A stretch of 64,000 bases of DNA, taken from sequence record MG752970.1. The stretch is one strand, 5' to 3'. The notes beneath the pieces are model-generated. The model did not search any database. It saw nothing but the letters and a program-made list of their open reading frames with translations, and was not told the DNA's origin. This document shows, piece after piece, positions 1 through 64,000 of the stretch. How positions within the stretch are numbered: the stretch's first letter is position 1; every line of letters begins with the position of its first letter. A program made the position numbers and the translations under genes.

Positions 1-1038
1 GCCCTTTATTTCATGACCTAAATATGGTGAAAAATTTTTGATTCTTACTTTATTAGCGGCGAGAGCACAACCAAGAGAACTTCCGGCATCCCCTGGATTA
101 GGCATAATCCAAATTCGATGAGGATAGTTTCGTAATATTCTAGAATTAGCAACACAATTCAGCGCACATCCTCCAGACAAAATCAAATTGTCTTCTGGAC
201 GCGCAAACAAACAAACCAATTCATGTAAGGCATATTCAATGTTGAGCTGCGCGAATTTTGCAATTTTGCATTTCTGTTCAAAAGTTAGCTCACCATGTTC
301 CTTAAGAAAATCAGGTGAAACTCCCTTATGCATGTTCTTTATGTTTTGATAATTCGTAGATGCATACCTGAGTGGATCATCTTCCTTTTGAATGTATTTC
401 TTAAGAAGACGGATGGTACTATCCATGTTGAGTTGCTGAAGACTTTGATCACAAAATCCAGCCATTCCCATTAGGATATATTCTTCCTCATTTGGTTTCA
501 AACCCACTAACTGCGTCATTGCAGTGTAGAACAAACCATGACTAAATGGATATCGTCTACTAGCAAGCTTGGTTAAAGAATTACCTTCCGCTCTCCAGGC
601 ACTTACAGTGTCAAACTCCCCAATGGCATCCATAACAATGATGGTGGCAGCATCAAAGTTGCTTGTAAAGAAACCACCAGCAGCGTGTGATTCATGGTGA
701 TCTACATATTGAAGATTTTTAATCGCCTTAAGTATCTTTGGTGATTTGAAGTCAATGCTTTTCTTCAGGTATCGTTTAGGTAAATCACTCATAGCCAAGG
801 CATGTTTAAATTGCCCAGCGAGTAGGTGACGCAGCTTCTTCTTGTATGGATTTTCATACCATACCATCTTGTCAGGATCACCGAATTTCAAAGCTGCATA
901 TATCAAATCTGAATGCAGCTTATCATCGTTTTTTATTCTTGAATATCTTTCTGAATGAGCGGCAAAAAGAATCTCGTCATCTTTTAATACCGTGATTGAC
1001 GCGTCATGAGACAGCGCGGTAATTCCCCACGTGATCAT
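1..1038 (-). CDS. Carbamoyltransferase (NodU/CmcH/TobZ family), 3' end outside window
   Basis: Own translation (missed by ORF track): MITWGITALSHDASITV...HSERYSRIKND...HHESHAAGGF...LSGGCALNCVAN...PNPGDAGSSLG...SPYLG, open to base 1; ATG overlaps upstream TGA. Confidence 0.92.
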   Translation of the reverse strand, partial: MITWGITALSHDASITVLKDDEILFAAHSERYSRIKNDDKLHSDLIYAALKFGDPDKMVWYENPYKKKLRHLLAGQFKHALAMSDLPKRYLKKSIDFKSPKILKAIKNLQYVDHHESHAAGGFFTSNFDAATIIVMDAIGEFDTVSAWRAEGNSLTKLASRRYPFSHGLFYTAMTQLVGLKPNEEEYILMGMAGFCDQSLQQLNMDSTIRLLKKYIQKEDDPLRYASTNYQNIKNMHKGVSPDFLKEHGELTFEQKCKIAKFAQLNIEYALHELVCLFARPEDNLILSGGCALNCVANSRILRNYPHRIWIMPNPGDAGSSLGCALAANKVRIKNFSPYLGHEIKG

Positions 1039-1889
1039 ATGAATAGTTCTTTGTTTTTGTTGATGTGGTCTACTATGTATTCAGACCAAAGTTTGTGAGA
1101 TTCTTCTAATGGGTGATCTCTTGGGCCTACTGGAAGATTATTGTAATACAGGCAGTAATTTCTAAATGTGTGTGACCAATCCAAACCATTTTTCATGAGC
1201 CACTTTTCGTCCCATCCTATCCAGCGTTGAGGATCAAATAGCTTGAATAATGCGTTGCCATGAACAACCGGGTTATCTGATGGATTTTGTTCCATATTTG
1301 TTATCATTCCTAACGCTATTGAGAACAAATACTTTACGCCCAGTGCCTTCAAGAATGATTCCAAACCTGAAATCAAAACCATGGTTTGTTGAATGAGAGA
1401 CCTGGTATCAGTGAATCTGGTTAGATACATGTCTGACATAGATTTAAGCTGCTCATCTTGGTAATTCATAGTAAGATGAAGATCGAAAAATCTTCCAGCG
1501 GTCTTGTCATACATTTCTAGTCGTGCCATACTTGTAAAACCTATAAGCACGACAATGTTTTCGGGTTTCACCCCACGATTGATCATTTCCGCAACGTGAT
1601 GCATCGTGCGTCTGGCTATTCTAGAATTAGATCCACCACACATTGCATCATTCATAAGAGTGTGATCGGGAAATACCGAATTTCTAACTAGATAGGGATA
1701 GCTGGCTTTGATTCTACTATCGTGATAGTTTGACGGGACGTGAGATGGAAGATTGAAATATGGAGATGTCCAATCTGAAATTCCACACAGCTCTTGTCCG
1801 TACGTCATGGAACAACCATTGACGTACATTATCTTAGAGTCTTCGTTTAAAGATGAAACTAAATCTTCAAACTTCAAAGCGTAGTCCAT
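1035..1889 (-). CDS. SGNH/GDSL-like protein (paralogue 3)
   Basis: Block I-like NGCSMTYG, GGSN, C-terminal DHPLEESH; clearly similar to 1998-2849 and 4198-5043. Confidence 0.7.
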   Translation of the reverse strand: MDYALKFEDLVSSLNEDSKIMYVNGCSMTYGQELCGISDWTSPYFNLPSHVPSNYHDSRIKASYPYLVRNSVFPDHTLMNDAMCGGSNSRIARRTMHHVAEMINRGVKPENIVVLIGFTSMARLEMYDKTAGRFFDLHLTMNYQDEQLKSMSDMYLTRFTDTRSLIQQTMVLISGLESFLKALGVKYLFSIALGMITNMEQNPSDNPVVHGNALFKLFDPQRWIGWDEKWLMKNGLDWSHTFRNYCLYYNNLPVGPRDHPLEESHKLWSEYIVDHINKNKELFI

Positions 1890-1890
1890 C

Positions 1891-2001
1891 TTATTTGTAA
1901 ATGAAAGGATCCTGTTTTCTGATTTGATCGCGAATTTTTTCAGCTTCTGTTTTTTCTTTTACAAAGAAAGACTTCAACCAGTTAACCAATTTTTGAATCA
2001 T
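1891..2001 (-). CDS. 36-aa peptide MIQKLVNWLKSFFVKKKTEAEKIRDQIRKQDPFIYK
   Basis: Own translation; fills the gap exactly, with ATGA overlap to the upstream gene. Confidence 0.7.
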   Translation of the reverse strand: MIQKLVNWLKSFFVKEKTEAEKIRDQIRKQDPFIYK

Positions 2002-2849
2002 AGCAAATTTTCCTTATTCTGTATGCACGCAATTAGTGCGTCCGCCCATGCCTTGTGCGCTTCTTCAAGAGGATGATAATTAGGTCCAATAGGATATTGT
2101 TTTCTAATTGACCATGATCCAAAGTCAGTGGACCACATTGACTTTGTTTTGTTGAGAAGCTCTTCATTGTACATAAGCCATTTGGACATATCGATGGCTT
2201 TATACAATGGGTGATCTACTAATTGAATTCTGTCGTTATGCTCCACGCTGAGCATCGTCATTGGAATGCCCTCGCATAACGCATATTTTACTCCAACCGA
2301 TTTCAAAAAGCTTTGCATTTGCAAAATATTCATCAAAGCTTCTATTGCAACTGATTTAGGAGCAACGAAATTTTCCAGGTATAAATCTGCAAATTCGTTA
2401 TAGTGTTTTTCAGGACCACCATATTTTAGAGTTAAAAAGAGATCAATCCAATTTTCCTTTTTGGAATCATATAATCCCAATCTCAACATGTTTGTAAAAC
2501 TAATTACCACGAATATGTTTTCCGGTTTTACACCAAGTTGAAGCATAGAATTTATATGCGTCAATGTTACTCTGAATATTCGATGATTTGACGATCCACC
2601 CTGCGCGGCGTTAAAGAAGATGTGATCAGAAAATAGAGCCGAGTGCATGTGACCAGCCCAACATCTCTTCAATCTTTCATGATGATAATCTTGTGGAAGA
2701 AAATCAAAATGATTGAAGACATCTGTATATTCTGAAATTCCACACAGCTCTTGTCCGTACGTCATGGAGCAACCATTAACATAAAAGACCTTACTATCCG
2801 GAGTAAGGTCCTTCTCTAGTTCGCTGTATAGTAAATAGTCCTTACTCAT
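1998..2849 (-). CDS. SGNH/GDSL-like protein (paralogue 2)
   Basis: NGCSMTYG, GGSSN, YHPLEEAH motifs. Confidence 0.7.
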   Translation of the reverse strand: MSKDYLLYSELEKDLTPDSKVFYVNGCSMTYGQELCGISEYTDVFNHFDFLPQDYHHERLKRCWAGHMHSALFSDHIFFNAAQGGSSNHRIFRVTLTHINSMLQLGVKPENIFVVISFTNMLRLGLYDSKKENWIDLFLTLKYGGPEKHYNEFADLYLENFVAPKSVAIEALMNILQMQSFLKSVGVKYALCEGIPMTMLSVEHNDRIQLVDHPLYKAIDMSKWLMYNEELLNKTKSMWSTDFGSWSIRKQYPIGPNYHPLEEAHKAWADALIACIQNKENLL

Positions 2850-4228
2850 TGTTGAACTGTTATTGGAATAGTTTTTCTGATTTTAGCAAACCACTCTGCA
2901 AGTTCTGGAAAAGTAGCCGAAAAATCCTTGCCTCTACGAACATCGTATTGATCATAGAATGTCTTAAAATCTGCATGCAATAATTTCTTGTCAGATGTAT
3001 TTGCATGCGGAGTTTTGACAGCATCCAAATAATCAACCAGTCTCTGAGTTGCATCTATTTCCATTTCTGTCATCATCGGATGTGTGCGATTTGCATCCAA
3101 CCAATTTTTCAATTGCAAATGCCTATCCAAAATTTGATCTTCAGGAAGAGCCAATGGGCTCATGAATGACGGGAAACGCAATAGATTAAGAGACATAACT
3201 ATTCGTTGCTTACCAAATTTCTCTTTTAGGCCTAGAATGTATTCCATGAAATCGGTCATGCCATACAAGCATAGAGAATTGATAGTCATCATGACACCAA
3301 TTTTCTTAACATTTGATTCTTCTAGAACTCTTTCAAGGTTTTTCTGCCAATATGCATAATCTAAACCATCTCTTATGTATTCCGCCTTTGCACCAAATGT
3401 CTCACATGACGTATACAAATCTAGATTTTTTACGCCATGACTTTTCTCAATGAATCTGTCAATAAGAGCTTCCTTACCGCCCAAATTTGAATTCACTGCA
3501 AAGTTCATGTCTAACTGTTGTTCAGCAAACATATCAAACAATTTCCATACATCATCTGACATGAGAGGTTCTCCACCAGTAATTCGCAATTCTGTCAGAG
3601 ATTGAGATAGCTCTGGCCACCAATCCCAAAATGCCTTGATGTATGGATTCGCATCCTTGTCTTTCTGTGGGACAGCATCTGCCCATGAACCATCATGCGT
3701 GTAGGCGCCACCGCCATCACTGACTAAATCAGTATAAATTCCATTTTTCTTGATGTCATTTGCCCACGTAGTTGAGAATGATGCATTGCAGTAAGAACAT
3801 GCGAAATTACAGGTTCTGTCAAAAGCAATCTCTAGAGTTTTAAGATTCACGTCATCCTCATATCCACGCTGCATCGCTAATTGTAGATCTTCATCGGTGT
3901 AAATGACAGATTTCCAAACACGATCAGAAACGTTATCTCTAGAAACATCCTCAACCTTCCAACAATATTCGCATTCTTGTGGACGCTCACCATTCAGCAT
4001 CATGCGACGCATTTCTTTCTTATGCTTCGTGTTGTGAATGGCCGATGGATTGGTAAGAATTTCTTCTTTGTCGATGGGTTGCGCTGGAGGGTGATGACAG
4101 CTCGTGGTGCTTCCGGATCCCAGCCATATTGTTGCGTTGTACCACTTTGCCCCGCAAAACGTGGATGAAATTGGGTCTAATACCCGCTTCTTATAATCTA
4201 TGTATGATTCGTTTCTTTGTTTTGGCAT
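2846..4228 (-). CDS. Radical SAM protein with N-terminal twitch/SPASM-like Cys cluster
   Basis: CNFACSYC (CxxxCxxC), TGGEP; N-terminal FC...CHH...CEYCW. Confidence 0.88.
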   Translation of the reverse strand: MPKQRNESYIDYKKRVLDPISSTFCGAKWYNATIWLGSGSTTSCHHPPAQPIDKEEILTNPSAIHNTKHKKEMRRMMLNGERPQECEYCWKVEDVSRDNVSDRVWKSVIYTDEDLQLAMQRGYEDDVNLKTLEIAFDRTCNFACSYCNASFSTTWANDIKKNGIYTDLVSDGGGAYTHDGSWADAVPQKDKDANPYIKAFWDWWPELSQSLTELRITGGEPLMSDDVWKLFDMFAEQQLDMNFAVNSNLGGKEALIDRFIEKSHGVKNLDLYTSCETFGAKAEYIRDGLDYAYWQKNLERVLEESNVKKIGVMMTINSLCLYGMTDFMEYILGLKEKFGKQRIVMSLNLLRFPSFMSPLALPEDQILDRHLQLKNWLDANRTHPMMTEMEIDATQRLVDYLDAVKTPHANTSDKKLLHADFKTFYDQYDVRRGKDFSATFPELAEWFAKIRKTIPITVQQ

Positions 4229-5043
4229 CGTTTAGTATAGAACTCTATTAGTGAGTGCGCCCATAATTTATGCCCATCTTCAAGAGGGTGATCCCCTGAC
4301 CCAAATTGAACATTATGCCGGCGACTGTGGGCATTGAATGAAATTGCAAATTCACTTCTTTCACCCATCATATCCGTACCAGCGTATTTATCAAGGTCAA
4401 TGTGACCAAATGTCACCAAAGATTTGGCGGGTGTGTGACTAAATCCTTCAGCAAAATCCGGATATATGTCAAGGGAGTTACTGAATAGGTAATTTATTTT
4501 GTATTGCTTCAGAATGCTTTGAAGACTTAAAATTTGTTGATTAATTTTCCTGGCTAAAGAAACAGTGTCATAGAGCTCCATCATCTGAATTTCGGCCATT
4601 TTATTTGCCAATTCACTCTTTAACCATTTGGCACCAGGAACCACACTGTAATAATTTTTATTGATGCGTTCATATATTTCAAATCGCATCCCATGAGTCC
4701 ATCCTATTAATACAAATATGTTTTCAGGTTTTATTCCAAAATCAATTAAAGTCAACACATCATCGATGGTTGTTCTCATTATTCTATCATTGGCACTTCC
4801 ACCTTTTGCAGCATTGAAGTATCTATGATTTGGAAATAATGAGGATCTAAATATGCCAGGAAATGCGTTATTAATTCGATAATCATTATATGAAAATGAT
4901 TTATCATCTACCCACGTTGTTCCATCTTTTCCGCCCAATTCAGCGCCAAATACCATTGAACATCCATTGGTGTAGAACACTTTATCTTCTGGTGTCAGTG
5001 TTTTTATGAAGTCTGGAAGTGTCCAGATGAACTCAGTCATCAT
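4198..5043 (-). CDS. SGNH/GDSL-like protein (paralogue 1)
   Basis: NGCSMVFG, GSAN, DHPLEDGH motifs. Confidence 0.7.
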   Translation of the reverse strand: MMTEFIWTLPDFIKTLTPEDKVFYTNGCSMVFGAELGGKDGTTWVDDKSFSYNDYRINNAFPGIFRSSLFPNHRYFNAAKGGSANDRIMRTTIDDVLTLIDFGIKPENIFVLIGWTHGMRFEIYERINKNYYSVVPGAKWLKSELANKMAEIQMMELYDTVSLARKINQQILSLQSILKQYKINYLFSNSLDIYPDFAEGFSHTPAKSLVTFGHIDLDKYAGTDMMGERSEFAISFNAHSRRHNVQFGSGDHPLEDGHKLWAHSLIEFYTKRCQNKETNHT

Positions 5044-5062
5044 CGGTCTCCTTTTATGTGGG

Positions 5063-5070
5063 TATTTATA
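5063..5070 (-). promoter_or_regulatory. T4-type late promoter TATAAATA
   Basis: Exact TATAAATA on minus strand 20 nt upstream of the 4198-5043 start. Confidence 0.7.
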
Positions 5071-5075
5071 ACGTC

Positions 5076-5103
5076 AAAAGGGGCTCAGAGATGAGCCCCT
5101 TTT
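5076..5103. terminator. Rho-independent terminator
   Basis: ggggctca-gaga-tgagcccc stem flanked by A and T tracts, just after ligase stop. Confidence 0.85.
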
Positions 5104-5119
5104 AGTGAATTTCAGGTTT

Positions 5120-6403
5120 TTACTTATCGTCGCGGAATCTCACAAAGATAGGCCAACGTGCGGAGTATTCTCCCTTGGAAACAGAGATTTCACCTGCTTC
5201 AATTTCACAGGTAACATCGAGATAATCTTCTTGGTTTTTCCAAATAAGATCGCGCATGGCATCATCAAAACCAGATCCGCATTTTGCTTTGATGAAGGTT
5301 CCATTTTCATCATAACCTTCAAGGAAGACACCGCCAAGAGTATGCTCAAGACGGGTACCCTTGCGTCCTGGATAGAATCCAACAATCTTCAAATCCAAGG
5401 TGATGATGCCCTTCCATTTAGCCCACGAATTGGTTCGATCCCATTCGTAGAGAGCACCCAATTTCTTGACGATGATACCTTCACCAGGTTTCCCACCGAT
5501 CAATTCGCTACGAATCTTTTCAAAGAAGGCTTTGACTTCCGCATAATTATTGCAGTCAACACCTTCTGTTTTCATCAGCTTGTGATCGGGTTTCTCCTTC
5601 GTGAGTCGATCGATTACTGCCAAAACATCTTTAGTACGGTCTTCTTGAACGCGATCCCACTTCTTAGCTTCCCATGCATCGAGCGGCATCATGTCAAATA
5701 CATAGAGTCGCTGCTCAAGCTTTGCTTTAGCTCCTTTCGATTTGGATTTGGCATTCAATGCGCTCGTGAAATCCGTACCAAGAACTTCACAATCCAGAAT
5801 GAAAGGCTGGCCGATAATTTGCTCCAGCACGATGAGGTCTTCATCAAAGAGACCTTCAAGATGCGAATGTACCAAACCACTACGAGAGTAATGGATAACT
5901 TCGCCAGAGTTTACGATGGTGATGGAGCGAAGACCATCATGTTTGCGCTCGGCGCGACACGGGAATTCCCATTCGTAGTTGTCATCGACTTTTTCTGCCA
6001 ACATGACGTCAAAAGTCGGAATAGCATTTGGGTAAATCTTGTTGTAGGTGTCACCAGAGAAACCTGCTTTCGCATCCTTACCCAAAACTCGAGCCAGGAA
6101 AGAAGCAGTTTCTTCGGTATAAAGAGCAAGCGTTTGGGAGACAGCAGTCTTTGCTGCATTCCCGCGAAGCTCTTTGTTATGCAATTTGTCGAGAACAGCC
6201 AGCAGAGTTTCACCATTATCCACATCAACGTCTGCATGCTTCTCAATAGCATCCCATTTCCGCACGTGAAAGACACGATACGGGTTAAAAAGATTCCAGA
6301 AAAGCTTCTGCGCAACAGGACTCAAGTCCTTCAGAAGTTCCTGCTTAATGGCCTTCTTGTTGGTTTCTTCAACGGCCTTCAGAGTGGGAGCAAAATGTTT
6401 CAT
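5120..6403 (-). CDS. lig: ATP-dependent DNA ligase
   Basis: Motif I RKHDG, EGIIVK, WAKWK, OB domain GSGF, RWPIFVRFRDDK. Confidence 0.95.
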   Translation of the reverse strand: MKHFAPTLKAVEETNKKAIKQELLKDLSPVAQKLFWNLFNPYRVFHVRKWDAIEKHADVDVDNGETLLAVLDKLHNKELRGNAAKTAVSQTLALYTEETASFLARVLGKDAKAGFSGDTYNKIYPNAIPTFDVMLAEKVDDNYEWEFPCRAERKHDGLRSITIVNSGEVIHYSRSGLVHSHLEGLFDEDLIVLEQIIGQPFILDCEVLGTDFTSALNAKSKSKGAKAKLEQRLYVFDMMPLDAWEAKKWDRVQEDRTKDVLAVIDRLTKEKPDHKLMKTEGVDCNNYAEVKAFFEKIRSELIGGKPGEGIIVKKLGALYEWDRTNSWAKWKGIITLDLKIVGFYPGRKGTRLEHTLGGVFLEGYDENGTFIKAKCGSGFDDAMRDLIWKNQEDYLDVTCEIEAGEISVSKGEYSARWPIFVRFRDDK

Positions 6404-6735
6404 TATTCGTAGTGAGAACTAATTAGAGGAGCCACGTGATAGAGGCTTTCATGAAGTCCAGAAGTACCGCGCATGATCAAAGAATCCATGACACGAACAA
6501 CCACCTTTTCCAGGACTTCGTGATAATTATCATCCAAGATTTTGGATTTCTTAATCGACTTCTGTTCCATGATCCACGAATCGTAGGTATCAACAAAGTT
6601 GATAATCATGGTAGTGGCGGAACGCGAACCACCTTCAAGAAGTTTCAGGAAAATTTGATGCGTGAAGAATGGCACAATGTCGTTGCCAAAATTCAAATCC
6701 TTCAGCTTGATGCCGTTAATTTCCAGGTATTTCAT
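6403..6735 (-). CDS. Hypothetical protein
   Basis: Translationally coupled ORF in operon. Confidence 0.6.
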   Translation of the reverse strand: MKYLEINGIKLKDLNFGNDIVPFFTHQIFLKLLEGGSRSATTMIINFVDTYDSWIMEQKSIKKSKILDDNYHEVLEKVVVRVMDSLIMRGTSGLHESLYHVAPLISSHYE

Positions 6736-6750
6736 GACAATCTCCGGAGT

Positions 6751-7005
6751 TTAAACTTCGATGGCGCTTCCAATTGCAACCTGAAAACCCATTTCGCAAA
6801 GCTTGTTGATGACCTTATTTGCCAAGCCACGAGGAAGGATATCCTTAGTTCGAATTTCCCACGTCCAAGCTTGAGCTCGATTTGCATTGATCGAAAACTT
6901 GAAAGTGGAACTTTCAAAATTGTATTGTTCTTCACCCTTATTAGGGCCAGACTCCACATGTGTTTTGGAAACAAGAACCACGTGCGCAAGTTTCTTGGCC
7001 ATCAT
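6751..7005 (-). CDS. Hypothetical protein
   Basis: ORF with GGAG RBS downstream of a sigma70-like promoter. Confidence 0.6.
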   Translation of the reverse strand: MMAKKLAHVVLVSKTHVESGPNKGEEQYNFESSTFKFSINANRAQAWTWEIRTKDILPRGLANKVINKLCEMGFQVAIGSAIEV

Positions 7006-7034
7006 ATTCTCCGGGTTACATTGAGTATAGAGAA

Positions 7035-7063
7035 ATTATATCATGGATTCCCGAAATGTACAC
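7035..7063 (-). promoter_or_regulatory. Sigma70-like early/middle promoter GTGTAC-17-TATAAT
   Basis: Perfect -10 with 17-nt spacer; same TGTAC -35 variant recurs at 26987, 58745, 62198. Confidence 0.65.
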
Positions 7064-7100
7064 ACTATTACGCATACCACCAGGTGGTAAATCTGAGCGC

Positions 7101-7108
7101 TATAAATA
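7101..7108 (+). promoter_or_regulatory. T4-type late promoter TATAAATA
   Basis: Exact motif upstream of 7136 ORF. Confidence 0.7.
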
Positions 7109-7135
7109 ACTCAGCAAAGACATACGGAGAAACAC

Positions 7136-7564
7136 ATGGCAAAGAAGTCCCCACCACTGCATGTTGAGTTAGTGGAGAATACACAAAATTATCTGTATCT
7201 GTCTCTCATAGAATATAAGAGAACGACATACCTATGCGTGATTGACAACGTCAAAAAAGATGAGATCACCGCATACGTTATAGATAACATCACCGAAAAT
7301 TCAATCTCGCTTCAGGATTTCCTGAGCATCTGCAACATTTGGTACTACAAAAGCAGCGAAAAATATCCCATCTCTATGGAATTTAATCGCCTAGGATTGA
7401 ACGATAAAGTATACTCACTCGTCAAGACCTTCAATTCCGATTACGTAACCAGAATTGTTGGAAAGGTCTTTACCTTCAATCTTGATGTAAAACCGAAGGT
7501 AAAGAGAAAAAGAGCAAATCTGGTACCTAAAGGTGTTGAGATCAGAGTAAAAACACCAAAGTAA
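7136..7564 (+). CDS. Hypothetical protein with basic C-terminus
   Basis: ORF with GGAG RBS and late promoter. Confidence 0.7.
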   Translation: MAKKSPPLHVELVENTQNYLYLSLIEYKRTTYLCVIDNVKKDEITAYVIDNITENSISLQDFLSICNIWYYKSSEKYPISMEFNRLGLNDKVYSLVKTFNSDYVTRIVGKVFTFNLDVKPKVKRKRANLVPKGVEIRVKTPK

Positions 7565-8578
7565 TTATTTCTGATCTACACCGTACAGACTACGCACCGT
7601 GGATTCTAGGAATGCTTCGTATTCCTCTCTCAGTTCCGGTGTGTATCGACGTAGTTTATTTTCACCTTCGTGCAATGTTTGGATTCTATCCAAAATTTCA
7701 CTCAGATTATCTACCACCGTGTCAAACTCCATTTGACCCAATTTGATCTTCATTAGATATTCTAAACGATCTTGCTTGTATGGAAACATGATGCTACCAT
7801 TCGTAAGCAGGTCACATGCCTGAAGTGCAATTCTGCAGGCATGATGGAATGCCTTCCAATCTACACCACCATCCTTGGCAGATTTTTGACTTCTAGCACC
7901 ATATTTAGAAATCATGGTATTGATTCTACTCAGAGCTTCTTGAAGATCAATGTTAACAGGGAACATTTTTCCGGTAACATCAACGCAAAGTTGTGGTGCC
8001 TGTGTTGGACTACCTTCAACGGTTTTCATACGAATAAATTCATTAGTATTTTCAGCAACCCAGTCTTCTAGCACTGCTAGCTTAGTAGTAACATCCACAC
8101 CCGAATCAATCGTAGCAACCAACTTGTCCTTGAATTTATTCAGCGATGCTAGCCGAGCTCCCTTGTCTCCATACACATGGGCTTGAGCTTGTGCGTAGCG
8201 CACCATTGGCTTTAGATTATCATTCAAATATCGTGCTAAAGCCGTACGAATAAATTCCGTGAAACGCGGATCATGAACTTGTTTGGCCGAATGGTTGAAG
8301 CTGAGTACCGAGAATGCAAGCTCAACCGCATATGTTTGGCCTTCAATGAAATCACGAGCAAATTTCTGAAATGGAATCATTTCGTGATCAACGTCTTCTG
8401 CACTATTTTTCTGACCAAATTGATCATTAGTTTTCAGATTATGTACGTTGATTGGACGAACAGTAAGAACATCATCCAGGTCCGGAAGATAGATTGACTT
8501 ATAGTCGGTATCCGAATTTGGAGTAGTAGTACCGTAAAGCTTTGATCCAAATTCTGTTGTATATAAAATTTTCTTCAT
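7565..8578 (-). CDS. Pol-beta superfamily nucleotidyltransferase
   Basis: FGSKLYG...SDTD catalytic motif; C-terminal helical domain (DWKAFHHACR). Confidence 0.8.
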   Translation of the reverse strand: MKKILYTTEFGSKLYGTTTPNSDTDYKSIYLPDLDDVLTVRPINVHNLKTNDQFGQKNSAEDVDHEMIPFQKFARDFIEGQTYAVELAFSVLSFNHSAKQVHDPRFTEFIRTALARYLNDNLKPMVRYAQAQAHVYGDKGARLASLNKFKDKLVATIDSGVDVTTKLAVLEDWVAENTNEFIRMKTVEGSPTQAPQLCVDVTGKMFPVNIDLQEALSRINTMISKYGARSQKSAKDGGVDWKAFHHACRIALQACDLLTNGSIMFPYKQDRLEYLMKIKLGQMEFDTVVDNLSEILDRIQTLHEGENKLRRYTPELREEYEAFLESTVRSLYGVDQK

Positions 8579-9297
8579 GAATTGTAATATTCCCCTGTTT
8601 TTCTTTCTTGCATCATGTCGATGTGCGGCTTCTTCCTATAATGTTCCACCATCTTATGAGCGGAATGATGTGTGATAACGTATCCCCTCTTACCATATTT
8701 ACCAAGTCTAGCTAACGTGACCCCATCATCCGTAGTTTGACAAAATTCGTTAAACGTGAGATGTTGCGCCGCAAAATTCTTAATCGCTTTGGTACTGTAC
8801 AGGACAGATTTTCCATCAGTTGCCATCTGGCATAGATGAAAATCAAATGTATCCAACAATTCAGTTGGTCGAGGTTTGTACATCACTTTGACTACGTTTA
8901 ACTTGAAATTACCAACACTAAAAGTACTGGAATTGCTCGTATGGTTCAAGAGTGGAAACTTCAAAACATCTTTAAGATTATTGATGGCAGCGATGGCATC
9001 CGCAGAATCTGTGAAGAATAAATCAACATCTCCTTTCAACTTTAAACCGTGACCGCCATTGTGATCCCAAATATCTCCCTCTAGTACTCTAGAAAGAAAT
9101 CCGCCCGCGATGTATGCCGTACGTAGATCAAGTGGTATTTGGCATTGCTGTTGAATAACCTTAACCACATCCTTGATAATAGATGCTGGATTTTGGGTTA
9201 TTTTTCTAATTGGCATCTCATCCTTGTTTAATGTCATGAATGTCTCGACATCGCTGCGCCACTGCCACAATGGGCTTAAACGGTATTCTTGTTTCAC
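8575..9297 (-). CDS. CCA-adding/poly(A) polymerase-like nucleotidyltransferase head domain
   Basis: IAGGF...GDVDLF, TFDFHLCQ motifs. Confidence 0.7.
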   Translation of the reverse strand: MKQEYRLSPLWQWRSDVETFMTLNKDEMPIRKITQNPASIIKDVVKVIQQQCQIPLDLRTAYIAGGFLSRVLEGDIWDHNGGHGLKLKGDVDLFFTDSADAIAAINNLKDVLKFPLLNHTSNSSTFSVGNFKLNVVKVMYKPRPTELLDTFDFHLCQMATDGKSVLYSTKAIKNFAAQHLTFNEFCQTTDDGVTLARLGKYGKRGYVITHHSAHKMVEHYRKKPHIDMMQERKTGEYYNS

Positions 9298-9875
9298 TGT
9301 ACTTGAAATCCAATAATATGGAGCTGCAGCACGATCACCATTGCATAGGAAATCGAGTGAGCCCTTTTGAAGGAGTATGAGTCTTCAAACCGTTCATCCG
9401 TAAAGTAGAGAAGAGGTCTAGTCTTTTCTCTATCTCGAATGTAGTGATCTAATAGATTACGTTTACCCGGTCTAATGAGTGCCAAACAATCTGCTAATTC
9501 TTGTATTGATCGTGGCTGTACTTTATCAATTATATCGAAATGATTACCTATGTGGAACAACTTTTCAACAATGGATGGGGACTTAAGGAGTTCCCAATTA
9601 GGTTCTAATTCTATTAATTGCTCAATTTCTTCTCGAGACTGAAAGAAGTCATACACATGCACTGGAAGAAAATCAAGCTTCATGTATCCTAATTCTTCAG
9701 CTTCTTTGTATGGAATGGCCGCAAAACCGGTGATTGGATCTTTAGCAATTCCCTGTGGATACATGCCAACATTGTGCTTCTTATACTGACCATTTTGTAT
9801 TTGCGCAGCGCGCACCCAATCAACAAAAGTTCGTTCAGGAACGAAAGCGGTCTGTAAATCTATGTCGATGTCCAT
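9294..9875 (-). CDS. dnaE: Split DNA polymerase III alpha-like (DnaE), catalytic fragment
   Basis: Begins MDIDID; KHNVG, KLDFL, ALIRPG, FKRAHSISY match DnaE palm/fingers motifs. Confidence 0.82.
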   Translation of the reverse strand: MDIDIDLQTAFVPERTFVDWVRAAQIQNGQYKKHNVGMYPQGIAKDPITGFAAIPYKEAEELGYMKLDFLPVHVYDFFQSREEIEQLIELEPNWELLKSPSIVEKLFHIGNHFDIIDKVQPRSIQELADCLALIRPGKRNLLDHYIRDREKTRPLLYFTDERFEDSYSFKRAHSISYAMVIVLQLHIIGFQVQ

Positions 9876-9877
9876 TC

Positions 9878-10081
9878 TTACTCGGTGAGGATCTTATCTA
9901 TGTAATGACAGTACTTTTCATATTCACGCTGAGTCATAAATGCCAGAAGCTTACAGTGCCCTTTTGCATGAAGCTTCTGATTTAATTCAATGACTCCGAA
10001 TAGCGTGTAATAAAAGCGCTTGGCTGCCGCGAGATTATCCTCATCGTATCGGTTAGGAATTTTATGATGAGAATCCGCCAC
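9878..10081 (-). CDS. Hypothetical protein
   Basis: Short ORF in operon. Confidence 0.5.
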   Translation of the reverse strand: MADSHHKIPNRYDEDNLAAAKRFYYTLFGVIELNQKLHAKGHCKLLAFMTQREYEKYCHYIDKILTE

Positions 10082-10232
10082 TGTTTGTACCTGCCTTTTC
10101 GTATTTCTGATTTTCTATCAAGGCCTGAACAGTCTGTTTGAGTTCATAATTCTCTGCAAGCAGATTGTCAATGACGTCTGCCATGCGCTCAATGTCCTTA
10201 TTCAGCTTTTGCATTTTGTGACCTGATGCCAT
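10062..10232 (-). CDS. 56-aa coiled-coil-like hypothetical protein
   Basis: Own translation MASGHKMQKLNKDIERMADVIDNLLAENYELKQ...; GAAGGAA RBS and TATAAATA at 10266-10273. Confidence 0.6.
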   Translation of the reverse strand: MASGHKMQKLNKDIERMADVIDNLLAENYELKQTVQALIENQKYEKAGTNSGGFSS

Positions 10233-10282
10233 GATAGTTTCCTTCTAAAAAGAAATTAACAAACATATTTATAGCTACCGGA

Positions 10283-10969
10283 CTATATTCCAAGCTCCTT
10301 AGCTATAAGCTTCATTTCCTGAATCATGTGGGGCTGCTCATTAAACTTCTTTGCCCAATATGATGGCACAATCAAATTTTCGATTTCACCTCTCACCTGA
10401 GAATCTTCATCAACAATTGCAGCTAAACGTTGCTTGAATCTCGTAGACACCAGCATGAGCCATGGAGTGAAATATCTCTTACGAATAAGCTCAACAATGT
10501 GGTGGCCCGTCAACTTATCAAACACATCAGAAACCGGACATTCAAGGGATTCCGAAAGCTTGTACATGCACTCAATCATGATGTGCGCCTGATCGGTTGG
10601 AGACGTCTTTTTATCAATATGCTCCAAGTACTTTACGTACAATGCATCATTTCTCCAAATCGTTGGAGAAATATCCTCCGCAATCATAAGCTCAATGTAC
10701 TTCTTGATGTCAACCAAATCAACTTTTCTACAGAAGTGCGCGAAGTTAATGAACGCCAGATAATACCGGGATTCCACAAATGATTCAATTGGTGGAACTT
10801 TGTAATTACTCAGTTTCATCCATTCGCTGTAAATTTGATACGCTTGCTGACCGATTGGGCTTTTGATCTCATCCGCACGTTCCATCTGTTTACAGGTGTG
10901 CTTCATCATCCCATTTTCAGTCTTAAAATTCTTTAAGCAGAACTTGCATTCCCAAACGGCCTTTCCCAT
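10283..10969 (-). CDS. Hypothetical protein with N-terminal C2H2/C2HC zinc finger
   Basis: WECKFCLKNFKTENGMMKHTC. Confidence 0.65.
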   Translation of the reverse strand: MGKAVWECKFCLKNFKTENGMMKHTCKQMERADEIKSPIGQQAYQIYSEWMKLSNYKVPPIESFVESRYYLAFINFAHFCRKVDLVDIKKYIELMIAEDISPTIWRNDALYVKYLEHIDKKTSPTDQAHIMIECMYKLSESLECPVSDVFDKLTGHHIVELIRKRYFTPWLMLVSTRFKQRLAAIVDEDSQVRGEIENLIVPSYWAKKFNEQPHMIQEMKLIAKELGI

Positions 10970-10970
10970 A

Positions 10971-11426
10971 TCACTTCATTTCTTTCTTAAGTTGTTTAAG
11001 GTCAGCATCCTGATATCCAAGCTTAGTCGCAAGATCGGTGATGCCATCAATATTGAAGAAATTTAAAGCTTCTGTCGCTTCGCTCGACGAATAGTCGTAG
11101 TACTCCATCAGCACCTTGACCGCCAAATTTTGTTTCTTTGGTGCCGTCTTATATTTCTTGAATGCGTATCGCTTCTGACTACCATCTGAACATGCTGCTG
11201 CGAGCTTCAGAAGGAGGTCAGGATGCTTCGCAAGAGAGAAGGTGTATTGATTTAAGTACTCATTAACCGCGTGTAACTGGTACTCACTGGAGGTGCTAGA
11301 CATCCATCTTAGCATCATGTAAGTGGACAATTGCTTTCTTTCTTCCTCACTCATTCTTTCATACGTTTGATAGTCACCACTATCTAAACTACGAATAAGA
11401 GCAAAGATGTCTAGCTTATCAGCCAT
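10971..11426 (-). CDS. Clamp loader small subunit (T4 gp62-like)
   Basis: Helical ~150-aa protein (YMMLRWMS) coupled directly downstream of the gp44-like gene. Confidence 0.6.
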   Translation of the reverse strand: MADKLDIFALIRSLDSGDYQTYERMSEEERKQLSTYMMLRWMSSTSSEYQLHAVNEYLNQYTFSLAKHPDLLLKLAAACSDGSQKRYAFKKYKTAPKKQNLAVKVLMEYYDYSSSEATEALNFFNIDGITDLATKLGYQDADLKQLKKEMK

Positions 11427-12346
11427 TATCCAATCCTCTTAAGAGAAGAGAACAATGCGGACATGTTAATCTCTGGAACTGCAACTCTACCATGTTTGTC
11501 TAGATAGTCAGCAATCACGATTACCGATTCATCTGGTTTTTTCTTCATCAATGGACACTCCATCATATTCTCATAGATGAATCTGAAAACATCTTCATAT
11601 TCAGATGGAGCTACAGACTGCAGAATTAAATCTTTTAGAGCATCCAACTTGTTGGCTCTGAGAAGATCAAGAGCTTGAAATTTGTAGTCTGTTGAATTTT
11701 GTGCGTCAGCAGGAAGTAGAACCTTTTCAAAGGTGTGTTGCTGAACCGTATTGATAATCTTTCTGACATCTGGATATGCTGCGCGGATAAACTTGTCTAG
11801 ATCATCAACTTCAAATTGCACATTTTCATTGATAAGAATGTCTGCTACAGTCATATAGACTGCTTCAAGATTTGGCGCCTTGAAGAAGAATTGTTGCATA
11901 CGAGAACGAAGAGCGGGAATTACTTTGTTTTCGTAGTTGCAAGTTCCAATGAATCGACAGTTGTCTGATGCTTCTTCCATCAAATTGCGAAGAGTGGCTT
12001 GAGCATTCAGAGACAAATAGTCCATCTCCTCGAGACGAATAATTTTGAATCCACTAAACGCATATGATTCTGCGAAACCTTTAATCTTTTCACGAATCGT
12101 GTCAACACTGTTCTCATCTGATGCGTTAATTGTCATCACATCAGATTCATCCATTTCCAGTTCATTAACGATGATCTTCGAGAGAGTGGTTTTACCACTT
12201 CCTTGAATACCACTCAATAACAAATTTGGAATATCTCTCTTTGCAATCCATCCTTGAATAATCTTCTTTTGAGTTTCATCTTGGAAGATATATCCGGATA
12301 ATGACTTGGGACGGTAGGACTCGACCCACAAGGTATTAGTTGACAT
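11426..12346 (-). CDS. gp44: Clamp loader AAA+ subunit (T4 gp44/RFC-like)
   Basis: LWVESYRP, Walker A GIQGSGKT, INASDE, LRSR sensor. Confidence 0.92.
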   Translation of the reverse strand: MSTNTLWVESYRPKSLSGYIFQDETQKKIIQGWIAKRDIPNLLLSGIQGSGKTTLSKIIVNELEMDESDVMTINASDENSVDTIREKIKGFAESYAFSGFKIIRLEEMDYLSLNAQATLRNLMEEASDNCRFIGTCNYENKVIPALRSRMQQFFFKAPNLEAVYMTVADILINENVQFEVDDLDKFIRAAYPDVRKIINTVQQHTFEKVLLPADAQNSTDYKFQALDLLRANKLDALKDLILQSVAPSEYEDVFRFIYENMMECPLMKKKPDESVIVIADYLDKHGRVAVPEINMSALFSSLKRIG

Positions 12347-12361
12347 GTTTTGATTTTCTAC

Positions 12362-13564
12362 TTACTGATTGAAAATGGTTTTTGCTCCATCGACGATGCG
12401 CGTGGCCATTAGCTCTGAATGTCTAGGAGGGCCATGAAATTCTGCAGTCTTTGGTGGTTCAGGTGTTTTTATTTCTACAGTCTTTTCTTCATTTACCTGT
12501 TCTTCAGGTAGCAGAAAAAGCAAGTCTTTGACATCTTCCTTCGCCTTAAACTTACGGGCAGATTTAACGGTAGGAGTAGGTTCCTTGAGTTCTTCCTCTT
12601 CTTCGATAGGAACTAATTCAAGTTCAGCGGGTTCTTCAACTGGAACAACAGGTGCAAAATCCGGTGAGTTATAGAATGGAAGAATTTCAGCACAAGTTTC
12701 TTGTGGTTCTTCTACATGAAGAGCGACAGGCAAAACATCGGAATTGACAGAATTATCATCAACAGGAATACTATCATCGACATGATTGTGTGAATCATGA
12801 ACAGAATCAGTGGTGGACCCATCAATATCATGAACAAGGCTGCCACTATGAACAGGAATGTTTTCATTTTTCTTTTCCTTCTCTTCCTTTCGCCTTAACT
12901 CCAGCAGGAAGTTACCAATAATTAGAAGTACGACAGCCAATGGATCGAATACGAAAACAATTAGCGCAATAACATACTTCACCGCTGTTTCCATTGTAAC
13001 ACCAAATGCTTCCGAAATGAATGCAATTGGACCAATGTGCGCCTGGACTTCAACGTTCTTCGATTTAATGTCCGTGACTTGAGTTTCTAACTCACTGAGT
13101 CTTTTACGAATTGATTCTTCTTCTGGCTTAAATGAGTCAATAAGTTGTCGACGACCTCTTACCATGCTGGGTGGAAGCTGTGATATCTGTTTGTCAATAT
13201 CTATCTTTCGCTGTTCTAGTCGTGTCTTTTCACTCTCCAGAGCTTCCAACTTAATAGTGACATCCTTATTAGGTAGAACCGCTTTTTGAAACGATTGAGA
13301 CAAATATCCAGCGACACCGGCGGATGAAATTGTCATTAAAATCGCGACAGCAGGTATCACGTAAAACCGCAATAACCCGCTGAGTCTATTCCAATGCTTA
13401 TAGCTAACGGACACCAACATTATCTTTGCAAAGTCTAACGAGACAGCCATCAACATGATGATCGGATCCGAGGCAAATGCTGCCGCCAAACCTACAACAG
13501 AAATGTAGGTTCCCATTAATTCAATTGATAGTGCTGAAAGAAAGACTAGAAAGATAAAGGTCAT
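12362..13564 (-). CDS. Membrane protein with coiled coil and acidic tail
   Basis: Several hydrophobic segments, coiled-coil middle, FVFDPLAV, E/P-rich tail. Confidence 0.65.
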   Translation of the reverse strand: MTFIFLVFLSALSIELMGTYISVVGLAAAFASDPIIMLMAVSLDFAKIMLVSVSYKHWNRLSGLLRFYVIPAVAILMTISSAGVAGYLSQSFQKAVLPNKDVTIKLEALESEKTRLEQRKIDIDKQISQLPPSMVRGRRQLIDSFKPEEESIRKRLSELETQVTDIKSKNVEVQAHIGPIAFISEAFGVTMETAVKYVIALIVFVFDPLAVVLLIIGNFLLELRRKEEKEKKNENIPVHSGSLVHDIDGSTTDSVHDSHNHVDDSIPVDDNSVNSDVLPVALHVEEPQETCAEILPFYNSPDFAPVVPVEEPAELELVPIEEEEELKEPTPTVKSARKFKAKEDVKDLLFLLPEEQVNEEKTVEIKTPEPPKTAEFHGPPRHSELMATRIVDGAKTIFNQ

Positions 13565-13875
13565 ACGATTTGAATTTCTTCTTTTGAAGTTGCTATTAGT
13601 TTAGTATCATCGGTCATCCAATACTTTTGATCATCGATAACCGTGCTGGTAGACCACTGAAGAGATTCTATAAGAATGTAGTCACCAATGTTTAGATCTT
13701 CGCGTACATCAGGACCCATGTGAGTAATAATTCCCCAACGATGGTTGTAAGCATTAGCCTGATAATCCTGATTTGTTAGTAGAATTCCTGACTGAGTCTT
13801 CGTGATGAATTTACCGCCTGCGCTATCATCTACGAATTGAAAAAAGATTCTATTCTTTAATGGCTTCAACGTCAT
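13561..13875 (-). CDS. groES: Co-chaperonin GroES-like
   Basis: LKPLKNRI, KTQSGILL, G-x-I-x-x-x-GP. Confidence 0.8.
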   Translation of the reverse strand: MTLKPLKNRIFFQFVDDSAGGKFITKTQSGILLTNQDYQANAYNHRWGIITHMGPDVREDLNIGDYILIESLQWSTSTVIDDQKYWMTDDTKLIATSKEEIQIV

Positions 13876-14054
13876 TCTGCAACTTCCTCTGTTGAATCTT
13901 TCTTAGGCTTAGTAATTCCTTCCTTGATTTCAACAAATTCACGACGTGCTTGAACCTCTTGAGGTACTGGTGCTGCTGCAAGTTGTTGCTTGATCGCGAT
14001 TAAATCGAAATCAACAATCTCCCCACGAGCGCTTCTTGTAACTTTTTGAGACAT
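13872..14054 (-). CDS. Hypothetical protein
   Basis: Coupled short ORF (SARGEIVDFD). Confidence 0.6.
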   Translation of the reverse strand: MSQKVTRSARGEIVDFDLIAIKQQLAAAPVPQEVQARREFVEIKEGITKPKKDSTEEVAE

Positions 14055-14063
14055 GTAAAACTC

Positions 14064-14597
14064 CTATTTGAAAAATTCATTTGCTGGAATATCGTACTTG
14101 ATAGGATCAACACAATGTAAACCCATCAAGTACAGGATGTAAGACGCACAGCTTGATCCCCGTCCTACACCCCAAACTACTTTTTGTTTTCTAAAAGTAT
14201 CGATGATGTACTTGATCACTTTTAGAAGATCAAACAATCCCCGTTTCTCAAATTGTTCAATCTCATACATGAATCTTTCGACTCTTTTTTCGTAATCAGT
14301 ATTTATAGTCGAGATTCCGGAAAGAAGTTCACTAAAAAATTGAACCATATCCATGTTACGATATTCTTCGGGAATTTTCCACTCTAGATCTAACTCACCG
14401 CATTCACTTTTAGTTTTGAATGTATATCCCGAGTAGTTATTCAGATATTCAATTGCATCATTAATTTCGGTAACACAGATTTTATCGAGATTCACACCCT
14501 TCAAAATTAGATTTTCTAGATTATCTGGAGTTACCTCTACGATGCCATCATACCAAAGATTGTACTGTGGTAGTTCCGTCTTCATGAATTTGCTCAA
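14064..14597 (-). CDS. dnaE: Split DNA polymerase III alpha-like (DnaE), N-terminal fragment
   Basis: GVGRGSSCASYILYLMGLHCVDPIKYDI equals the DnaE GRGS...LDPLEFDL segment. Confidence 0.82.
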   Translation of the reverse strand: MSKFMKTELPQYNLWYDGIVEVTPDNLENLILKGVNLDKICVTEINDAIEYLNNYSGYTFKTKSECGELDLEWKIPEEYRNMDMVQFFSELLSGISTINTDYEKRVERFMYEIEQFEKRGLFDLLKVIKYIIDTFRKQKVVWGVGRGSSCASYILYLMGLHCVDPIKYDIPANEFFK

Positions 14598-15012
14598 CTA
14601 TTACTCCACACTCTAGAAGAGTGTTTATTCCATCTGATATACGATATTTTTCTTCAAAGACAACTCTTTTAATTCTAGCTGCTAAGATAGCTGAAACGCA
14701 ATTGGTGCATGGTGACATAGTTACGTACAGTGTTGATCCCTCCGCGCCACCACCCGATTCTGACATAGCAAGCTTTCCAATTGCATTCATTTCAGCATGA
14801 ATAACTCTTGGGTCGGTGGTGTGTTCATCTATTTCACATGCACCTTCCATTCCCGGTGGAAGTCCATTGTATCCGTCACCAATGATACGCTTGTCTTTGA
14901 CGATAAGAGCACCTACCTTTTTTCGTTTTGCTTTTGATCGGCGGGCCCAGACAGCAGCCATATCCATGTAGCTGCGATCTACTGTCGGTCTGTCTTCTAG
15001 TTGTTCAGTCAT
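14548..15012 (-). CDS. dCMP deaminase
   Basis: GYNG, HAEMNAI, SPCTNC zinc ligands. Confidence 0.92.
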   Translation of the reverse strand: MTEQLEDRPTVDRSYMDMAAVWARRSKAKRKKVGALIVKDKRIIGDGYNGLPPGMEGACEIDEHTTDPRVIHAEMNAIGKLAMSESGGGAEGSTLYVTMSPCTNCVSAILAARIKRVVFEEKYRISDGINTLLECGVIVEQIHEDGTTTVQSLV

Positions 15013-15230
15013 TAGAATTGTCTATCTTTATAGTGATCTTGTACTTCTTTATTTAACTTGATCACCATACGAGGGAGAGTGAACTGTAGGATATTAGGAA
15101 ATATTCCATGCACCAAAGAAAGCACTCCCATTCCTATAAGAAGACCTGCTTTCTTTGTTGCATACCAAAGATGTGGGAAGTATGCCTTCCCACTCTCCTT
15201 AAGATGCTTGCGTGCTTCTTGTAGCAGCAT
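15012..15230 (-). CDS. Small membrane-associated protein (DUF6356-like)
   Basis: HL...YFPHL...LVHGIFP pattern. Confidence 0.5.
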   Translation of the reverse strand: MLLQEARKHLKESGKAYFPHLWYATKKAGLLIGMGVLSLVHGIFPNILQFTLPRMVIKLNKEVQDHYKDRQF

Positions 15231-16653
15231 AATCAGCTTTGATTCGAACGTAATCCAGCTTCAAACCATTGTTATATTGCGTAAAATCAGCAACCTTCAT
15301 TACATCATCAAATGGATTGTCAATCTTTACCACTTTCTTGTCAGCTTCAAATGATGAGATTGCAGCATTCAGTTGATCGACAGTAAGGTCATCTCCCGTA
15401 TGGGCAACAACGTGTGCTACTTGTTTCTTTGATGGATCAATTACGTACTTGAATGATACAAACTGTGACCCATTGAACGCTCTAGATAACAAATAATCTA
15501 TTTCGAATGGCTGATAGTTATGAGATGTGCCATCATCGAAATGAACACACACAAATAAATTCTTTCTGCCTATGAAACGCGCAGGTGTGTCGTTAGTAAT
15601 GTTGTCACTCACTGGAATAGGATCTGAGGTGTAAAAACGTGGATGCTGAACGGTTTTGATAATCTTAGAGCTTGTAAGATTGGTATCCTCATATTCTATT
15701 GTTAAACCATCTACCATTTTATCAAGAGGATTTAACTCCGCCTGTGATTTCGTTGGAAGCGCTTCATATTCTTCACGTGTCCAGGTTTTCCACATAAGAG
15801 GGGTGCATACAGTTGTGTCACCGTACACGTTGTAAACGCTCTCTACATTTGGATTCGCCAAAAACATATCCATAGCGGCCTGATGTAGACGTACTCCACC
15901 TGTTAGAATGCGTGCAGATGGGGCAAGCATCGATTTTTCAGTCATTGCTGTCGAATGAACATTCTGCCAGTCAAATAACGTAACAATCGTTGCTCCTTTA
16001 TCATGGCCGTGCTCCAAATAATGCTCGTAGAATACGATTTCATTGGCCGTAAAGAGAGCTGGTAACCACGTGGTTGTTAAAATACCAAAATGGTTTAATG
16101 TGCTTCCTTCCATGAAGATAACCACATCATCTGCGGAGTAGAAATTCTTTGCCGATTGTTCGGATGCAAACAAAACGGAATCATGAGTATGATTGATGAT
16201 TGATGGTTTGTCTGAAGCGGTACCTGACGTAAAGAACGTAAATACGGCATCGGTCAAATGAGAATCATCTAAAACTGCAACGGACGTAGTGACTGCGTCT
16301 GGGGCTTCAGTAATGTCAAGAGTCTTGAAAGCAGTGACACCAAATCCAGAAGGATCCTGAGTACATAGCAGAAGCTTTACGCTGCCAAAGAATGCTGAGA
16401 AGAAATTTGGGTTCAGATAGTAATTCGTTGGAATATTGACCAATTTTAGATCACTTTCCAGCGCTGCTAAAATTGATGCAAGCGTTGAAGTGTTGTTCAG
16501 AAATCCGTAGAATCCAACTACGTCTCCAGACTTTAATCCTTCTGATTCAAACTTTGCTTGCCATGCGGCAACTAATCCCAAAAGATCATCGTGTGAATAG
16601 CTTTTTCCATCGCTGAATAATGTTAAGGATGGATTGATTTTATCTACGTACAT
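15199..16653 (-). CDS. Divergent adenylate-forming (ANL/AMP-binding) enzyme
   Basis: FFTSGTASDKP P-loop, YGDTT, SD...FIGRK. Confidence 0.68.
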   Translation of the reverse strand: MYVDKINPSLTLFSDGKSYSHDDLLGLVAAWQAKFESEGLKSGDVVGFYGFLNNTSTLASILAALESDLKLVNIPTNYYLNPNFFSAFFGSVKLLLCTQDPSGFGVTAFKTLDITEAPDAVTTSVAVLDDSHLTDAVFTFFTSGTASDKPSIINHTHDSVLFASEQSAKNFYSADDVVIFMEGSTLNHFGILTTTWLPALFTANEIVFYEHYLEHGHDKGATIVTLFDWQNVHSTAMTEKSMLAPSARILTGGVRLHQAAMDMFLANPNVESVYNVYGDTTVCTPLMWKTWTREEYEALPTKSQAELNPLDKMVDGLTIEYEDTNLTSSKIIKTVQHPRFYTSDPIPVSDNITNDTPARFIGRKNLFVCVHFDDGTSHNYQPFEIDYLLSRAFNGSQFVSFKYVIDPSKKQVAHVVAHTGDDLTVDQLNAAISSFEADKKVVKIDNPFDDVMKVADFTQYNNGLKLDYVRIKADYAATRSTQAS

Positions 16654-17028
16654 TTATGCTCGGTCCAATAGGTTATTCGGGTTATCGTATGATCCATGTC
16701 CGTAGGATACGCTCCCACGCATGACTAGATCATTTAGGGCTCCTAGAGACGCGGTGTATTGCTGAATATCTTGCTTGAATCGCGTCCATGGAAATGACTT
16801 GTATGAATCTTCATATTTTTTATGAAGATAATATTTCATCAAGTCGGGATACTTTTGCGCAAATTTAAGCATGCAAGGAATCACGTAGCGTGTTTTAGTC
16901 TGTGCTTCCAAAAACATACCAATACCGTCGTAATTTATCTGAAAACCCGCAGCCTTAATTACTGATTCGATATTTTTCAGATCGGATTCAATTTGCTTAC
17001 TTTCTTTTGATTCTCGGTTTGATTGCAT
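16654..17028 (-). CDS. Hypothetical protein
   Basis: ORF in operon. Confidence 0.55.
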   Translation of the reverse strand: MQSNRESKESKQIESDLKNIESVIKAAGFQINYDGIGMFLEAQTKTRYVIPCMLKFAQKYPDLMKYYLHKKYEDSYKSFPWTRFKQDIQQYTASLGALNDLVMRGSVSYGHGSYDNPNNLLDRA

Positions 17029-17518
17029 AGTAAAATCTCGCTGTTCTACTGACGGATAGTCTATTTATCAGCGAGCACACACCATTCTGGTCATAAGAAT
17101 AATACCGATTGTTAGTCAGGTTCATTAGATATTCGGTAACCAACGAATCCCAATCAACTCTTTCTAGTGTTCCATTAATGATGCACTTGAATGATGGATC
17201 GACTGCAATGTTGGTTAGCATGGTTTTTATTTCCTTGCTATCCTGATAATCCGTGAATTCATCCATGAGTACCAATGCATCCGTGTTTCCTATAACAGAC
17301 TGCGGCGCGGTATAGCAGGAATTGTAATAGTACGTTATGTTTGGGTGCTGACCGTTTACCTTATTCTTTAGCTTCTTAACAATATCGGCCGCCGCCGTTA
17401 TATGAGGAGCTATAACAAAAATAGATTTTGTGGATGAATGTATTGAGCTTACTACACTCTCTACGGCTCTTGTAGTTTTACCAGCACCACGATCAGAAAT
17501 CTCAATGTATTCTATCAT
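16997..17518 (-). CDS. Small P-loop NTPase (terminase/helicase-like ATPase lobe)
   Basis: RGAGKTT Walker A, LMDEF Walker B. Confidence 0.6.
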   Translation of the reverse strand: MIEYIEISDRGAGKTTRAVESVVSSIHSSTKSIFVIAPHITAAADIVKKLKNKVNGQHPNITYYYNSCYTAPQSVIGNTDALVLMDEFTDYQDSKEIKTMLTNIAVDPSFKCIINGTLERVDWDSLVTEYLMNLTNNRYYSYDQNGVCSLINRLSVSRTARFYYAIKPRIKRK

Positions 17519-18120
17519 GTCAGATCCTTAAAAAGAAATGAGTTTATTACTTCAACCGTATCATCGGCCTGAAGAACATCGTGGTGATTATGACTGAGCA
17601 CGACTTGCTTTATTCCTTTAAGTTTCGTCTGACTATCTACTGAAACAACCCCATCATTAGGATGCCACATAAGCGTGTCATTTCCCAAAGTGGTAATGAT
17701 GCTCAAGGTGTCAACAACTGCACCAATGTTGACACAGCGCACAATATTCTTGTTAGCTGTGCATACATTCCCATATAGAGGAATCTTCATGTAAATCCAT
17801 TTCAGAAAATCTGCTGCCTCACACCCACCAAAAGGGTTAGCTATCGTGACAATTTTTCTGAAATACGATGGCTGTTTTTGTGCAGCTATAGTCGCAACAA
17901 CGCCACCAAGAGAATGCGAAATCACATCTACTTGATGGCGCGAGGAATAACTTAGTCTCTCCAGTAATTCATCTGACAGCTTATCCAGATCAGATTCTTG
18001 ACCATACTCGAAATCTACCTGATTATGAGTTGGAAGACACTTCTTAATGTAGTTGAACGATGTGCAAGTGCTGTTAGCTCCGTGCACATACCAAATCTGA
18101 TCTGTCATCATGCTCTCCAC
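17515..18120 (-). CDS. Alpha/beta hydrolase (lipase/esterase-like)
   Basis: VHG, SHSLGG nucleophile elbow, NDGVV, NHHDVL. Confidence 0.85.
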   Translation of the reverse strand: MESMMTDQIWYVHGANSTCTSFNYIKKCLPTHNQVDFEYGQESDLDKLSDELLERLSYSSRHQVDVISHSLGGVVATIAAQKQPSYFRKIVTIANPFGGCEAADFLKWIYMKIPLYGNVCTANKNIVRCVNIGAVVDTLSIITTLGNDTLMWHPNDGVVSVDSQTKLKGIKQVVLSHNHHDVLQADDTVEVINSFLFKDLT

Positions 18121-18170
18121 TAAATCCTTTTCTATTTATCTTTCACAGTAGGATTTAATGTGTCAAACTC

Positions 18171-18503
18171 TTACAGATCTACGCTTAATTGATCATCATT
18201 GAAGTTAGTGTTTACGAAAGCTATAAGCTGACCAGCTGTCATCATACCAGTTTTGGTACCAGAAACCTCTCCATTTCTGATAGCTTTAAGCGTTGGCAGT
18301 CCTCTTACACCGTATCTATTAACTATCTCTGGCTGTTCATCTGCATTTACCTTTACAACAGTAACACCCGGAACATCCAGCGCTTCCACCATTGGCATCA
18401 ACTGCTTACATGGACCGCACCAATTTGCGTAAAAGTCCACTAATATCTTTTCATTGCTTCCTAGAAGCAGATTGAATTCTGCTTCTGATTTAATTTCGAT
18501 CAT
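18171..18503 (-). CDS. trxA: Thioredoxin
   Basis: WCGPC active site, GLPT. Confidence 0.95.
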   Translation of the reverse strand: MIEIKSEAEFNLLLGSNEKILVDFYANWCGPCKQLMPMVEALDVPGVTVVKVNADEQPEIVNRYGVRGLPTLKAIRNGEVSGTKTGMMTAGQLIAFVNTNFNDDQLSVDL

Positions 18504-18512
18504 GTTTTTTCC

Positions 18513-18797
18513 TTAAAATAGTTCTAACTGAGTCCATGACTTCTTTCGTTCACGCCGTATTTCTATATGTGGAACAGCATCAATTTCCGCATCTAAAGAC
18601 CACGTACAGGAATATTCAACACCATCCACTGCATAAACTTCTTCAATTACATGCAGTGAATGATCACAATCTACTGGAGCCTCACAGAGTTCCAGAATTT
18701 TTGTCCATATTTCTTTAGGATTTTCTACTTCCTCATATGTAAATGGAAATAGATCTGCTACCATGTCCGCATCAGGAACGCTGTAAGGAGTTCTCAT
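18513..18797 (-). CDS. Hypothetical protein
   Basis: Coupled ORF after nrdB. Confidence 0.55.
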   Translation of the reverse strand: MRTPYSVPDADMVADLFPFTYEEVENPKEIWTKILELCEAPVDCDHSLHVIEEVYAVDGVEYSCTWSLDAEIDAVPHIEIRRERKKSWTQLELF

Positions 18798-19939
18798 AGT
18801 TCGATTTCGTTTAGTGATGATTCGTCAATGTCATTTTTGATTGCCGCGACCTTATAATCGGTAATCTCAAGCTCTTGAGGAGCAACTTGCACCTTTTCAG
18901 ATTCCAGCCAACGAGATAACCAACCAAATGGATTGTGATTATTGGAATAGACTCCCTTCAATCCAACAGCCTTCATTCTCTTATTCGCAATGTATTCAAC
19001 GTACTGATGCAGAAGATTTTCATTTAGACCGATAATAGATCCATCCTTGAAGAGATATGAAGCCCATTCCTTTTCCTGTTGGACAACCTTATCAAAGATC
19101 GCATACAGTTCCTGTTCACATTCAACAGCGATCTGGGTCATCTCTGGATCATCGTTCTTCTTCTGCCAATTGCGCAATATATTGGTCGTGATACCGAGGT
19201 GCTGGGCCTCATCTCGTGCAATCAGCTTAATGATAGAGGCGTTGCCAACCATCTTACCTAGCTGACCGAATGCAAACGAGCAAACGAATGATACGTAAAA
19301 ACGAATAGCCTCTAGTGCAGAAACCGCAGCCATACACAAATACAGCTTCTTCTTAAGCTCACGCTTGTTAATATCAAACACTCTAACATCAGCTGAACCG
19401 GAACTCTTAACTTCATGATAACCTGGACCAAGCAGCAAATATGCACGGCCATACTCAATTAGGTCATCGTAATATTTCGTAACCTCATGTGCACGTTCGC
19501 GGATTTTTTGATCCACTAGAAGATCGTCAAGGGCGGCAGTCACATTTGGAAAAACATTCTGCATCAGATACTGATAGCTGCGCGCGTGGATTGCTTCGAA
19601 ATAAGACCACGTTACAACACAGCTTTCAAGTTCTGGTAATGACAGAAGCGGTAGGAACGCAATCAATGGAGAACGCTCTTGTACAGAATCTAGAAGAATT
19701 TGATATGAGATATTCTTCGTAAAAATATGACGCTCATGATCCTGTAATTGAGCAAAGTCTTCTTTGTCTTTTTGAAGATTAATCTCTTCGGGATTCCAGA
19801 AGAATTCATTTTGTTGCTTAGTTAACTTGTCAAAGATGGGATATTTTTGTTGATCGTATCTGACTGGACCAAGGTCTTCGCCAAGGAACATGGGTTGAAC
19901 AGACAGATCAACCTGATTGGTATTGAAAATTGTAGTCAT
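18794..19939 (-). CDS. nrdB: Ribonucleotide reductase class Ia beta subunit
   Basis: FWNPEE, LDSVQ, EAIH..SY, EAIRFY, RDEAQH, VAPQE. Confidence 0.97.
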   Translation of the reverse strand: MTTIFNTNQVDLSVQPMFLGEDLGPVRYDQQKYPIFDKLTKQQNEFFWNPEEINLQKDKEDFAQLQDHERHIFTKNISYQILLDSVQERSPLIAFLPLLSLPELESCVVTWSYFEAIHARSYQYLMQNVFPNVTAALDDLLVDQKIRERAHEVTKYYDDLIEYGRAYLLLGPGYHEVKSSGSADVRVFDINKRELKKKLYLCMAAVSALEAIRFYVSFVCSFAFGQLGKMVGNASIIKLIARDEAQHLGITTNILRNWQKKNDDPEMTQIAVECEQELYAIFDKVVQQEKEWASYLFKDGSIIGLNENLLHQYVEYIANKRMKAVGLKGVYSNNHNPFGWLSRWLESEKVQVAPQELEITDYKVAAIKNDIDESSLNEIEL

Positions 19940-20039
19940 CGTGCTTCGTGTGTTGTGATGTACTGTTATTTACATGGCCCGATAATTACGAAATGCGTCC
20001 CCATAAGCAAAAATCCAGCCTTTCGGCTGGATTTAAGGT

Positions 20040-22370
20040 TTAAATCTTGCATGCACCATCTGCGCATCCACCATCTCCATCATCTCCGGTTTCTGCTTCA
20101 TCTGATTGTTCTTCCTTTTTACCACCTTCACCGTTATCACCCATCACATTCTGATAATACAGTGTTTTGATTCCGTATTTTACAGTGAGAAGGAAATGCT
20201 TCAATAGAGTGTCCATTGAAATTTTGCCTTCAGGAAAGTGTTCTGGGTTGTAAGATGTATTAGTGCTTATAGATTGGCATACAAACTTTTGCCAAACCGC
20301 CATGCACTTAATGTATCCTTCGAAATGAGTAGGAGTCATGTCCCACAGCATGTCGTATTGATTCTTCAGCTTTCCAATTTCTGGAACAACCTGCTTGAAT
20401 GAGATTTTCTTGTTACCTTTATCAGCAACAAGTGCGCGTACAGGCTCAACACCGGATGTCGCATTTGAAACAACAGAGCTACTTTCAGATGGCATCAAAG
20501 CTAGAAGTGTTGAATTATAAACACCATACTTCTTAACTTCCTCACGTAAAGATTCCCAATCATATCGCAGGTTATTTGCCGTAATTTCATCCACCGCCTG
20601 CTTATACGTGTCGATAATGAGAGTTCCATCCGCATATTTAGTATGCTCAAGACCAGCAATAGCACCATTATCCTTGGCTAACTGCACAGTTGACTTCAAG
20701 GCAAAGTATGCCATTGCTTCAGCGAACTGATGCGTTAGATCCCATGCACCTTGATCATTGTAGCTAAAACCATTCTTCGCTAAGAAATACGCGTAGTTGA
20801 TTACACCAATTCCAAGCGGACGGAATAAATGAGTTGCCTCGCGTGCCTGCTTAACTGGATAATCCTGATAATCTAGGATTTCATTGAGGCCACGAACAAG
20901 CAGATTCATTCTGACTTCAATATCGTCAGGATGACGGCATGTTCCTAGATTAACTGCAGCTAGAGTACAAAGCTGAACCCATCCGTTTTGCTGCACGGTT
21001 CCTTCATACTCATTAATGATGTTTTCAATAGGAGCGGTTGGCAACGTGATTTCCGCGCACAAGTTGCTCATGTAAATTGGCTTCTTGAACGTTGAATGCG
21101 TATTAACGTGGTCTGCCATGAACGTATAGATGCGTGCTGTCTCTTGACGTTCAGTAAGAAGGAACAGCAATAGCTCACGAGCATTCACCACCTTCTTCAT
21201 TTTGATTGAAGAATCCTTTTCGTACTTTTCATACAGAGTTTCGAACTTGGTACGATCAGAATCAAAGAATGCATCATACAGATCAGGCACTTCATGTGGT
21301 GAGAACAGCGTCATATCCTTCTTTTGAACAGCGCGCTTCACCAAATAGGTATCCATTTGAATACCGTAATCCATCAGTCGAACTCGGTTATCCGCAGTGC
21401 CCTTATTGTTCTTCAATGGAAGAATAGATTCAATTTCAAAGTGCCAGAATGGAACGTATATAGTAGCAGATGCATCACGAATACCACCTTGTGAGACGCA
21501 TTTCAAGTCACCCTGCAACTTACGGAAATATGGAACAACACCAGTTGAAACCACTTCACCATTGCGAATCTTTGAACCGACTGCACGAAGTCTACCACCA
21601 TTAACACCAAGTCCTGCACGTTTTGCACCATATCTGGTGATTGCATTACCTGCAGCAGTGATGGACTCAAGAGAGTCACCCATATCAACTAGAACACACG
21701 ATGAGAATTGTTTAATTAGCGTACGCACACCTGCCATGATTGGAGTTGGCAGTGAAATATCAAACTTTGATAATGCATCGTAAAATTCCTTAACGTACTT
21801 CAGACGTGTGTTTGAATTGTACTTCTTATCGTAATTCTTGAACAATACAGCAGCGATAAGCATAAATGCATACTGCGGAGTTTCATAAACTGTTTTAGTT
21901 GAACGATCTTGAACTAAATACTTATCCTTCAGCTGTTTTACTGAGGCGATCGTCAACTTATCATCGCGCTTATGATTGATGAACGAGTTCAATAGATCCC
22001 ATTCGGATTCGGTGTAATAGCTTTCAAGTTGGGGATCATACAACCCCAATTCAACATTCTTACGAACCAGATCTAGTAGATGGATTGGGTTGTACCCTCC
22101 TAGAACCTTCTTACGAAGTTGGAATAGAGCTAGACGTGCAGCAACATACTGATAATTTGGTGTATCTTCGCTGATAAGATCTTCAGCGGCAGCAATAAGA
22201 ATATCGTGAATTGTTTCTGTTGGAATCAGATCATAAAACTGAATGTTAGCAGCCATCTCAATATCTGATACTGAAACACCAGTGATCCCTTCACAGGCCC
22301 ATTCCAACACTTTGTGAATCTTTTCTACTTCATGCGGCTCAGTTGCGCCGCCTCTCTTTAAAACACGCAT
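20040..22370 (-). CDS. nrdA: Ribonucleotide reductase class Ia alpha subunit
   Basis: ATP cone, QFSSC, SNLCAEI, LCTL, C-terminal CxxxxC; uninterrupted. Confidence 0.97.
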   Translation of the reverse strand: MRVLKRGGATEPHEVEKIHKVLEWACEGITGVSVSDIEMAANIQFYDLIPTETIHDILIAAAEDLISEDTPNYQYVAARLALFQLRKKVLGGYNPIHLLDLVRKNVELGLYDPQLESYYTESEWDLLNSFINHKRDDKLTIASVKQLKDKYLVQDRSTKTVYETPQYAFMLIAAVLFKNYDKKYNSNTRLKYVKEFYDALSKFDISLPTPIMAGVRTLIKQFSSCVLVDMGDSLESITAAGNAITRYGAKRAGLGVNGGRLRAVGSKIRNGEVVSTGVVPYFRKLQGDLKCVSQGGIRDASATIYVPFWHFEIESILPLKNNKGTADNRVRLMDYGIQMDTYLVKRAVQKKDMTLFSPHEVPDLYDAFFDSDRTKFETLYEKYEKDSSIKMKKVVNARELLLFLLTERQETARIYTFMADHVNTHSTFKKPIYMSNLCAEITLPTAPIENIINEYEGTVQQNGWVQLCTLAAVNLGTCRHPDDIEVRMNLLVRGLNEILDYQDYPVKQAREATHLFRPLGIGVINYAYFLAKNGFSYNDQGAWDLTHQFAEAMAYFALKSTVQLAKDNGAIAGLEHTKYADGTLIIDTYKQAVDEITANNLRYDWESLREEVKKYGVYNSTLLALMPSESSSVVSNATSGVEPVRALVADKGNKKISFKQVVPEIGKLKNQYDMLWDMTPTHFEGYIKCMAVWQKFVCQSISTNTSYNPEHFPEGKISMDTLLKHFLLTVKYGIKTLYYQNVMGDNGEGGKKEEQSDEAETGDDGDGGCADGACKI

Positions 22371-22411
22371 TAAAAATTATCCCTTGTTTTCTTTTCTTTG
22401 TAATGCAAATG

Positions 22412-22448
22412 AAAAATGGCCCAGACGTATTATATATGGGCCATTTTT
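22412..22448. terminator. Rho-independent terminator
   Basis: aaaaatggccca / tgggccattttt inverted repeat after endolysin. Confidence 0.75.
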
Positions 22449-22460
22449 ATCTTGGGTACA

Positions 22461-23042
22461 TCAAGACTTTGGTTGAGCTGCTAGCCAGGTCCTGAGTTTA
22501 TTGATGCGATCAAGCCACCCGGCTAGGAATCGCGCTTGTGATGGATTGTTTGTGACAATGTTTCTGAAAAACATTTCACGAATATCCAGATATTTTGAAG
22601 CAACTGCATATTGATCTGAATTTGCTAAAGCTTTAGCAGACGCTGGACCAAAAACACCATCATCGGCAATTCCTAGAGCGCGCTGAAGGAAAACTACGGC
22701 CCTAGTAGGGCCACTATTAACTGCTGCATCAAAAACGATGGCACTCAATGGGCTGTTGCACTTTGATGCGACGGTTGGAAGCCAATACTTGTTATAGTAA
22801 ATGCCTCTGGCCATTGGTAACGTGAGTGACTTGATGTCTACGCCACGATTTGCATTCGATGCAATACCAAATTTGGTCTCTCCGCCAGGATCAGCTGGAT
22901 CATTTACATATCCGCACTTCTTTTTCTGTAGAGGCGTGAGAATTCTGCCAGCAATAACGTCCGGATCATTGGGGTCATACCATGGTCCAACCTCGAATCT
23001 TAACGTCAAATCGAGTATGGAATCAAATGTAGGATCCATCAT
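22461..23042 (-). CDS. Endolysin, glycoside hydrolase family 108 with peptidoglycan-binding domain
   Basis: GYVNDPADPGGETKFGI, FDAAVNSG, LQRALG...DDGVFGP, FLAGWLDR. Confidence 0.9.
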   Translation of the reverse strand: MMDPTFDSILDLTLRFEVGPWYDPNDPDVIAGRILTPLQKKKCGYVNDPADPGGETKFGIASNANRGVDIKSLTLPMARGIYYNKYWLPTVASKCNSPLSAIVFDAAVNSGPTRAVVFLQRALGIADDGVFGPASAKALANSDQYAVASKYLDIREMFFRNIVTNNPSQARFLAGWLDRINKLRTWLAAQPKS

Positions 23043-23096
23043 AACTTATCTCCTAAAGAATGGAATATTTATTAGTTCCAAATCTAGGAGATAAAG

Positions 23097-23360
23097 CTAT
23101 TGATATATTAGATCCAAAAGAACATCACCATGGCACAGCTGAGGACTACAGAAACAGACGAGATCTTTTCCTTTTAATTCGTCCAATCTGCTCAGAAGTT
23201 TTTCATTCTGAAGAATCCATTCGTAGTATTTTTGAACTACTTCAGCCCTTGTTCCATCTTTACCAATAACAAAAGGATTTCCCCAAGACGAACCACGTCC
23301 AATGTAGACAGCATCTTGGGTAATATTATCCTTATGCTTATTGAGAATCCTACCTATCAT
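23097..23360 (-). CDS. DUF4326-like protein
   Basis: VYIGRGSSWGNPF, LKGKDLVCFC...CHGDVL. Confidence 0.85.
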   Translation of the reverse strand: MIGRILNKHKDNITQDAVYIGRGSSWGNPFVIGKDGTRAEVVQKYYEWILQNEKLLSRLDELKGKDLVCFCSPQLCHGDVLLDLIYQ

Positions 23361-23815
23361 TACTTCAATGAAGGACCTGCGTATCTAACATAGAAACTGT
23401 GCGTAAACGGCGTATCTACACCAGTATCAATCTGTTCAAATGTTTTAGGATCAACTTTATACCGGCCACCAGATTTCATTACAGAGGCATAGTAATATGC
23501 TACTGCCAACAAACCATTTTGTTTGGCATACTTAAATTCTTCTAAAAATTGAGCGTAAAAATCGTCAATAGTATCCGGAGTATTAAGCCGCCTTGATACG
23601 GCCATCAAAGGAATGCCAGGATCTAAACCATCTATTTCCCATAATCTAACAGGACCTTCCATATCAGGGAGAACTAATACGCCAGCATCTTCAGCCGCTC
23701 GTTTAAATGCTTTAGGAATTTCATTTAACATAACTTGCACATCCTCGGGCAGATGTGCATCTGTCGGGCTATAGGAAAATGCTTCCCTCTTTTGCCACTT
23801 TTCGTATTCTGTCAT
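23360..23815 (-). CDS. Hypothetical protein
   Basis: Coupled ORF. Confidence 0.55.
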   Translation of the reverse strand: MTEYEKWQKREAFSYSPTDAHLPEDVQVMLNEIPKAFKRAAEDAGVLVLPDMEGPVRLWEIDGLDPGIPLMAVSRRLNTPDTIDDFYAQFLEEFKYAKQNGLLAVAYYYASVMKSGGRYKVDPKTFEQIDTGVDTPFTHSFYVRYAGPSLK

Positions 23816-23818
23816 ATC

Positions 23819-24085
23819 TTACAAAGATTTAAGTTCATTGAGACTGTACCACATTGAAACATAGATACCAGTTGTATCTTCATTTCCTACCCATTCAGTA
23901 TGCTCATTGTCCATGCCATACCAAACTAAAAATTTGGCACGCTCGGGTTCGTAATATAGCCCATTGCCTGGAGTCTCAATCCCGATTAAAATGCCCGTGC
24001 CATGTGGAGTTTTAACCTGTCCCCACATTTGCAAACTAGCTACCTTATTCATTAACTCGGTACGCTTTAGTTTTTCTACACTCAT
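23819..24085 (-). CDS. Hypothetical protein
   Basis: ORF with AGGAG RBS. Confidence 0.6.
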   Translation of the reverse strand: MSVEKLKRTELMNKVASLQMWGQVKTPHGTGILIGIETPGNGLYYEPERAKFLVWYGMDNEHTEWVGNEDTTGIYVSMWYSLNELKSL

Positions 24086-24094
24086 TACATCTCC

Positions 24095-24619
24095 TTATGC
24101 GTACAGAATATCACCAACAACCGCGCCCGACAACCATTTTGCATAGAGATCATGTGGACCAATCATAACGCTGAGAACATTTTCAGGCTCATCAAAGCGA
24201 ACCTTTGGCGCAAGACCAACCGGGTGACACATCATGGTAGATTTTGGCACAACCGGATGCACACATGAATCTTCCTTAATGACATCCACAATCTTGATTG
24301 ATGCACTACGGAATTTAACATCCTTCGACGACATTAAAAATGCCTGGAACGTATTGCGTGTGCAGTTGATAAGAGGCATACAATCAATGCCCGCCGTTTC
24401 ACGATCGCAAATCAGAATATTCCATGAAGCAGGAACCTTAATGCGACTGCCTTCAATTTCTAGAACCAACGTAGGACCCGTGGTTTCTTCTAACTGAATT
24501 AGAGGAGATGGCTTAAAATCCATCAGAGGACCGGAGAATAACCAAAAATAATCAGCAACGATTGGGTCATCGAGAGATTCTAGAATAATTGGCTTCTCGA
24601 AGTCAGTGTAAATTAGCAT
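24095..24619 (-). CDS. Hypothetical beta-rich protein
   Basis: ORF in operon. Confidence 0.6.
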   Translation of the reverse strand: MLIYTDFEKPIILESLDDPIVADYFWLFSGPLMDFKPSPLIQLEETTGPTLVLEIEGSRIKVPASWNILICDRETAGIDCMPLINCTRNTFQAFLMSSKDVKFRSASIKIVDVIKEDSCVHPVVPKSTMMCHPVGLAPKVRFDEPENVLSVMIGPHDLYAKWLSGAVVGDILYA

Positions 24620-24639
24620 GTTGTTGTAATAGTGAGATG

Positions 24640-24927
24640 TTACTGCTGAGTAAAAACCCGGCCGATGGAATTACCATGCCTACGCTTAAGAGCGTCAAGC
24701 TGGTCTGTTGTAATTGTAATATCAAGCTGATCTATTGGTACACCCGAAATAACGGTTATCAGTATGTCAATATACTGCGCCGTCGTCAGTGGAACGCTTG
24801 CATTGGAATCAAATTTATGATAGGTATGACCAACCAATTCGTATTTGCCATCAGCGGTCTTCACCATTCTCGGCATTGGTGATGTGTCATAATGCCAGCC
24901 TTGATTCTTTTCTGTATTAGCCTTCAT
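24640..24927 (-). CDS. Hypothetical protein
   Basis: ORF in operon. Confidence 0.5.
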   Translation of the reverse strand: MKANTEKNQGWHYDTSPMPRMVKTADGKYELVGHTYHKFDSNASVPLTTAQYIDILITVISGVPIDQLDITITTDQLDALKRRHGNSIGRVFTQQ

Positions 24928-25204
24928 ATTCGTATTCCTTTAGAAATTCTTCTAGCATATTGACAACCGTTCTTAAATTTTTCATAGGAACATTTCTCAC
25001 ATCTATGAGAAACATCCGACGTCCCGTCGTCACATCTGGAAGTGGTGGAGAGAATGTCATAGTCCATCTACTTGCTGGAAGATTATAATCATCTATCTGA
25101 ACATCATGAACCGTAAACATTCCGTCCTTGTTAATACTTAAGCTTAACTGGTTTGTCATTATATGGATACCCTGCTTCTTTGTAGTAAGATTTACGTTCA
25201 CCAA
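24917..25204 (-). CDS. Hypothetical protein
   Basis: ORF in operon; true start probably the internal Met. Confidence 0.5.
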   Translation of the reverse strand: MVNVNLTTKKQGIHIMTNQLSLSINKDGMFTVHDVQIDDYNLPASRWTMTFSPPLPDVTTGRRMFLIDVRNVPMKNLRTVVNMLEEFLKEYEYEG

Positions 25205-26531
25205 GATGCTTCTTACTGTACTTCAAATTACTACTGATGTCAACCACGTGTACCTCGTTTTTGTCATGCGCTTTACGAAGGCCACGACCCACGGCTTGAA
25301 TCGATTTAGTAAAAGATTTACCACCATCAATCATAACCAAACAAAAAACTCTGCTGATGTCAATACCTGTTGATGCAATACCAAATGATGCAAAAACTAG
25401 AGCATCATTGGTACATTCGAATGATTCATAGTTGGTCTTTCGTACATCCTTTTCAGTTTCACCACTCATAAAGGACGCGTTATCAAACAGCTTAACAAGA
25501 CGCTTACCCAACTGAACAGAATTTACAAGAACCAGAGTGTTGCCATATTCACGCCGCTTTCTTTCAATTAGATCACAAATAACTTCCATTCGATCTTCAC
25601 TGCGTGAAATGAATGCCTTCTCGGATGAATAATCTGGAAAGTCTTCCATTCCCTTGCCTTCCTTGTCTTGAGTTTGAACCAACTCAATCTCAATCTTAGC
25701 AAGATAACCATTTGCAATCAGCCACTTGGCTGGATATTCACGTAAGATCTGGCCTATCGATGTCTTGAGTAAAAGTTGATCTGCTGGAGGCTTCGGAAAG
25801 GTCCCAGTTACACCGAATCGCCATGGTATATGGTTACCATAGTCATTGATCAGCTTTCTTATAACCTCACCTTTCACACCGTGCGACTCATCGATAATGA
25901 ACATCCCAAACTTAGACATTGCATCGGGATAATTCTGAAGAGACTGCCATGTGGCAACGACAGATGCATGGTTTAAATCCTTAGAAGAACCAGAGTATGT
26001 TCCGGTATCCAATCCTGCTGCTACGAAAGTATTAGCAGTCTGATCAACCAAATCTGATGAAGGAACTATAACCACGGATTGGTAACCCATCTTGTTGAAC
26101 TGATGACAGGTTGCAGCGCAAATTTGGGTCTTACCTGCACCAGTTCCCGCAATAATGAATCCCTGACCTGCTTCGATCATGGCATTCACGCAGTCTAACT
26201 GATAAGGACGCAGTGGTTTACCCTGAACGAGTTCCAACCCGTCAGGAGCAAAATCTGGACGTTGATGTGGTTTACGGTGATCGGTTAGATCAGGGACATA
26301 GCCCCACCCAATTAAGAATGGAACTATTTCATTTAGAAGAGCGTTGAATGTCTTTCCGTTTTTATCGTAGAATCTAGTACGACCATCCCATCTTCCAAGT
26401 TGGAAGGCGGGCATGTACCGATAACCTTCTACATATGGGGCAAAGTGGTCCCACAGAAATTTGACGTGCTCATCTTTGAGTCCGACGAGGCGGCAATACA
26501 CCTCATCTAAAATTTCAATCTTGCACTGCAA
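25131..26531 (-). CDS. uvsW: SF2 DNA helicase, UvsW-like (TTG start)
   Basis: LRPYQ, GTGAGKT, IIDESH, TGT, STGID, QAVGRGLR. Confidence 0.9.
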   Translation of the reverse strand: MQCKIEILDEVYCRLVGLKDEHVKFLWDHFAPYVEGYRYMPAFQLGRWDGRTRFYDKNGKTFNALLNEIVPFLIGWGYVPDLTDHRKPHQRPDFAPDGLELVQGKPLRPYQLDCVNAMIEAGQGFIIAGTGAGKTQICAATCHQFNKMGYQSVVIVPSSDLVDQTANTFVAAGLDTGTYSGSSKDLNHASVVATWQSLQNYPDAMSKFGMFIIDESHGVKGEVIRKLINDYGNHIPWRFGVTGTFPKPPADQLLLKTSIGQILREYPAKWLIANGYLAKIEIELVQTQDKEGKGMEDFPDYSSEKAFISRSEDRMEVICDLIERKRREYGNTLVLVNSVQLGKRLVKLFDNASFMSGETEKDVRKTNYESFECTNDALVFASFGIASTGIDISRVFCLVMIDGGKSFTKSIQAVGRGLRKAHDKNEVHVVDISSNLKYSKKHLGERKSYYKEAGYPYNDKPVKLKY

Positions 26532-26604
26532 TTTTTATTCTTCTTCTATCTTGTTCTTATTATGGGTACTGCTTTACTACGGTACTACCACAACTCAAAC
26601 TTGG

Positions 26605-26955
26605 TTAAAGGTCCGGGCGCACCATTCCATGATCATCGATGACAACTCGAATTTTATTCGACACTGGGATCCAACCACCAATGGTGGAATAGGTTACGCC
26701 ATTGTATTCGTATTGAATTTCAAAGCCACGTCGGACTTGATATCCATTCGGCTTGATTTCATAAGACGCTCTGCACGTATAACCGGGAATTCGATATCGT
26801 GTTACATTTGGTGCTTCGTTGGTATCACAAACCATGTTTACATCCGGTTGTGATACCATATGAGGTTTTACATTGATAATCTTTGCATAATCAAAGGTTT
26901 CTGCATGCGCAGCAAATGCAAGCATCGAAACCAGCAAAGCTGAAATTTTCTTCAT
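26605..26955 (-). CDS. Secreted/periplasmic protein with signal peptide
   Basis: MKKISALLVSMLAFAAHA signal; AGGAG RBS; two Cys. Confidence 0.7.
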   Translation of the reverse strand: MKKISALLVSMLAFAAHAETFDYAKIINVKPHMVSQPDVNMVCDTNEAPNVTRYRIPGYTCRASYEIKPNGYQVRRGFEIQYEYNGVTYSTIGGWIPVSNKIRVVIDDHGMVRPDL

Positions 26956-26986
26956 GATCTTCTCCTAGTTACAATTATACGATTCG

Positions 26987-27015
26987 ATTATATCACAAAT
27001 CTACGTCAAAGTACA
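26987..27015 (-). promoter_or_regulatory. Sigma70-like promoter TGTACT-17-TATAAT
   Basis: Perfect -10, 17-nt spacer, upstream of 26955 start. Confidence 0.6.
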
Positions 27016-27029
27016 TAGGAGATTTCATG

Positions 27030-27488
27030 TTACAAAATCGTATCTTCTAAATCTGCTACACGTATTTTTACGATGTGACTTAAGTTCCAACCCAAGTCCT
27101 TTAGAGCTTCAACGACGGCTTCGGCCTGTCGACGGACGCGTTGAACTTCGAATAGCAGTGTCTTGTGATCCATATACGTTTGATCACTCTGCACGTACAT
27201 TTTTAGATCACTTGTGGACAGTTTGAGTCCATTCTTTTCGTTGTAAAACTTATATGCAATAGATTCTGCTTCACTCGTTTTCATTTCCATGAGATTCTCT
27301 ATTACCTTGAGCTCACCTAGGAGTGAATCGTAAACATACAAGTCTTGTGCATGTTTCTTGCACATGTCTTCCAGCTTTTCACCTTCTAGTTGGAAGCAAG
27401 CCTTGGCTTCTCCAATCTTCTTGTCATAGTCATCAAGAATATTGATCAGATTGCCAAGGTTGTTTGAAAGATTGACGACATTAATCAT
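27030..27488 (-). CDS. uvsY: Recombination mediator, UvsY-like
   Basis: Helical ~150 aa, LSTSDLKMYVQSD, LKDLGWNL..IVKIR; in the UvsX/UvsW cluster. Confidence 0.65.
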   Translation of the reverse strand: MINVVNLSNNLGNLINILDDYDKKIGEAKACFQLEGEKLEDMCKKHAQDLYVYDSLLGELKVIENLMEMKTSEAESIAYKFYNEKNGLKLSTSDLKMYVQSDQTYMDHKTLLFEVQRVRRQAEAVVEALKDLGWNLSHIVKIRVADLEDTIL

Positions 27489-28338
27489 AGATATTACGTT
27501 TGATTACCTTGTTGCAGGTGGTTAGTGCTGTCCAGTAATCACCAGTAGAATGCTCGATAAGTGAGACGCCTGTCTCACCAACTCCAACATTCATATATGA
27601 TGCCATGAAGCTTCCTGTATCCGTGAAGATGTGATTACCAATCATATTTACCTTCCCATTCTTCTGAATGGTGTGACCCACATAAGTATTGGTAAGGTAT
27701 GGTGAGCAAATGCTGTAGATTTCTTCTTCCGTTCTATGTCTTGCGAAATTGTAGAGCTCACGACCCCAAAGAACGCTTTCTTCATATATTTGGAATGTAT
27801 CCGCATCTGCATAACCTGCATCCAGAAATTCATCACTATAGACACTTGGATCCCACGCATATGAGAGCTCTGCGTGCAGAACATTAAAGCGCTGAGGAGT
27901 ATCTTTACCAACCACTATTACATATGGCAGCTCTGAAAGTTTTTCAGCCAAATGTTGATTAAGATTCGGATCTGACTGATCATCCGCGATCCAAGTTCCA
28001 CCATTCGCCATCCAAGTTCCAAAATCTGTTGAGAAAGAAGAACCTTTGAATTTTCCAGGAAGAAAAGCATCCACCATCATACGCTCATGATTGCCCATGA
28101 CGCAATGAAACCAATCTGTCTCAAAAATGAGTTCAATACACGACCATGAATTCTTACCACGATCGATAAGGTCACCAACAGAAATAATTCTGTCAGTAGT
28201 ATGATCGAATTTTACAGCATCTAATAGCTGCATGAATTCATCATGACATCCGTGCAGATCCGACAATATAAAATCTCGACCTTTAGTATTCAGGTCTAAG
28301 TGTTTTACTCTTAGTGAAATTAGATCATTAGCAGCCAT
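27481..28338 (-). CDS. Ser/Thr protein phosphatase-like metallophosphoesterase
   Basis: SDLHG, GDLIDRG, GNHE, GHT motifs. Confidence 0.9.
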   Translation of the reverse strand: MAANDLISLRVKHLDLNTKGRDFILSDLHGCHDEFMQLLDAVKFDHTTDRIISVGDLIDRGKNSWSCIELIFETDWFHCVMGNHERMMVDAFLPGKFKGSSFSTDFGTWMANGGTWIADDQSDPNLNQHLAEKLSELPYVIVVGKDTPQRFNVLHAELSYAWDPSVYSDEFLDAGYADADTFQIYEESVLWGRELYNFARHRTEEEIYSICSPYLTNTYVGHTIQKNGKVNMIGNHIFTDTGSFMASYMNVGVGETGVSLIEHSTGDYWTALTTCNKVIKRNIYD

Positions 28339-28370
28339 AGTTATAAAGGGTGACTTCCGCCACCCTCTCC

Positions 28371-29429
28371 TTATTCAGTTTCAGTTTCGCTTTCTTCAGG
28401 AGTAGATTGTACACCTTCAAAAAGATCTTGATCTTGTTTGATCTTTGGATGCTGCATTATCTTCTCAAAGATTTCGTCATCAAGATTAGCTTCACGGAAT
28501 TTAATGCGTTCTTGTCCAGGGACTTCACATACCCATGAGTAACCTTCTTTGACTAGCACACCTTCTGCCTCCAGCATATCGCACAATCCACCGAACTTAT
28601 TCATTCCCTTATTGAAAGGAACTTCAATTTCGATCTTTGAACCGAGCTTCGCAAATCGTGATTTGAAAGCTTCAACTCTCATGCGAATACCAACAACTTC
28701 TGAATCTTCCTTAAGCTTCAACTTGGTAATTAGTGCGATCTGAGATGCCGAATAACGAACGGCTCCGTTAACGATCCACAGACCTTCACCATTTAGAAGA
28801 TCAGAGTTAGCATACACTTGGTGAGTACCGACGAATGTAATATTCGTTGATTTGGTACGAGAAACCATTGTGCGCAGGAAGTGTTTCATCTGCTTTGCAC
28901 GCTGACCTTGATCACCCTTTTGAACGCCCTTGTCGAAGTGTTCATTTTCGGTATCAGTGATCAACATGTCCAATGAGTCTAGAGCTATTAGAACTCTAGG
29001 TGCTGCCGGATTATAACGTCCATAATCCTTAATGTATGCCTTAATGAACTCAGCGCATACTTCAACAACATCGGAAATTTTTGTTACTGCGATTGGGATG
29101 AATCTGTTTTCAGAAATATCAACGCCAATACGCTTGAGATAATCGAAATCAAGTGCGTTTTCTGAATCCATCGCCAAGATGGTACAACCATCTTCCTGCG
29201 CATTCTTCATGATGTTGCCCAACAAGAATGACTTACCAGCACCTGATGGACCCGCCAGAATAGTGACACGACTTTGCGGTACACCCTTCTTGTAATGTCC
29301 TGATAGGATTTTGTTTAATGCATAGTTACCGGTGTGATACCAGTGCGAAGGAGGACTGAAATCCATCGAGACATCTTCCATCTTCTCGACTTTCTTTCTG
29401 AAATCCTTTAGAAATGACAAATCTGCCAT
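28371..29429 (-). CDS. uvsX: RecA-like recombinase
   Basis: TGNYALN, GPSGAGKS, LDSL, YSASQI. Confidence 0.92.
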   Translation of the reverse strand: MADLSFLKDFRKKVEKMEDVSMDFSPPSHWYHTGNYALNKILSGHYKKGVPQSRVTILAGPSGAGKSFLLGNIMKNAQEDGCTILAMDSENALDFDYLKRIGVDISENRFIPIAVTKISDVVEVCAEFIKAYIKDYGRYNPAAPRVLIALDSLDMLITDTENEHFDKGVQKGDQGQRAKQMKHFLRTMVSRTKSTNITFVGTHQVYANSDLLNGEGLWIVNGAVRYSASQIALITKLKLKEDSEVVGIRMRVEAFKSRFAKLGSKIEIEVPFNKGMNKFGGLCDMLEAEGVLVKEGYSWVCEVPGQERIKFREANLDDEIFEKIMQHPKIKQDQDLFEGVQSTPEESETETE

Positions 29430-29453
29430 TGGCTATCTCCAATAGAGGTGAAA

Positions 29454-29477
29454 AAGGGTAGACCTAGGTCTACCCTT
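29454..29477. terminator. Terminator-like perfect palindrome
   Basis: aagggtagacctaggtctaccctt after gp32 stop. Confidence 0.7.
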
Positions 29478-29492
29478 GGTACTGCTTGCTTC

Positions 29493-30371
29493 TTATTCTG
29501 ATTTTTGTGCAGCAGCTCTTTGACGAATCTGAGCTAATAGATCTGCAGTTGACTTACCACCGGTTGGTGCTGAAGTTGTTGCCACAGGAGCAGCTACAAC
29601 ATCTTGCACAGCTTCAGATACTGTGTCACTTACAGGAGCTGAGACACGCGTAACTGCTGAAGAGCTGGTATCAACTGGTGTACCGTTTAATGCCGCATTT
29701 AGCATCTGCTCAATGGTCTCAACTGGCATCTTCTTGGTTCTGAATTCTTCCAAGCTCTTGATGTTAAGTGATTCAACCAAACTTGGATCAACAGCAGTTG
29801 ATTTACGAACGAAGCTTGAATCGGTGTAGCTTGCGTTTTCACCTTGCTTCGTCTTGGTGATACGGAAGTCATAACCATTCTTCAGATCGGATGGATCCTC
29901 ATCGAGGTCACCTGACATGATAGATGATTGAATACGCTTGTAGATTTGTGGACCAAACGAAACCAGCTTGATTGGATCTTCATCGTCTTCAGTTTGGAAT
30001 GGAACGGAAACAGGAAGAACTTGAGCGATGTACTCGCGCTTCTTGTAGTACTTCTTTCCTTCAACCGAATTATCGCCGTCGCGCTTGTAAAATTCCTGTG
30101 ACTTGCGGCAGACTGGGCAGTCCTCATCATACATTGATAGGCAAGGAACGCGCTTCTTTTCACCATTGATCCATAGTTCATGGAACAGGTTTTCAATCAG
30201 GAACAAACGTGGATTATCTTGATTTGCGTCTGGTAGGAAACGAACAACAACTTGTTCATCGAACTGCATCTTCCAGAATGGAAGGTAACGCTTGAATGAG
30301 GAACTAACTTCGTTAGTTTTCTTTGCGAATGCTGCTTTGAGTGCGTCTAAACGTGACATAAAATTCTCCAA
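29493..30371 (-). CDS. gp32: Single-stranded DNA-binding protein (T4 gp32-like)
   Basis: VVRFLP, C...CPVC zinc site, GYDFRITK; TATAAATA at 30437-30444. Confidence 0.88.
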   Translation of the reverse strand: MENFMSRLDALKAAFAKKTNEVSSSFKRYLPFWKMQFDEQVVVRFLPDANQDNPRLFLIENLFHELWINGEKKRVPCLSMYDEDCPVCRKSQEFYKRDGDNSVEGKKYYKKREYIAQVLPVSVPFQTEDDEDPIKLVSFGPQIYKRIQSSIMSGDLDEDPSDLKNGYDFRITKTKQGENASYTDSSFVRKSTAVDPSLVESLNIKSLEEFRTKKMPVETIEQMLNAALNGTPVDTSSSAVTRVSAPVSDTVSEAVQDVVAAPVATTSAPTGGKSTADLLAQIRQRAAAQKSE

Positions 30372-30579
30372 AATTTATCTAAAATTGTTCAAAAGTTTAA
30401 CTAAAGTAGATTCAACGTTGCATCGAATCATACTGTTATTTATACGAGACCATCAATCAAGTGCTAGATTGTTTGAACATTTTTCAACATGCTAGGTGCT
30501 GCTGACCGAATATGTATATCCAGAACGTCGAGCAACATCCAAGTATGATAGGATAAATATCAGAAGGAGAACGAACACC

Positions 30580-31296
30580 ATGAAGCTTCAAGAAATTATG
30601 AGAGATGGTCCTGAACTGTTCAAGCAGAAAATGCAGACCATTAGCAAAGTAGATGCAGCCATGACACAATGGATTTATGATCATGTCACATATATCGACG
30701 CATCTGATGGGAGCGATGTGGCGCGGGATAATGTTAGAGTCAAAGATGGGATTATATACTTTGAAAACGTGAAACCCACCGACTGGGGTTTCAATATCCA
30801 AAATCCAGAGAATACAAAGCATGTGCACATGACGATTGATATGAGAGGAGCCAAATTAGATCCGCCTCTTCCTATCATTCACAATGATTCTATCTTCGTT
30901 GACGATGATGTTTTGATAGTTAACTCCATCATTGATGACTGGTCAAAACTTCCAATTTTAGAAGAACATCAAAACTACGATGTTCAGTTTGCCGTCGTTG
31001 GAAATAAAACCATCATCAAGTCGTGGAATGGTTTGAGAAAATATGATCTACACCGTCTGCATTTCAATTGGGAATCAAATGAATCTGTAAAAATAGAATG
31101 CGGTCTTCTCGAGCTTGTGGATTTCCCAAAGCATGCATTTTTTAGTTATTCAGCATACTCCAACAATACAGATCCTCTAGCCCATCAACTTGACGCAGCA
31201 TTTGAGTTTCTTGCGCAATTAAGACGTGATGGTGGAGATGTCTTTGAATTCCAGGAATATCTAATAGATCATGGACTTGAGCAATTTGCTAGGTGA
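30580..31296 (+). CDS. FDxQDW-domain family protein, long form (dispersed copy)
   Basis: Probable start MKLQEI at 30580 (AGGAGA RBS, GATAAATA at 30552); C-terminal DVFEFQEYLIDHG. Confidence 0.75.
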   Translation: MKLQEIMRDGPELFKQKMQTISKVDAAMTQWIYDHVTYIDASDGSDVARDNVRVKDGIIYFENVKPTDWGFNIQNPENTKHVHMTIDMRGAKLDPPLPIIHNDSIFVDDDVLIVNSIIDDWSKLPILEEHQNYDVQFAVVGNKTIIKSWNGLRKYDLHRLHFNWESNESVKIECGLLELVDFPKHAFFSYSAYSNNTDPLAHQLDAAFEFLAQLRRDGGDVFEFQEYLIDHGLEQFAR

Positions 31297-31387
31297 TCCC
31301 AGAGGTGTTCTCAAACAAATCACATAGAAACATACATCTTATCGACCTGATGTGATCTGGGCCTCAAGTTTAAGCTCTCAGATATGA

Positions 31388-31413
31388 AAAAGGACTGCAT
31401 TTGCAGTCCTTTT
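31388..31413. terminator. Bidirectional Rho-independent terminator
   Basis: aaaaggactgca / tgcagtcctttt between convergent genes. Confidence 0.8.
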
Positions 31414-32521
31414 ATCCATTGGCAAGTTTTACTAACTTATTTGTTGAATCATACAGAACGTACGTATTACCACCGTAAATCGTATAATCCCATACCGTAT
31501 CTGTAACATTGTAAGGTGTAACAATTCTACTAAAGCTCAAATCAGATCTATGGAATGCCCATAGCTCATGCAGATTTGGGTCTGCAGAGGTGGCCTGTCG
31601 GCTCACTGTAACGTAAATCTCGTCAGTAACTGGATTGTATTTAACAGGACCGTTTACATAGGCTTGATATTGCGTATTGTAATCCAGTCTGGAATCACTC
31701 AAATCAACATTAAGAATTACCGCACCCGTTAGCGCATTATAACGGGTGATGTTGTACAAATTATTGTTAGGATTTTGCGCCACTATTACGAGTTCGTCAC
31801 CAGATGTTGGTCTAATAATCTGGCCGGCGCTTAAATCACCGTATGGAGTTATCGTAGTAGATAGAGTTGGCGTGTATGTGCCAGAATCCAGCGTATACAG
31901 ATCCATGCTGTAGGAAACGCCATTGCTAGACGTTCCCCATAAGCGTAAGTTAACGCTATCGTAAACCATAGAACCATACAACTTTGCCAAAGTATATTCA
32001 TTTACTATAGCCCCACTAGTTATGTCTATTTTGGCTAATTTTCTGACTGTTCCACTGTCTCTGTTTTCATGAACTCCCCAGACATAGTTTGTCGTTCCAT
32101 CTCCACAAATGTTGAGGAAATCATTTGTCATTCTATATGTGCCTCCGAACAATCCATCTTTGATAGTTCCGGTAGCTGTGTCAATACGAATGATGGCTGG
32201 TTGAGTGGTATGATAGCTGCTGCGAGATAGCAACCACAAAACGCCATTAGAATCTACAGCATAGATGTCACTGACGTTATTGGTCACTCCTAGGTATGCA
32301 TTTAGATCTATCGTTGTAACAAGAGAACCATCAGAAATGTTGTACGATTTTACAGTCGCGTTGTCACAGAGCCAAATTTTCCCACCATGAACTGTCATTG
32401 ATAGTTGACCCTCGTCTCCAGTACCAGTCACGGTGTTCGTCCATGAGAATGGATTAGAAACTACAACATGCATATTAGATAATACACCGAGTATCCAGCT
32501 ACTAATCATTACTTTCTCCAC
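31412..32521 (-). CDS. Beta-propeller-like protein, probably virion-associated
   Basis: Repeated xYD/xxW blade motifs, S/T/N-rich; TAAATA at 32535-32540. Confidence 0.6.
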   Translation of the reverse strand: MEKVMISSWILGVLSNMHVVVSNPFSWTNTVTGTGDEGQLSMTVHGGKIWLCDNATVKSYNISDGSLVTTIDLNAYLGVTNNVSDIYAVDSNGVLWLLSRSSYHTTQPAIIRIDTATGTIKDGLFGGTYRMTNDFLNICGDGTTNYVWGVHENRDSGTVRKLAKIDITSGAIVNEYTLAKLYGSMVYDSVNLRLWGTSSNGVSYSMDLYTLDSGTYTPTLSTTITPYGDLSAGQIIRPTSGDELVIVAQNPNNNLYNITRYNALTGAVILNVDLSDSRLDYNTQYQAYVNGPVKYNPVTDEIYVTVSRQATSADPNLHELWAFHRSDLSFSRIVTPYNVTDTVWDYTIYGGNTYVLYDSTNKLVKLANG

Positions 32522-32569
32522 GTTACGTTTTAGCTATTTATCCAGATCAAGTATGCGGAGAAAAGAAAA

Positions 32570-32590
32570 GGGACTATCTAAGATAGTCCC
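32570..32590. terminator. Rho-independent terminator
   Basis: gggactatct-a-agatagtccc with upstream A tract (U tract on minus strand). Confidence 0.75.
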
Positions 32591-32613
32591 GTAAATTGAA
32601 AGGATACGAAATA

Positions 32614-33639
32614 TTAAGCTAAACCATTTGGTATAACGGCTCTACCATGCATCCAATGCTTTTGTGTCTGAACGTGATCTTTACGCACAAACTTTGCCAC
32701 ATGAGATTTAAACTGTCCATAATTAAATCCATCGGCAGTTCTCATTACCCATCCTTCGCAGTTTTTCCAATCTTTGTCATTCCACAGTGAGCGAATCTTT
32801 TGCTCATCATAGATGCCATCGTATAGGACCTCTACTGGAGTGATGCCCATTACTTCAAAATACAACATCGTGTCATCCCATGAAAGACAATTGTTGCGAT
32901 CATCCCACATGGAAAATCCGTAGAAGTATGATTTCAAATCATCGTAGTGAATAGAATGTTCAGCATACAAATTCTCTCCACATACTCTCCATCCTTCATC
33001 GATGTGATGACAGATAGTAGACCAGAAATTTTTAACCCAATTTCTACTTGGATGATTACGAGAATCCACACTTCTTGCGTGGATGTAATCACGATACATG
33101 GTAGTATTTTCACCATCCATTTTCACGGTAACGATGACTCTGTTACCTTCGAACGCTGACATATCGAGGATAACTCGATCGTCATCATGAATATTTTCAC
33201 TCCATGCAACGTGGTTTGTTCGATGGTATTTGACGAGGTAGGTGAAAAGATCCAGCACACCACCCTGCTTCATCACCTTCTGAACCGACTCATCGTAGAA
33301 AAGCTCACCACGTAGACGTTGTCCGTTTGGCATGACAGGATTACCCCACTTATCGTAAGAGGTATCGTCATACATGTGAGGAGGAAGAATGATCTTGGTG
33401 ATGCCACATTGATGACGAACGTCTTCAACGCTGATCACTGTTTGCTCACACAACATGTGGTGTTCATCGCACACCGTTGCGCCATTCTCCATATAGTATC
33501 CACCATCGGGCCAAAGCCGTCTTTCAATGATATGGTGGGCGTCTAGCTTTTCTTTCTTACCGCAAAATACGCAGGCGTACTTATCTCTTTTGAATACGCC
33601 TTCTCTGAATTCATCTCTTGTTAGTAGCTCGAAAGCCAT
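32614..33639 (-). CDS. HNH domain - RNA ligase (Rnl2-like) fusion
   Basis: N-terminal CVFC...AHHI...N..TVC..HH; C-terminal KMDGEN, EGWVMR, AKFVR. Confidence 0.82.
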   Translation of the reverse strand: MAFELLTRDEFREGVFKRDKYACVFCGKKEKLDAHHIIERRLWPDGGYYMENGATVCDEHHMLCEQTVISVEDVRHQCGITKIILPPHMYDDTSYDKWGNPVMPNGQRLRGELFYDESVQKVMKQGGVLDLFTYLVKYHRTNHVAWSENIHDDDRVILDMSAFEGNRVIVTVKMDGENTTMYRDYIHARSVDSRNHPSRNWVKNFWSTICHHIDEGWRVCGENLYAEHSIHYDDLKSYFYGFSMWDDRNNCLSWDDTMLYFEVMGITPVEVLYDGIYDEQKIRSLWNDKDWKNCEGWVMRTADGFNYGQFKSHVAKFVRKDHVQTQKHWMHGRAVIPNGLA

Positions 33640-33680
33640 TTTTCATCTCCGTAAGTTGATCCTCCGGAGATGGAACGACA

Positions 33681-33863
33681 TTAATAGTCGTAGTAATCGT
33701 AATCCCAGTCATCGTCTTCACTTCCAATATAGCAGTCGATAACCATGACTATAACGAAAGATGCAAACACTGACAGATAGGGACCGAATTCCAAATACCG
33801 AAGGAATAATGCACACAGCGCCATGCACACTAGCATGACAATCAGTTTGATTGTTCTACTCAT
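33681..33863 (-). CDS. Small two-TM membrane protein with acidic tail
   Basis: Two hydrophobic stretches, GGAG RBS. Confidence 0.6.
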   Translation of the reverse strand: MSRTIKLIVMLVCMALCALFLRYLEFGPYLSVFASFVIVMVIDCYIGSEDDDWDYDYYDY

Positions 33864-33931
33864 TACATTTTGCTCCCCTTCGGGTATTTGGTTGTTTACT
33901 TAATTTATTTCTTTATTGGTCTTGGAAAGAA

Positions 33932-34216
33932 TCAGAACTTTAGCAAATTCTTATTCATGATGTCTTTCCACACAGCTTCAATTTCAGCTTCGCTAATATC
34001 CGCTATTTGATGCTTTAGTCCTATGCGTATTAAATTATACACTGAGCTCGAACCATGTGTAGTGTTCAAGCCCCTATAATCGTCCCACATGGGGAATCTA
34101 GCAAATAAACTCCCTTTGACATCCCAAAGTACTGCATAACCAACAGGGCCAAAGGGTTCAACTATCACATCAAACCCACCACTTCTATTTCTAGGGCTGA
34201 ATTGAATAGTGTTCAT
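33932..34216 (-). CDS. Hypothetical protein
   Basis: Coupled ORF. Confidence 0.55.
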   Translation of the reverse strand: MNTIQFSPRNRSGGFDVIVEPFGPVGYAVLWDVKGSLFARFPMWDDYRGLNTTHGSSSVYNLIRIGLKHQIADISEAEIEAVWKDIMNKNLLKF

Positions 34217-34725
34217 AGTCGATCTGCAAGCTGATTCTTTGCGTGTTCAACAATGATTCTTTGCAATTCAGCCGTCGTCTGAAGAGCATTTACGTGAAGG
34301 ATGCCAATACCACCCTTCTCTGTCCACATCTCAATGTTCTCCGGATGATCATCAATCAAGATGGAGTTTGAATCTGCGTACTGCGCCTTGTCCTTTCGCT
34401 TTGTCACGATCACCGGCATCTTACGCATCTCACGGTGAACCCATTCCGTCTTCTCGCGAATGCCCTTTTGATCACCAACAGGCCAACCCGTAAGCATTTG
34501 AATAGAGTGGAATGCCTGTTGGTTGGCTCGAATAGTATTCCACAGCTCAGGACCATCGGGAAGCCATTCAAGCTGCGCCCAGAATGTTGCAGCCTTATTG
34601 ATCTTCTTCCAGATCAAACCCTTGTCTGTCGTTGTACTAAAATCAAATCCACACAGGTCGCGAACACCTTTTTCAAAGTTGACAAAGACGCCATCCATGT
34701 CAAGATACAGTTCTAATTTATTCAT
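34213..34725 (-). CDS. HAD-family 5'(3')-deoxyribonucleotidase-like
   Basis: LDMDGV, ILIDD motifs. Confidence 0.85.
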   Translation of the reverse strand: MNKLELYLDMDGVFVNFEKGVRDLCGFDFSTTTDKGLIWKKINKAATFWAQLEWLPDGPELWNTIRANQQAFHSIQMLTGWPVGDQKGIREKTEWVHREMRKMPVIVTKRKDKAQYADSNSILIDDHPENIEMWTEKGGIGILHVNALQTTAELQRIIVEHAKNQLADRL

Positions 34726-35273
34726 ATTTTTAGATTATAGGTTTTAACTATGTCAGGAAATTCGCCGAAGCTTACGTACTCTTGGATTTTATCTCTAAGA
34801 TGCGAGCTTCCTTCCATAGTATTGAAAGTTCGCGTATCATCAGTCCAAATAATATCCTTTCCATATTCTAAGCAGAACATGTAGAATTCAAATGCACGAT
34901 ACAGGAAAATGTTTACCGTAACGTCAATGAATGCTTTAGGATTTTGTCGGCTTTCCATGATTTTAACCATCGAAGCTGCAGCACCTATCAGATTGCGACG
35001 AGAAACAAAGTAATCAGATTGCTGGAGAATAAGGTGATGAGCGCTGTGATCTAGAATAACGTAATCGTCTCTACGATCATAGTAGTCAATCACATCCATG
35101 AATGACGTTGATTCTACGGCAGGTCCTTTATACTCATGCCACGCTGATTTTGGACCTGAATATCCTCTCCAATTCCCATCGATAATCTGATTTCCAAATT
35201 TGAGACCCAATTCCTTTGCTTTTTCTACACAAAAGATTGTACTAGCTGATCGCTGAGTTGCAGATACTATCAT
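34722..35273 (-). CDS. Hypothetical protein, weak sulfotransferase-like N-terminus
   Basis: TQRSAST resembles the 5'-PSB loop; apparent paralogue of 35270-35737. Confidence 0.45.
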   Translation of the reverse strand: MIVSATQRSASTIFCVEKAKELGLKFGNQIIDGNWRGYSGPKSAWHEYKGPAVESTSFMDVIDYYDRRDDYVILDHSAHHLILQQSDYFVSRRNLIGAAASMVKIMESRQNPKAFIDVTVNIFLYRAFEFYMFCLEYGKDIIWTDDTRTFNTMEGSSHLRDKIQEYVSFGEFPDIVKTYNLKI

Positions 35274-35737
35274 GATACTTTCAATCCGTATGCGTCAATA
35301 ATGGGCTTGAGATATCCAGCATTCTTGTCAATGAAGAATTTCAGTTTGTCTACGACGAATGGATCGATTGCGTGCTTGCATTCATGCCATTCAACCCACA
35401 CATTTTTAGTGTAGCAATAGATGAGAAAGTTGAAGAACCGAGAGATTTCAAGCTTCAGATATCCTTCAGCAGCCTCAACGCCTAGCAAGATGACATACGC
35501 GTTGTATTCTTCAGTTAGAGCTGCAGCGACGTCCTTTGTACCAACGTAAACATCGGCTACAGATAGAGCTGCAATATTATTGCTGAAATCCATGAAGACA
35601 CAATTCTCATCATTGAATTTTTCAATGCGTTCCTTGATACTGCTACCGGGGGAATTCTTAACGATACAATACGAATTCGCACGAGCATGTTCTTCAATGC
35701 TCTTCGTTCCAACATGACACATGAGACTTACTTTCAT
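35270..35737 (-). CDS. Hypothetical protein, paralogue of 34722-35273
   Basis: Shared RxFxFxxxCxxxxxxxxW and C-terminal YxLK patterns. Confidence 0.45.
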   Translation of the reverse strand: MKVSLMCHVGTKSIEEHARANSYCIVKNSPGSSIKERIEKFNDENCVFMDFSNNIAALSVADVYVGTKDVAAALTEEYNAYVILLGVEAAEGYLKLEISRFFNFLIYCYTKNVWVEWHECKHAIDPFVVDKLKFFIDKNAGYLKPIIDAYGLKVS

Positions 35738-36165
35738 AGTTCCTCCAGCGCTTTGATTACCATTTTTCGTGATGCACTGATGCTCAATGTGTTATCTATT
35801 CGCACATCATAAATGAGTGGAGGAACCCACATTGAATTGGTATCCTCAAATCTACTTTCCTTGATTCTATCCATCCACACAACAAAAGCAGACCCAAATG
35901 CATTTCTACATTCGGGTCTCGGGCAAACAAAGTCCGCAATAACCGGCGTATTTGTGGTGAGAACTTGATCACAAAGCCAGCGCATTCTCCTAGCTTGTTC
36001 AATTCGATCATCAAGACTAAAACCCAAATCCTTATTTAGGTTCTGTCTGACTCCATCGGCATTCCAATGCACAGCACCAAGGAGACGCGCTAATTCTTTA
36101 GCCAGTGTCGTCTTTCCAGAGCCAGGAAGTCCCATCACTAGGATGGGTTTATTCAACAATTTCAT
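35734..36165 (-). CDS. Adenylyl-sulfate kinase-like P-loop kinase
   Basis: GLPGSGKTT, NADGVRQ..NKDLGFS..DR. Confidence 0.78.
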   Translation of the reverse strand: MKLLNKPILVMGLPGSGKTTLAKELARLLGAVHWNADGVRQNLNKDLGFSLDDRIEQARRMRWLCDQVLTTNTPVIADFVCPRPECRNAFGSAFVVWMDRIKESRFEDTNSMWVPPLIYDVRIDNTLSISASRKMVIKALEEL

Positions 36166-36523
36166 GGGTGAATTCTATTTGAATTGGTGGATCAATCTTC
36201 ACCCAAATACTTTCATCCTTTGCTACATCGCCAGCGTGCATAGGCTTCACACCAGCCGCTCTATCAATAGACCAGGTAATGTGATATGGTTTTCCATCGG
36301 GACGATAAGTTTCACCGTCAACTTGCACGATGAATGCTTCGCATCCTTTTGTATCATCCACATATGCCACCACGTCAGCCATCTTTACATTAGGCTGAAC
36401 GTAGTTCTTTCCTACGCCGAATTTAATCGTGACGTGATGCCCGATTTCATCTGTGTAAACCGGAGGAAAGATTGCGAGGAGTTCATTCCTCGTCTTCTCT
36501 GAGAGTATGAGTGCGTCGTACAT
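36149..36523 (-). CDS. 2H phosphoesterase-fold protein
   Basis: Two HxT motifs: HHVTI and YHITW. Confidence 0.7.
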   Translation of the reverse strand: MYDALILSEKTRNELLAIFPPVYTDEIGHHVTIKFGVGKNYVQPNVKMADVVAYVDDTKGCEAFIVQVDGETYRPDGKPYHITWSIDRAAGVKPMHAGDVAKDESIWVKIDPPIQIEFTHEIVE

Positions 36524-36571
36524 AATATAATTGTATTATGTACGAACTCTAAGTAGAAATTAGACCCCAAA

Positions 36572-36593
36572 AAGGGTAGCATTAGCTACCCTT
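36572..36593. terminator. Rho-independent terminator
   Basis: aagggtagc-atta-gctaccctt. Confidence 0.75.
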
Positions 36594-36610
36594 AGGACTT
36601 ACAAAGACTT

Positions 36611-37426
36611 TCAGTGGACTGTGTTGATCAATCCGTTGATGGCAGATTTTAGCATACTGATTCCACCATCCACTCTCAGCATTCTGTCGCCTGCTGCAGA
36701 TTTTGCAGTTTGTTCATGTGAATGACTGATGAACTTTGTCATCATGATGGTGTAATCGGCATCTCTGCATACCACTTTCAGTTGATGTGGATTTTCATCG
36801 ACAGTCCAAAATTTGATTTGTGCTTTGTCTCTGAACTCGTTTTCGACTTCAGTGATTTGATGTCCTTTCAACCCCGCGACCACTATCGTTGGCAGCTTAA
36901 CTCGAGCAGGTCTCTTCATCGCAGCCGATAGAGATTCAGTTGCTACCTTCAATAGAGGATTCGGATCTACAGTTGTTGGAGCCAGCTCACCCATCCGTTG
37001 GATAAACTTATCAACAACCTTTGTTGCAAAAGCATCAGCGAAAACTTCCACCAAGGTTGTCATCGCCATACCAATATCTGCATGTAGCGCCATCGATTGA
37101 AGCGATGAGAGATTTACAGGATCAAATGGCGAATGATCGATGGGTTCTTGGGGTGGAGGTGCTGGTTCGTCTTGTAGTTTCTTAAATCTCTTGAATGCAT
37201 CCGAAACTACATCCTTCACCATGGTGACGGTCTTGATCGCTCTTTGTCGTTCTGCCGGAAGCACTTTGGCCTGGGCTTCTTGTACTGCGTGTAGCGTAGA
37301 TTCCCCAGGGCTCTTCATCATGCGATTGGCAATCTCGATAGACACCAGTTCCTTTTCTCGTGTCGTCCAAAATACCTTGGGTTTCTTGGCGGCCACAGCC
37401 ACTTTTGATTTAACTTTGGTTGCCAT
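36611..37426 (-). CDS. Protein with C-terminal DUF2325-like domain
   Basis: C-terminal ADYTIMMTKFISHS...DGGISML; basic N-terminal domain. Confidence 0.65.
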   Translation of the reverse strand: MATKVKSKVAVAAKKPKVFWTTREKELVSIEIANRMMKSPGESTLHAVQEAQAKVLPAERQRAIKTVTMVKDVVSDAFKRFKKLQDEPAPPPQEPIDHSPFDPVNLSSLQSMALHADIGMAMTTLVEVFADAFATKVVDKFIQRMGELAPTTVDPNPLLKVATESLSAAMKRPARVKLPTIVVAGLKGHQITEVENEFRDKAQIKFWTVDENPHQLKVVCRDADYTIMMTKFISHSHEQTAKSAAGDRMLRVDGGISMLKSAINGLINTVH

Positions 37427-37447
37427 TTCGATCTCCGGTTAAAGAAA

Positions 37448-37472
37448 ATGGGTCTCCAATCTAGAGACCCAT
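37448..37472. terminator. Rho-independent terminator
   Basis: atgggtctc-caatcta-gagacccat directly after 37484 stop. Confidence 0.7.
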
Positions 37473-37483
37473 CATGCCAACAT

Positions 37484-37900
37484 TTAGCGAGATACCCGAG
37501 TGCGACTCACCGTAGCTTTCTTTGCTGTGGATTTAGCCGCCCTACCTCCAGGCTGTAGATGAACAGGGAGTGGTGTGCGATGATGTGATTCATCGAATCG
37601 AGACATGTCCAGACCTGCAAGGCGGGGTGTCTTCTTGAGAACCCGTTGCAGCTTGGCCCATGTTCCATTGTTTTGCCATTCGCGCAGGCGTCGCCAGCAC
37701 GAAAGACCGCTTCCAGCCCCAACTTCAGTGGGCAACCCGCTAAATGGAATCCCAGTCTTTAAGACAAACAGAATCCCATTCAATGCCGCCCTGTCAGGAA
37801 TCGGTTGTCGGCCTCGCCCACTTGCCGATTCCTTTGGTGGAATGACCGACTCCACCGAATTCCACAGCTTGTTATCGACGATTGGCTTCATTTTCATCAC
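37484..37900 (-). CDS. IS5-family transposase N-terminal (DUF4096-like) HTH protein, no DDE domain
   Basis: LWNSVESVIP...GR..IPDRAALNGILFVLKTGIPF..LP...GSG.SCWRRLREWQ..GTW. Confidence 0.8.
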   Translation of the reverse strand: MMKMKPIVDNKLWNSVESVIPPKESASGRGRQPIPDRAALNGILFVLKTGIPFSGLPTEVGAGSGLSCWRRLREWQNNGTWAKLQRVLKKTPRLAGLDMSRFDESHHRTPLPVHLQPGGRAAKSTAKKATVSRTRVSR

Positions 37901-38106
37901 CCTTTAAAACTATTTTCAATCAAAGGTATTGGTCAACGACATATGATATTTGTGTTAGTAGCCGCCAAATCCATTGCTGAATCTCTAAGTGCTCCTTGTA
38001 AAGAGATTTTCAGTTACCTCACCAAGTATAGGCAACGTTGCCTATGTAAGCAATTATAAGTAAGTTCTTAGGAAAAATGATCAATGTTGTCGAATTTTTA
38101 CGCTTT

Positions 38107-38177
38107 GTTACATTTGAAAGTAACATTCCAGTGTCACCGGATCTAATGCTGGCATAGGAATGTTACTTCAGTGTAAC
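38107..38177. repeat. Imperfect inverted repeat with perfect 12-bp core
   Basis: aagtaacattcc (38118-38129) / ggaatgttactt (38157-38168), plus outer gttaca/tgtaac. Confidence 0.7.
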
Positions 38178-38650
38178 TTTTTCTCTTCGAATAAACCTTC
38201 GAAAAGATGAATGAAATCTTGCATTATGTCGAGCTCTTCTTTAGAATAAAACCTGACAGTTCCATTCTTTTCGACGCTTGGTTTATACACGAAAATCTTT
38301 ATTTTGCCGTTCATTTTGAACGTTATGAGGATTGCGGTGGGCAGTTTTTCGATGTTTTCCTCTACCAACTTCTTGGCTTCAGCAGGAGAATCCGCTTTTG
38401 CAATGATGACCTCATGAGCAAAAGCACCAGCAATAAGAGATTCGTTATGCGTTGCTTCAATCACTTTAACAAGTTCATCGATATCCTTCTTGGGATTATC
38501 TCTTATTGGTGATTGGTACACCGTGTCAGCACCTAGCAAATAGATGAGTGATGGGGTTCCGGCCTGTAGTGTCCTAGAAATCTCCATGTGCTCGCACATC
38601 GATTCCTCTACATACCGAACAAAATTGCTGAAGACATTACTCATGACCAT
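38168..38650 (-). CDS. Hypothetical protein
   Basis: ORF with GAGG RBS. Confidence 0.6.
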   Translation of the reverse strand: MVMSNVFSNFVRYVEESMCEHMEISRTLQAGTPSLIYLLGADTVYQSPIRDNPKKDIDELVKVIEATHNESLIAGAFAHEVIIAKADSPAEAKKLVEENIEKLPTAILITFKMNGKIKIFVYKPSVEKNGTVRFYSKEELDIMQDFIHLFEGLFEEKKLH

Positions 38651-38752
38651 TCCTCATGTCAGAAGCGCACGTGCGCTATTTATTGTAACATAGTTTAGAT
38701 GAGTTGGGGCCAAAGATAAATATTTCACAATATGAAATAAGGTCTCTAACTC

Positions 38753-40330
38753 ATGGTAAAGAATGATGCACTAAAGAAGCCGAACGCCGTGTGGGAGTAC
38801 ACGCCTGAACAAATCCACGAGCTAAATATTTGCCGTAAGGATCCAGTATACTTCATGCGTAAGTATGCAACCGTTCAGCATCCAACTAAGGGCCGCGTTC
38901 CTTTTGATCTATACGATTATCAAGTCGAGATGGTTAAAGCCATCCATGAAAACAGATATACCCTTGCGCTGCTATCACGTCAAATGGGTAAAACAATCAC
39001 CATCGCCATCTACATGTTGTGGTATGCAATGTTCCACGACGATAAAGGATGTCTGATTGCTGCTCACTTGAACGCGCATGCTATGGAAATTATCGATCGC
39101 ATTCGCTACTGTTATGAAGAACTGCCAATGTGGTTGAAGCCTGGCGTAACTAGCTACACAAAACACGAAATCATTTTCGATAACAAATCATCTGTTGTTT
39201 CTCAGGCAACTACAGAAAGAACTGGCCGTGGTTTGTCAATTGCTAAATTATACGTCGATGAATTTGCTTTCATTTCTCCAAGCATTCAACGTAAGTTCTG
39301 GCTATCAATTTCACCAACCCTGTCAACAGGTGGATCATGTGTCATCTCATCTACTCCCAACGGAGATACAGAGATGTTTGCAAAGTTCTACCGACAAGCA
39401 CTCACTAACAGCGGAACGCTGAACTGGAAGTTAGTAGAGTATAAGTGGGATAGCCACCCAGACAGAGATGAAAAATGGGCAGAGCAAACCAAGTTTACGA
39501 TGAGTGAACTTGAATGGGCACAGGAACATGAATGCCAATTCGTATCAAGTGATCCATTGCTTATCGATTCGCTTGTTCTTCAATCAATTCAAACACGCAA
39601 ACCTCTTCTTGAAAGAGAAGGATTTAAATTTTGGATTAAGCAACCAGATCCGACCAAGTCCTATTTCGTTGCAATCGATATCGCAACTGGCGTAGAGAGA
39701 GATTATTCTACAATACAAGTTATTGAAGTACCTACACTGAAACAGGTAATCGAATATCGATCAAACACCGTGAAGACAAATGAACTTTACGCTAGAATGA
39801 AGTCAGTTCTGCAGTTCCTGACTAAACCTAGCATGCAGCATGGTGTTATGAAGACCGCTGAGGTGTACTGGAGCTTCGAGAATAACGGAGTAGGTCAGTC
39901 TATTGATGCACTATATCGAAACGACGAATCATTCCCAGAGGCTTCTATTGTGTCCACAAAGCCAGGTAAACACGGTATTGTTACATCCGATAAGAGCAAG
40001 CTTGCAGCATGTAATGATTTGAAACAGCTCATCGAGAAAATGAATGGCGGACAGCTTATCAACTCAGAGGATCTATTAAACGAGTTGAAGAACTTTGTGG
40101 TGAAGGGAGGTGGATATGCAGCTAAAGCCGGATCAACCGATGACTTGATCGCCGCACTTTTGGTTGTGATGCAGATGTTTAAGAAGTATTCTTCATACGA
40201 ACCTGAGCTTCATCAAACATTGTACAGTCATGATAAGTTCGATCTTGAGAAAGACATCATACTTCCAGATGCAATAGCTCAAGCTAAAAAGGACCAGTTC
40301 GGTGAAGAACCAGTCCCATTCATTATGTAA
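38753..40330 (+). CDS. terL: Terminase large subunit (T4 gp17-like)
   Basis: SRQMGKT, YVDEFAF, SSTPNG, IDIATG, TDDL; GATAAATA at 38715-38722. Confidence 0.95.
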   Translation: MVKNDALKKPNAVWEYTPEQIHELNICRKDPVYFMRKYATVQHPTKGRVPFDLYDYQVEMVKAIHENRYTLALLSRQMGKTITIAIYMLWYAMFHDDKGCLIAAHLNAHAMEIIDRIRYCYEELPMWLKPGVTSYTKHEIIFDNKSSVVSQATTERTGRGLSIAKLYVDEFAFISPSIQRKFWLSISPTLSTGGSCVISSTPNGDTEMFAKFYRQALTNSGTLNWKLVEYKWDSHPDRDEKWAEQTKFTMSELEWAQEHECQFVSSDPLLIDSLVLQSIQTRKPLLEREGFKFWIKQPDPTKSYFVAIDIATGVERDYSTIQVIEVPTLKQVIEYRSNTVKTNELYARMKSVLQFLTKPSMQHGVMKTAEVYWSFENNGVGQSIDALYRNDESFPEASIVSTKPGKHGIVTSDKSKLAACNDLKQLIEKMNGGQLINSEDLLNELKNFVVKGGGYAAKAGSTDDLIAALLVVMQMFKKYSSYEPELHQTLYSHDKFDLEKDIILPDAIAQAKKDQFGEEPVPFIM

Positions 40331-40331
40331 A

Positions 40332-41087
40332 TTAGTTAACGTACCAATGATCCAGGTGTGACTTGATGTAGTTCATTGAGTGAATACCTGGATCAAGCGT
40401 CTTCATTCCGCTTCCTTTCATTCTCTGAATGGTGCGAGCACCTATAGGATTCTCAACACCTGAAGTAAAGAAGCTACTCATTCTGCGATATGCAGCCTGA
40501 ATTGCTGAATCAGTTAATTCACCATCATTGTTATCTACTTCAAGGAATGTATGGAACTTTGCCTTGTAGTATTTTTTGTTAGCATCTGCTAAAGCATAAA
40601 CCGAACGAATGAATTGCTCATTCACGTGTCTGTCTCTAGTAGCAGCTCTCTTTAACGCAGTTTCAATATCAGTATTGATCCACACCATCGCGGTGTCATA
40701 TCCGAATGATTCAAGGATACCATTTCTAGCAACCAATGCTTCAATATTGGAGCTTGTGCTATCAATGAAAAGAGGAAGCATGCCGTTAATATACTGCGCC
40801 AACTGTTCTTTGGTTATTTGCTTCGCCTTATCGAGGAAGAAATTCTGAAATGATTCCTTTTCCTGCTCAAAACTTTGGCCTATAGAAATACCAGCATGCT
40901 TTGAAAGAAATTCAAATGCAATGTCAGTGTTTACTATGCGTGGTGAAATAGAACCAGATGAAAGAGCTTTAGACACATATGTCTTGCCTGCACCGGGAGT
41001 ACCAGCAAAGAATACAGATTTGAAAATTCCACGATCTTCAATGCCTTCTAACAGGTATTCTTTAAATGTTGTCATGGCATACCCCAC
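40332..41087 (-). CDS. P-loop kinase (zeta/AAA_33-like) with capsid-targeting-like N-terminus
   Basis: MTTFKEYLLE; GTPGAGKT; IDST; ALKRAATRDR. Confidence 0.72.
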   Translation of the reverse strand: MGYAMTTFKEYLLEGIEDRGIFKSVFFAGTPGAGKTYVSKALSSGSISPRIVNTDIAFEFLSKHAGISIGQSFEQEKESFQNFFLDKAKQITKEQLAQYINGMLPLFIDSTSSNIEALVARNGILESFGYDTAMVWINTDIETALKRAATRDRHVNEQFIRSVYALADANKKYYKAKFHTFLEVDNNDGELTDSAIQAAYRRMSSFFTSGVENPIGARTIQRMKGSGMKTLDPGIHSMNYIKSHLDHWYVN

Positions 41088-41797
41088 AATTCTATCTTCA
41101 GTTGATGAATGAAGCTTGATTCTTTAGATGAAAATCTTCGATTCTTACCTGCATTGATAGCGTAATATTCATCAGTCAACAAATAAATTTCGTGCTTACC
41201 ATGGAAAGGATTGCTTGATTCATCGTAATGCTGCTCTAAAACATTTTTAAGCTCGCTGACCATGTATTCGAATTCGTCTGGATCTAAAATGTTTTGTGCT
41301 GCTTGTAGAGGTACCTGCTGAATCTGAGAATTTTGTTTCATCAATCTATTCCACACAGCCTCTACATGTATAAATGAATCATAAACGTCTTCATCCCACA
41401 GCATATCGTATGGACCAATAGGGAATACAATGTACAAACTGCCACTATTTCCGGCATATTCCATTGCTTGCTCACGTTGATTGGTGGTGAACACCGCTCT
41501 ATCGCGCGCGCCCTTTATACCAGTTTTGTCTTCAATGATTTCATTCCACAAATCGTGCAACCATTGTGGTGAATCAGTAGGAATTCTGTTCTTTGCTGCT
41601 GCAAACCGATGCATGTCACCGAACTCGTCGTTAAATTCGGCTCTTATTCCTCTGTAAAGAAAATTACCGGATTGCGAGTCGCGCAAATATTCTTGGCAAT
41701 CCCGCTTGATAAGCTTAGAGATTGCCGAAAGTTTATTCATGTCATCTACATCGACGACAGGAGTTTCAGTTAAAAATTGCTTGAACGTTTGATTCAT
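41072..41797 (-). CDS. Putative ADP-ribosyltransferase-fold protein with capsid-targeting-like N-terminus
   Basis: MNQTFKQFLTE; LYRG, FTTN, HEIYL (R-S/T-E triad pattern). Confidence 0.5.
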   Translation of the reverse strand: MNQTFKQFLTETPVVDVDDMNKLSAISKLIKRDCQEYLRDSQSGNFLYRGIRAEFNDEFGDMHRFAAAKNRIPTDSPQWLHDLWNEIIEDKTGIKGARDRAVFTTNQREQAMEYAGNSGSLYIVFPIGPYDMLWDEDVYDSFIHVEAVWNRLMKQNSQIQQVPLQAAQNILDPDEFEYMVSELKNVLEQHYDESSNPFHGKHEIYLLTDEYYAINAGKNRRFSSKESSFIHQLKIELWGMP

Positions 41798-42216
41798 TGT
41801 TGCTCGTCATCATCCTCATGTGGATCTTCTTCAGTGATACCATCACGCAGCTTCTTAAGCTTCTTCTGTTCGTAAATATCCTCTAGACCCAGATATTCCT
41901 TAGTATGATTGACAACGAAGCGGTGCTGTTCATCCGGCACCTTAACATACGTTGAGTACCCCTCACCACGTACTACGACTCTGTCCTTTTGGCGGTGATT
42001 CAATAGCTCATATGCTAGATGATGGAACCCATCAACAACCAGATAAGATCCATCATCCATTTGCCAAACACCAATAGGCTTATCAATGTTAACATTGCGA
42101 TCGTAATAAAGATCATCAATAGCTTGTTTCAATTTGGACTTTGGTATTACGAGTTCAGCGAAGTCCTGATCTGGAATTTTGTCTAGTGATTCTAGAATAT
42201 AATCCGAAAATTTCAT
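41794..42216 (-). CDS. ParB/Srx-like domain protein
   Basis: MKFSDYILE; PIGVWQMDDGSYLVVDGFHH. Confidence 0.6.
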   Translation of the reverse strand: MKFSDYILESLDKIPDQDFAELVIPKSKLKQAIDDLYYDRNVNIDKPIGVWQMDDGSYLVVDGFHHLAYELLNHRQKDRVVVRGEGYSTYVKVPDEQHRFVVNHTKEYLGLEDIYEQKKLKKLRDGITEEDPHEDDDEQQ

Positions 42217-42234
42217 TTGATAAGCCTTGTTTAA

Positions 42235-42771
42235 TTATTCTGCGCCTACAACAGGGGTTGAAGTGCCTGAAGATGGAACAGCATCACCTTGATCAACTTC
42301 ATAGATATGAATAACACGATCTAGAAGAGAGTTGATGATAACCGATAGTTGAGATAGTGACATCACCTTATAAGAGGTAACGATAGGTTCGCCGTCATCA
42401 ACATCATTTACTGCGTAGAAGTTGTTCATACCAACTGCAACGGTTGAATCGAGGCGCTTGATTAGTTTCTCATTCGTAGTAAACATGTAGCGAACATGAT
42501 CTTCACCCTTCTTGCCGTGTACAATGACAGTAGCATTTGGGTTCTTTGTTGGATTGTAGTTAGCCCACATCCAGGTTGCTAGCTTGTATGGGCTATTAAT
42601 AACTTCGTCAGTGTATGAGAAGAGTCTGTCATTGTCAACAAACACTCCAGTCTGCTCTAGACGTGAAATTAACTGAGCAGACAACTTAACATCTCCCATA
42701 CCAGCATTTTCTGAAAGCTGACCATCTTCCGTAATAGGAGCATTGATCAGACCTTTAAGCATATCAAACAT
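42235..42771 (-). CDS. Hypothetical protein
   Basis: ORF with GGAG RBS. Confidence 0.6.
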   Translation of the reverse strand: MFDMLKGLINAPITEDGQLSENAGMGDVKLSAQLISRLEQTGVFVDNDRLFSYTDEVINSPYKLATWMWANYNPTKNPNATVIVHGKKGEDHVRYMFTTNEKLIKRLDSTVAVGMNNFYAVNDVDDGEPIVTSYKVMSLSQLSVIINSLLDRVIHIYEVDQGDAVPSSGTSTPVVGAE

Positions 42772-42816
42772 GGTAATTCTCCAATAAGTAATTAGTTTTA
42801 TTTAAAGTATTCCAGT

Positions 42817-43473
42817 TTAACCTTTGGCTGCAGCCATGAGAGCATTTGCCGCTTTCATTGCCTTGTTCTGAGCTCTACGAACTTTACCAAAACACTCTTT
42901 AATTTTGTGTGCAACTTGCTTGACTAGATCCATAATGTTGGCTTCATCTAGAGGGCCGTCTGATACCACTCCCTTAACATGTGCAAGCATAGAAATCAAC
43001 TCATCATTTGACATAACCTTGATGTCTGATGCGAGCTTTGCTAGCTTAGGATCAATCAGATTCAATGACTTCTTTGTATCGCTTGTAGTCATTGCTTCTT
43101 TATACTCTTCAAGAACCTTTACTTGTTCTTCATTGACAAGCTCCAATGCTCTTGCATAAATTTTAGAATATGCTACGCCTGTTGTCTTGCGGCTTTTAAA
43201 CTCCAGCATTGCGTTCTTTACCAATAGCGTTTTTGATTCTTCCTTCTCAACAACTGGAAGTAGAATCGATTCTAGCTCAGTTGAACGCGCTGCTATTTTC
43301 TTGGTGAGAGCCGTAAGAACTTCTGTTTGAGCTTGAAGAAGCTTCCATTCTTCTGTAAGCTTCGCAATTTCTTTCTTAGTAAGCTTAAGCTCCTTAGCTT
43401 CTTCTGCTTCCTTAGCTGTCAGCTCATCCTTTTTCTTGGCTGCAGCTTCCATTAGAAACTGTTTGAGTCTCAT
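42817..43473 (-). CDS. Helical hypothetical protein, possible internal head protein
   Basis: MRLKQFLME N-terminus; K/E/A-rich. Confidence 0.6.
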   Translation of the reverse strand: MRLKQFLMEAAAKKKDELTAKEAEEAKELKLTKKEIAKLTEEWKLLQAQTEVLTALTKKIAARSTELESILLPVVEKEESKTLLVKNAMLEFKSRKTTGVAYSKIYARALELVNEEQVKVLEEYKEAMTTSDTKKSLNLIDPKLAKLASDIKVMSNDELISMLAHVKGVVSDGPLDEANIMDLVKQVAHKIKECFGKVRRAQNKAMKAANALMAAAKG

Positions 43474-43913
43474 TGATCTAGTCCTTGTAGGGATTTTAAT
43501 AGGGTATTTCTGTCAGTCACGATCAGATTGTTATTGATCGTACCTGCTTCTTGTTTTGGTTGACTACGTAGACGATCCTTATTTGCCTTATTGGTAGAAC
43601 GCTGTGACGTGCTGTCAAGAGCGATCTTAAGGAACTGGGCCGCAACTTCGGCGTTACGGGCTGCCTTAGATGGATCGATTGTAGCTGCTATCTCTTGCTG
43701 ATACTCATATGCTTCCATAGCGGTTTCAAATACCGTCTGAAGCTGTTCCTTGATTACTCCATCTTCTTCATCAGGAACAATTGGAACATCCTGCTGAGTA
43801 GCAACAGGCATAGTAGCCTGAACTGGGGATAAAGTGGTACCCGATTCGATGTTCAAAACATCTTCGAGCGGTGATGACATGAATTTTTGGATTTGTTCAT
43901 TCATAGGATGCAT
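43470..43913 (-). CDS. Terminase small subunit-like protein
   Basis: Helical core, AEVAAQFLKIALD, C-terminal NNNLIV.DRNTLL; near terL. Confidence 0.55.
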   Translation of the reverse strand: MHPMNEQIQKFMSSPLEDVLNIESGTTLSPVQATMPVATQQDVPIVPDEEDGVIKEQLQTVFETAMEAYEYQQEIAATIDPSKAARNAEVAAQFLKIALDSTSQRSTNKANKDRLRSQPKQEAGTINNNLIVTDRNTLLKSLQGLDQ

Positions 43914-43954
43914 CCTTTCAACTACGTATTTATTAGTCTGAAAGGATACTGTCG

Positions 43955-44389
43955 CTATTTCTTGGTAAGGAACATGTCGTTCTCAGTAAGGATTCTAAAA
44001 TTCCAACCATGCTGTGCACAAAATTGCTGTGCTGCTTCGAATTTTGCATGATTAATTGCTATAGCCGCAAGATCATATGCAGAAGATTTCTTAGTCTGCT
44101 TGACGTGCTTCATAGGTTTAACCTCGCATAGATCGCATTTTACGTTACCATCCTTGTCTTTGTACACTATAAAGAGATCCGGGATGTACTTGTGAACCTT
44201 TCCGTCAGTAGGTTTAATATACGGAATGCTTATCTCTTCTGATGCCCATCTGAGAATGTTTACATTGCTGTCTAGGAATACGAACGCATTTCTTTCCCAC
44301 GAACTCATGTAGCGTATCGTTGATGGATCACCTAGATACTTCTCAGGATGTTTCGGTACGAATGTTCCTTTTGCCGTTCCCATAATCAA
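43955..44389 (-). CDS. gp4: Head completion nuclease (T4 gp4/TnsA-like)
   Basis: PEKYLGD..IRYMSSWE, WASEE..IPY, YIPD, EVKP, NHAKFEAA, LTEND. Confidence 0.88.
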   Translation of the reverse strand: MIMGTAKGTFVPKHPEKYLGDPSTIRYMSSWERNAFVFLDSNVNILRWASEEISIPYIKPTDGKVHKYIPDLFIVYKDKDGNVKCDLCEVKPMKHVKQTKKSSAYDLAAIAINHAKFEAAQQFCAQHGWNFRILTENDMFLTKK

Positions 44390-45630
44390 CCAAATAGATC
44401 TGAAATGTCAGACTTAAATGAACTTGCAGTATCCTGTGCAATCGTTTTAATCTGACTCTGAATGTCATTAACCGTTGTATTGACACCGGCTACTGCCTGA
44501 TTAACCAAACCTTTAGCATCCAATAGACTGTTTTTCATCTGCGCTACTATAGGGGATATACTGGAATTAACAACACCGGATCCACCTGCTGCACCAAAAA
44601 CATCTGCTAGACTATCCAACCCAGTAGTACCACTTGAACCACCAGAGCTGCTCTCACTAGCGATTGCCGATTGAGATGGAAGATTCTGATTTTCAACTGG
44701 AACAATACCACCTGGGGTATTCCCTAGAATGTCATATGCTCCCCAGTTAGTCATAGGAGTTCCTGTAGGAGTTCCATCTAGCATTAGCAATGCGTCATAA
44801 CTGAATTGACACGTAATCATGTTACCCTGAGAGTCTTCATGATCTACCGTATCAAAATCAAAGCTCTCAATACGTGGATTAACGAACTGAAACACATTAG
44901 CTCTCTGTCCATTTGCATACACCTGAGTAATAGACAATGATCGCAGAACGTTGATGTTACCATTCTCTAATGGTCCTAAGCTAGCAGAGGATCCAAAAGC
45001 ACCTGGTGGAACAAATGACATACCACTATCCTCGTACATAATGGGATCAACTCCACCTCTAGAGATAGGTGAGTAAGCCTGTCTGTAAGCTTCAAAGAAG
45101 TCCATTACCTTATTCTGAATGTCATCGTAGAACGTCATGGACAATGGTTCATGTCTTATTGCACGAAGAACCTTCGTCTTGAAGTTGTACATGTTGACGT
45201 CTTCATACTCGAAACTAATCTTAGGACGATCAACCATCTTAACGACATAGGTAAACTCCTGACCTATTCTTTGGTTGTACGGATCATTGAAGCTGAACAT
45301 TACCTTGAAGATAAACTTCTGTTTTGGTGCGTAGATAAGAGTATCAGATGCATAGTTAGGTGCACCTGTAGTGTTATCCGTTCCTTGAGAGATAACACCA
45401 AACACCCCAGAGGTAGCAGAGTTGATGGCCTCTCCTAAAACATTCTGTCCTGCTTGTTTCAAAGCACCAGTAAAACCTGAACCACCATTCATTATGGAGT
45501 TGGTTATTGAACCAGCTGCTAAACCAAGACCAGAATCACGCATGAACTCATCTACCTGAGCTCCAAATGCCTGAAAAGCCTTCTGCTGTAGTTGAACACC
45601 TTGTCCACTTATAAAATCGGAGACGTCCAT
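44386..45630 (-). CDS. Tail tube/baseplate protein (T4 gp19/gp48/gp54 superfamily)
   Basis: PKQKF.F.V.F, VDRPKI, EPLSMTFYDD, NPRIESFDFD. Confidence 0.72.
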   Translation of the reverse strand: MDVSDFISGQGVQLQQKAFQAFGAQVDEFMRDSGLGLAAGSITNSIMNGGSGFTGALKQAGQNVLGEAINSATSGVFGVISQGTDNTTGAPNYASDTLIYAPKQKFIFKVMFSFNDPYNQRIGQEFTYVVKMVDRPKISFEYEDVNMYNFKTKVLRAIRHEPLSMTFYDDIQNKVMDFFEAYRQAYSPISRGGVDPIMYEDSGMSFVPPGAFGSSASLGPLENGNINVLRSLSITQVYANGQRANVFQFVNPRIESFDFDTVDHEDSQGNMITCQFSYDALLMLDGTPTGTPMTNWGAYDILGNTPGGIVPVENQNLPSQSAIASESSSGGSSGTTGLDSLADVFGAAGGSGVVNSSISPIVAQMKNSLLDAKGLVNQAVAGVNTTVNDIQSQIKTIAQDTASSFKSDISDLFG

Positions 45631-45694
45631 TTTTCGTCCTTTAAATAGATAAGGTATTTATTCTATGTACATCAATTCATTTTGGAAGACTTTT

Positions 45695-46243
45695 ATGGTA
45701 AAGAAACTATTAGTGGCAGCTATTCTAGCATGCAGCACTACCTCATTTGCAGCAATGCAAGAAGACGTTTACTTCTCACCAAACGGTGGAGTAGAAGCTC
45801 AGATCGTTAAGTACATCGGTGAAGCTCAGACTTCTTTGTACATTGCGGCCTACAACTTTACGTCAGATGCTGTAGGTGATGCTCTAGTTGCTGCTAGCAA
45901 GAGAGGCGTCAAGGTACATGCCGTTATTGACAGCAAGGCAGCGGTTCAACGCAACAATCAAGTCTGCAAAATTGCTGCAGCGGGTGCAGATGTTCTTATA
46001 GACAACAAACATCCAATTCATCACAACAAGTACATCATCGTTGATGAAAAGAATGTTGAGACCGGCAGCTTCAATTATTCAGGAAACGCTGAACATAAGA
46101 ATGCAGAGAACGCTCTCTTCCTAAGAGGAGATCCTACTCTAGCAGCAAAATATATTCAAGCTTTTGGTACTCACTACGCGCATTCGATTAAACCGAATTG
46201 CTCATCAAGTGCTACAAGCTCTGGATCAGCAGGCGATTTCTAA
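45695..46243 (+). CDS. Phospholipase D-family nuclease (Nuc-like) with signal peptide
   Basis: MVKKLLVAAILACSTTSFA signal; YFSP; single HNKYIIVD...GSFN motif. Confidence 0.85.
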   Translation: MVKKLLVAAILACSTTSFAAMQEDVYFSPNGGVEAQIVKYIGEAQTSLYIAAYNFTSDAVGDALVAASKRGVKVHAVIDSKAAVQRNNQVCKIAAAGADVLIDNKHPIHHNKYIIVDEKNVETGSFNYSGNAEHKNAENALFLRGDPTLAAKYIQAFGTHYAHSIKPNCSSSATSSGSAGDF

Positions 46244-46248
46244 TCAAC

Positions 46249-46275
46249 AAGGGAGCTTCTGCTCCCTTTCTTTTT
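46249..46275 (+). terminator. Rho-independent terminator
   Basis: aagggagc-ttct-gctccctt plus T tract. Confidence 0.8.
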
Positions 46276-46310
46276 GCTAACTAGGCGACTAGTTAATCGC
46301 ATTTCACCAA

Positions 46311-46745
46311 CTAAATATCCACATCTGTACCGCAAGGTAATAGTGACCCCATGCTGTGGTTGGATGCAGACGAATAGCAGCATTCGCTTTGGTTCAAGCG
46401 ATCGGTAACGATTAAGACACGAGTTAAAAGCTAAGTTAGAACGCTCCTATCGATTACGAATCGATCGTAATCATGCGCGGGCTGGGAGTCTGAAGTGTAA
46501 GGGCACCAAGAATAAACAGGATAGCTCATAATCCATTCGTCGAGAGACGTGGTAGGTCACGAACCGAATTTCGTCCTGATAATTTACTGGCTAATGTTGA
46601 GGGTGTGGTGAGACTCGACTGATCTAGTCAGACCCTTAATCGAGTCGTCTACCTTTTGATTCGATTGCATTCTGAGAGCGTTTAACATCCTCTTGAATGA
46701 ATCTCTTAATATGGTAAGAGATAGCCCGCGCTGTATCCGGATGCT
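46311..46745 (+). ncRNA. Candidate large structured non-coding RNA (family unknown)
   Basis: No ORF of 60 aa or more; CTAAATA at 46311; three GNRA-capped hairpins; 9-bp long-range helix; predicted pseudoknot. Confidence 0.55.
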
Positions 46746-46751
46746 TTTGTT

Positions 46752-47060
46752 CTAAGCACGAAACGCATCTAGCTGCTGATCGTAAGAGTAAATGAATCGT
46801 GTAGCCCACTTTTCAGCAATCATGATGCTGTTCCACGATGATTTAACAACCTCAACATACGCGTCATCCACTATCTCTATGATGTACAGCATCTTCCCAT
46901 CCTCATGATAGCTGTAGGAATAGTCAACGCATAGTTCGTTCAATAGTTTCTGATGAGAAGTGTAAGCGTCTGAGACAAAGAAAGGTTCAGCCCTATTCAT
47001 TCGCCGAATTGTTTTACTTAGTAATTGCATTTTAATCTCCCTCCATAACATGGCATCCAT
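46752..47060 (-). CDS. Hypothetical protein
   Basis: ORF in operon. Confidence 0.5.
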   Translation of the reverse strand: MDAMLWREIKMQLLSKTIRRMNRAEPFFVSDAYTSHQKLLNELCVDYSYSYHEDGKMLYIIEIVDDAYVEVVKSSWNSIMIAEKWATRFIYSYDQQLDAFRA

Positions 47061-47521
47061 ATAACAGGTTCTGCTTGTGCAGCCGCATCGTGAAGTATCT
47101 TCACGTTAATAATGAAATTGTTGGTACCTACTATGTCATACACTGTCTCACCAACTTTAATTCCTTTGATGAGATTGTTGGGTGAGATGCAAGCAGTAGT
47201 TTGAAAATGATTCTCTCTGATATCAGGAGTGCGATGAGTATGAGGCTTGACACCAATACCAGGAGGAACGCAATATACGAGCATGAAGTCAAGATACTCC
47301 AGACCCAGTGCTTCAACAACTCTCATTGGAAGATCATTTTCTAATTCATGCGGCTCGTATACGTTTCGATTCCTGGCGGCTGCTCCCAGATCTTTACCGG
47401 AGAAATTAACTGCTATGAGAGGTGAATCACAAGAAGGATCTTTCTTTCCCACTAGACCTTTGAAGTAATCGAATTCTGATTGGTTAAACTCGATTGCAAT
47501 TGGATTTCGAAGCACTAACAT
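47018..47521 (-). CDS. Cupin/2OG-Fe(II) oxygenase-like protein
   Basis: PPG..VKPHTH and distal LHDA metal-ligand pattern. Confidence 0.5.
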   Translation of the reverse strand: MLVLRNPIAIEFNQSEFDYFKGLVGKKDPSCDSPLIAVNFSGKDLGAAARNRNVYEPHELENDLPMRVVEALGLEYLDFMLVYCVPPGIGVKPHTHRTPDIRENHFQTTACISPNNLIKGIKVGETVYDIVGTNNFIINVKILHDAAAQAEPVIWMPCYGGRLKCNY

Positions 47522-47522
47522 A

Positions 47523-48137
47523 TTAATTCAAGACCGTAATGTTGCGGTCAACAAACCATTCTTGGAGTTCAAACACCGAATCAAAATCAATTATCTTCGT
47601 TCCACCTAGTTCTATGATACGAATCTTCCCTGTATTTACGTCCTTGAATACTCGATAACCGGTTTTATCTTCATCGAAATTAATTCTGAATCTGTATTTG
47701 GTATCTAGCATTCGATACACATCGTCAACATGCAAACTGCAGTTTGACATGTAAATTTCGGTTTTATCTGATGGAAGCTCTTCCAAATAATCAATGAACT
47801 TAGGAATGTCAAGAATGCTTTTACGAATGTAAATTCCACCATTGATTTTCTTGGGTAACGATGAAAAATCCAAAATAGAAATCTGTCGTATACTAAGTTC
47901 AAAGCACTCAAGCACATCAAATGGAGCAGGTTTAAGCACATCGTACGCAATTCCAGAACCATATCTAATCACTCTTCCTGGAAAACCAATGGCATTATGA
48001 TCCTTAAGCTGCTTCTTAATGCTATCCCACTCCATATCCGTCACATCATTGTCTCTAAGATCCAGAATCTGTATGTTGTGAGCAATCCAGTCCAATTGTT
48101 CCTGCAATTTGTCGGTTGCAATTTCTAATAGCTTCAT
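47523..48137 (-). CDS. FDxQDW-domain family protein, long form (dispersed copy)
   Basis: MKLLEI; LRR-like ILDFSSLPKKI; SVFELQEWFVDR; TAAATA at 48158-48163. Confidence 0.75.
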   Translation of the reverse strand: MKLLEIATDKLQEQLDWIAHNIQILDLRDNDVTDMEWDSIKKQLKDHNAIGFPGRVIRYGSGIAYDVLKPAPFDVLECFELSIRQISILDFSSLPKKINGGIYIRKSILDIPKFIDYLEELPSDKTEIYMSNCSLHVDDVYRMLDTKYRFRINFDEDKTGYRVFKDVNTGKIRIIELGGTKIIDFDSVFELQEWFVDRNITVLN

Positions 48138-48206
48138 AACTATCCTTATGTTTGAAATATTTATGCCATGATTAGACTGTAAATATTCCTACTAAGAGGA
48201 ATTAAA

Positions 48207-48665
48207 ATGACAGAAATCAAAGAGATAAGCTGGGAAGAAATTCAGGCAGTATGGTCGACAAAACTGTGGCCATCAAGAGAGTCTGCTATTGAGCCAGTAT
48301 CGGCCATGCGTTACCTAGGAGGATATACTTCTGATTTAGGAGCACCAACTTTCTTAGGGTTGTTCGTAGATGATGCTCTAGTGGGTGTTAATTCGTTTCA
48401 CAAAGTAGAACGAGCGTATCGAAGCCGTGGTCTGTGGGTAGATGAACAGATGAGGTCCAGAGGTTACGGTATTCTGCTGCTTAAGGAGACTATAGCTAGA
48501 GTGGATCGGTGCATCTGGTCCTTTCCTAGAAGCTCCAGCGTATCCACATATACGAAAGCAGGATTCGTTATTACGTCTGGAGAGATGGGCAACCCAGACA
48601 TAGGTGCTACAAATTACTATGCCCTGTGTGAGGATAAGAAACCAAGTGGTTGCAACTGCACCTGA
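48207..48665 (+). CDS. GNAT-family acetyltransferase
   Basis: RGLWVDEQMRSRGYG..LL acetyl-CoA motif; YTKAGF. Confidence 0.82.
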   Translation: MTEIKEISWEEIQAVWSTKLWPSRESAIEPVSAMRYLGGYTSDLGAPTFLGLFVDDALVGVNSFHKVERAYRSRGLWVDEQMRSRGYGILLLKETIARVDRCIWSFPRSSSVSTYTKAGFVITSGEMGNPDIGATNYYALCEDKKPSGCNCT

Positions 48666-49052
48666 TTATAATCGTTTTTCAATAGCAGCTTCTAAGTCAT
48701 TATCAATAATATATTGCTGCAGATCGAAAACATTGTCATATACATAGACTGGTCGCACTCCTTTGTATATATAACCCACGCCAGCACTTCCATTTATGAA
48801 GATTTTTTCTTGATAGTAATTAAAACTGCATGTAATAGTAATATGGCGCGGCGCGATAGAGATCAAATCACACACAAAGTTTATATCTAATCCACTACAC
48901 CGCCTAAAAGTCACGATGAGAGATTTGCGGAGATTATTTTCAAGATACCATTTAACACTTTCTTGATGAACTCTCATATTCTCGGACCATATTAGGTCCT
49001 TTGGTATGCGGTGCAGCATTGCTAGTCGTTCAGTATCACTGTATTCTTTCAT
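48666..49052 (-). CDS. FDxQDW-domain family protein, intermediate form
   Basis: C-terminal NVFDLQQYIIDND. Confidence 0.65.
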   Translation of the reverse strand: MKEYSDTERLAMLHRIPKDLIWSENMRVHQESVKWYLENNLRKSLIVTFRRCSGLDINFVCDLISIAPRHITITCSFNYYQEKIFINGSAGVGYIYKGVRPVYVYDNVFDLQQYIIDNDLEAAIEKRL

Positions 49053-49084
49053 CGAATTGCTTCTCCATAGTGCATCATGGTGTT

Positions 49085-49681
49085 ATGATTGAATTATACT
49101 CTCACCCCTCAACTATGGAGATAGCGTTGGATTCCTTTCAGATTAATCTAATGAACAATTCGCTAAGTGATTTGACGCCAGATCCTCTGGCTGCTATTCA
49201 ACATCAGCCTCATGTATATTCCTCTTCGCAAATCCAGCTGAAGAGCTCTGGTCATAACACTCTAACAGGTTATCATAGCCCTGAAGAAGTTGAGCTTGAG
49301 CTAGCACAGCTCACTCTGATCCGCCCGAATGTTAGCCGTTACGAATCTATTGATCAGCGTATGAAGGTAATGGAAAAGGCGGTAAATAAGCTGCAACAAG
49401 ACAAACGTGCGGATGCGGTTGTCAATAATCTTTGTAATTTCATTGTTGCAACGTATCCATTCATTGACCAGGTGGATGCTAAAACACTGGCTACACTGAT
49501 CGTTACGTGCAAAAACAACAATGAAATCTCGTTGAATATTCTGTCAACACAGCTCGTCAGCGTTCCACCATATGCAGATATGATGAGTCAAACGCTGACG
49601 GCAATGAGCTGGATTAATTTCTTCCAGACACTCTCAATGGATTCAGGACTAAGCATCCGCTTAGATTATCCACCACAATGA
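49085..49681 (+). CDS. Hypothetical protein
   Basis: Long ORF, probable start at internal Met. Confidence 0.55.
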   Translation: MIELYSHPSTMEIALDSFQINLMNNSLSDLTPDPLAAIQHQPHVYSSSQIQLKSSGHNTLTGYHSPEEVELELAQLTLIRPNVSRYESIDQRMKVMEKAVNKLQQDKRADAVVNNLCNFIVATYPFIDQVDAKTLATLIVTCKNNNEISLNILSTQLVSVPPYADMMSQTLTAMSWINFFQTLSMDSGLSIRLDYPPQ

Positions 49682-50058
49682 AAAAGAAAACAGCTAAAGA
49701 GTTAAACGCCGAAGCGCAGCTTAAAGCATTTCACAGCCTCGTCTCTACAATGACGGGGCATCATCCTTGGCTCTCTCAGTCGGCGGCCATCTATATCGCC
49801 GCGGAAATAATCGCTGCTAATGAAGCAGGTGATCACATCGAGATCATACCTGAATCTATCCTAGCATTCCCAAGAACTGAAAAGGAGTATGTTGGCTCAA
49901 CATGGGACAACTTACTCAAATGGTTGCGTTCAGAGATTGGCAGACCAATCTACGTCATGTTTAAGAAGCCAGCTTATGACGACGATATTGCAGAAGAAGA
50001 TTGCGTGAAGTCTGACGATTGCGATGAAATTGGAACTAAGGATGATTCAGGACCATAA
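49678..50058 (+). CDS. Hypothetical protein with acidic tail
   Basis: Coupled ORF. Confidence 0.55.
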   Translation: MKKKTAKELNAEAQLKAFHSLVSTMTGHHPWLSQSAAIYIAAEIIAANEAGDHIEIIPESILAFPRTEKEYVGSTWDNLLKWLRSEIGRPIYVMFKKPAYDDDIAEEDCVKSDDCDEIGTKDDSGP

Positions 50059-50076
50059 CAAATACGGAGATACCAT

Positions 50077-50772
50077 ATGACAACCACAGTTACCACAACT
50101 ACAGTAACGACTGTAACAACTACGACTACAACCCCAACAGATGTAGTAGCTAGACTCGTGTTCATTCTAGATAGATCTGGATCCATGCAGGACGTCAAGT
50201 CTGACGCAATCGGTGGATTCAATTCATTCGTTGAGTCCCAAAAGAAGGTGGAAGGTGAAGCCACGATGACTCTCGTTCTGTTCGATGACGTCATCACCAC
50301 TGTACATGATCGGCTGAACCTCTCAGAGGTTCCTACACTTACTGATGAGGTCTTCATTCCTCGTGGTATGACTGCTTTATTCGATGCTGTAGGCAGAACC
50401 ATTGCCGACATTAAGGCTACCAAGCAGCCAAATGAAAAGGTCATCCTCGCCATCCTTACAGATGGATACGAGAATGCTTCCAAAGAATATGGTGGTCAGC
50501 AAGTCGCAGACCTCATTAAGGAAGTTGAAGATGAGATGGGTTGGGAAGTTCTGTTCCTCGGTGCGAACATTGATGTCACTAAGATTGCTCAGCAGCTCAA
50601 TATTAAGGGCGGCAAGTTCGCAACATTTGCAGCATCTAGCGCAGGTATGGACGGCGCAACGAAGGCTGTAGATGCAGCATTTACAAATTACCGCAATGCT
50701 GCATATTCTGGAGCTGCTGCAGCAGCCGATTTTGATCTACAAGACGCTTATACTTCAAACGTGACTAAGTAA
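50077..50772 (+). CDS. von Willebrand factor A domain protein with Thr/Val-rich N-terminus
   Basis: ILDRSGSM MIDAS, GMTALFDA, LTDGYEN, FLGAN. Confidence 0.88.
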   Translation: MTTTVTTTTVTTVTTTTTTPTDVVARLVFILDRSGSMQDVKSDAIGGFNSFVESQKKVEGEATMTLVLFDDVITTVHDRLNLSEVPTLTDEVFIPRGMTALFDAVGRTIADIKATKQPNEKVILAILTDGYENASKEYGGQQVADLIKEVEDEMGWEVLFLGANIDVTKIAQQLNIKGGKFATFAASSAGMDGATKAVDAAFTNYRNAAYSGAAAAADFDLQDAYTSNVTK

Positions 50773-50773
50773 A

Positions 50774-51007
50774 ATGGAAACAAATAGAGTACCATATCGC
50801 TTAACGAATGTTGAAGGTCCATATAAAGCAGATTATTGTGGTTATCCACTGTCTGGAGTAGTAAGAGGTCCTGGGGATTTTTGGCAACCAGGACACACTC
50901 TAGAAAAAGCTAGAGAGATTGCAGGTATGCTAAACACCGCATATCTGTTGGGATTTGGTGATGGCAAATTTGATTCATTAACGACACAGATTGACGACTC
51001 AATTTAA
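50774..51007 (+). CDS. Hypothetical protein
   Basis: Coupled ORF. Confidence 0.55.
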   Translation: METNRVPYRLTNVEGPYKADYCGYPLSGVVRGPGDFWQPGHTLEKAREIAGMLNTAYLLGFGDGKFDSLTTQIDDSI

Positions 51008-51335
51008 TTCTATGACACACAACATTGTAAAAGTAAAGGTGAGACCTGCTACGGCAACTGTATCCATGGGTAATGGATTCTTTTATGCACCGTATAATCC
51101 CCTGACTGAAATGAATAAGAATCGGTCATTCGAGTTTAAAGGCCATAAACCTGAAATTAGGTTCTTAGAGACTTCATTCTTTGATCAACCCACCATTTAT
51201 CCCGGATATTTCAGCTTCAACGATTCCATGAAGATAATGGGTATTGATGCTGATACAATCTTGAAAGATATGGATAGCATCTACGAATATCAGATAAAGA
51301 AACGACAGCCCTCATTTACTATATCGCAGGGATAA
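50991..51335 (+). CDS. Small protein with gp23-like FYAPY motif
   Basis: GFFYAPYNPL resembles the T4-type major capsid C-terminal motif. Confidence 0.45.
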   Translation: MTTQFNSMTHNIVKVKVRPATATVSMGNGFFYAPYNPLTEMNKNRSFEFKGHKPEIRFLETSFFDQPTIYPGYFSFNDSMKIMGIDADTILKDMDSIYEYQIKKRQPSFTISQG

Positions 51336-51337
51336 AC

Positions 51338-51363
51338 AAAAGGAGACCTTAAGGTCTCCTTTT
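51338..51363. terminator. Bidirectional terminator, perfect palindrome
   Basis: aaaaggagaccttaaggtctcctttt between convergent genes. Confidence 0.8.
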
Positions 51364-51944
51364 TATTGCTTAAATTTTGCTGGATCTTTATCGTATCCGT
51401 TTGATATCATAAAATCCTGGAATTCAAACACATCATCTAGCATAATTTCCGTAACACCCCACATGACATGAATTCCTGCTAGAGTTGCATTCACTATACA
51501 TTTCGTTCCAACGCTGTACACAAATCTGTCTAGATCCATTTGAAGCATTTTTTCAACATCATTGAATGACAGCATCGTGTGGTGGGTGTCTACAAAATTC
51601 ACATGATGTGATTCAACTAATGTTGACAGATCGGTGTCTAGTTCGCAGTTATATAGACTTAGATTCCCAATCGATTTGAAAATATTAAAAGAAGAAATTT
51701 TTCGGCGATGGATTGTGAGTCCATTAAGATCACTAAAAGTAATTGGTGAATCTAATAACTTAAGAGCATTCTTTGTCTGTCCTATGCCAACATGTATATT
51801 GGATGGCAATACCAATTCAGATGCAATCAGATACTTAGTCAGCTCAGCTCCTAGAACTGATTTCTGTTTTTCCAAATCCCAGGCACTTAGATTCTGTTCT
51901 ATCCAATCGACTAAAATATCTCTTTTAATTTCTGAAAGCTTCAT
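51363..51944 (-). CDS. FDxQDW-domain family, long form, array member 11
   Basis: MKLSEI; IGNLSLYNCEL; DVFEFQDFMISNG. Confidence 0.8.
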   Translation of the reverse strand: MKLSEIKRDILVDWIEQNLSAWDLEKQKSVLGAELTKYLIASELVLPSNIHVGIGQTKNALKLLDSPITFSDLNGLTIHRRKISSFNIFKSIGNLSLYNCELDTDLSTLVESHHVNFVDTHHTMLSFNDVEKMLQMDLDRFVYSVGTKCIVNATLAGIHVMWGVTEIMLDDVFEFQDFMISNGYDKDPAKFKQ

Positions 51945-51947
51945 TCA

Positions 51948-52556
51948 TTAGCCTCTCTTGAAGCAGTCCACACGATCGAACCACTCATTATCGATAAGCC
52001 ATTCTTGAAATTCAAACTCATCATTGAATTTTTCTTGCAAAGAATGACGGTATTCTTCATCAGGATACTCAGCAATTATAACATCACCTGATCTATTAAT
52101 GATTAGATCTACAGTAGAATACACCCATTGTCTAAGATTAGATCCTAGTAGCACGCCAAAATCTTCAAACGTTAGCAATGTGCTTTCAAATCTAACATCC
52201 CTACAAGCATGAATGGCCCATTGAACAAGTGCGCCATCATACGTGCAGTACAAAATTTCTGCTCTATCCTGAACAACCTTTGGCAGTTTACTAATACCTT
52301 CGGCAGTCAGATGAAATGAATTCAATCTCAGAATTGACACTGTATTCATGCCGATTGGTGGCGACCAAGTCGTAGGGTTATCAAAGCTTCCAGTAAAGTT
52401 AGCAGTCAATCCAGTAGCATCTAACACTGAATTCTTGATGCGTGAGATCCATTCTTGACCACCAGTCGCATCACTTGTTAAATACCCCAACTTTCTAAAC
52501 TCTGCGGCTATCTGTTGATCACTCATGCCTTCACTCAACCATTTCTTAAATCTCAT
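51948..52556 (-). CDS. FDxQDW-domain family, long form, array member 10
   Basis: MRFKKWLSE; ISKLPKV; EFEFQEWLIDNE. Confidence 0.8.
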   Translation of the reverse strand: MRFKKWLSEGMSDQQIAAEFRKLGYLTSDATGGQEWISRIKNSVLDATGLTANFTGSFDNPTTWSPPIGMNTVSILRLNSFHLTAEGISKLPKVVQDRAEILYCTYDGALVQWAIHACRDVRFESTLLTFEDFGVLLGSNLRQWVYSTVDLIINRSGDVIIAEYPDEEYRHSLQEKFNDEFEFQEWLIDNEWFDRVDCFKRG

Positions 52557-52602
52557 ATTACGCCTTAAAATTTACCAATCGCATTAGTAGTCCAATATTT
52601 TC

Positions 52603-53223
52603 TCATTCACTAATCTCAAAGTAAGTAGAATTATCCGACACACCGAGATTAATTAATTCATTCTGCAAATCAAACACGTCTAGACCAGACAGGTTATGTG
52701 TGTCATATTTTAATCTGAGTCCTTTCGACTCTGTATTTGATATCTCGAAATTCTTTCCTATAGAGTATATCACTTTAGTTCCTGAAGATATCAAATCTAT
52801 TAGATCATTCTCACGTATTTTGGTATCGCCAAGCAATATTTTCTTTCTACCCTTTAGGTAATCCAAATAAAGACCCGTTAATTTACAATCATAAATGAAC
52901 AATTCAATAGGATTTCCAAGCAGTGATATGTTGTTTATGGTGAAACCTCTTACGAAGACGGTCTCTATATCCGGTAGTGTGTTAGGAATATTAAAAGGAG
53001 TTCCCTTTCTTTTGGAATACAGCTCAAGATATGTAAGATCTTTTTGAGTTGTGCGTCCTGCCAGAACCTCATGCGCATTATAATTGCCGCCCAAATATGG
53101 ACCAAAACCCTTTCCTTCAAATCTATATCTCTTCAAGCTGTCAACAAAGTCAGCCCACTGGCGCATGATGTCATCATTCTTTATTTCACTCAACCTCATA
53201 TTATGCCTTGAAGAGTTTATCAT
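52603..53223 (-). CDS. FDxQDW-domain family, long form, array member 9
   Basis: Internal MRLSEI; IELFIYDCKL; DVFDLQNELINLG. Confidence 0.8.
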   Translation of the reverse strand: MINSSRHNMRLSEIKNDDIMRQWADFVDSLKRYRFEGKGFGPYLGGNYNAHEVLAGRTTQKDLTYLELYSKRKGTPFNIPNTLPDIETVFVRGFTINNISLLGNPIELFIYDCKLTGLYLDYLKGRKKILLGDTKIRENDLIDLISSGTKVIYSIGKNFEISNTESKGLRLKYDTHNLSGLDVFDLQNELINLGVSDNSTYFEISE

Positions 53224-53791
53224 GCAGATCTTTTTCGATCAAATAATTCTGAAATTCAAACACATCACTGGTTGTCCAGCCCGCAGGATTACTAGAACCT
53301 GTATCATGTACAAAATAATTTGACTCATCAAAACCAATCAGGATACCATTTACATTGTACATAAGATCTATCTGAGCTTCAAGCAGTTTGTCAAACTCAG
53401 CGAGACTTAGCTTTGAATCATGCAGCTCTACATACTTCACATTAGCTGTAACATAATCAGCAAACCCTGGTGCCACCTTGCACTTACCAATAACAAGCTC
53501 ATTTACTTTAGGCCAATCACCGTAGTTTCCTATTTCTGATCCACGAGTGACAGATAGTTGATTAAGCTTATCGAATTTGACAGGCCATTTTAGGAGTGAT
53601 ATGTTCTTCTTAGCATCAAGAATCCAGGTCTCAGTATCAACTGTGAGTTTACCAGCTTTCAGCATCTTGTGCGAAATAAAATTAATATGATCGATTTCAC
53701 CGGTGTCATCGGCTATCGCAAAGTTGGCAAACAACCAATCAATTAACGCATCATCTCTTTTTGCTGGAGATAGTATCTCATCTAGTTTCAT
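53201..53791 (-). CDS. FDxQDW-domain family, long form, array member 8
   Basis: MKLDEI; WPKVNELVIGKCKV; DVFEFQNYLIEKD. Confidence 0.8.
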   Translation of the reverse strand: MKLDEILSPAKRDDALIDWLFANFAIADDTGEIDHINFISHKMLKAGKLTVDTETWILDAKKNISLLKWPVKFDKLNQLSVTRGSEIGNYGDWPKVNELVIGKCKVAPGFADYVTANVKYVELHDSKLSLAEFDKLLEAQIDLMYNVNGILIGFDESNYFVHDTGSSNPAGWTTSDVFEFQNYLIEKDLHDKLFKA

Positions 53792-53800
53792 TTGATTCCC

Positions 53801-54403
53801 TTATTGAACGAAATAGCGTTCATCGTCTAACTGCATCTGCATAAGCGTGTCTTGCAAATCAAATACTGATTTAACCACTATGCGCTTAATAGAATTTGAT
53901 TTATTATCTCTTACTGATATTTCTAAAACATCGTACTTGTTGATGGTTAAATTAATTCCTCTATCACTGTCAGAGATAAAGTAACTAACTTCAAGCGGCC
54001 CAGATTCGATAATCAAGCACAAATCATTTAGTCTTATTTTAGAGTTTGACAGACGCAAGAGATCCTTGATATGAGACTTGGCATATTGTACTATTCCAGG
54101 TCCTAGGTTGCACAACAGAGCTCTAAACTCATCTACTATCGGCATCTTAGAATACTCATTCAATCTGCATGTCGTCATTTTCAGTGCAAAGAGCCTTGGT
54201 ATTCTACTAGGAAATTCAATAACCTCATCATGACCGTCCATGACTATTTGCGTTTCTGTTAATGAATATCCGGTATTCAGCCTACCGACAATTTCACCCG
54301 ATGTCAGATGGCCACCATAATGCTGATCGATTCCACTTACGTCATACTTATAAACGAATTCTTCCCATGCATTTTCGGTAGATCCTATCTCACGCAGCTT
54401 CAT
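53801..54403 (-). CDS. FDxQDW-domain family, long form, array member 7
   Basis: MKLREI; MPIVDEFRALLCNL; SVFDLQDTLMQM. Confidence 0.8.
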   Translation of the reverse strand: MKLREIGSTENAWEEFVYKYDVSGIDQHYGGHLTSGEIVGRLNTGYSLTETQIVMDGHDEVIEFPSRIPRLFALKMTTCRLNEYSKMPIVDEFRALLCNLGPGIVQYAKSHIKDLLRLSNSKIRLNDLCLIIESGPLEVSYFISDSDRGINLTINKYDVLEISVRDNKSNSIKRIVVKSVFDLQDTLMQMQLDDERYFVQ

Positions 54404-55044
54404 GGCTTGAATCCTTTACTTATTAGATCGTGTGACAGCAGATAGTCCTGTAGTTCGAAAGGATCATCAAACGCTATGTGAGTAACGTTATGAGGGTTTG
54501 TAGATTTCGATGAATCGATCGCGTTCGCGCTGTGTGATATTTTATATTTGTCGTTCACGTACATTACGGTTATAGAACCGGGACTGTAGTTAAATTCCTT
54601 TCCACTAGCAAGCATGAGCTCAAAATCTGCATATGATATCAGCGTGCCTCTGAGTACCCACTTACCAACATCCTTCGTTACCCATTCAGCAAACCCCTTG
54701 CGCACGTTGCAGTCTATTAACACCAGATGTTCTAGCTTAGGATAGTTCTGAAAGCCCTCTAGATAGCAATCCTCTAGCTGCATTCCAATTGCTTGTCCCA
54801 TCTTAACCGGAAAGGTAACAGTTCTGTTAGGAAAGTTTCTAGCATTCACTCGTATCGTCATGTGCTCTAGACCAACTAACTTTCCATTCCTGACTAAATG
54901 GCCGTAGTCTTTCTTCTGAATCGCCTGAGTTGTTCCTGAGTCTATGTTCGTAGATAGAACCAAATGATCTAACGTCCACTTTAGAAGTTCATAATCCTCC
55001 GAATCTTCTTTCAACCATTGCTTGAAGCTCATCTCTAATTCCAA
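54400..55044 (-). CDS. FDxQDW-domain family, long form, array member 6
   Basis: Internal MSFKQWLKE; YPKLEHLVLIDCNV; DPFELQDYLLSHD. Confidence 0.8.
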   Translation of the reverse strand: MELEMSFKQWLKEDSEDYELLKWTLDHLVLSTNIDSGTTQAIQKKDYGHLVRNGKLVGLEHMTIRVNARNFPNRTVTFPVKMGQAIGMQLEDCYLEGFQNYPKLEHLVLIDCNVRKGFAEWVTKDVGKWVLRGTLISYADFELMLASGKEFNYSPGSITVMYVNDKYKISHSANAIDSSKSTNPHNVTHIAFDDPFELQDYLLSHDLISKGFKP

Positions 55045-55056
55045 AAAGTTATTGTT

Positions 55057-55647
55057 CTATTTAAACCATTCGCTGGTATCCACGTTATCAATCAACCATT
55101 CCTGAGCATCAAACTCATCATCAAAGTACTGAATTCCATTATCATACGCTGATGGTCCCTGATATGAGACTCTACATTTATGTTTGATGTCGCTCACTAT
55201 TCTAAGCCAGTCGCCATCGATATTCACGTAGTAGGTAAAATCTATTACGGGCAGGAATGCTAATTCAATAACATCTCCAATTCGCAGCAATGAGTTAGTC
55301 ACACCAACCTGCTTCGCTATCTTATTCTTTATGTACTCAGCAAACCCATCTCCTAGGTTACACTTATCGACTGAAAAGATATCAGTAATAGGTAAATTAG
55401 TATAATCGTTAATCGTCAGTCGGTCCACATTCAGCTCATACAGGTATCTAATCCCATCCGGTAACCTCAACACCTCTCCGTTACCAGAAAAGGAAGCCGT
55501 ACAGTTACCAGTATTATCGTCAGCAGCCTCTTCTAGGAATTCATCTAAAGTGAGCTCCTTTGCATACGCACCGTTAGGCATCACGTATATAAATTCGGTG
55601 CGGATTCCATCAAATGCGTTTGACTTAGCAATCTCATTTAACTTCAT
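55057..55647 (-). CDS. FDxQDW-domain family, long form, array member 5
   Basis: MKLNEI; LPITDIFSVDKCNL; DEFDAQEWLIDN. Confidence 0.8.
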   Translation of the reverse strand: MKLNEIAKSNAFDGIRTEFIYVMPNGAYAKELTLDEFLEEAADDNTGNCTASFSGNGEVLRLPDGIRYLYELNVDRLTINDYTNLPITDIFSVDKCNLGDGFAEYIKNKIAKQVGVTNSLLRIGDVIELAFLPVIDFTYYVNIDGDWLRIVSDIKHKCRVSYQGPSAYDNGIQYFDDEFDAQEWLIDNVDTSEWFK

Positions 55648-56279
55648 TTGAAGTACTCCGATCCAGTAAAGCCGTTCTGGATCATCCAGTCCTGCATTTC
55701 AAAGACATCATCAAAGAACTGAAGTGCAGGAGCACCTCGGGCGTCAGCCAAGGGCGTCATCACCACGATCTTTGCGGTTTTAGAGTATCCCTTTTGCTGC
55801 ACCGCTTCACCCGCGGTAACTTTTAATATGGTGTTTCCTATATGATACTCTAGACTTCGAATGCCGCTTACGAGATGGTAGAAAATATCCTCCTTAATCT
55901 TCGTAGAATATGATCTTAAGGCTTGATCGCTACGAATGTTGTTCACAACCGAATCGGGTACCACGCAGTTCGTAAATTGATACCCATACACTGAATCAAA
56001 GGGGACGTCAGGAACTATGTAGTTAGCAACCGATAACCATCTTACTCTAGGTAGGGCGTACGGAAGTTCTAGCGGCGTCTGTGAATTAGGTTTACCATCT
56101 AAATGAACGGCAGCCTCTGACATTCTATCTTGATCGAGAAGCTTCAGCAAGCGTTCTCGTTGCTTGATGTATCCAGATCCAAAGTGCACCTGCGCGTTCT
56201 GCATCAACCAATCGCACAAGGCTTCATTATCCTGAGTTATTTCTTCTAGTTTCATAGCTGCGTAAAGAAGGTTTTCCAC
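55644..56279 (-). CDS. FDxQDW-domain family, long form, array member 4
   Basis: Internal MKLEEI; LPRVRWLSVANY; DVFEMQDWMIQNG. Confidence 0.8.
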   Translation of the reverse strand: MENLLYAAMKLEEITQDNEALCDWLMQNAQVHFGSGYIKQRERLLKLLDQDRMSEAAVHLDGKPNSQTPLELPYALPRVRWLSVANYIVPDVPFDSVYGYQFTNCVVPDSVVNNIRSDQALRSYSTKIKEDIFYHLVSGIRSLEYHIGNTILKVTAGEAVQQKGYSKTAKIVVMTPLADARGAPALQFFDDVFEMQDWMIQNGFTGSEYFK

Positions 56280-56839
56280 TTATCGGTTGACATCAAGTAA
56301 TCCTGTAGCTCAAATACGTCCGTGAGCTTGACATCAGGATTCTTTCCTTTAATCACATATTCATGACCGCTATACATCAGAAGTTCCTTTCCAGCTCTGA
56401 ACTCAAACATAACATCAGCATCTAGAATCTTCTCAAAGTCGTCCAGGTTTACGAGTGAATCTGAAACCGAAACCGTCGGTCTATTCTCCTGAACGTACTC
56501 TCCAAATCCCTTTGCAATGTAGCAGCGCTTCAGAAACAAGGCAGCAGTTTCAGGCCAGTTAGCATAGTTCTTGATAGTGACTTCCTTGAAATCGATGAAG
56601 CGTACCTCATAGATCTTTATTGGAAACTTAATCTCTATCTCGGTCTTCTTGTTCTCAATCCCACATTCTGTCAACCCGTAAATGACACCGTTTCCATGTA
56701 TCTTAGCTCGCAGTACGTCCTCAGTCATGGGCTGAATCATTCCCATATCGGTGAAACCAATCTTAAAGTTAGCAACCAGATCCTTGATCTCCTGCTCATA
56801 CTTATTCTGTATCTCTGTCAACCTCATGTACGACCTCAA
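56252..56839 (-). CDS. FDxQDW-domain family, long form, array member 3
   Basis: Internal MRLTEI; WPETAALFLKRCYI; DVFELQDYLMSTD. Confidence 0.8.
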   Translation of the reverse strand: MRSYMRLTEIQNKYEQEIKDLVANFKIGFTDMGMIQPMTEDVLRAKIHGNGVIYGLTECGIENKKTEIEIKFPIKIYEVRFIDFKEVTIKNYANWPETAALFLKRCYIAKGFGEYVQENRPTVSVSDSLVNLDDFEKILDADVMFEFRAGKELLMYSGHEYVIKGKNPDVKLTDVFELQDYLMSTDKWKTFFTQL

Positions 56840-56845
56840 ATAAAA

Positions 56846-57469
56846 TTACGCATCTAAAAATACCTCTGACGGCAGATTCAAACCTAGAATATATTCCTGC
56901 GCGTCGAAGATATCGGTAACCTGGGTTTGCTGAGAGGCTGCACCGTGCTGATTACGCCAAATTCGTATGTAACCGTCAGCCCCTTTCTTTACTTGAAATA
57001 TGATATCGTTCAACGTCCAGAAGTACTCAAGCATTCCCGTGTCAACCAACTCCAGAACCTCATGCATGCGCATAGGAACATTATTGAGTCTTGCAGAGTT
57101 AGAAACCTTGTTCTTAAGGTACTCGTATACAGCAGGACCGCAGTCACAGTTACGCATGATAAGGTCTTCAACGCTAGGCAGATACGAAAAATCCTGTATT
57201 CTGAATTTCTGCAGAGTAAGTTCCCTTAGGGTTGGAATAGGTACCGGCATGTCAAACAGTTCCTTACCAGCAGTATTTCCAACTAGGGTTAGATTCGTAT
57301 AGTCTAAATCACTCAAATTCTGAATTCGGCGCAGTATGAGCCTAATCTCATTCTCGTCCAGCGGGTCCTTACTTACTTGACCCTTCCTACAGTGATCCAT
57401 AAACCAGTCAAAAATCTCTTCACTCTCATCTTCTCTTATCTCCGTCAACCTCATTTTCCCATTCCCCAA
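56846..57469 (-). CDS. FDxQDW-domain family, long form, array member 2
   Basis: Internal MRLTEI; LRELTLQKFRIQDFSYLPSVEDLIMRNC; DIFDAQEYILGLN. Confidence 0.8.
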   Translation of the reverse strand: MGNGKMRLTEIREDESEEIFDWFMDHCRKGQVSKDPLDENEIRLILRRIQNLSDLDYTNLTLVGNTAGKELFDMPVPIPTLRELTLQKFRIQDFSYLPSVEDLIMRNCDCGPAVYEYLKNKVSNSARLNNVPMRMHEVLELVDTGMLEYFWTLNDIIFQVKKGADGYIRIWRNQHGAASQQTQVTDIFDAQEYILGLNLPSEVFLDA

Positions 57470-57511
57470 TTCGAATAAAACTTAAAACCTACCAGATCTT
57501 CCCGGATAAAA

Positions 57512-58072
57512 TCACTGAGAAAAGAACTTCTTCCAGTTGTCATCAGACATCAAGTACTCTTGAAAGTCAAACACATCCCGAAACACCGCACCTGTCTCCC
57601 AGCCATCAAACGTGACATCGTAGTCAGAACCCCAATACGTGAGCTGACAATCCCCTCGTTTAATCTCAAACTGCTTTCCGCTTCCCAGTATTACATCAAA
57701 CTCAGATAACGGTATCACGCACTCCTCGATCTCAACCTCATCGACCTTCTCTGATATGTACTTTCCCAACCCATTCTCAAACTTAGTATTAAACAGACGC
57801 AGTCTCTCAGCCTTCGGCCAATTGAAATAATCTAGAATTCTGCAGTTTGCTAATGAAACCACTCTAACTGAATCTACTGGAAAGTAAAACCTAGCAAGCT
57901 TACCATTACTTCCTAATGTACACTCATGTACATCGGTTAATACGCCATCTTTTATTCTAGAAGCTATATCTGCTAAACTTAATACACCTGCATTCCGAGT
58001 TACAGTAAACGTTTCTTTAAGCTTTTTAGCTAACTGTTTACTATTCTGACTCTTGATTTCTCTTACAAGCAT
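57512..58072 (-). CDS. FDxQDW-domain family, long form, array member 1
   Basis: MLVREI; VRVVSLANCRILDYFNWPKAERLRL; DVFDFQEYLMSDD. Confidence 0.8.
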   Translation of the reverse strand: MLVREIKSQNSKQLAKKLKETFTVTRNAGVLSLADIASRIKDGVLTDVHECTLGSNGKLARFYFPVDSVRVVSLANCRILDYFNWPKAERLRLFNTKFENGLGKYISEKVDEVEIEECVIPLSEFDVILGSGKQFEIKRGDCQLTYWGSDYDVTFDGWETGAVFRDVFDFQEYLMSDDNWKKFFSQ

Positions 58073-58354
58073 CCTAAACCTTTATCCTTACCGAATAAAA
58101 CATTTTCATCTTTTATTTACTGTATCTTATATACCAGAATCCCTAATACATAAGCCGCGAAGCGGCCCCTACACTCCCCGGATGTTTCTATAGCTCAGAA
58201 ACATTCCCGATGTATATAAGAACCTACAAACTCTGGTCTCGCGGTCTATGGTATCACACCGTCTCAGCGCTCAGGCGATTCAAAACGGTCCCAAGCGAAT
58301 TCTAGAATGTATAAAACCTAGGTAAAGGATGGAAAGGATTTCGAAAATGGGCGT

Positions 58355-58362
58355 TATTTATA
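58355..58362 (-). promoter_or_regulatory. T4-type late promoter TATAAATA
   Basis: Exact motif pointing into the long-form array; second TAAATA at 58114-58119. Confidence 0.6.
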
Positions 58363-58744
58363 GGGAGAAAAAGTGAGGGTTGGATAACGTTTGGAAAGCA
58401 TCGGAAAACCTTGGATATGAGCGCGTAAAAACGAAGGCCTCACACTCACACAGGATAACACTCGGCCGTCTACAAACCATCCCCCTAATGCACATCTGTT
58501 CCTGTATGTACGAGGCCACTAATCCCGGAGAGTTTCGCCCAGAAAACTAAGGGGTCTGGAGGCATTTTGTGTATCGTTTCGATGATTTCATACCTCTGCA
58601 GACTTACCTGAGGTACTCAGAGATGATTCGTTATGCTTGTTGATGTGCACAGTATCGAAATGTAGTAGATGATCTGAGCATCGTCTGTATGTTTCGAGTG
58701 TTCCATATAGTGCCGGAACACTTTGCACACTATTCCATAGATAC

Positions 58745-58774
58745 ATTATACACTACTGGTTTCGAAATGTACAC
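58745..58774 (-). promoter_or_regulatory. Sigma70-like promoter TGTACA-17-TATAAT
   Basis: Perfect -10, 17-nt spacer; no convincing ORF downstream. Confidence 0.6.
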
Positions 58775-59017
58775 TTTAGGCACATTCTTTTCGAACTATG
58801 ATACAGAATTTCAACAATTATCAAACCCATGGCATATTGTTTCACAGAATTCCTAGATCATAGTCAAATATTCTACAGAATTTCGAACTAGGATCCCCTG
58901 TTACACTTTAAATTTCTACTATGTACAAAAGTATGGTACAATATTAATAATGGAAAAGGGACGTCCCTCGCCGGGCCCCTCCTTCTGGGTTCTTCTGAAT
59001 GTTTGGTATAGACCCAG

Positions 59018-59203
59018 TCAATTTTTCTCTACGGGTTTGCACATCTCATCTACGATGAAAGCAAATTCTAGAGCTTCTCTGCTAGCTTTTTCGATCTTGA
59101 TGAGCTTGTTCTGCTGATACTTAGGTAGATCGTTGAAGCTCTTGCCTGTTTCCTTCTCATACAGACTTTCGGCAGCAGCTCGATCCTCAGGTAGATGGTT
59201 CAT
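59018..59203 (-). CDS. Hypothetical protein
   Basis: Last ORF of the mini-gene operon. Confidence 0.55.
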   Translation of the reverse strand: MNHLPEDRAAAESLYEKETGKSFNDLPKYQQNKLIKIEKASREALEFAFIVDEMCKPVEKN

Positions 59204-59204
59204 G

Positions 59205-59441
59205 TCAGTATGCGGAGAAGAAGTCGATCATCCATTCTTGAAAATCGAAGATGTCGTCCATGCAGACAGAGTATGTAACATATCTGTTAGGATGAACCTC
59301 GACATATTCATCGTGCAAAGTGATCTGAATTAGTCCGTTAATAAAGACCACAAAGCTGCTGGGAGCGACCACGTTCAGAGTCTTGGTTGTCAGAGCATGA
59401 CAATCAGTAACCACCTCCAAGATGTCAATGATCGTAATCAT
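59205..59441 (-). CDS. FDxQDW-domain family, stand-alone mini protein
   Basis: DIFDFQEWMIDFF. Confidence 0.75.
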   Translation of the reverse strand: MITIIDILEVVTDCHALTTKTLNVVAPSSFVVFINGLIQITLHDEYVEVHPNRYVTYSVCMDDIFDFQEWMIDFFSAY

Positions 59442-59485
59442 TTGAAGAAAAGTGAATGTGAGAACGGGCCTCCGGACAATTCTTC

Positions 59486-59701
59486 TTACTTCTTGATCGT
59501 GAACAGATGCAGTGTTTGCTCGAGATGTCGATGGGCGTAGTTCATACCACCGTATTCTCGAAGCGGTTCAGGTACATGACGATCGTAAATCTCTTTGAGA
59601 GCAATCTGTCGAAGACGTTCTTCCTCGGGTTTGTCGTTGGCTTCGATGGCGTCGAGGATCTTAGAAACCAGAGTGAGGAGGGTGGTGTTCTTTACAGGCA
59701 T
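59486..59701 (-). CDS. Hypothetical protein
   Basis: Short ORF. Confidence 0.55.
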   Translation of the reverse strand: MPVKNTTLLTLVSKILDAIEANDKPEEERLRQIALKEIYDRHVPEPLREYGGMNYAHRHLEQTLHLFTIKK

Positions 59702-59728
59702 GGGAGTTTTGGTATAGCGCCGGGTGAA

Positions 59729-59827
59729 TTACAGATGAACTGGAGATACGTACATGAGACCGAGAATCAGACCGATGTAGATCATGAAGACGATCGATGC
59801 ACCGATTGCAAAGTGAATGTCTTTCAT
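59729..59827 (-). CDS. 32-aa single-TM peptide
   Basis: Own translation MKDIHFAIGASIVFMIYIGLILGLMYVSPVHL; ATGA overlap with upstream gene. Confidence 0.55.
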   Translation of the reverse strand: MKDIHFAIGASIVFMIYIGLILGLMYVSPVHL

Positions 59828-60060
59828 TTTGTCAGATCCTCGATGAACTCGATCTCGGCGTTGATTCGTTCCAGCTCTTTGTCGTAGCCGAGACGAACAA
59901 ATTTCGAGTGAGCATCGTTTTGCGCGTACTCATCGATCAAAAATGCGGGATAGCTGGTTGTAGGATACGCTTTAGCCGCTTTCTCTACAAAGTGCTGGTA
60001 CATTTGATCGAGAAAACGCTTTCGACCTTTGAGGATCAGGAGCTCAGATGAGAGGGTCAT
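59824..60060 (-). CDS. Hypothetical protein
   Basis: Short ORF downstream of TATAAT at 60090-60095. Confidence 0.55.
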   Translation of the reverse strand: MTLSSELLILKGRKRFLDQMYQHFVEKAAKAYPTTSYPAFLIDEYAQNDAHSKFVRLGYDKELERINAEIEFIEDLTK

Positions 60061-60131
60061 GATTAGAATCCACTGGGTTTGTAGATTCTATTATACACTG
60101 GGTTCGAACTTATGGTTACGTTGTTACAATT

Positions 60132-60314
60132 TCAGTAGAGTTCCAGAGCTTCTTGACGAACGTCTTCCTTCTGGGTTTGACTGTTGATCTTATCAACAGC
60201 AACGTTTGCGTCTGCTTCAGTATCGAACTCGATGACTGAGGTATGGATCGAGCAGCCTGCACCGCTAGGGTAATCTGAATACACCATGCGAGTAGTAACT
60301 AGAATCTTGAACAT
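60132..60314 (-). CDS. Hypothetical protein
   Basis: AGGAG RBS; IEFDTEADANVA. Confidence 0.6.
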   Translation of the reverse strand: MFKILVTTRMVYSDYPSGAGCSIHTSVIEFDTEADANVAVDKINSQTQKEDVRQEALELY

Positions 60315-60324
60315 CTGGAAACTC

Positions 60325-60552
60325 CTATAGACGGTTGGTGATGATCCAATCTTGAAGATGAAAGATGGACTTTAGGCTGAAGACTTTGTGAACTCGTTGA
60401 TCAAACAGAAAAATTTCGTCATACACGAAGATTCGAATCTTTAGCAGCGGAAGATCGATTGTTCTCTGGCGAGTATCTACACAGGTGTCTTCTGTTGGTA
60501 CTAGATCTACCAGACATTCCAACACGTCAATGAGAGCCTGATGCGTAGACAT
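60325..60552 (-). CDS. FDxQDW-domain family, stand-alone mini protein
   Basis: SIFHLQDWIITNRL. Confidence 0.75.
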   Translation of the reverse strand: MSTHQALIDVLECLVDLVPTEDTCVDTRQRTIDLPLLKIRIFVYDEIFLFDQRVHKVFSLKSIFHLQDWIITNRL

Positions 60553-60553
60553 T

Positions 60554-60784
60554 TCAGCAGAAGGTCGTAACTATCCAGTCCTGCAGATCGAACAGAGATT
60601 CAAAGCGCAGTGGTATATTCGTTCCCAATAGTTGACCATGATACGTAGTAATAGAATGTCCCTGGTTGTACAGCGTAAATGTTGGAAGCTCTACGTTTAG
60701 GCAATCGAGACTTGGTACTTCATACACAACCGATTTAGGTAGAAGATCCCGTACGCAGTCTGCAATTTCTGTTAAGCTGAACAT
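60554..60784 (-). CDS. FDxQDW-domain family, stand-alone mini protein
   Basis: SLFDLQDWIVTTFC. Confidence 0.8.
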   Translation of the reverse strand: MFSLTEIADCVRDLLPKSVVYEVPSLDCLNVELPTFTLYNQGHSITTYHGQLLGTNIPLRFESLFDLQDWIVTTFC

Positions 60785-61012
60785 TTATAGTAAATTGGTT
60801 ACTATCCAGTCCTGCAGATCGAAGAGAGACCTGAAGAGCACTGGATTCATCAATGATTGTCCATGAAACAGTGAAATGTGATTGTCATAAATGTACAGAC
60901 TCAACGGCGGAACATCTACACCCACCTTGTCCAGATTCGGTATCTCGTATACGATAGATTTAGGTAGAAGATCTCGTATACAGTCTGCAACCTCTTTAAC
61001 GGTGATATTCAT
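60785..61012 (-). CDS. FDxQDW-domain family, stand-alone mini protein
   Basis: SLFDLQDWIVTNLL. Confidence 0.8.
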   Translation of the reverse strand: MNITVKEVADCIRDLLPKSIVYEIPNLDKVGVDVPPLSLYIYDNHISLFHGQSLMNPVLFRSLFDLQDWIVTNLL

Positions 61013-61238
61013 CGCAATGGCTTATTACCCAGTCTTGAAGATCGAATAGTGATGATAGCATTTCGTGTTTCTGTAATCCCATATCACGCCAGTAGACCTG
61101 CACATTGTCGGCGCAAATGTAGATAATTAGTTCTGGACAACCTACATCTACACGTCTTAGATTCTCGAACTCATAGATGGCAGCACGTGGAAACAAATCC
61201 TGCATGCATTGACCGAGTTCCTTCACCGTACAGATCAT
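60996..61238 (-). CDS. FDxQDW-domain family, stand-alone mini protein
   Basis: SLFDLQDWVISHC. Confidence 0.8.
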   Translation of the reverse strand: MICTVKELGQCMQDLFPRAAIYEFENLRRVDVGCPELIIYICADNVQVYWRDMGLQKHEMLSSLFDLQDWVISHCDEYHR

Positions 61239-61471
61239 AACAGATTAGTAACCACCCAGTCTTGGAAATCAAACAGGTCTGAGAACGTTCGTGGTTCTCG
61301 AAATGGGATTGTGTTGTAAACCGAAATCAAACCATTCATCAAGAAGATGGTGATCGGAATTCCCTTGATCCACTGAGTTGCTGGAAGTCCTAGCATCATC
61401 GGAGTAGCAGCATTCCTAAACTTGTCACCAACGATGCTGGCTAGAACGTCGTTAATTTCGTCTGCTGTCAT
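61235..61471 (-). CDS. FDxQDW-domain family, stand-alone mini protein
   Basis: DLFDFQDWVVTNLL. Confidence 0.8.
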   Translation of the reverse strand: MTADEINDVLASIVGDKFRNAATPMMLGLPATQWIKGIPITIFLMNGLISVYNTIPFREPRTFSDLFDFQDWVVTNLL

Positions 61472-61474
61472 TTG

Positions 61475-61708
61475 CTACACCATGTTAGCTATCACCCAGT
61501 CCTGAAAGTCGAAGATGTCGGTAAAGATTGTACAGTGTCCGCGGACGCCGGCGTCATACACTCGAATTTGATGATCAACAAAAACAGAGAATGGACCCTT
61601 TTCAAACCAAATGCTTTTCGTGACGTCATTACTACCTTCGCCTAGGTATACCTTGTTCTTATTTCCAAGGGCATCTTTTAAGATACTAATAACTTCTTCG
61701 GGGTTCAT
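61475..61708 (-). CDS. FDxQDW-domain family, stand-alone mini protein
   Basis: DIFDFQDWVIANMV. Confidence 0.8.
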   Translation of the reverse strand: MNPEEVISILKDALGNKNKVYLGEGSNDVTKSIWFEKGPFSVFVDHQIRVYDAGVRGHCTIFTDIFDFQDWVIANMV

Positions 61709-61998
61709 TTAGTCAGGTAGTGGCTCGAACCTACGCACACGATACAAACGAGAACGTTGAAGATGAGATTGTAGAACTGCATCTTCTTGATGTGATCCTT
61801 CAGCTTGTTAAACCGAGTACTGAACGCTCCACCATCCGAGAACACATCGTTGATCCTGTTCTCGATCTTACCAAGAACGCATAGATAGAAAACCTGTGCG
61901 ATCAAGAGAATCGCCGTCAGGATGAACGTATACATCTTCAGGTTTTCGATCGTGAAATGGTCGTACATGATTGTTAGGTCGGGTTTGTCAGGTATCAT
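61705..61998 (-). CDS. Two-TM membrane protein
   Basis: Two hydrophobic helices. Confidence 0.6.
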   Translation of the reverse strand: MIPDKPDLTIMYDHFTIENLKMYTFILTAILLIAQVFYLCVLGKIENRINDVFSDGGAFSTRFNKLKDHIKKMQFYNLIFNVLVCIVCVGSSHYLTK

Positions 61999-62104
61999 TG
62001 TAAGTTGTATACACTCCTAAGAACATCGCAGGAACCCGGCTATATCTATATAGCGCAGTCCAGAATGTAACGGAAACGAACACTCCGGAAAAAGTGTAAC
62101 AACC

Positions 62105-62226
62105 TAGACATTTTCCTGGAGTTAGGTTATAATCTTCTTAACGCAGGAAAACAAAAACCTGCAAGCAGTAAATCAGATTAACGGTTACACTTTCAGATTG
62201 TACAAAACCGGGAATCTTGATATAAT
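62105..62226 (+). promoter_or_regulatory. Tandem sigma70-like promoters
   Basis: TAGACA-17-TATAAT (62105-62133) and TTGTAC-17-TATAAT (62198-62226). Confidence 0.7.
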
Positions 62227-62260
62227 TACCTACATCAACAAACGAAACGGAGAATTCCAA

Positions 62261-62893
62261 ATGACTTTCAAGTTCGCAGTTGGTCAGATCGCTCAAGTTA
62301 CTTCGGTTAAGGGTACCCGCACCGGTGAAATCGTAGCTCGTCGGATGGTCGGTCCCGAAGGTGAACAGAAAGCGGAATACAAGCTCAAGGGCGACAAGAA
62401 CTACCTCGCTGAAAAGAGCATCTCCGTTTCGACGGCAGAACATGCAGCACCCGAAGCTTCGGCTCCGGCAACCACGAATCAAGTTGTAGAAACCCCGGCT
62501 GCAGCACCGGCTCCTGCTGCAAATACCAACCCCGGTGCTAAGCGCCAACGCAAGGAGAAGACCATGAAGACCGATGCAGAAAAGACCGCCAAGGAACTGG
62601 TGAACGATTTCCTGGTTGCCAACGGTGTCGCAGTCAACCCGAAGTTCGCCGACGAGTACATCGGCAACCACAAGGTGTCGCTGGACGGTTTCGAACTCAC
62701 GATGCCGAAGCTGAACTTCAACGCCGTCGTGAAGCGTGTCGGCAAGGCGATCGGCAAGGAAGGTACCCAAGCTGATCTGCAGGCCGAAGACGAAACGATC
62801 GTCGGCACCGAGTACAGCTGGAAGGTGAAGGGCAAGACGCTGACCCTGCACAAGGACTACAACACCGGCGCCTTCACGGTGCAAGTGCAGTAA
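62261..62893 (+). CDS. GC-rich early protein: SH3/KOW-like N-domain, Ala/Pro linker, C-domain
   Basis: GGAGA RBS before ATG 62261; PAAAPAPAA linker; GC-ending codons. Confidence 0.7.
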   Translation: MTFKFAVGQIAQVTSVKGTRTGEIVARRMVGPEGEQKAEYKLKGDKNYLAEKSISVSTAEHAAPEASAPATTNQVVETPAAAPAPAANTNPGAKRQRKEKTMKTDAEKTAKELVNDFLVANGVAVNPKFADEYIGNHKVSLDGFELTMPKLNFNAVVKRVGKAIGKEGTQADLQAEDETIVGTEYSWKVKGKTLTLHKDYNTGAFTVQVQ

Positions 62894-62966
62894 TTCTGAA
62901 AGCGGCCGAGGGTTGCTGGTTCTGACTAACGTTGGAACCAGCCCTTTTGGCATCTAGGAGCAGGAA

Positions 62967-63335
62967 ATGTATTTTCCTATGGGCAAGACCGATGCTTTGG
63001 ACACAATTCGGAAGTATGAATCCGGGTTTGTCAGTGATAGCATGGTGGAAGCATGTATTGATTTCTTCATCATGCTACATCCCGATCCACAAAGCCCTTT
63101 TCCTGAAGTTCCATACCAAGAGCTGCAGGAACGCTTCAAAACCGAAATTGAAACCGCCAAGCGCATGGTTGCTCAGTATGGATCTCAGATCCAGCCTCAA
63201 ACCCTTCCTCACATGCGCGGCGAGTTTTACAGGTTCTCTAACAGCATGAAGTACCTGTACAACAGCGAGACAATCGCTGTAACCAGGAATCTGCTGAACG
63301 AGTGCTGGAATGGTATTGGCCCCTGGAGAGAATGA
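62967..63335 (+). CDS. Hypothetical protein
   Basis: AGGA RBS. Confidence 0.6.
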   Translation: MYFPMGKTDALDTIRKYESGFVSDSMVEACIDFFIMLHPDPQSPFPEVPYQELQERFKTEIETAKRMVAQYGSQIQPQTLPHMRGEFYRFSNSMKYLYNSETIAVTRNLLNECWNGIGPWRE

Positions 63336-63778
63336 TGAACATCCGCTGGAACTTCGAAGCACTGATGGGCGATATCGAGAAGAATATCGCAAAGCACGGT
63401 TTCATGACGATCGCGGTAGGTGGAACCCGTCGACAACCTGGTTTTCACTACACCATCGGTCTGACTGATACCTTCGGGTTTGAGATCATCATCTTTGGTT
63501 TGTCGTTCGAAATCGGTCACATCATTCTGAACGACATCTACCGACATGGCAAACCTGAGCTTGACATTCCTCTTGATACGGTCGGAAGTCATCCGGTCAT
63601 GTTCAAGGAATGCAATGATGCTCTCGCCAAGCAATACGCGGTTCAGGCATTCAACTATTATAACGAACCGCTCAAGATCGTACAGATGGTTATCAGTGAT
63701 CGGGCAGGTAAGCTTCCTGGTGATCCTGAATTCAACCATATGTACATGGACGCCGCTCAACCTCTTCTGTACCGGTGA
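63332..63778 (+). CDS. DUF4262-like protein
   Basis: IAKHG...GFHYTIGL...EIIIFGL...SDRAGKLPGDP. Confidence 0.8.
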   Translation: MMNIRWNFEALMGDIEKNIAKHGFMTIAVGGTRRQPGFHYTIGLTDTFGFEIIIFGLSFEIGHIILNDIYRHGKPELDIPLDTVGSHPVMFKECNDALAKQYAVQAFNYYNEPLKIVQMVISDRAGKLPGDPEFNHMYMDAAQPLLYR

Positions 63779-63782
63779 CAAC

Positions 63783-63995
63783 ATGACGTATCAAGAAATC
63801 AAAGGTCAGATTCTCAAGCACCTGCGGCAAGCTATGGAACCCGGTCAAACAAAAGACGATCTCATCGGTCATATCGACAGCATCGTCACTCAGCAGGGTA
63901 ACGCCGAGTTGCTAAATCGGGCTGAGTCATATAACGCTAAACGTCTCGGTGAAGAATCCATCAGGGTGATTCTGAGACTTCTGCTGGACGTATAG
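63783..63995 (+). CDS. Hypothetical protein
   Basis: MTYQEIKGQILKHL, coupled ORF. Confidence 0.6.
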   Translation: MTYQEIKGQILKHLRQAMEPGQTKDDLIGHIDSIVTQQGNAELLNRAESYNAKRLGEESIRVILRLLLDV

Positions 63996-64000
63996 GAGAT

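Follow-up and report, generated by a model that had tools for sequence, protein, structure and literature searches.

Gene content and transcription signals of the operon

The window analysed here is a 64,000-nt stretch of the genome of the Ralstonia jumbo phage RsoM2USA (MG752970.1, record positions 124001-188000). At its start lies an operon of seven tightly coupled genes, all on the minus strand, in the order DUF6071-1, radical SAM enzyme, DUF6071-2, 36-aa ORF, DUF6071-3, carbamoyltransferase, and 81-aa ORF, preceded by the box TATAAATA (Table 1). The operon extends beyond the edge of the window, and the carbamoyltransferase gene and the 81-aa ORF that is coupled to it and follows it directly were completed from the full record. 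The junctions consist of one 31-nt overlap, three 4-nt ATGA overlaps and one 1-nt gap, so that the gene order, position and translational coupling given in a preliminary description of this DNA were confirmed. The operon genes are unannotated and their families uncharacterised.

Table 1. Features of the operon and its upstream flank (positions in the window)
Feature	Position	Strand	Evidence or remark
NodU/CmcH/TobZ-family carbamoyltransferase, N-terminal 346 aa in the window	1..1038	-	Carbam_trans_N, E 1e-34
DUF6071-3, SGNH-fold paralogue, 284 aa, directly upstream of carbamoyltransferase	1035..1889	-	PF19547, E 2.4e-12, 47.5 bits
36-aa ORF, absent from GenBank annotation	1891..2001	-	translation
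DUF6071-2, SGNH-fold paralogue, 283 aa	1998..2849	-	PF19547, E 8.7e-10, 39.1 bits
N-twitch radical SAM enzyme (rSAM-B), 460 aa	2846..4228	-	NF033640, E 8e-91, 305 bits (cut-off 170)
DUF6071-1, SGNH-fold hydrolase/acyltransferase-like, 281 aa	4198..5043	-	PF19547, E 7.9e-20, 72 bits
T4-type late-promoter-like box TATAAATA, member of the genome's NATAAATA class	5063..5070	-	19 nt before ATG at 5043
GC-rich hairpin, 9-bp stem, 4-nt loop, short T run	about 5076..5103	-	read from sequence, 3' of DNA ligase gene
DNA ligase gene, upstream of operon	5120-6403	-	phrog_114, E 7e-77

The hairpin between the ligase gene and the operon is probably a terminator that shields the operon from upstream transcription; with only 4 T after the stem, it escaped a simple terminator scan. 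Aside from the ligase, the neighbours of the operon are DHFR, an SLOG protein and a helicase. The preliminary description had proposed inspecting the flanks for glycosyltransferases, and domain and profile searches found none in the operon or its immediate flanks, where ligase, DHFR and helicase lie instead.

An AAGGAG Shine-Dalgarno sequence sits between the TATAAATA box and the first start codon of the operon. The box had been read as an exact late-promoter sequence, and in that form it is not enriched, neither in the window (6 copies versus 3.4 expected) nor in the whole genome, where its 17 copies equal the median count of 8-mers with this composition. What held is its membership of the wider NATAAATA class, which is ~22-fold enriched upstream of RsoM2USA genes and precedes 57 of them, mostly 15-35 nt ahead of the start codon, including those for sheath, baseplate, portal, neck and terminase. 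Of 194 upstream regions, 51 contain ATAAATA, compared to 2.3 expected. The phage also encodes a homologue of the gp55-like late sigma factor (E 5.8e-7, 27% identity), and the -10 box, its spacing, its genome-wide use before virion genes and the gp55-type sigma factor together match a T4-type late transcription unit. Since NATAAATA is enriched upstream of genes and precedes virion genes, late timing of the operon, as judged from this motif, is plausible.

Enzyme families encoded by the operon

All three DUF6071 paralogues exceed the gathering threshold of PF19547 (27 bits). They share 31-32% mutual identity and two motifs, NGCS close to the N-terminus and HPLE..H close to the C-terminus, as the preliminary description had noted in the form of GCS in place of GDS and a conserved HP..E.H. 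In the family tree, DUF6071-2 is sister to DUF6071-3 (SH-aLRT 95). The AlphaFold model of DUF6071-1 (pLDDT 89, pTM 0.90) has a predicted three-layer alpha/beta/alpha flavodoxin-like fold, and its top matches (Foldseek, VIA) are all SGNH/GDSL esterases, with Z 12.9, an rmsd of 3.4 Å and 170 aligned residues for TesA, and Z 12 for CE2. Among 90 homologues, S29, G82, N85 and H252 of DUF6071-1 are conserved: the putative block I nucleophile S29, located in NGCS, in at least 90%, block II G82 and block III N85, which would form the oxyanion hole, nearly without exception, and block V H252 as the sole fully invariant residue. By its predicted fold and these conserved Ser, Gly, Asn and His residues DUF6071 is an SGNH-fold family, which bears out the earlier assignment.

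Compared with SGNH/GDSL hydrolases (TesA and the carbohydrate esterases CE2, CE3 and Axe2), DUF6071 keeps the whole-domain fold (Z 11-13) and the conserved residue of each block, namely Ser (I), Gly (II), Asn (III) and His (V). It differs in that block I is often GCS instead of GDS (of 72 phage-locus members, 40 have GCS and 11 GDS), in the HPLE..H..W signature after the catalytic His, and in lacking a conserved Asp three residues before this His. In the three paralogues the His-3 position is S, P and P, and the His-1 position D, Y and D. As the Asp of a DxxH motif is missing at His-3, catalysis may rely on a Ser-His dyad, or a different residue, for example E122 or E255, may serve as the acid. 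The SGNH identity is not evident in databases, where, unlike these hydrolases, the family is catalogued as DUF6071 only and has no studied member.

The radical SAM assignment likewise holds, through NF033640, while the Pfam Radical_SAM score stays below threshold (21.5 versus 29.5 bits). In 32 paralogues and orthologues, C140, C144 and C147 (CX3CX2C) and G218-G219-E220-P221 (GGEP) are invariant, as are four N-terminal cysteines (25, 44, 86 and 89). The profile matches the BtrN twitch domain (E 3e-5), and this match and the four cysteines fit an N-terminal twitch-like domain that would hold an auxiliary Fe-S cluster. The closest solved core is that of the peptide maturase TigE, a RiPP cyclopropyl synthase (E 6e-12). 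In common with the carbohydrate twitch enzymes BtrN and BlsE and with TigE, a SPASM RiPP maturase, the phage enzyme has the CX3CX2C motif and, in alignment with the BtrN twitch, a second Cys-rich domain, and its core aligns with TigE, BlsE and MoaA. In contrast to BtrN, BlsE and TigE, its auxiliary domain lies at the N-terminus, an arrangement shared with NF033640, and its family is overwhelmingly viral, forms arrays of up to 8 paralogues and has no characterised member. More than 8000 relatives have 55-65% identity to the operon enzyme, and the clusters that contain them are 91-100% viral.

The complete carbamoyltransferase (523 aa) matches Carbam_trans_N (PF02543, E 5e-34) and Carbam_trans_C (PF16861, E 2.5e-54), thus combining a Kae1-like N domain and a YrdC-like C domain in a single chain. 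Related structures in the PDB are those of NovN, GdmN and TobZ (E 4e-53 to 1e-37), which agrees with the NodU/TobZ-type assignment made before, and it also matches phrog_1601. Of note, it is a family member and not a NodU orthologue (NF041651, 128 bits versus an equivalog cut-off of 1000). Like TobZ, NodU, CmcH, NovN and GdmN, it contains both domains and visible HD..., HHESH, GDAG, FGPRALGNRS and HVDGT.R motifs, from which formation of carbamoyl-AMP and subsequent O-carbamoyl transfer would be expected; unlike them, it is phage-encoded and shorter (523 versus 558-700 aa). The pair of an SGNH gene followed by a carbamoyltransferase gene is also found in four other loci (L005, L006, L088 and L111).

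Related gene islands in uncultured phages

The comparison covered 80 IMG/VR contigs or loci that carry the radical SAM family. The family is present in 1-8 tandem copies per locus (2-8 in all but two), and DUF6071-type SGNH genes occur in 39 of the 80 loci, adjoining a radical SAM gene in 25 of these. A carbamoyltransferase is encoded in six of the loci and in three further metagenomic loci. The neighbours of these islands are stereotyped: baseplate tail-pin or tail-fibre-like proteins, two GT8/glycogenin-like proteins (profile versus PDB, E 3e-5), a GT-A fold protein with a DxD motif, a weakly methyltransferase-like protein, and nucleotide-sugar enzymes. The predicted structure of the GT-A protein (pLDDT 87) has only GT-A glycosyltransferases among its top Foldseek matches, including the chlorovirus capsid glycosyltransferase A64R. 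This linkage comes from other phages, possibly from a few related lineages, and a search of 50,697 phage records found the system in no cultured phage besides RsoM2USA.

RsoM2USA itself contains this glycosyltransferase core with a paralogous radical SAM gene ~90 kb from the operon (record 216-223.6 kb), co-oriented with and just downstream of ORF356, a virion protein confirmed by MS, GDP-mannose 4,6-dehydratase, and the tail sheath gene. Both the operon and this distant core have NATAAATA promoters. In 69 of the 80 loci the orthologue of the operon radical SAM gene is located 1-2 genes after the orthologue of this other radical SAM gene, and of the 57 loci with at least 6 kb of upstream sequence, 46 also have c1/c2 glycosyltransferases at most eight genes upstream. 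In most IMG/VR loci, unlike in RsoM2USA, the core is contiguous with the tailoring genes. The link between operon and core is therefore one of orthology, not adjacency. Glycosylation gene islands of this kind are common in uncultured phages, and the operon probably represents the tailoring half of one, separated from the rest.

Possible function and comparison with known systems

What the analysis shows are the families of the enzymes, with their catalytic motifs intact, the class of the promoter and the linkage of the genes across phages. Our preferred reading, to which we give about an even chance, is that the operon forms the cytoplasmic sugar-tailoring half of a phage-encoded glycosylation system; the substrate class, the order of the reactions and the acceptor are what we infer. 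The core module, through its GT8-like and GT-A glycosyltransferases, would build a glycan late in infection, most likely on a baseplate or tail-fibre protein of the virion. The N-twitch radical SAM enzyme would modify a sugar in a radical reaction, which could be an oxidation, epimerisation, deoxygenation or C-methylation, and the three SGNH paralogues would put on or take off O-acyl groups, each at distinct positions. The TobZ-like enzyme would convert carbamoyl phosphate and ATP to carbamoyl-adenylate and O-carbamoylate a free hydroxyl, possibly exposed or prepared by DUF6071-3, encoded just upstream. None of the viral modules contains a flippase, polymerase or exporter, and by inspection the three SGNH paralogues have no signal peptide, which fits a cytoplasmic acceptor. 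Against this reading stand the lack of a glycosyltransferase in or beside the operon, the origin of the linkage evidence in other phages, the nearest solved radical SAM core being that of a peptide maturase, and a different interpretation published for GT8 genes and radical SAM cassettes near the tail fibres of pelagimyophages (PMC7029224).

The same enzymes could instead tailor an LPS or EPS precursor of the host, so that infected cells and debris stop adsorbing phage, resulting in superinfection exclusion or protection of progeny. SGNH enzymes and carbamoyltransferases often act on polysaccharides and Nod-factor-like glycolipids, and a bacterial homologue, in an Oligoflexia MAG, is located among GT1, GT2 and PMT_2 genes and an ABC-2 type transporter gene. 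In pelagimyophages, modification of the host O-chain was the favoured reading for GT8 genes, with radical SAM cassettes just mentioned in the same region (PMC7029224). However, the promoter of the operon is of the late class, the viral modules contain no flippase, Wzy, acyl-carrier or membrane protein, and they consistently adjoin baseplate or fibre genes and not early takeover genes, so we regard host-surface remodelling as unlikely.

The operon has the DNA ligase gene on one side and the genes for DHFR, the SLOG protein and the helicase on the other, as in an 81%-identical relative (L002). This position would suit enzymes that decorate a base, be it a hydroxymethyl-pyrimidine or a different one, with O-carbamoylation as one example, to evade restriction or CRISPR. 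RsoM2USA has a second, divergent ThyA-family gene, whose product could be a dNMP hydroxymethylase, beside a dCMP deaminase gene, and radical SAM enzymes participate in known thymidine hypermodification pathways. The preliminary description had taken late timing to favour glycans over DNA. This argument does not stand by itself, since Mu Mom is a late DNA-modification gene and late expression is thus compatible with DNA modification; the preference for glycans gains real support from the orthologues, which in other phages sit with GT8-like and GT-A glycosyltransferases and baseplate or fibre-like genes and not with replication genes, and from the core in RsoM2USA. The operon also lacks a kinase, pyrophosphorylase or aGPT-Pplase-type gene, and the RsoM2USA paper gives no evidence of modified DNA, which leaves this explanation little probability.

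A crocagin-type product, in which the radical SAM enzyme would mature a peptide, perhaps the 36-aa ORF, before trimming or acylation and carbamoylation, or another small molecule, is very improbable: the TigE match, a predicted fold match of DUF6071 to the SGNH-like crocagin enzyme CgnD (Z 11.9), a PqqD gene near one bacterial homologue, and the conserved small ORF, whose reading frame is preserved in L003, a metagenomic relative with 81% identity where most changes in the first 24 codons are synonymous or conservative, speak for it, but the small ORFs beside orthologous radical SAM genes are mutually unrelated between phage lineages (the 36-aa ORF has no similarity to those at the equivalent places in L005 and L029), the peptide is Lys-rich and helix-like, without Cys and with few Thr/Ser in no repeat pattern, the operon has no RRE or PqqD match, and Pfam found no RRE, protease or exporter in the viral loci.

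Returning to virion glycosylation, we tentatively suggest, with more doubt than confidence, that RsoM2USA shares with many uncultured myoviruses a so far uncharacterised kind of system for diversifying glycans, in which up to eight N-twitch radical SAM paralogues, DUF6071 SGNH proteins, a methyltransferase-like protein and a carbamoyltransferase rewrite the sugars attached by GT8/GT-A enzymes to baseplate or tail-fibre proteins. If true, hypervariable, radically modified and carbamoylated virion glycans would shape host recognition or shield the fibres. The hypervariable region of pelagimyophages, known from metagenomes, in which GT8 genes and radical SAM cassettes accompany tail fibres (PMC7029224), is the same kind of gene neighbourhood, described by gene names only, with no mention of SGNH or carbamoyltransferase genes and no cultured representative. 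The systems for capsid glycans of chlorovirus PBCV-1 and for capsid and tail glycosylation of mycobacteriophages (Freeman et al. 2023) differ in having no known tailoring set of radical SAM, SGNH and carbamoyltransferase genes, and in RsoM2USA virion glycosylation is a prediction. What these systems share with the RsoM2USA case are virus-encoded GT-A and nucleotide-sugar enzymes beside structural genes, late expression, plausible in RsoM2USA from its promoter class, and the absence of export machinery.

Organization and promoter of the operon

The window is 100% identical to positions 124001-188000 of the record of Ralstonia phage RsoM2USA (MG752970.1), a jumbo myovirus with a genome of 343.8 kb. 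In GenBank every gene of the region, including all seven operon genes and the upstream DNA ligase gene, is annotated as 'hypothetical protein', and the RsoM2USA paper mentions none of the operon genes. Neighboring genes of the operon either overlap, once by 31 nt and three times by 4 nt (ATGA), or are separated by gaps of 1 and 3 nt; the seven genes form a single translationally coupled unit. Genetic code table 11 sufficed throughout. The operon and its genes, as reported in the preliminary description, were confirmed and extended. A 9-bp GC-rich hairpin lies directly after the ligase gene, before the operon. The GenBank CDS RsoM2USA_205 (window 5105-6412, plus) lies almost wholly within the ligase gene on the opposite strand and is probably a spurious gene call. 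Further downstream of the operon follow a small membrane-like ORF and genes for a YspA-type SLOG protein, DHFR, and a DEAD_2 helicase. The last three form an unusual trio left of the window (record 121156-122092; 9704-10093 and 9157-9711 of L001, a part of this genome), in which the gene for the YspA/DprA-like SLOG protein is translationally coupled to that for DHFR, with the helicase gene next.

Features of the operon and its upstream region (window positions)
Feature	Position	Strand	Remarks
DNA ligase gene	5120-6403	minus	phrog_114, E 7e-77; upstream of operon
TATAAATA box	5070-5063	minus	before AAGGAG ribosome-binding site, then first ATG at 5043
DUF6071-1	5043..4198	minus	281 aa
Radical SAM (rSAM-B)	4228..2846	minus	460 aa
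DUF6071-2	2849..1998	minus	283 aa
Small ORF	2001..1891	minus	36 aa
DUF6071-3	1889..1035	minus	284 aa
Carbamoyltransferase	1038 to past window edge	minus	523 aa
Small ORF after carbamoyltransferase	outside window	minus	81 aa

The exact TATAAATA was considered as a genome-wide late signal and dropped in favor of NATAAATA, since it is enriched neither in the window (6 copies versus 3.4 expected) nor in the genome (17 copies, the median for 8-mers of the same composition). When k-mers were scanned in the non-coding regions upstream of genes (194 in all), ATAAATA was found in 51 of them (2.3 expected) and TAAATA in 80 (5.8 expected). Over the whole genome, NATAAATA precedes 57 genes, in most cases at a distance of 15-35 nt from the start codon, and these include the genes for the tail sheath, two baseplate proteins, a giant structural protein, portal, neck, and large terminase, as well as the operon. 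As this element is shared with virion genes, the operon appears to carry their promoter type. A query for publicly deposited sequencing runs returned none. A gene for a gp55-like protein (E 5.8e-7) is present in the genome as well. The putative late-promoter consensus of RsoM2USA, NATAAATA, differs from the T4 box in that the initial T is not conserved, and sites in the window include 5063-5070, 7101-7108, and 10266-10273. Together, the 57 genes make up a provisional late regulon of this genome, which otherwise lacks annotation.

Enzyme families encoded by the operon

All three SGNH paralogues match Pfam DUF6071 only, and 1152 relatives emerged from a full HMMER search; pattern searches in viral and genome contigs found none, the patterns being too specific to the three paralogues. 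Literature searches on DUF6071 returned nothing. Conserved across 90 relatives are S29, G82, N85, and H252, the four residues from which the SGNH superfamily takes its name, together with the NGCS and HP..E.H..W motifs that had been picked out beforehand. GCS is the norm of the family (40 of 72 phage-locus members). The Asp found in canonical SGNH enzymes at the third position ahead of the His lacks conservation. The AlphaFold model of a DUF6071 protein (pLDDT 89) gave structural matches to SGNH/GDSL esterases only, among them TesA (Z 12.9) and the CE2 and acetyl-xylan esterases (Z 11-12). In a quick maximum-likelihood tree of the family the three paralogues group together, with weak support for the trio (SH-aLRT 83), and DUF6071-2 and DUF6071-3 are sisters (SH-aLRT 95). 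This clustering suggests a lineage-specific duplication, and the three enzymes probably have related yet distinct specificities. An origin of the three genes as ancient distinct subfamilies is not supported by this weakly supported common cluster.

The radical SAM protein is a member of NCBIfam NF033640, 'twitch domain-containing radical SAM protein', scoring 305 bits versus a cut-off of 170. CX3CX2C, GGEP, and four N-terminal cysteines are invariant among 32 aligned paralogues and orthologues. Profile comparison aligned it with the core of the RiPP cyclopropyl synthase TigE (8VPO), BlsE, and MoaA, and its N-terminal domain with the twitch domain of BtrN. The 523-aa carbamoyltransferase contains both Pfam domains of its family and resembles NovN, GdmN, and TobZ; it is not a NodU orthologue.

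A widespread viral island with glycosyltransferases

Among 50,697 records of cultured phages, DUF6071, the rSAM-B subfamily, and the GT-A protein discussed below were each found in RsoM2USA alone, the only other radical SAM genes being ~21% identical and located in Vibrio phages; for DUF6071 the search was tblastn with DUF6071-1, which matched only RsoM2USA itself. In metagenomes, over 8000 relatives of the radical SAM protein were found at 55-65% identity, and the clusters into which they fall are 91-100% viral. A relative phage with 81% identity has the same order of ligase, DUF6071, radical SAM, DUF6071, and small ORF. In the contig of a metagenomic relative with 81% identity (L003:1181-2599) the radical SAM carries Ser at the first Cys of CX3CX2C and a second change nearby, which may be a sequencing error (contig coverage ~2.5x) rather than a sign of an inactivated enzyme. 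The family is not exclusively viral, as bacterial members, also in tandem, occur in an Oligoflexia MAG (L004) and in a second bacterial MAG with four copies (L028), where GT1, GT2, and PMT_2 genes, a PqqD gene, and ABC-2 transporters lie nearby.

We surveyed 80 IMG/VR loci (L030-L109) by ORF calling, HMMs, and clustering of neighbor genes into protein clusters c1-c8. Each locus contains one to eight tandem radical SAM paralogues, and all but two contain at least two. The island order is stereotyped: c6-c6-c4-c4-c3-c2-c2-c7-c1-[rSAM x n]-c5/SGNH/... Cluster c6 matches 'baseplate wedge subunit and tail pin' and virion structural proteins of PA5oct-like, Atu_ph07-like, and Xanthomonas jumbo phages; c2 is GT8/glycogenin-like (profile versus PDB, E 3e-5), and c8 is weakly methyltransferase-like (E 0.01). 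Models of c1, built from natural IMG/VR homologues, show a GT-A fold (pLDDT 87) with an invariant DxD, and top matches to WrtF, ThuS/SunS, PBCV-1 A64R, and TarP. The ~440-aa c5 proteins gave no Pfam, PHROG, or PDB-profile match, and their genes are interspersed among the arrays of up to eight N-twitch paralogues (e.g., L092, L096, and L109). Among the nucleotide-sugar enzymes encoded in the island loci are UDP-glucose dehydrogenase, a DegT aminotransferase, and epimerases. DUF6071-type SGNH genes are present in 39 of the 80 loci, in 25 directly adjoining a radical SAM gene. A carbamoyltransferase gene is rarer (6/80 loci, plus the metagenomic loci L005, L006, and L111), and the gene directly before it is usually an SGNH gene.

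RsoM2USA itself carries the island core outside the window, at record 215949-223586 (~215.9-223.6 kb; loci L020, L021, and L114), in the order c4/c6-like protein, c3, c2, c2, c1, rSAM-A, short c1, and c8. These genes, all 'hypothetical' in GenBank, include two GT8-like genes, two GT-A-like genes, a tail-fibre-like gene at record 222384-223586, and a methyltransferase-like gene, and rSAM-A (477 aa), a second N-twitch radical SAM, is 34.5% identical to rSAM-B. The core is co-oriented with, and located just downstream of, the genes for the virion protein ORF356, confirmed by mass spectrometry, GDP-mannose 4,6-dehydratase, and the tail sheath. In 69 of the 80 IMG/VR loci the rSAM-B orthologue follows one or two genes after that of rSAM-A, and among the 57 loci whose upstream sequence reaches 6 kb or more, 46 also have c1/c2 glycosyltransferase genes no more than eight genes upstream. 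Given this linkage and the core in RsoM2USA, the operon, apparently moved 90 kb away in this phage, is best understood as the accessory portion of a glycosyltransferase/radical SAM island, the portion for tailoring.

Proposed function and comparison with known systems

We consider it an even bet that the operon enzymes tailor sugars which the GT8 and GT-A enzymes place on a cytoplasmic acceptor late in infection. The glycosyltransferases would use phage-made nucleotide sugars, and the radical SAM enzyme might oxidize, epimerize, or deoxygenate the sugars, by analogy with twitch enzymes acting on carbohydrates. The three SGNH enzymes would transfer or remove O-acyl groups, and the carbamoyltransferase would O-carbamoylate the sugars through carbamoyl-AMP. 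The conserved order of SGNH and then carbamoyltransferase genes suggests that both act on the same or neighboring sites. The lack of export genes and the location of the module beside baseplate and fibre genes point to virion proteins as acceptor. Remodelling of host LPS or EPS is a less likely reading. The proposal in the preliminary description, late decoration of virion glycans or the host surface, is supported in part.

DNA hypermodification, for which the ligase/DHFR/helicase neighborhood of the operon and a second, divergent ThyA-family gene adjoining that for dCMP deaminase would speak, is less probable still. This divergent gene (record ~7607-8497; L113:1369-2259, minus) scores 85 bits as thymidylate synthase, compared with 242 for the one at 334307-335206. 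Its product could be a dNMP hydroxymethylase, and this would be a hint that the DNA of RsoM2USA contains modified pyrimidines. A peptide or small-molecule product is the most improbable reading; against it speaks that the small ORFs lack conservation between phage lineages, and a conserved RiPP precursor was rejected on the same ground.

The operon enzymes fall into known superfamilies; neither the DUF6071 nor the NF033640 family contains a characterized protein. A very large, mostly viral radical SAM family, tandem-amplified beside host-recognition genes, points to important, unexplored phage biology. As the sole carrier among the cultured-phage records, RsoM2USA is the one tractable handle found here on this very widespread island, and tests in this phage might reveal new radical sugar chemistry or the first carbamoylated phage glycoconjugate. 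Literature searches found no phage description of this gene combination. A parallel is provided by the pelagimyophages, whose tail-fibre regions abound in GT8 genes and 'radical SAM cassettes' and for which modification of the host O-chain was proposed (PMC7029224); that paper did not analyse the enzymes.

What the first reader, a model, noticed from the sequence alone, without database searches (positions are those of the whole stretch)
30580..61708. One unannotated domain expanded to 21 genes in two architectures: a possible two-wave effector system
Seen: 21 ORFs end in the same motif, (D/S)xF(D/E)xQ(D/E)(W/Y)(L/I/M/V), preceded by a helix and several short beta-like strands (~70 aa). Thirteen ~190-240-aa long forms (30580, 47523, and 11 in 51363-58072) carry an MKLxEI or MxFKxWLxE N-terminus plus an LRR-like middle and sit behind TAAATA late promoters. 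One 128-aa form lies at 48666. Seven ~75-aa forms (59205-61708) are the domain alone, in the early-type small-gene region. Established: T4 internal proteins use a short N-terminal capsid-targeting peptide (IPIII MKTYQEFIAE) removed after a Glu by the prohead protease, and T4 IPI* is an injected defence inhibitor. Inference: long forms are packaged and injected, mini forms are made early, and both use the conserved helix to dock on a common partner while variable surfaces sample different host targets, such as defence proteins. I do not recognise a named family.
Basis: partly seen in the sequence, partly recalled or inferred. Interest (0 to 1): 0.92.

Follow-up and report, generated by a model that had tools for sequence, protein, structure and literature searches.

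The report
Giant phage family of capsid-tagged LRR proteins
A jumbo phage of Ralstonia spends about a tenth of its genome on at least 63 fast-evolving copies of one unnamed small protein family whose ends look like the tags phage T4 uses to load proteins into its head and inject them, so it may carry an unusually large injected arsenal.

Summary
The window is Ralstonia jumbo phage RsoM2USA (record 124,001-188,000). The motif marks 63 ORFs (36 kb, 10.5% of the genome), always within 15 residues of the C-terminus and nowhere else. A further 34 long forms lie just past the window. No Pfam, PHROG, PDB or BFVD match exists outside the phage's own paralogues. Relatives occur only in a few uncultured phages.

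Long forms are small acidic LRR-like proteins (AlphaFold pLDDT 93). Their two N-terminal types match T4 head-loading peptides fetched here: MKTFKQFLxE resembles the internal-protein signal, and MKLxEI resembles the Alt propeptide MELITE|L. Both end in the L/I-x-E site of the T4-type prohead protease, which this phage encodes. Three virion proteins found by published mass spectrometry carry the TFKQ(F/Y) core; one, ORF89, is a divergent family member.

Operon heads carry the late-promoter motif TAAATA; minis do not. Orthologues evolve about ten times faster than their neighbours.

Minis match long forms over 21 residues by sequence, and over the terminal domain only by predicted secondary structure. 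Packaging is well supported. Early mini expression and a shared docking partner remain untested.

The parts
30580..31296 (+). Long form ORF240 (238 aa), N-terminus MKLQEI, isolated gene
   Evidence: ORF. Long-form HMM E 3e-38. ATAAATA 27 nt upstream.
30553..30559 (+). Late-promoter-like ATAAATA for ORF240
   Evidence: Genome-wide, 49 of 87 ATAAATA sites lie 15-70 nt upstream of a same-strand ORF start, against about 4 expected.
47523..48137 (-). Long form ORF265 (204 aa), N-terminus MKLLEI
   Evidence: Its orthologue in the relative phage is 65% identical, while the flanking genes are 92-93% identical.
48158..48164 (-). Late-promoter-like ATAAATA for ORF265
48666..49052 (-). 128-aa form ORF267: different N-terminal part, same C-terminal motif. 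No CTS-like N-terminus and no TAAATA upstream.
   Evidence: Orthologue 55% identical.
51363..58072 (-). Tandem operon of 11 long forms, ORF274-284. Gene coordinates: 51363-51944, 51948-52556, 52603-53199, 53201-53791, 53801-54403, 54400-55032, 55057-55647, 55644-56255, 56252-56827, 56846-57454 and 57512-58072. Nine have M[KR]LxEI-type N-termini (57512 has the variant MLVREI). Two, 51948 and 54400, have M(R/S)FKxWLxE.
   Evidence: AlphaFold model of 53201-53791: pLDDT 93, pTM 0.87. Orthologues are 46-78% identical, and 3 genes have no orthologue.
58114..58119 (-). TAAATA (as GTAAATA), 47 nt upstream of the first gene of the array (57512-58072)
   Evidence: GTAAATA is 14.7-fold enriched upstream of genes.
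55058..55063 (-). Internal TAAATA, 31 nt upstream of 54400-55032; overlaps the stop codon of the upstream gene
59205..59441 (-). Mini form ORF285 (78 aa), isolated copy
   Evidence: No TAAATA upstream. No counterpart in the relative locus L002.
60325..61708 (-). Tandem array of six mini forms, ORF288-293. Gene coordinates: 60325-60552, 60554-60784, 60785-61012, 60996-61238, 61235-61471 and 61475-61708. The array is co-oriented with, and directly downstream of, the small membrane-like ORF294 (61705-61998).
   Evidence: AlphaFold model of 60785-61012: pLDDT 92.7, order helix, five strands, helix. No late motif. Absent from the syntenic site in L002, but present on short contigs of other uncultured relatives.

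Best explanation
This is a lineage-specific family of at least 63 genes in jumbo phage RsoM2USA. The long forms (about 185-290 aa) have four parts:
- a short N-terminal peptide of T4 head-loading type, ending in L-x-E;
- a helix and 3-4 LRR-like repeats;
- a small beta-meander;
- an invariant C-terminal helix, DxF(D/E)LQDWLIxNG(F/Y)ExL.

Proposed mechanism. The long forms are transcribed late from TAAATA promoters. The N-terminal peptide takes them into the scaffolding core of the prohead. The Peptidase_S77 (T4 gp21-type) prohead protease clips them after the Glu. They are kept at low copy inside the head and ejected with the DNA into the next cell. There, the fast-evolving LRR surfaces bind different host proteins, probably defence or takeover targets.

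The minis (75-80 aa) are the terminal beta-meander plus helix alone. They have no loading peptide and no late promoter, so they are probably made in the cell rather than packaged. They may occupy or compete for whatever the conserved C-terminal helix contacts.

Shown: family size, architecture, restricted distribution, rapid divergence, promoter association, similarity to T4 signals, and presence of the protease.

Inferred: packaging of the MKLxEI members, clipping, ejection, targets, and the role of the minis.
For: 1. T4 sequences fetched from GenBank. IPII and IPIII start MKTYQEFIAE and IPI starts MKTFKEF. Alt starts MELITE|L.
2. RsoM2USA N-termini. Members ORF81 and ORF89 start MKTFK(L/Q)FLSE. 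ORF275 and ORF279 start M(R/S)FKxWLxE. 42 of 63 members start M[KR]LxE[IV].
3. Both types end in the L/I-X-E site after which gp21 cleaves. T4 propeptides range from 7 to 65 residues, and the capsid targeting sequence (CTS) is 10 residues (PMC9026906).
4. ORF379 is Peptidase_S77 (E 5e-24). ORF383 is Gp23 (E 2e-97) with about 51 extra N-terminal residues.
5. Published LC-MS/MS of virions identified ORF89, ORF132 and ORF438 (PMC8504454). ORF89 and ORF132 begin MKTFKQF, and ORF438 carries TFKQY a few residues in. ORF89 also ends in the family motif (NVFKCQEELIDMGYEKL).
6. The orthologue of window gene 55644-56255 in a related phage carries MGFKKWIGE in place of MKLEEI on an otherwise 53%-identical body. 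The two N-terminal types are therefore interchangeable.
7. The first 10 residues of the model have pLDDT 65 against more than 90 elsewhere, which fits a free peptide.
8. Late motif: 49 of 87 ATAAATA sites sit 15-70 nt before a start codon, against about 4 expected. The motif precedes structural genes and 16 of 56 non-mini members, including the heads of the family operons seen in the window and checked in the second array. It precedes 0 of 7 minis.
9. Arms-race signature: orthologues are 46-78% identical while flanks are 91-98%. dN is 0.13-0.48 against 0.02-0.05. Genes are gained and lost. The termini are more conserved than the middle.
10. LRR-like middle: the profile hits about 20 long LRR proteins in several stretches each.
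Against: - No MKLxEI member has been seen in virions. The only proteome covers 10 abundant bands.
- ORF89 belongs to a divergent subgroup. It is linked to the main family only by the termini and a weak first-repeat match (hhalign probability 40%).
- MKLxEI lacks the aromatic residues at positions 4 and 7 that matter for T4 IPIII targeting.
- The proteins are acidic (median pI 4.9, net charge -9), whereas T4 internal proteins are described as basic.
- The conserved C-terminal helix is not explained by packaging. Virion proteins ORF132 and ORF438 lack it.
- dS is saturated, so positive selection is not demonstrated.
- Nothing identifies a target.
Confidence: 0.5

Rival explanations
1. The long forms are late-made cytoplasmic binders that are never packaged. 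They would act in the producing cell, for example masking late phage proteins from host sensors or sequestering host factors. Under this view the N-terminal MKLxEI is a translation or fold feature, not a loading signal.
For: No MKLxEI member appears in the published virion bands. MKLxEI lacks the aromatic residues important for T4 CTS targeting. The proteins are acidic. Three co-located members (record 199,898-201,683) lack the N-terminal motif altogether.
Against: The N-terminal hexapeptide stays conserved in 42 paralogues that otherwise share about 16% identity, and it is modelled as flexible. It is interchangeable with a peptide like the T4 internal-protein signal. It resembles the propeptide of the packaged T4 Alt. 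ORF89 was found in virions.
Confidence: 0.2
2. The conserved C-terminal helix is itself the head-loading tag: a cargo-loading peptide that docks on the scaffold or the inner capsid wall, as in encapsulins. All 63 proteins, minis included, would then be packaged, and the N-terminal L-x-E would be only a processing site.
For: The helix is the only element shared by every member. It sits on at least two different preceding folds: a beta-meander in the main family and minis, and a helical/LRR end in ORF61 and ORF88-90. It always lies at the extreme C-terminus. T4 Alt is processed at both ends.
Against: Minis lack late promoters. Virion proteins ORF132 and ORF438 lack the helix. AlphaFold packs the helix onto the protein's own sheet with high confidence.
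Confidence: 0.12
3. The conserved ends are just caps of a small LRR fold, and the expansion is drifting duplication without a common mechanism.
For: LRR domains need N- and C-terminal caps. There is no functional evidence for any member.
Against: Sixty-three intact ORFs with invariant F and Q are maintained over 36 kb, and orthologues are retained in a relative. The minis keep the helix without any LRR. The N-terminal peptide is not part of the confidently folded core.
Confidence: 0.1
4. They are exchangeable virion-surface adaptors or receptor-binding modules, anchored by the conserved helix, that help give the phage its wide host range.
For: A variable binding scaffold with a constant anchor is the logic of phages carrying several receptor-binding proteins. 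RsoM2USA infects three Ralstonia species (PMC8504454).
Against: Prohead-protease-type N-termini point to the head interior. The genes are not in the tail module. The small monomeric acidic LRR is unlike known receptor-binding proteins. None was among the abundant virion bands.
Confidence: 0.08

Closest known systems
T4-type internal head proteins (IPI, IPII, IPIII and the variable IP loci of T-even phages) carrying a capsid targeting sequence
   Same: - A short N-terminal peptide ending in L/I-x-E. The MKTFKQFLxE type is nearly identical to T4 MKTFKEF / MKTYQEFIAE.
- The same protease and capsid families are present.
- Expression is late.
- The mature parts are highly diverse and fast-evolving, with only the signal conserved (PMC3012670).
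   Different: - 63 copies instead of about 3-10.
- Acidic LRR-like proteins rather than small basic ones.
- An additional invariant C-terminal helix.
- Stand-alone minis.
- Most members use a 5-residue MKLxE peptide rather than the 10-residue CTS.
- Packaging has not been demonstrated for these members.
T4 Alt (packaged, injected ADP-ribosyltransferase)
   Same: A very short N-terminal propeptide of the same form: MELITE|L against MKLxE|I. It is packaged at low copy and ejected, and is processed by gp21.
   Different: Alt is a 682-aa enzyme. There is no sequence or fold relation to the mature parts of this family.
Leucine-rich-repeat proteins (Pfam LRR clan; small LRRs such as dynein light chain 1, U2A', internalin caps)
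   Same: The family profile hits bona fide LRR proteins in several stretches each. The predicted structure alternates strand and helix. The best, though non-significant, PDB hits are LRR proteins.
   Different: No member reaches any Pfam LRR model. There are only 3-4 irregular repeats. The C-terminal beta-meander plus helix has no counterpart.
Poxvirus ankyrin/PRANC and cellular F-box or SOCS-box adaptor families (analogy only)
   Same: The logic of a large family built from a variable repeat scaffold plus a short constant C-terminal docking helix.
   Different: No sequence or significant structural similarity. No known partner. Bacterial host.
Ejection-protein sets of giant phages (phiKZ, SPN3US)
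   Same: Many different head-internal proteins clipped after Glu by a gp21-related protease and delivered to the cell (PMC9026906; abstracts).
   Different: Different phage lineage and cleavage motif. Those sets are not built from one expanded LRR family.

Membership tests
T4-type CTS-tagged internal/ejected head proteins | N-terminal peptide resembling a T4 head-loading propeptide | tested here: met
   T4 IPI/II/III and Alt N-termini were fetched. The type-2 N-terminus (MKTFKQFLSE and M(x)FKxWLxE, in ORF61, 81, 89, 90, 275 and 279) resembles the IP signal. The type-1 N-terminus (M[KR]LxE[IV], 42 members) resembles Alt MELITE|L.
T4-type CTS-tagged internal/ejected head proteins | L/I-x-E prohead-protease site closing the peptide | tested here: met
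   L-x-E lies at residues 3-5 (type 1) or 7-10 (type 2). Specificity is taken from PMC9026906. This is a sequence match only; no cleavage was observed.
T4-type CTS-tagged internal/ejected head proteins | gp21-type protease and gp23-type capsid encoded by the same phage | tested here: met
   ORF379 matches Peptidase_S77 (4.8e-24) and phrog_207. ORF383 matches Gp23 (2.2e-97).
T4-type CTS-tagged internal/ejected head proteins | Late expression | tested here: inconclusive
   TAAATA/ATAAATA precedes 16 of 56 non-mini members, including the operon heads examined, and it also precedes the structural genes. There are no transcript data.
T4-type CTS-tagged internal/ejected head proteins | Physical presence in virions with a clipped N-terminus | not testable with these tools
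   Only the divergent member ORF89 is reported in virions (PMC8504454). Its N-terminal state is not reported.
T4-type CTS-tagged internal/ejected head proteins | Small basic proteins co-packed with DNA | tested here: not met
   Median pI is 4.9, and 1 of 56 members has pI above 7. So these are not IP homologues. Acidic cargo such as GFP can still be loaded through a CTS.
Leucine-rich-repeat proteins | Match to curated LRR models | tested here: not met
   No Pfam LRR hit at E of 0.1 or better for 10 members, nor for ORF88-90.
Leucine-rich-repeat proteins | Repeat-level similarity to bona fide LRR proteins and a solenoid-like fold | tested here: inconclusive
   About 20 long LRR proteins are hit in 4-12 stretches each, at E 1e-11 to 8e-4. 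The AlphaFold secondary structure is compatible. Foldseek LRR hits have E of 0.29 or worse, and PDB sequence hits E of 0.045 or worse.
Any curated protein family containing the C-terminal domain | Significant profile or fold match | tested here: not met
   No match in Pfam or PHROGs, in PDB by sequence, or in PDB by fold. The BFVD search of the long-form model returned only the phage's own paralogues.

The most novel reading that the evidence does not exclude
The phage head carries a library of about fifty different LRR 'binder' proteins: an injected, diversifying repertoire. Each recognises a different host protein through its variable surface. All share one C-terminal helix that plugs them into a single common executor or anchor. 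The unpackaged minis, which are that plug alone, act as competitive regulators or antidotes for the same site.
Probability: 0.15. Interest if true: 0.9.

Novelty: new variant of a known kind. Interest (0 to 1): 0.72.

Why it matters
T4 showed that phages can inject a few diverse proteins tagged only by a short head-loading peptide, and that one of them disarms a host restriction system.

If the reading here is right, a jumbo phage has scaled that idea up. It would use one modular binding scaffold in dozens of fast-evolving versions, taking a tenth of its genome. That would be the largest candidate injected-protein repertoire in any phage.

It would also offer three practical things:
- a ready source of new anti-defence or host-takeover binders;
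- a natural set of short loading tags for packaging foreign proteins into large capsids;
- a simple rule for finding internal proteins in T4-related jumbo phages, namely an N-terminal M-K-(L/T)...L-x-E peptide in a genome that also encodes a Peptidase_S77 protease.

Even if packaging fails, a 63-member family with an invariant C-terminal helix and stand-alone 'helix-only' minis is an unexplained feature of jumbo-phage biology.

Tried and rejected
- **Pfam and PHROGs on 10 members.** Only sub-threshold noise: DUF7585, a tail terminator and DUF4183.
- **tblastn of one long form against 50,697 phage records.** Only RsoM2USA itself was hit.
- **Degenerate DNA pattern for F(D/E)LQDWL(I/V) over IMG/VR.** Eight single hits. 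Only L016 is a possible distant member, and two others are mid-protein chance matches.
- **Foldseek.** Both models against PDB, and the long form against BFVD, gave no significant hit outside the phage's own paralogues.
- **PDB by sequence.** Only weak LRR hits.
- **dN/dS.** dS is saturated at about 0.8 to above 1.5, so omega is not interpretable. Only the tenfold dN contrast is used.
- **Clamp-binding or PIP-box peptide.** Rejected for the C-terminal motif: the spacing of aromatic residues does not fit, and the helix is modelled as packed, not as a free tail.
- **C-terminal gp21 cleavage site.** Rejected: P3 is mostly Val, not Leu or Ile.
- **Nucleotide-level homogenisation.** Considered as the reason for the conserved N-terminus. 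The Leu codons differ among paralogues (CTT, CTA, CTG, TTG, TTA), so selection acts on the peptide.
- **A second (early) upstream motif, by k-mer enrichment.** Nothing beyond TAAATA variants and terminator-like CCCTTTT.
- **Rfam, tRNA and repeat scans of the 950-bp gap upstream of the array.** Nothing significant.
- **Named relatives.** The ten non-RsoM2USA hits looked up come only from unnamed Logan/ENA metagenome contigs. XacN1 was not scanned directly.


Full report
**Identity of the window.** The window is 100% identical to Ralstonia phage RsoM2USA (MG752970.1, 343,806 bp); window coordinate + 124,000 gives the record coordinate. Every gene in the finding is annotated 'hypothetical protein'. 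The describing paper does not mention paralogues or duplications (PMC8504454).

**Observation.**
- All 21 ORFs are present. Thirteen are long forms, one is a 128-aa form and seven are minis. All end in [DSN]xF[DE]xQ[DEN]x[LIM][LIVM].
- An HMM made from the long forms alone ranks the 128-aa form and all seven minis directly after the long forms, ahead of noise.
- Profile-profile comparison of long against mini aligns only 21 columns (probability 91%, E 9.5e-7).
- AlphaFold gives confident models for a long form (53201-53791; pLDDT 93, pTM 0.87) and a mini (60785-61012; pLDDT 92.7).
- The last elements have the same order and loop lengths. In the long form: H130-138, E142-147, E150-155, E158-163, a 7-residue loop, E171-174, H177-186. 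In the mini: H5-15, a short extra strand, E29-33, E36-42, E45-50, a 7-residue loop, E58-60, H63-73.
- So 'mini = terminal domain alone' is supported at the level of secondary-structure topology. I could not superpose coordinates.

**The family is much larger than the finding.**
- I read the rest of the genome in pieces. The motif is in 62 ORFs by a strict pattern and 63 by a looser one that adds ORF89.
- It always lies within 15 residues of the C-terminus, and nowhere else in 3,263 six-frame segments.
- A second block of tandem arrays with 34 long forms lies at record 188,617-213,419, just beyond the window. Others are ORF61, 81, 82, 88, 89, 90, 185 and 344.
- Together they make 36 kb, or 10.5% of the genome. 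F and Q are invariant in all 63.
- Pairwise searches join 44 long forms into one cluster. The minis, ORF61/88/89/90 and ORF81/82 form separate clusters.
- The ORF88-90 group is linked to the main family by the termini and a weak first-repeat match only (hhalign probability 40%).

**Distribution.**
- There are no Pfam or PHROG families.
- A profile search of 1.84 billion representatives gave 68 hits. About 45 are short family members. About 20 are long proteins hit in several stretches each, and the six of these tested are classical LRR proteins.
- The ten non-RsoM2USA hits looked up come from unnamed metagenome contigs.
- One relative (ENA ERZ23872309, locus L002) is syntenic. It has 11 tandem long forms plus counterparts of 47523 and 48666, but no minis at the corresponding site. 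Minis do occur on short contigs of other relatives.
- Foldseek finds nothing significant in PDB for either model. In BFVD, the long-form model finds only the phage's own paralogues.

**N-termini.**
- Forty-two of 63 members start M[KR]LxE[IV]. Only about six other ORFs in the genome do.
- Five or six members start M(x)FKx(F/W)LxE.
- I fetched the T4 sequences rather than rely on memory. IPII and IPIII begin MKTYQEFIAE, IPI begins MKTFKEF, and Alt begins MELITE followed by L.
- A review of T4 head assembly states four relevant points. gp21 cleaves after L/I-X-E. Propeptides range from 7 residues (Alt) to 65. The first 10 residues of IPIII suffice for head loading. CTS fusions load GFP and enzymes that are then delivered to the cell (PMC9026906).
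- RsoM2USA encodes a Peptidase_S77 protease and a Gp23-family capsid protein.
- The published virion analysis covered ten gel bands and named ORF38, 86, 89, 132, 257, 356, 359, 361, 383 and 438.
- ORF89 starts MKTFKQFLSE, ORF132 starts MKTFKQFLNT, and ORF438 contains MLTFKQY near its start. ORF89 ends NVFKCQEELIDMGYEKLAEM, which is the family motif.
- The orthologue of 55644-56255 in the relative has MGFKKWIGE where the window gene has MKLEEI, on an otherwise conserved body. The two peptide types therefore substitute for each other.
- The first ten residues of the long-form model are the only low-confidence part.

**Timing.**
- ATAAATA is by far the most enriched upstream 7-mer (41 of 178 upstream regions, 25-fold). 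GTAAATA and other TAAATA variants follow.
- Forty-nine of 87 genomic ATAAATA sites lie 15-70 nt upstream of a same-strand start. About 4 are expected at random, and 11 are seen in antisense.
- The motif precedes the portal, sheath, baseplate, neck and terminase genes and virion proteins ORF132 and ORF438. It also precedes family genes ORF61, 90, 185, 240, 265, 342 and 344.
- The TAAATA variant precedes the heads of the arrays: ORF284, 301, 307, 308, 325, 332 and 334.
- None of the seven minis, ORF294 or ORF267 has it. This supports 'late' for the long forms. It shows only 'not late-type' for the minis.

**Evolution.**
- Between RsoM2USA and the relative, flanking genes are 91-98% identical and family orthologues 46-78%.
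- Three window members have no orthologue, and the relative has members of its own.
- dN is 0.13-0.48 for the family against 0.02-0.05 for the flanks. dS is saturated.
- Within orthologues the first 8 residues (72% identical) and the C-terminal motif region (77%) are more conserved than the middle (55%). Among paralogues the contrast is 57% and 37% against 16%.

**Mechanism.** The best reading is a greatly expanded, LRR-based version of the T4 internal-protein principle. Late synthesis is followed by loading into the prohead core through the N-terminal peptide, clipping after L-x-E, ejection with the DNA, and binding of varied host targets.

**Points against this reading.**
- The proteins are acidic.
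- MKLxEI lacks the aromatic residues important in the T4 signal.
- No MKLxEI member has yet been seen in virions.
- The invariant C-terminal helix is unexplained.
- The minis carry only that module, which argues it has a function of its own.

**Verdict.** The packaging inference is substantially strengthened by direct comparison with T4 sequences and by published mass spectrometry on a divergent member. The 'second wave' and 'common partner' parts remain speculation.

Noticed in passing
window 40332-43473 (ORF254-258): A run of non-family genes also has T4-CTS-like N-termini: MTTFKEYLLE, MNQTFKQFLTE, MKFSDYILE and MRLKQFLME. They surround ORF257 (42235-42771), a virion protein by published mass spectrometry. 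ORF254 matches Zeta_toxin/AAA_33 kinase models. These are candidate packaged enzymes.
   Followed up: partly
window 58073-59017: A gap of about 950 bp without ORFs lies between the minis' block and the long-form array. It has several short TTCGAAA-containing repeats and a canonical TATAAATA at 58355-58362 (- strand), 283 nt upstream of the array. No tRNA or Rfam match.
   Followed up: partly
window 59486-59701, 59824-60060 (-); 62261-62893 (+): The deposited annotation appears to use the wrong strand here. ORF286/287 (+) and ORF295 (-) overlap ORFs on the opposite strand, and it is those opposite-strand ORFs that are conserved in the related phage (62%, 46% and 84% identity).
   Followed up: partly
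record 199,898-201,683 (L009:13898-15683, - strand; ORF320-322): Three inverted family members inside the second array lack the MKLxEI start and have no TAAATA upstream. They may be non-packaged variants of the long form.
   Followed up: no
L016:8784-9875 (IMG/VR UViG_3300033562_001460): A 364-aa ORF in an unrelated viral contig ends ...NNMFDLQDWLVKHKL..., 16 residues from its C-terminus. It gives weak hits to all family HMMs (E 4e-4 to 6e-3). The C-terminal helix may exist outside this phage lineage.
   Followed up: no
window 62001-64000 and 36001-38000: Local G+C rises to 0.49 and 0.46, against about 0.41 elsewhere.
   Followed up: no
record 271,358-274,009 and 263,233-263,730 (ORF403-405, ORF385): More CTS-like N-termini (MTFKAFLQE, MTTFKEYLTE, MKLEDLFE and MQTFKQFLSE) on genes inside the neck/tail and head modules. 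ORF404 shares phrog_12810 with ORF254.
   Followed up: no
record 62,335-64,857 (ORF86): This virion protein by published mass spectrometry carries AAA ATPase domains, which is unusual for a particle component.
   Followed up: no

What the first reader, a model, noticed from the sequence alone, without database searches (positions are those of the whole stretch)
46311..46745. Candidate ~430-nt highly structured ncRNA behind a late-type promoter
Seen: a 500-bp gap after a terminator, starting with CTAAATA (46311). GNRA hairpins: tacc-GCAA-ggta (46328-46339), atcg-GTAA-cgat (46401-46412), cgtc-GAGA-gacg (46538-46549). Perfect 8-bp stems: gattacga/tcgtaatc (46452-46472) and atctctta/taagagat (46701-46722). 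A 9-bp long-range helix pairs gcgcgggct (46475-46483) with agcccgcgc (46723-46731). An interleaved A-B-A'-B' set (agggt 46600, gactcga 46612, accct 46632, tcgagtc 46640) predicts a pseudoknot. Established: GNRA loops and pseudoknots typify ribozymes and large folded RNAs. It lacks the signatures I know for tRNA, tmRNA, RNase P or group II introns and interrupts no gene, so it may be an uncatalogued class.
Basis: partly seen in the sequence, partly recalled or inferred. Interest (0 to 1): 0.75.

Follow-up and report, generated by a model that had tools for sequence, protein, structure and literature searches.

The report
New two-copy structured jumbo-phage RNA
The gene-free gap holds a real gene for a roughly 410-base, intricately folded non-coding RNA that Ralstonia jumbo phage RsoM2USA carries twice, that matches no catalogued RNA family, and whose function is unknown.

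Summary
The window is Ralstonia jumbo phage RsoM2USA (MG752970.1). The 508-bp gap at 46244-46751 lies between two convergent genes.

The decisive evidence is a second, diverged copy in the same genome, at record about 58,452-58,883 on the minus strand, inside the tRNA zone. I aligned 87 base pairs in 14 helices between the two copies. Forty-six pairs changed on both sides, 4 on one side, and none is broken. Twenty-two G·U cells put the RNA on the + strand.

A related soil phage keeps both copies nearly unchanged, while the neighbouring protein gene gp82 is only 63% identical. Its substitutions are compensatory, wobble or in loops. A wastewater RNA-seq contig covers 46325-46732. It ends at 46325, seven bases after the TAAATAT promoter-like element.

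Rfam 15, ARAGORN, a covariance model and nhmmer found no family and no homologue in XacN1 or nine other related jumbo phages. IMG/VR, metagenome and genome pattern scans gave only chance hits.

The "late" promoter label is unproven.

This scan earlier noted large multi-copy RNAs in RaK2-like jumbo phages. I confirmed that family in GAP32 but found no detectable homology to this RNA. Function is unknown; my best guess is a stand-alone, trans-acting folded RNA.

The parts
46249..46278 (+). Intrinsic terminator of gp262 (AAGGGAGC-TTCT-GCTCCCTT plus T run). It insulates the RNA gene from upstream transcription.
   Evidence: It is conserved in the relative phage. Copy B is preceded by three such hairpins.
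46300..46319 (+). Promoter-like block CATTTCACCAACTAAATATC, with the -10-like element TAAATAT at 46312-46318.
   Evidence: Copy B has the same block as ATTTGAACTCTTAAATATC. NTAAATAT[CT] lies 24-43 nt before many ORFs and directly before a tRNA-Val. The RNA-seq contig ends at 46325, 7 nt downstream.
46325..46732 (+). The structured RNA, copy A, about 408 nt. The 5' end comes from the RNA-seq contig end. The 3' limit is the end of closing helix P6 and the point where conservation stops.
46325..46345 (+). H1: a hairpin with a conserved base (CUG/UAG) and a variable tip (UACC-GCAA-GGUA, 46328-46339).
   Evidence: In copy B the tip is GAGCAA-UCA-UUGCUC.
46351..46383 (+). H2: a 7-bp helix (46351-57 with 46377-83) closing a 19-nt loop, GGYUGGAUGYAGACGAAUA, identical in all copies except two Y (C/U) positions.
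   Evidence: two pairs changed on both sides, one wobble change.
46384..46411 (+). H3 (46384-89 with 46396-401) and H4 (46402-04 with 46409-11, invariant GUAA loop).
   Evidence: three of six and three of three pairs changed on both sides.
46412..46451 (+). Conserved junction UUAAGRCACGAGUUAAAAGCUAAGUYAG, possibly with a small internal hairpin. This is the longest conserved block between the copies.
   Evidence: In this block the relative differs from copy A only at 46427-28 and by a wobble-compatible change at 46437.
46452..46472 (+). H5: 8-bp hairpin GAUUACGA/UCGUAAUC.
   Evidence: four pairs changed on both sides between copies. There is also an independent U-A to C-G change (46454/46470) in the relative.
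46475..46483 (+). P6, 5' strand of the 9-bp long-range helix that closes the 3' domain. It pairs with 46723-46731.
   Evidence: GCGCGGGCU/AGCCCGCGC in copy A against CACGGAACC/GGUUCCGUG in copy B. Seven of nine pairs changed on both sides.
46489..46511 (+). S1: hairpin (46489-91/46509-11 and 46495-97/46504-06) with a conserved loop URAGGG. The loop could pair with CCCU at 46633-36, a candidate pseudoknot with no covariation to test it.
   Evidence: four of six pairs changed on both sides.
46517..46578 (+). Px: multi-branch helix CAGGA/UCCUG (46517-21 with 46574-78). It encloses the conserved strand CUCAWAAUCCAU, hairpin S3 (46538-49, GAGA loop) and hairpin S4 (46560-73).
   Evidence: Px three of five, S3 four of four and S4 three of four pairs changed on both sides.
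46587..46631 (+). Py helix (46587-91 with 46627-31) enclosing hairpin S5a (46597-601 with 46614-18), whose loop holds the conserved UGUGGUG.
46638..46699 (+). S6 (46638-46 with 46658-66) and S7 (46668-70/46697-99 and 46674-78/46690-94) hairpins.
   Evidence: the helices sit at the same place in copy B with almost wholly different sequence. There is an independent U-A to A-U change in S7 of the relative's copy B.
46701..46722 (+). S8: 8-bp hairpin AUCUCUUA/UAAGAGAU. The stem is invariant in all four sequences; the loop varies.
46723..46731 (+). P6, 3' strand.
   Evidence: The 46727 C to U change in the relative gives G·U.
46733..46751 (+). Variable tail with a weak hairpin and U run (GUAU-CCGG-AUGC UUUUGUU). 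It is probably not part of the functional RNA.
   Evidence: Ten of 19 bases differ in the relative, against 15 of 408 inside the RNA.

Best explanation
Window 46325-46732 (+ strand) is a gene for a stand-alone, highly structured non-coding RNA of about 410 nt, from a family not in Rfam.

It has its own transcription unit. A terminator shuts off upstream transcription. A phage TAAATAT promoter-like element sits 7 nt before the observed 5' end.

The RNA folds into two domains:
- a 5' domain of five hairpins, with two long conserved single-stranded blocks;
- a 3' domain of nine helices, closed by a 9-bp long-range helix.

The phage keeps a second, old copy in its tRNA gene zone.

Inferred, not shown: the RNA works in trans through its folded shape and its conserved unpaired motifs, either as the RNA core of an RNA-protein particle or as a ribozyme. 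Given the phage's own 40-46 tRNAs, tmRNA and TilS, the job may lie in RNA processing or translation.

My probabilities: real selected RNA structure about 0.95; stand-alone trans-acting RNA about 0.6; a translation or tRNA-linked role about 0.15.
For: Structure
- A paralogue lies at record 58,752-58,861 (E = 1.7e-13), and the homology extends over the whole RNA.
- In the 5' domain, 31 pairs are 100% paired in 4 sequences and 12 pairs changed on both sides. Slid controls give 23-52% paired.
- In the whole RNA, of 87 pairs, 46 changed on both sides, 4 on one side and 0 are broken.
- Twenty-two G·U cells fit only the + strand as RNA.

Selection
- The relative's copy A has 15 substitutions in 408 nt and none breaks a pair. 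The next 19 nt have 10 changes.
- Copy B and its terminators are about 98% identical in the relative, whereas the adjacent gp82 is 63% identical at protein level.
- In run X1, the gap differs about 5% from the window against about 13% in the adjacent gp262 coding DNA.

Transcription
- The RNA-seq contig of run X17 spans 46325-46732 and ends at 46325.
- Four RNA libraries hold words of the stretch.
- The promoter motif is shared with many ORFs and a tRNA.

Non-coding and stand-alone
- No ORF is shared between the copies.
- Copy A has no downstream gene on its strand.
- gp82, downstream of copy B, has its own ATAAATAG promoter.
Against: - There is no direct experiment on this phage. The RNA-seq evidence is one low-depth contig (depth 3.7) from a 91%-identical relative in a metagenome, and DNA carry-over cannot be excluded.
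- The fold energy is only modestly better than shuffles, and the z-score is better on the other strand.
- Only two deep lineages (copies A and B) plus near-identical relatives are available. The covariation therefore counts essentially one ancient divergence, and four 3'-domain helices were aligned by hand.
- No homologue was found outside this phage lineage, so nothing points to a function.
- In copy B, and in the X17 relative, an ORF follows on the same strand, which leaves a leader role open.
Confidence: 0.6

Rival explanations
1. It is a cis-acting leader: a large structured 5' UTR or attenuator that controls read-through or translation of the gene downstream. Copy A would be an orphan that has lost its gene.
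For: Copy B lies about 50 nt upstream of gp82-81-80 on the same strand, with no terminator between them. In the X17 relative, the contig runs on 117 nt past the RNA into sequence that starts with ATG.
Against: Copy A is followed only by a convergent gene, yet it is kept under strong constraint in the relatives. gp82 has its own ATAAATAG promoter between the RNA and its start codon. A length of 410 nt with 14 helices far exceeds known leaders. The downstream genes in the three contexts are unrelated.
Confidence: 0.15
2. It is a DNA-level element, or a primer transcript for DNA replication (an R-loop origin). Earlier agents proposed this for the RaK2-like multi-copy RNAs.
For: There are two dispersed copies, each with a promoter, in a T4-related phage. 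T4 origins use promoter-driven R-loops (established knowledge).
Against: The 22 G·U cells and the strand-specific covariation indicate a folded RNA, not duplex or cruciform DNA. Neither copy coincides with a turning point of cumulative GC skew, which turns near 185 and 245 kb. R-loop origins need no conserved secondary structure.
Confidence: 0.05
3. It is an extremely diverged member of a known large RNA class, such as RNase P RNA, a group I intron-like ribozyme, GOLLD or ROOL.
For: The size (about 410 nt), the two-domain build, the GNRA loops and a phage with 40-46 tRNAs and a tmRNA that need 5' processing.
Against: cmscan with permissive filters gives no hit at E <= 10 to any such family in the RNA body of either copy. 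The 5' and 3' ends do not pair, so there is no P1. No CR-I/CR-V-like P4 strands are present. The RNA interrupts no gene.
Confidence: 0.05
4. It is non-functional spacer DNA whose hairpins arose by chance, or a decaying duplicated segment.
For: The MFE z-score is modest. The element is confined to one phage lineage.
Against: In helices anchored by conserved flanks, 26 doubly substituted pairs all stay canonical. The chance of that is about 0.375^26, roughly 1e-11 (my calculation). The gap is also more conserved than the neighbouring coding DNA.
Confidence: 0.02

Closest known systems
GOLLD and ROOL large ornate RNAs (Rfam; Weinberg et al. 2017, PMC5737381; cryo-EM preprint 10.1101/2024.12.08.627333)
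   Same: They are large, many-helix non-coding RNAs of unknown function. They are often phage- or prophage-borne and lie near tRNA genes. They are transcribed as their own units.
   Different: There is no sequence or structure match. This RNA is smaller (about 410 nt against about 580-800 nt). It comes from a proteobacterial T4-related jumbo phage and occurs in two diverged copies per genome.
Multi-copy large structured RNAs of RaK2-like jumbo phages
   Same: They occur in T4-related jumbo phages in several old copies per genome. Each copy has its own promoter, sits in an ORF-free gap, is 0.4-0.7 kb long and is absent from Rfam.
   Different: nhmmer in both directions and model R1 find no homology. 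GAP32 copies use a TGGTATAAT-type promoter and open with an 8-bp helix enclosing the first hairpin, which is a different topology. The only shared feature is a short local motif, AUAGU...GCAGAYGARUAG. By my estimate, a match of this quality is expected by chance.
Bacterial RNase P RNA
   Same: Similar length and a two-domain architecture. It would make biological sense in a phage with 40-46 tRNAs and a tmRNA.
   Different: There is no Rfam hit, no P1 pairing of the ends and no P4 or conserved CR-I/CR-V sequences (sequence inspection).
Phage T4 stable RNAs, species 1 and 2 (rnaD, rnaC), in the T4 tRNA cluster (from my own knowledge)
   Same: They are stable non-coding RNAs of unknown function encoded among the tRNA genes of a T4-type phage. 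Copy B lies in the tRNA zone.
   Different: The T4 RNAs are only about 120-140 nt and are processed from the tRNA precursor transcript.

Membership tests
Any Rfam 15 family (4227 models) | A covariance-model score at or above the family's gathering threshold | tested here: not met
   There were zero gathering-level hits in the window. No hit with E <= 10 falls in the RNA body of copy B, and copy A has only a 9.9-bit CsrC match, against a gathering score of 61. The whole phage genome yields only tRNAs and one tmRNA.
tRNA / tmRNA | A cloverleaf or tRNA-like domain with a tag reading frame, as detected by ARAGORN | tested here: not met
   ARAGORN finds none in the window. The phage's real tmRNA is elsewhere, at record about 331.6-332.0 kb.
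Group I intron | Interrupts a gene, with flanking exons that join into one ORF or RNA | tested here: not met
   The RNA lies between a terminator and a convergent gene's stop codon. gp262 is complete, with a full PLDc_2 domain.
Group I intron | A conserved P3-P9 core with a P7 guanosine-binding site (Rfam RF00028 and subtypes) | tested here: not met
   No hit at E <= 10.
RNase P RNA | A P1 helix joining the 5' and 3' ends, and a P4 helix from the conserved CR-I and CR-V strands | tested here: not met
   The only long-range helix joins 46475-83 to 46723-31, not the two ends. No RNase P model hit.
RNase P RNA | Cleaves pre-tRNA 5' leaders | not testable with these tools
   This needs an in-vitro assay.
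GOLLD / ROOL | A match to the family covariance model | tested here: not met
   No hit.
RaK2-like jumbo-phage multi-copy RNA (scan's own family) | Detectable sequence or profile homology to the five GAP32 copies | tested here: not met
   nhmmer with the GAP32 profile against RsoM2USA gives a best E of 4.1, away from both copies. The reverse search gives a best E of 14. Model R1 finds nothing in GAP32, CBB, PA5oct, XaC1 or a Vibrio jumbo phage.
RaK2-like jumbo-phage multi-copy RNA (scan's own family) | The same helix topology | tested here: inconclusive
   I compared only the 5' module. GAP32 has an 8-bp helix enclosing the first hairpin and the motif. Here, the helix 5' strand follows the first hairpin. 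The 3' parts were not compared.
Riboswitch / cis leader | Consistently placed upstream of a related gene on the same strand | tested here: not met
   Copy A has no downstream same-strand gene. Copy B precedes gp82, which has its own promoter. No family was found for any of the neighbouring proteins scanned.

The most novel reading that the evidence does not exclude
This is a new class of large functional RNA, either a ribozyme or the RNA core of a phage RNA-protein machine. It would belong to the self-supplied RNA and translation toolkit of T4-related jumbo phages, alongside their tRNAs and tmRNA. It may be a distant analogue of the multi-copy RNAs that this scan found in RaK2-like jumbo phages. 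If so, large structured RNAs would be a general and so far overlooked feature of jumbo-phage biology.
Probability: 0.3. Interest if true: 0.9.

Novelty: categorically new. Interest (0 to 1): 0.72.

Why it matters
Few large natural RNAs with many covariation-supported helices are known, and such RNAs have often turned out to be ribozymes or cores of RNA-protein machines, although several (GOLLD, ROOL, OLE) still lack a known function. This RNA has 14 supported helices and several strictly conserved unpaired motifs. It has its own promoter and two ancient copies in a cultivable phage of a crop pathogen, so genetics, probing and cryo-EM are directly feasible.

Together with the unrelated-looking multi-copy RNAs of RaK2-like phages, it suggests that jumbo phages rely on large structured RNAs that genome annotation misses entirely. 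The stretch is unannotated in GenBank, and the second copy caused a wrong start call for gp82.

Tried and rejected
Searches for a known family or for homologues, all negative:
- Rfam at gathering and permissive thresholds on both copies and the whole genome: only tRNAs and a tmRNA.
- ARAGORN on the window: nothing.
- blastn and tblastn against 50,697 phage records: only RsoM2USA itself for the gap and for gp263.
- Covariance model R1 (5' domain): only the two copies in the RsoM2USA genome. Nothing in XacN1, Xoo-sp13, RAS14, Phosso, SCTP-2, GAP32, CBB, PA5oct, XaC1 or Vibrio phage 2.275.O. Nothing in IMG/VR contigs carrying gp261 homologues.
- nhmmer of the A/B profile against XacN1 and GAP32: nothing.
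- Motif scans of IMG/VR, JGI metagenomes and GTDB genomes: chance hits only, checked. A 14-bit hit in L042 lies in bacterial coding DNA.

Hypotheses tested and dropped:
- Homology to the RaK2-like five-copy family: not detected.
- Replication-origin idea: no GC-skew turning point at either copy.
- Antisense targets of the conserved motifs in the phage genome: none with three or fewer mismatches.
- Hidden protein gene: no shared ORF.
- Pfam and PHROGs on the neighbouring proteins: nothing that suggests a protein partner for the RNA; the only matches are PLD-like (gp262), GNAT, TilS-like PP-loop, tail tube, head closure and a glycosyltransferase.

Steps I could not complete:
- More diverged relatives exist in runs X1 (92% identical) and X17 (91%). 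I could not fetch them: the variant table was cut off before the RNA, and read laying allows one call per session.

Full report
**Identity of the window.** The gap sequence matches only Ralstonia phage RsoM2USA (MG752970.1, 343,806 bp) at 100% identity; window position = record position minus 124,000. This is a T4-related jumbo myovirus whose nearest described relative is Xanthomonas phage XacN1 (PMC8504454; major capsid protein 51.5% identical).

**The observation.**
- The 508-bp stretch 46244-46751 is unannotated.
- It lies between gp262 (+ strand, PLD-like domain, E = 1.5e-21) and the convergent gp263.
- A terminator sits at 46249-46268. CTAAATA is at 46311.
- Base composition is like coding DNA, 44-46% G+C.
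- Folding energy alone is unimpressive: z = -1.9 on the + strand and -3.2 on the - strand.

**A second copy.** A search of the whole phage record found a 74%-identical match to window 46340-46451 at record 58,752-58,861 on the minus strand (E = 1.7e-13).
- This match lies in another unannotated gap, downstream of the TilS-like gene gp84.
- That gap falls within the zone that holds the phage's 46 ARAGORN-predicted tRNA genes (40 by Rfam), all on the minus strand.
- The homology extends over the whole element, from ATTT..A.C...TAAATATCYACATCTG to just past the long-range helix.
- Motif scans and covariance model R1 find exactly two copies in the genome, at 164 and 162 bits.

**Covariation.**
- RNAalifold on the 5' domain predicted 43 pairs, 16 of them changed on both sides.
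- On a gap-free four-sequence alignment (two copies times two phages), my 31-pair structure is 100% paired, with 12 doubly changed pairs. Sliding the partners by 1-3 columns gives 23-52% paired and at most 3 such pairs.
- For the whole RNA I aligned helices by hand, using conserved flanking sequence as anchors. Of 87 pairs in 14 helices, 46 changed on both sides between copies A and B, 4 on one side, 37 are unchanged and none is broken.
- The long-range helix is GCGCGGGCU/AGCCCGCGC in copy A and CACGGAACC/GGUUCCGUG in copy B.
- In the helices whose register is fixed by conserved flanks (H2-H5, P6, S1, Px), 26 doubly substituted pairs all remain canonical. I estimate the chance of that at about 0.375^26, roughly 1e-11.
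- Twenty-two cells are G·U. These would be A·C mismatches on the other strand or in DNA, so the + strand is the RNA strand.
- Caveat: the registers of S3, S4, S6 and S7 were chosen by me, and the comparison samples essentially one ancient duplication.

Copy B has no counterpart of AGGGU/ACCCU or GACUCGA/UCGAGUC. Both copies instead share three nested helices: UUGAG/CUCGA, CUGGC/GUCAG and a 9-10-bp hairpin. Two other tertiary pairings are possible but invariant, so they cannot be tested here: the S1 loop AAGGG with CCCUU at 46633-37, and the H2 loop UGGAU with AUCCA at 46533-37.

**Relatives and selection.** Sixteen soil and plant metagenome runs hold 20-48% of the stretch's 31-mers. I fetched the two loci of a related phage through gp262 and gp82 homologues.
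- Its copy A differs at 15 of 408 positions, and none breaks a pair. The changes include 46454/46470 U-A to C-G, three wobble changes (46379, 46437, 46727), and the GAGA loop becoming GCAA. Ten of the next 19 bases differ.
- Its copy B, together with three upstream terminator hairpins, is about 98% identical. The flanking gp82 is 63% identical at protein level, and the upstream ORF is visibly much more diverged, roughly two-thirds identical by eye.
- Copy B of the relative carries an independent U-A to A-U compensatory change in S7.
- In run X1, a 92%-identical contig has about 13% differences in the end of gp262, spaced by threes, but about 5% in the gap.

**Transcription.**
- NTAAATAT[CT] occurs 24-43 nt upstream of many ORFs, including the primase-helicase gene, and directly before a tRNA-Val.
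- Virion genes (portal, neck, sheath, baseplate) carry ATAAATA[GC] instead.
- The element is therefore a plausible phage promoter, but its temporal class is open.
- In a wastewater metatranscriptome (X17), a 524-nt contig matches 46325-46732 with 37 differences. It ends exactly at 46325, seven bases after TAAATAT, and runs on 117 nt past 46732 into unrelated sequence.
- Four RNA libraries from three studies hold part of the RNA.
- This is suggestive, not proof. Depth is 3.7, and DNA can contaminate such libraries.

**What it is not.**
- Rfam 15 gives no family hit in either copy's RNA body even at E <= 10; the only overlap is a 9.9-bit CsrC match in copy A, against a gathering score of 61.
- ARAGORN finds nothing.
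- No ORF is shared between the copies.
- The RNA interrupts no gene.
- The 5' and 3' ends do not pair with each other, unlike RNase P RNA or tmRNA.
- The phage's real tmRNA is elsewhere (beta_tmRNA, 92 bits).
- Neither copy lies at a turning point of cumulative GC skew.

**Distribution.** I found no homologue in 50,697 phage records by blastn. Model R1 found none in ten related jumbo phages. Motif scans of IMG/VR, JGI metagenomes and GTDB genomes gave none (with checks).

**Relation to earlier findings of this scan.** Earlier notes describe undescribed RNAs of 0.45-0.69 kb in four or five copies in RaK2-like jumbo phages.
- I confirmed a five-copy family in GAP32, at record gaps 35091, 98711, 177397, 261382 and 340681.
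- Profile searches in both directions find no homology to the RsoM2USA RNA.
- The 5' topology differs.
- The only resemblance is a short local motif. By my estimate, a match of this quality is expected by chance.
- I therefore treat the two families as parallel cases, not one family.

**Mechanism.**
- Shown: a conserved two-domain fold, an insulated transcription unit, two ancient copies, and stronger constraint than on the neighbouring genes.
- Inferred: a stand-alone trans-acting RNA that works through its fold and its conserved unpaired motifs. These motifs are GGAUGYAGACGAAUAG, CACGAGUUAAAAGCUAAGU, URAGGG, AUAAAC, CUCAWAAUCCAU, GAUAAUU and UGUGGUG.
- A link to the phage's own tRNA and tmRNA toolkit is a guess (about 0.15).
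- A leader role for copy B cannot be excluded. It fits poorly with copy A, which has no downstream gene, and with gp82's own promoter.

Noticed in passing
outside the window: MG752970.1 about 331,649-331,960, minus strand (L026 14849-15160): The phage encodes a genuine tmRNA (Rfam beta_tmRNA, 92 bits against a gathering score of 84; ARAGORN also calls it). The genome paper does not mention a tmRNA.
   Followed up: partly
outside the window: MG752970.1 58,403-58,508 (L009 about 1904-2009, minus strand): The annotated start of gp82 (RsoM2USA_82) is probably wrong. Its ATG lies in a hairpin loop of RNA copy B and is absent in the relative, whose protein is 178 aa. The true start is the ATG near 58,403, behind its own ATAAATAG motif.
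   Followed up: yes
outside the window: MG752970.1 59,076-59,380: gp83 is annotated on the + strand. The related phage has a 91-aa ORF on the opposite strand over the same DNA (L061 2012-2287), so the strand call may be wrong.
   Followed up: partly
outside the window: MG752970.1 about 59,040-58,915, minus strand: Three tandem terminator-like hairpins, each followed by a T run, stand directly upstream of RNA copy B. They are almost unchanged in the relative.
   Followed up: partly
whole genome; in the window, for example 48164 (-) and 48179 (+): There are two promoter-like motif classes. ATAAATA[GC] lies 28-57 nt before portal, neck, sheath and baseplate genes. NTAAATAT[CT] lies 24-43 nt before many other ORFs, before a tRNA-Val and before both RNA copies.
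   Followed up: partly
window 43955-45630: gp260 matches the head-closure family phrog_218 (E = 1.3e-44). gp261 (414 aa) matches the tail tube family phrog_4542 (E = 1.8e-14). Virion genes therefore abut the PLD-like gp262 and the RNA gene.
   Followed up: no
GAP32 JN882285.1 gaps 35091-35804, 98711-99364, 177397-178397, 261382-261769, 340681-341209: This five-copy structured-RNA family has an 8-bp opening helix with covariation. It shares only the local pattern hairpin-AUAGU...GCAGAYGARUAG with the RsoM2USA RNA. Whether that is remote homology or chance is unresolved.
   Followed up: partly
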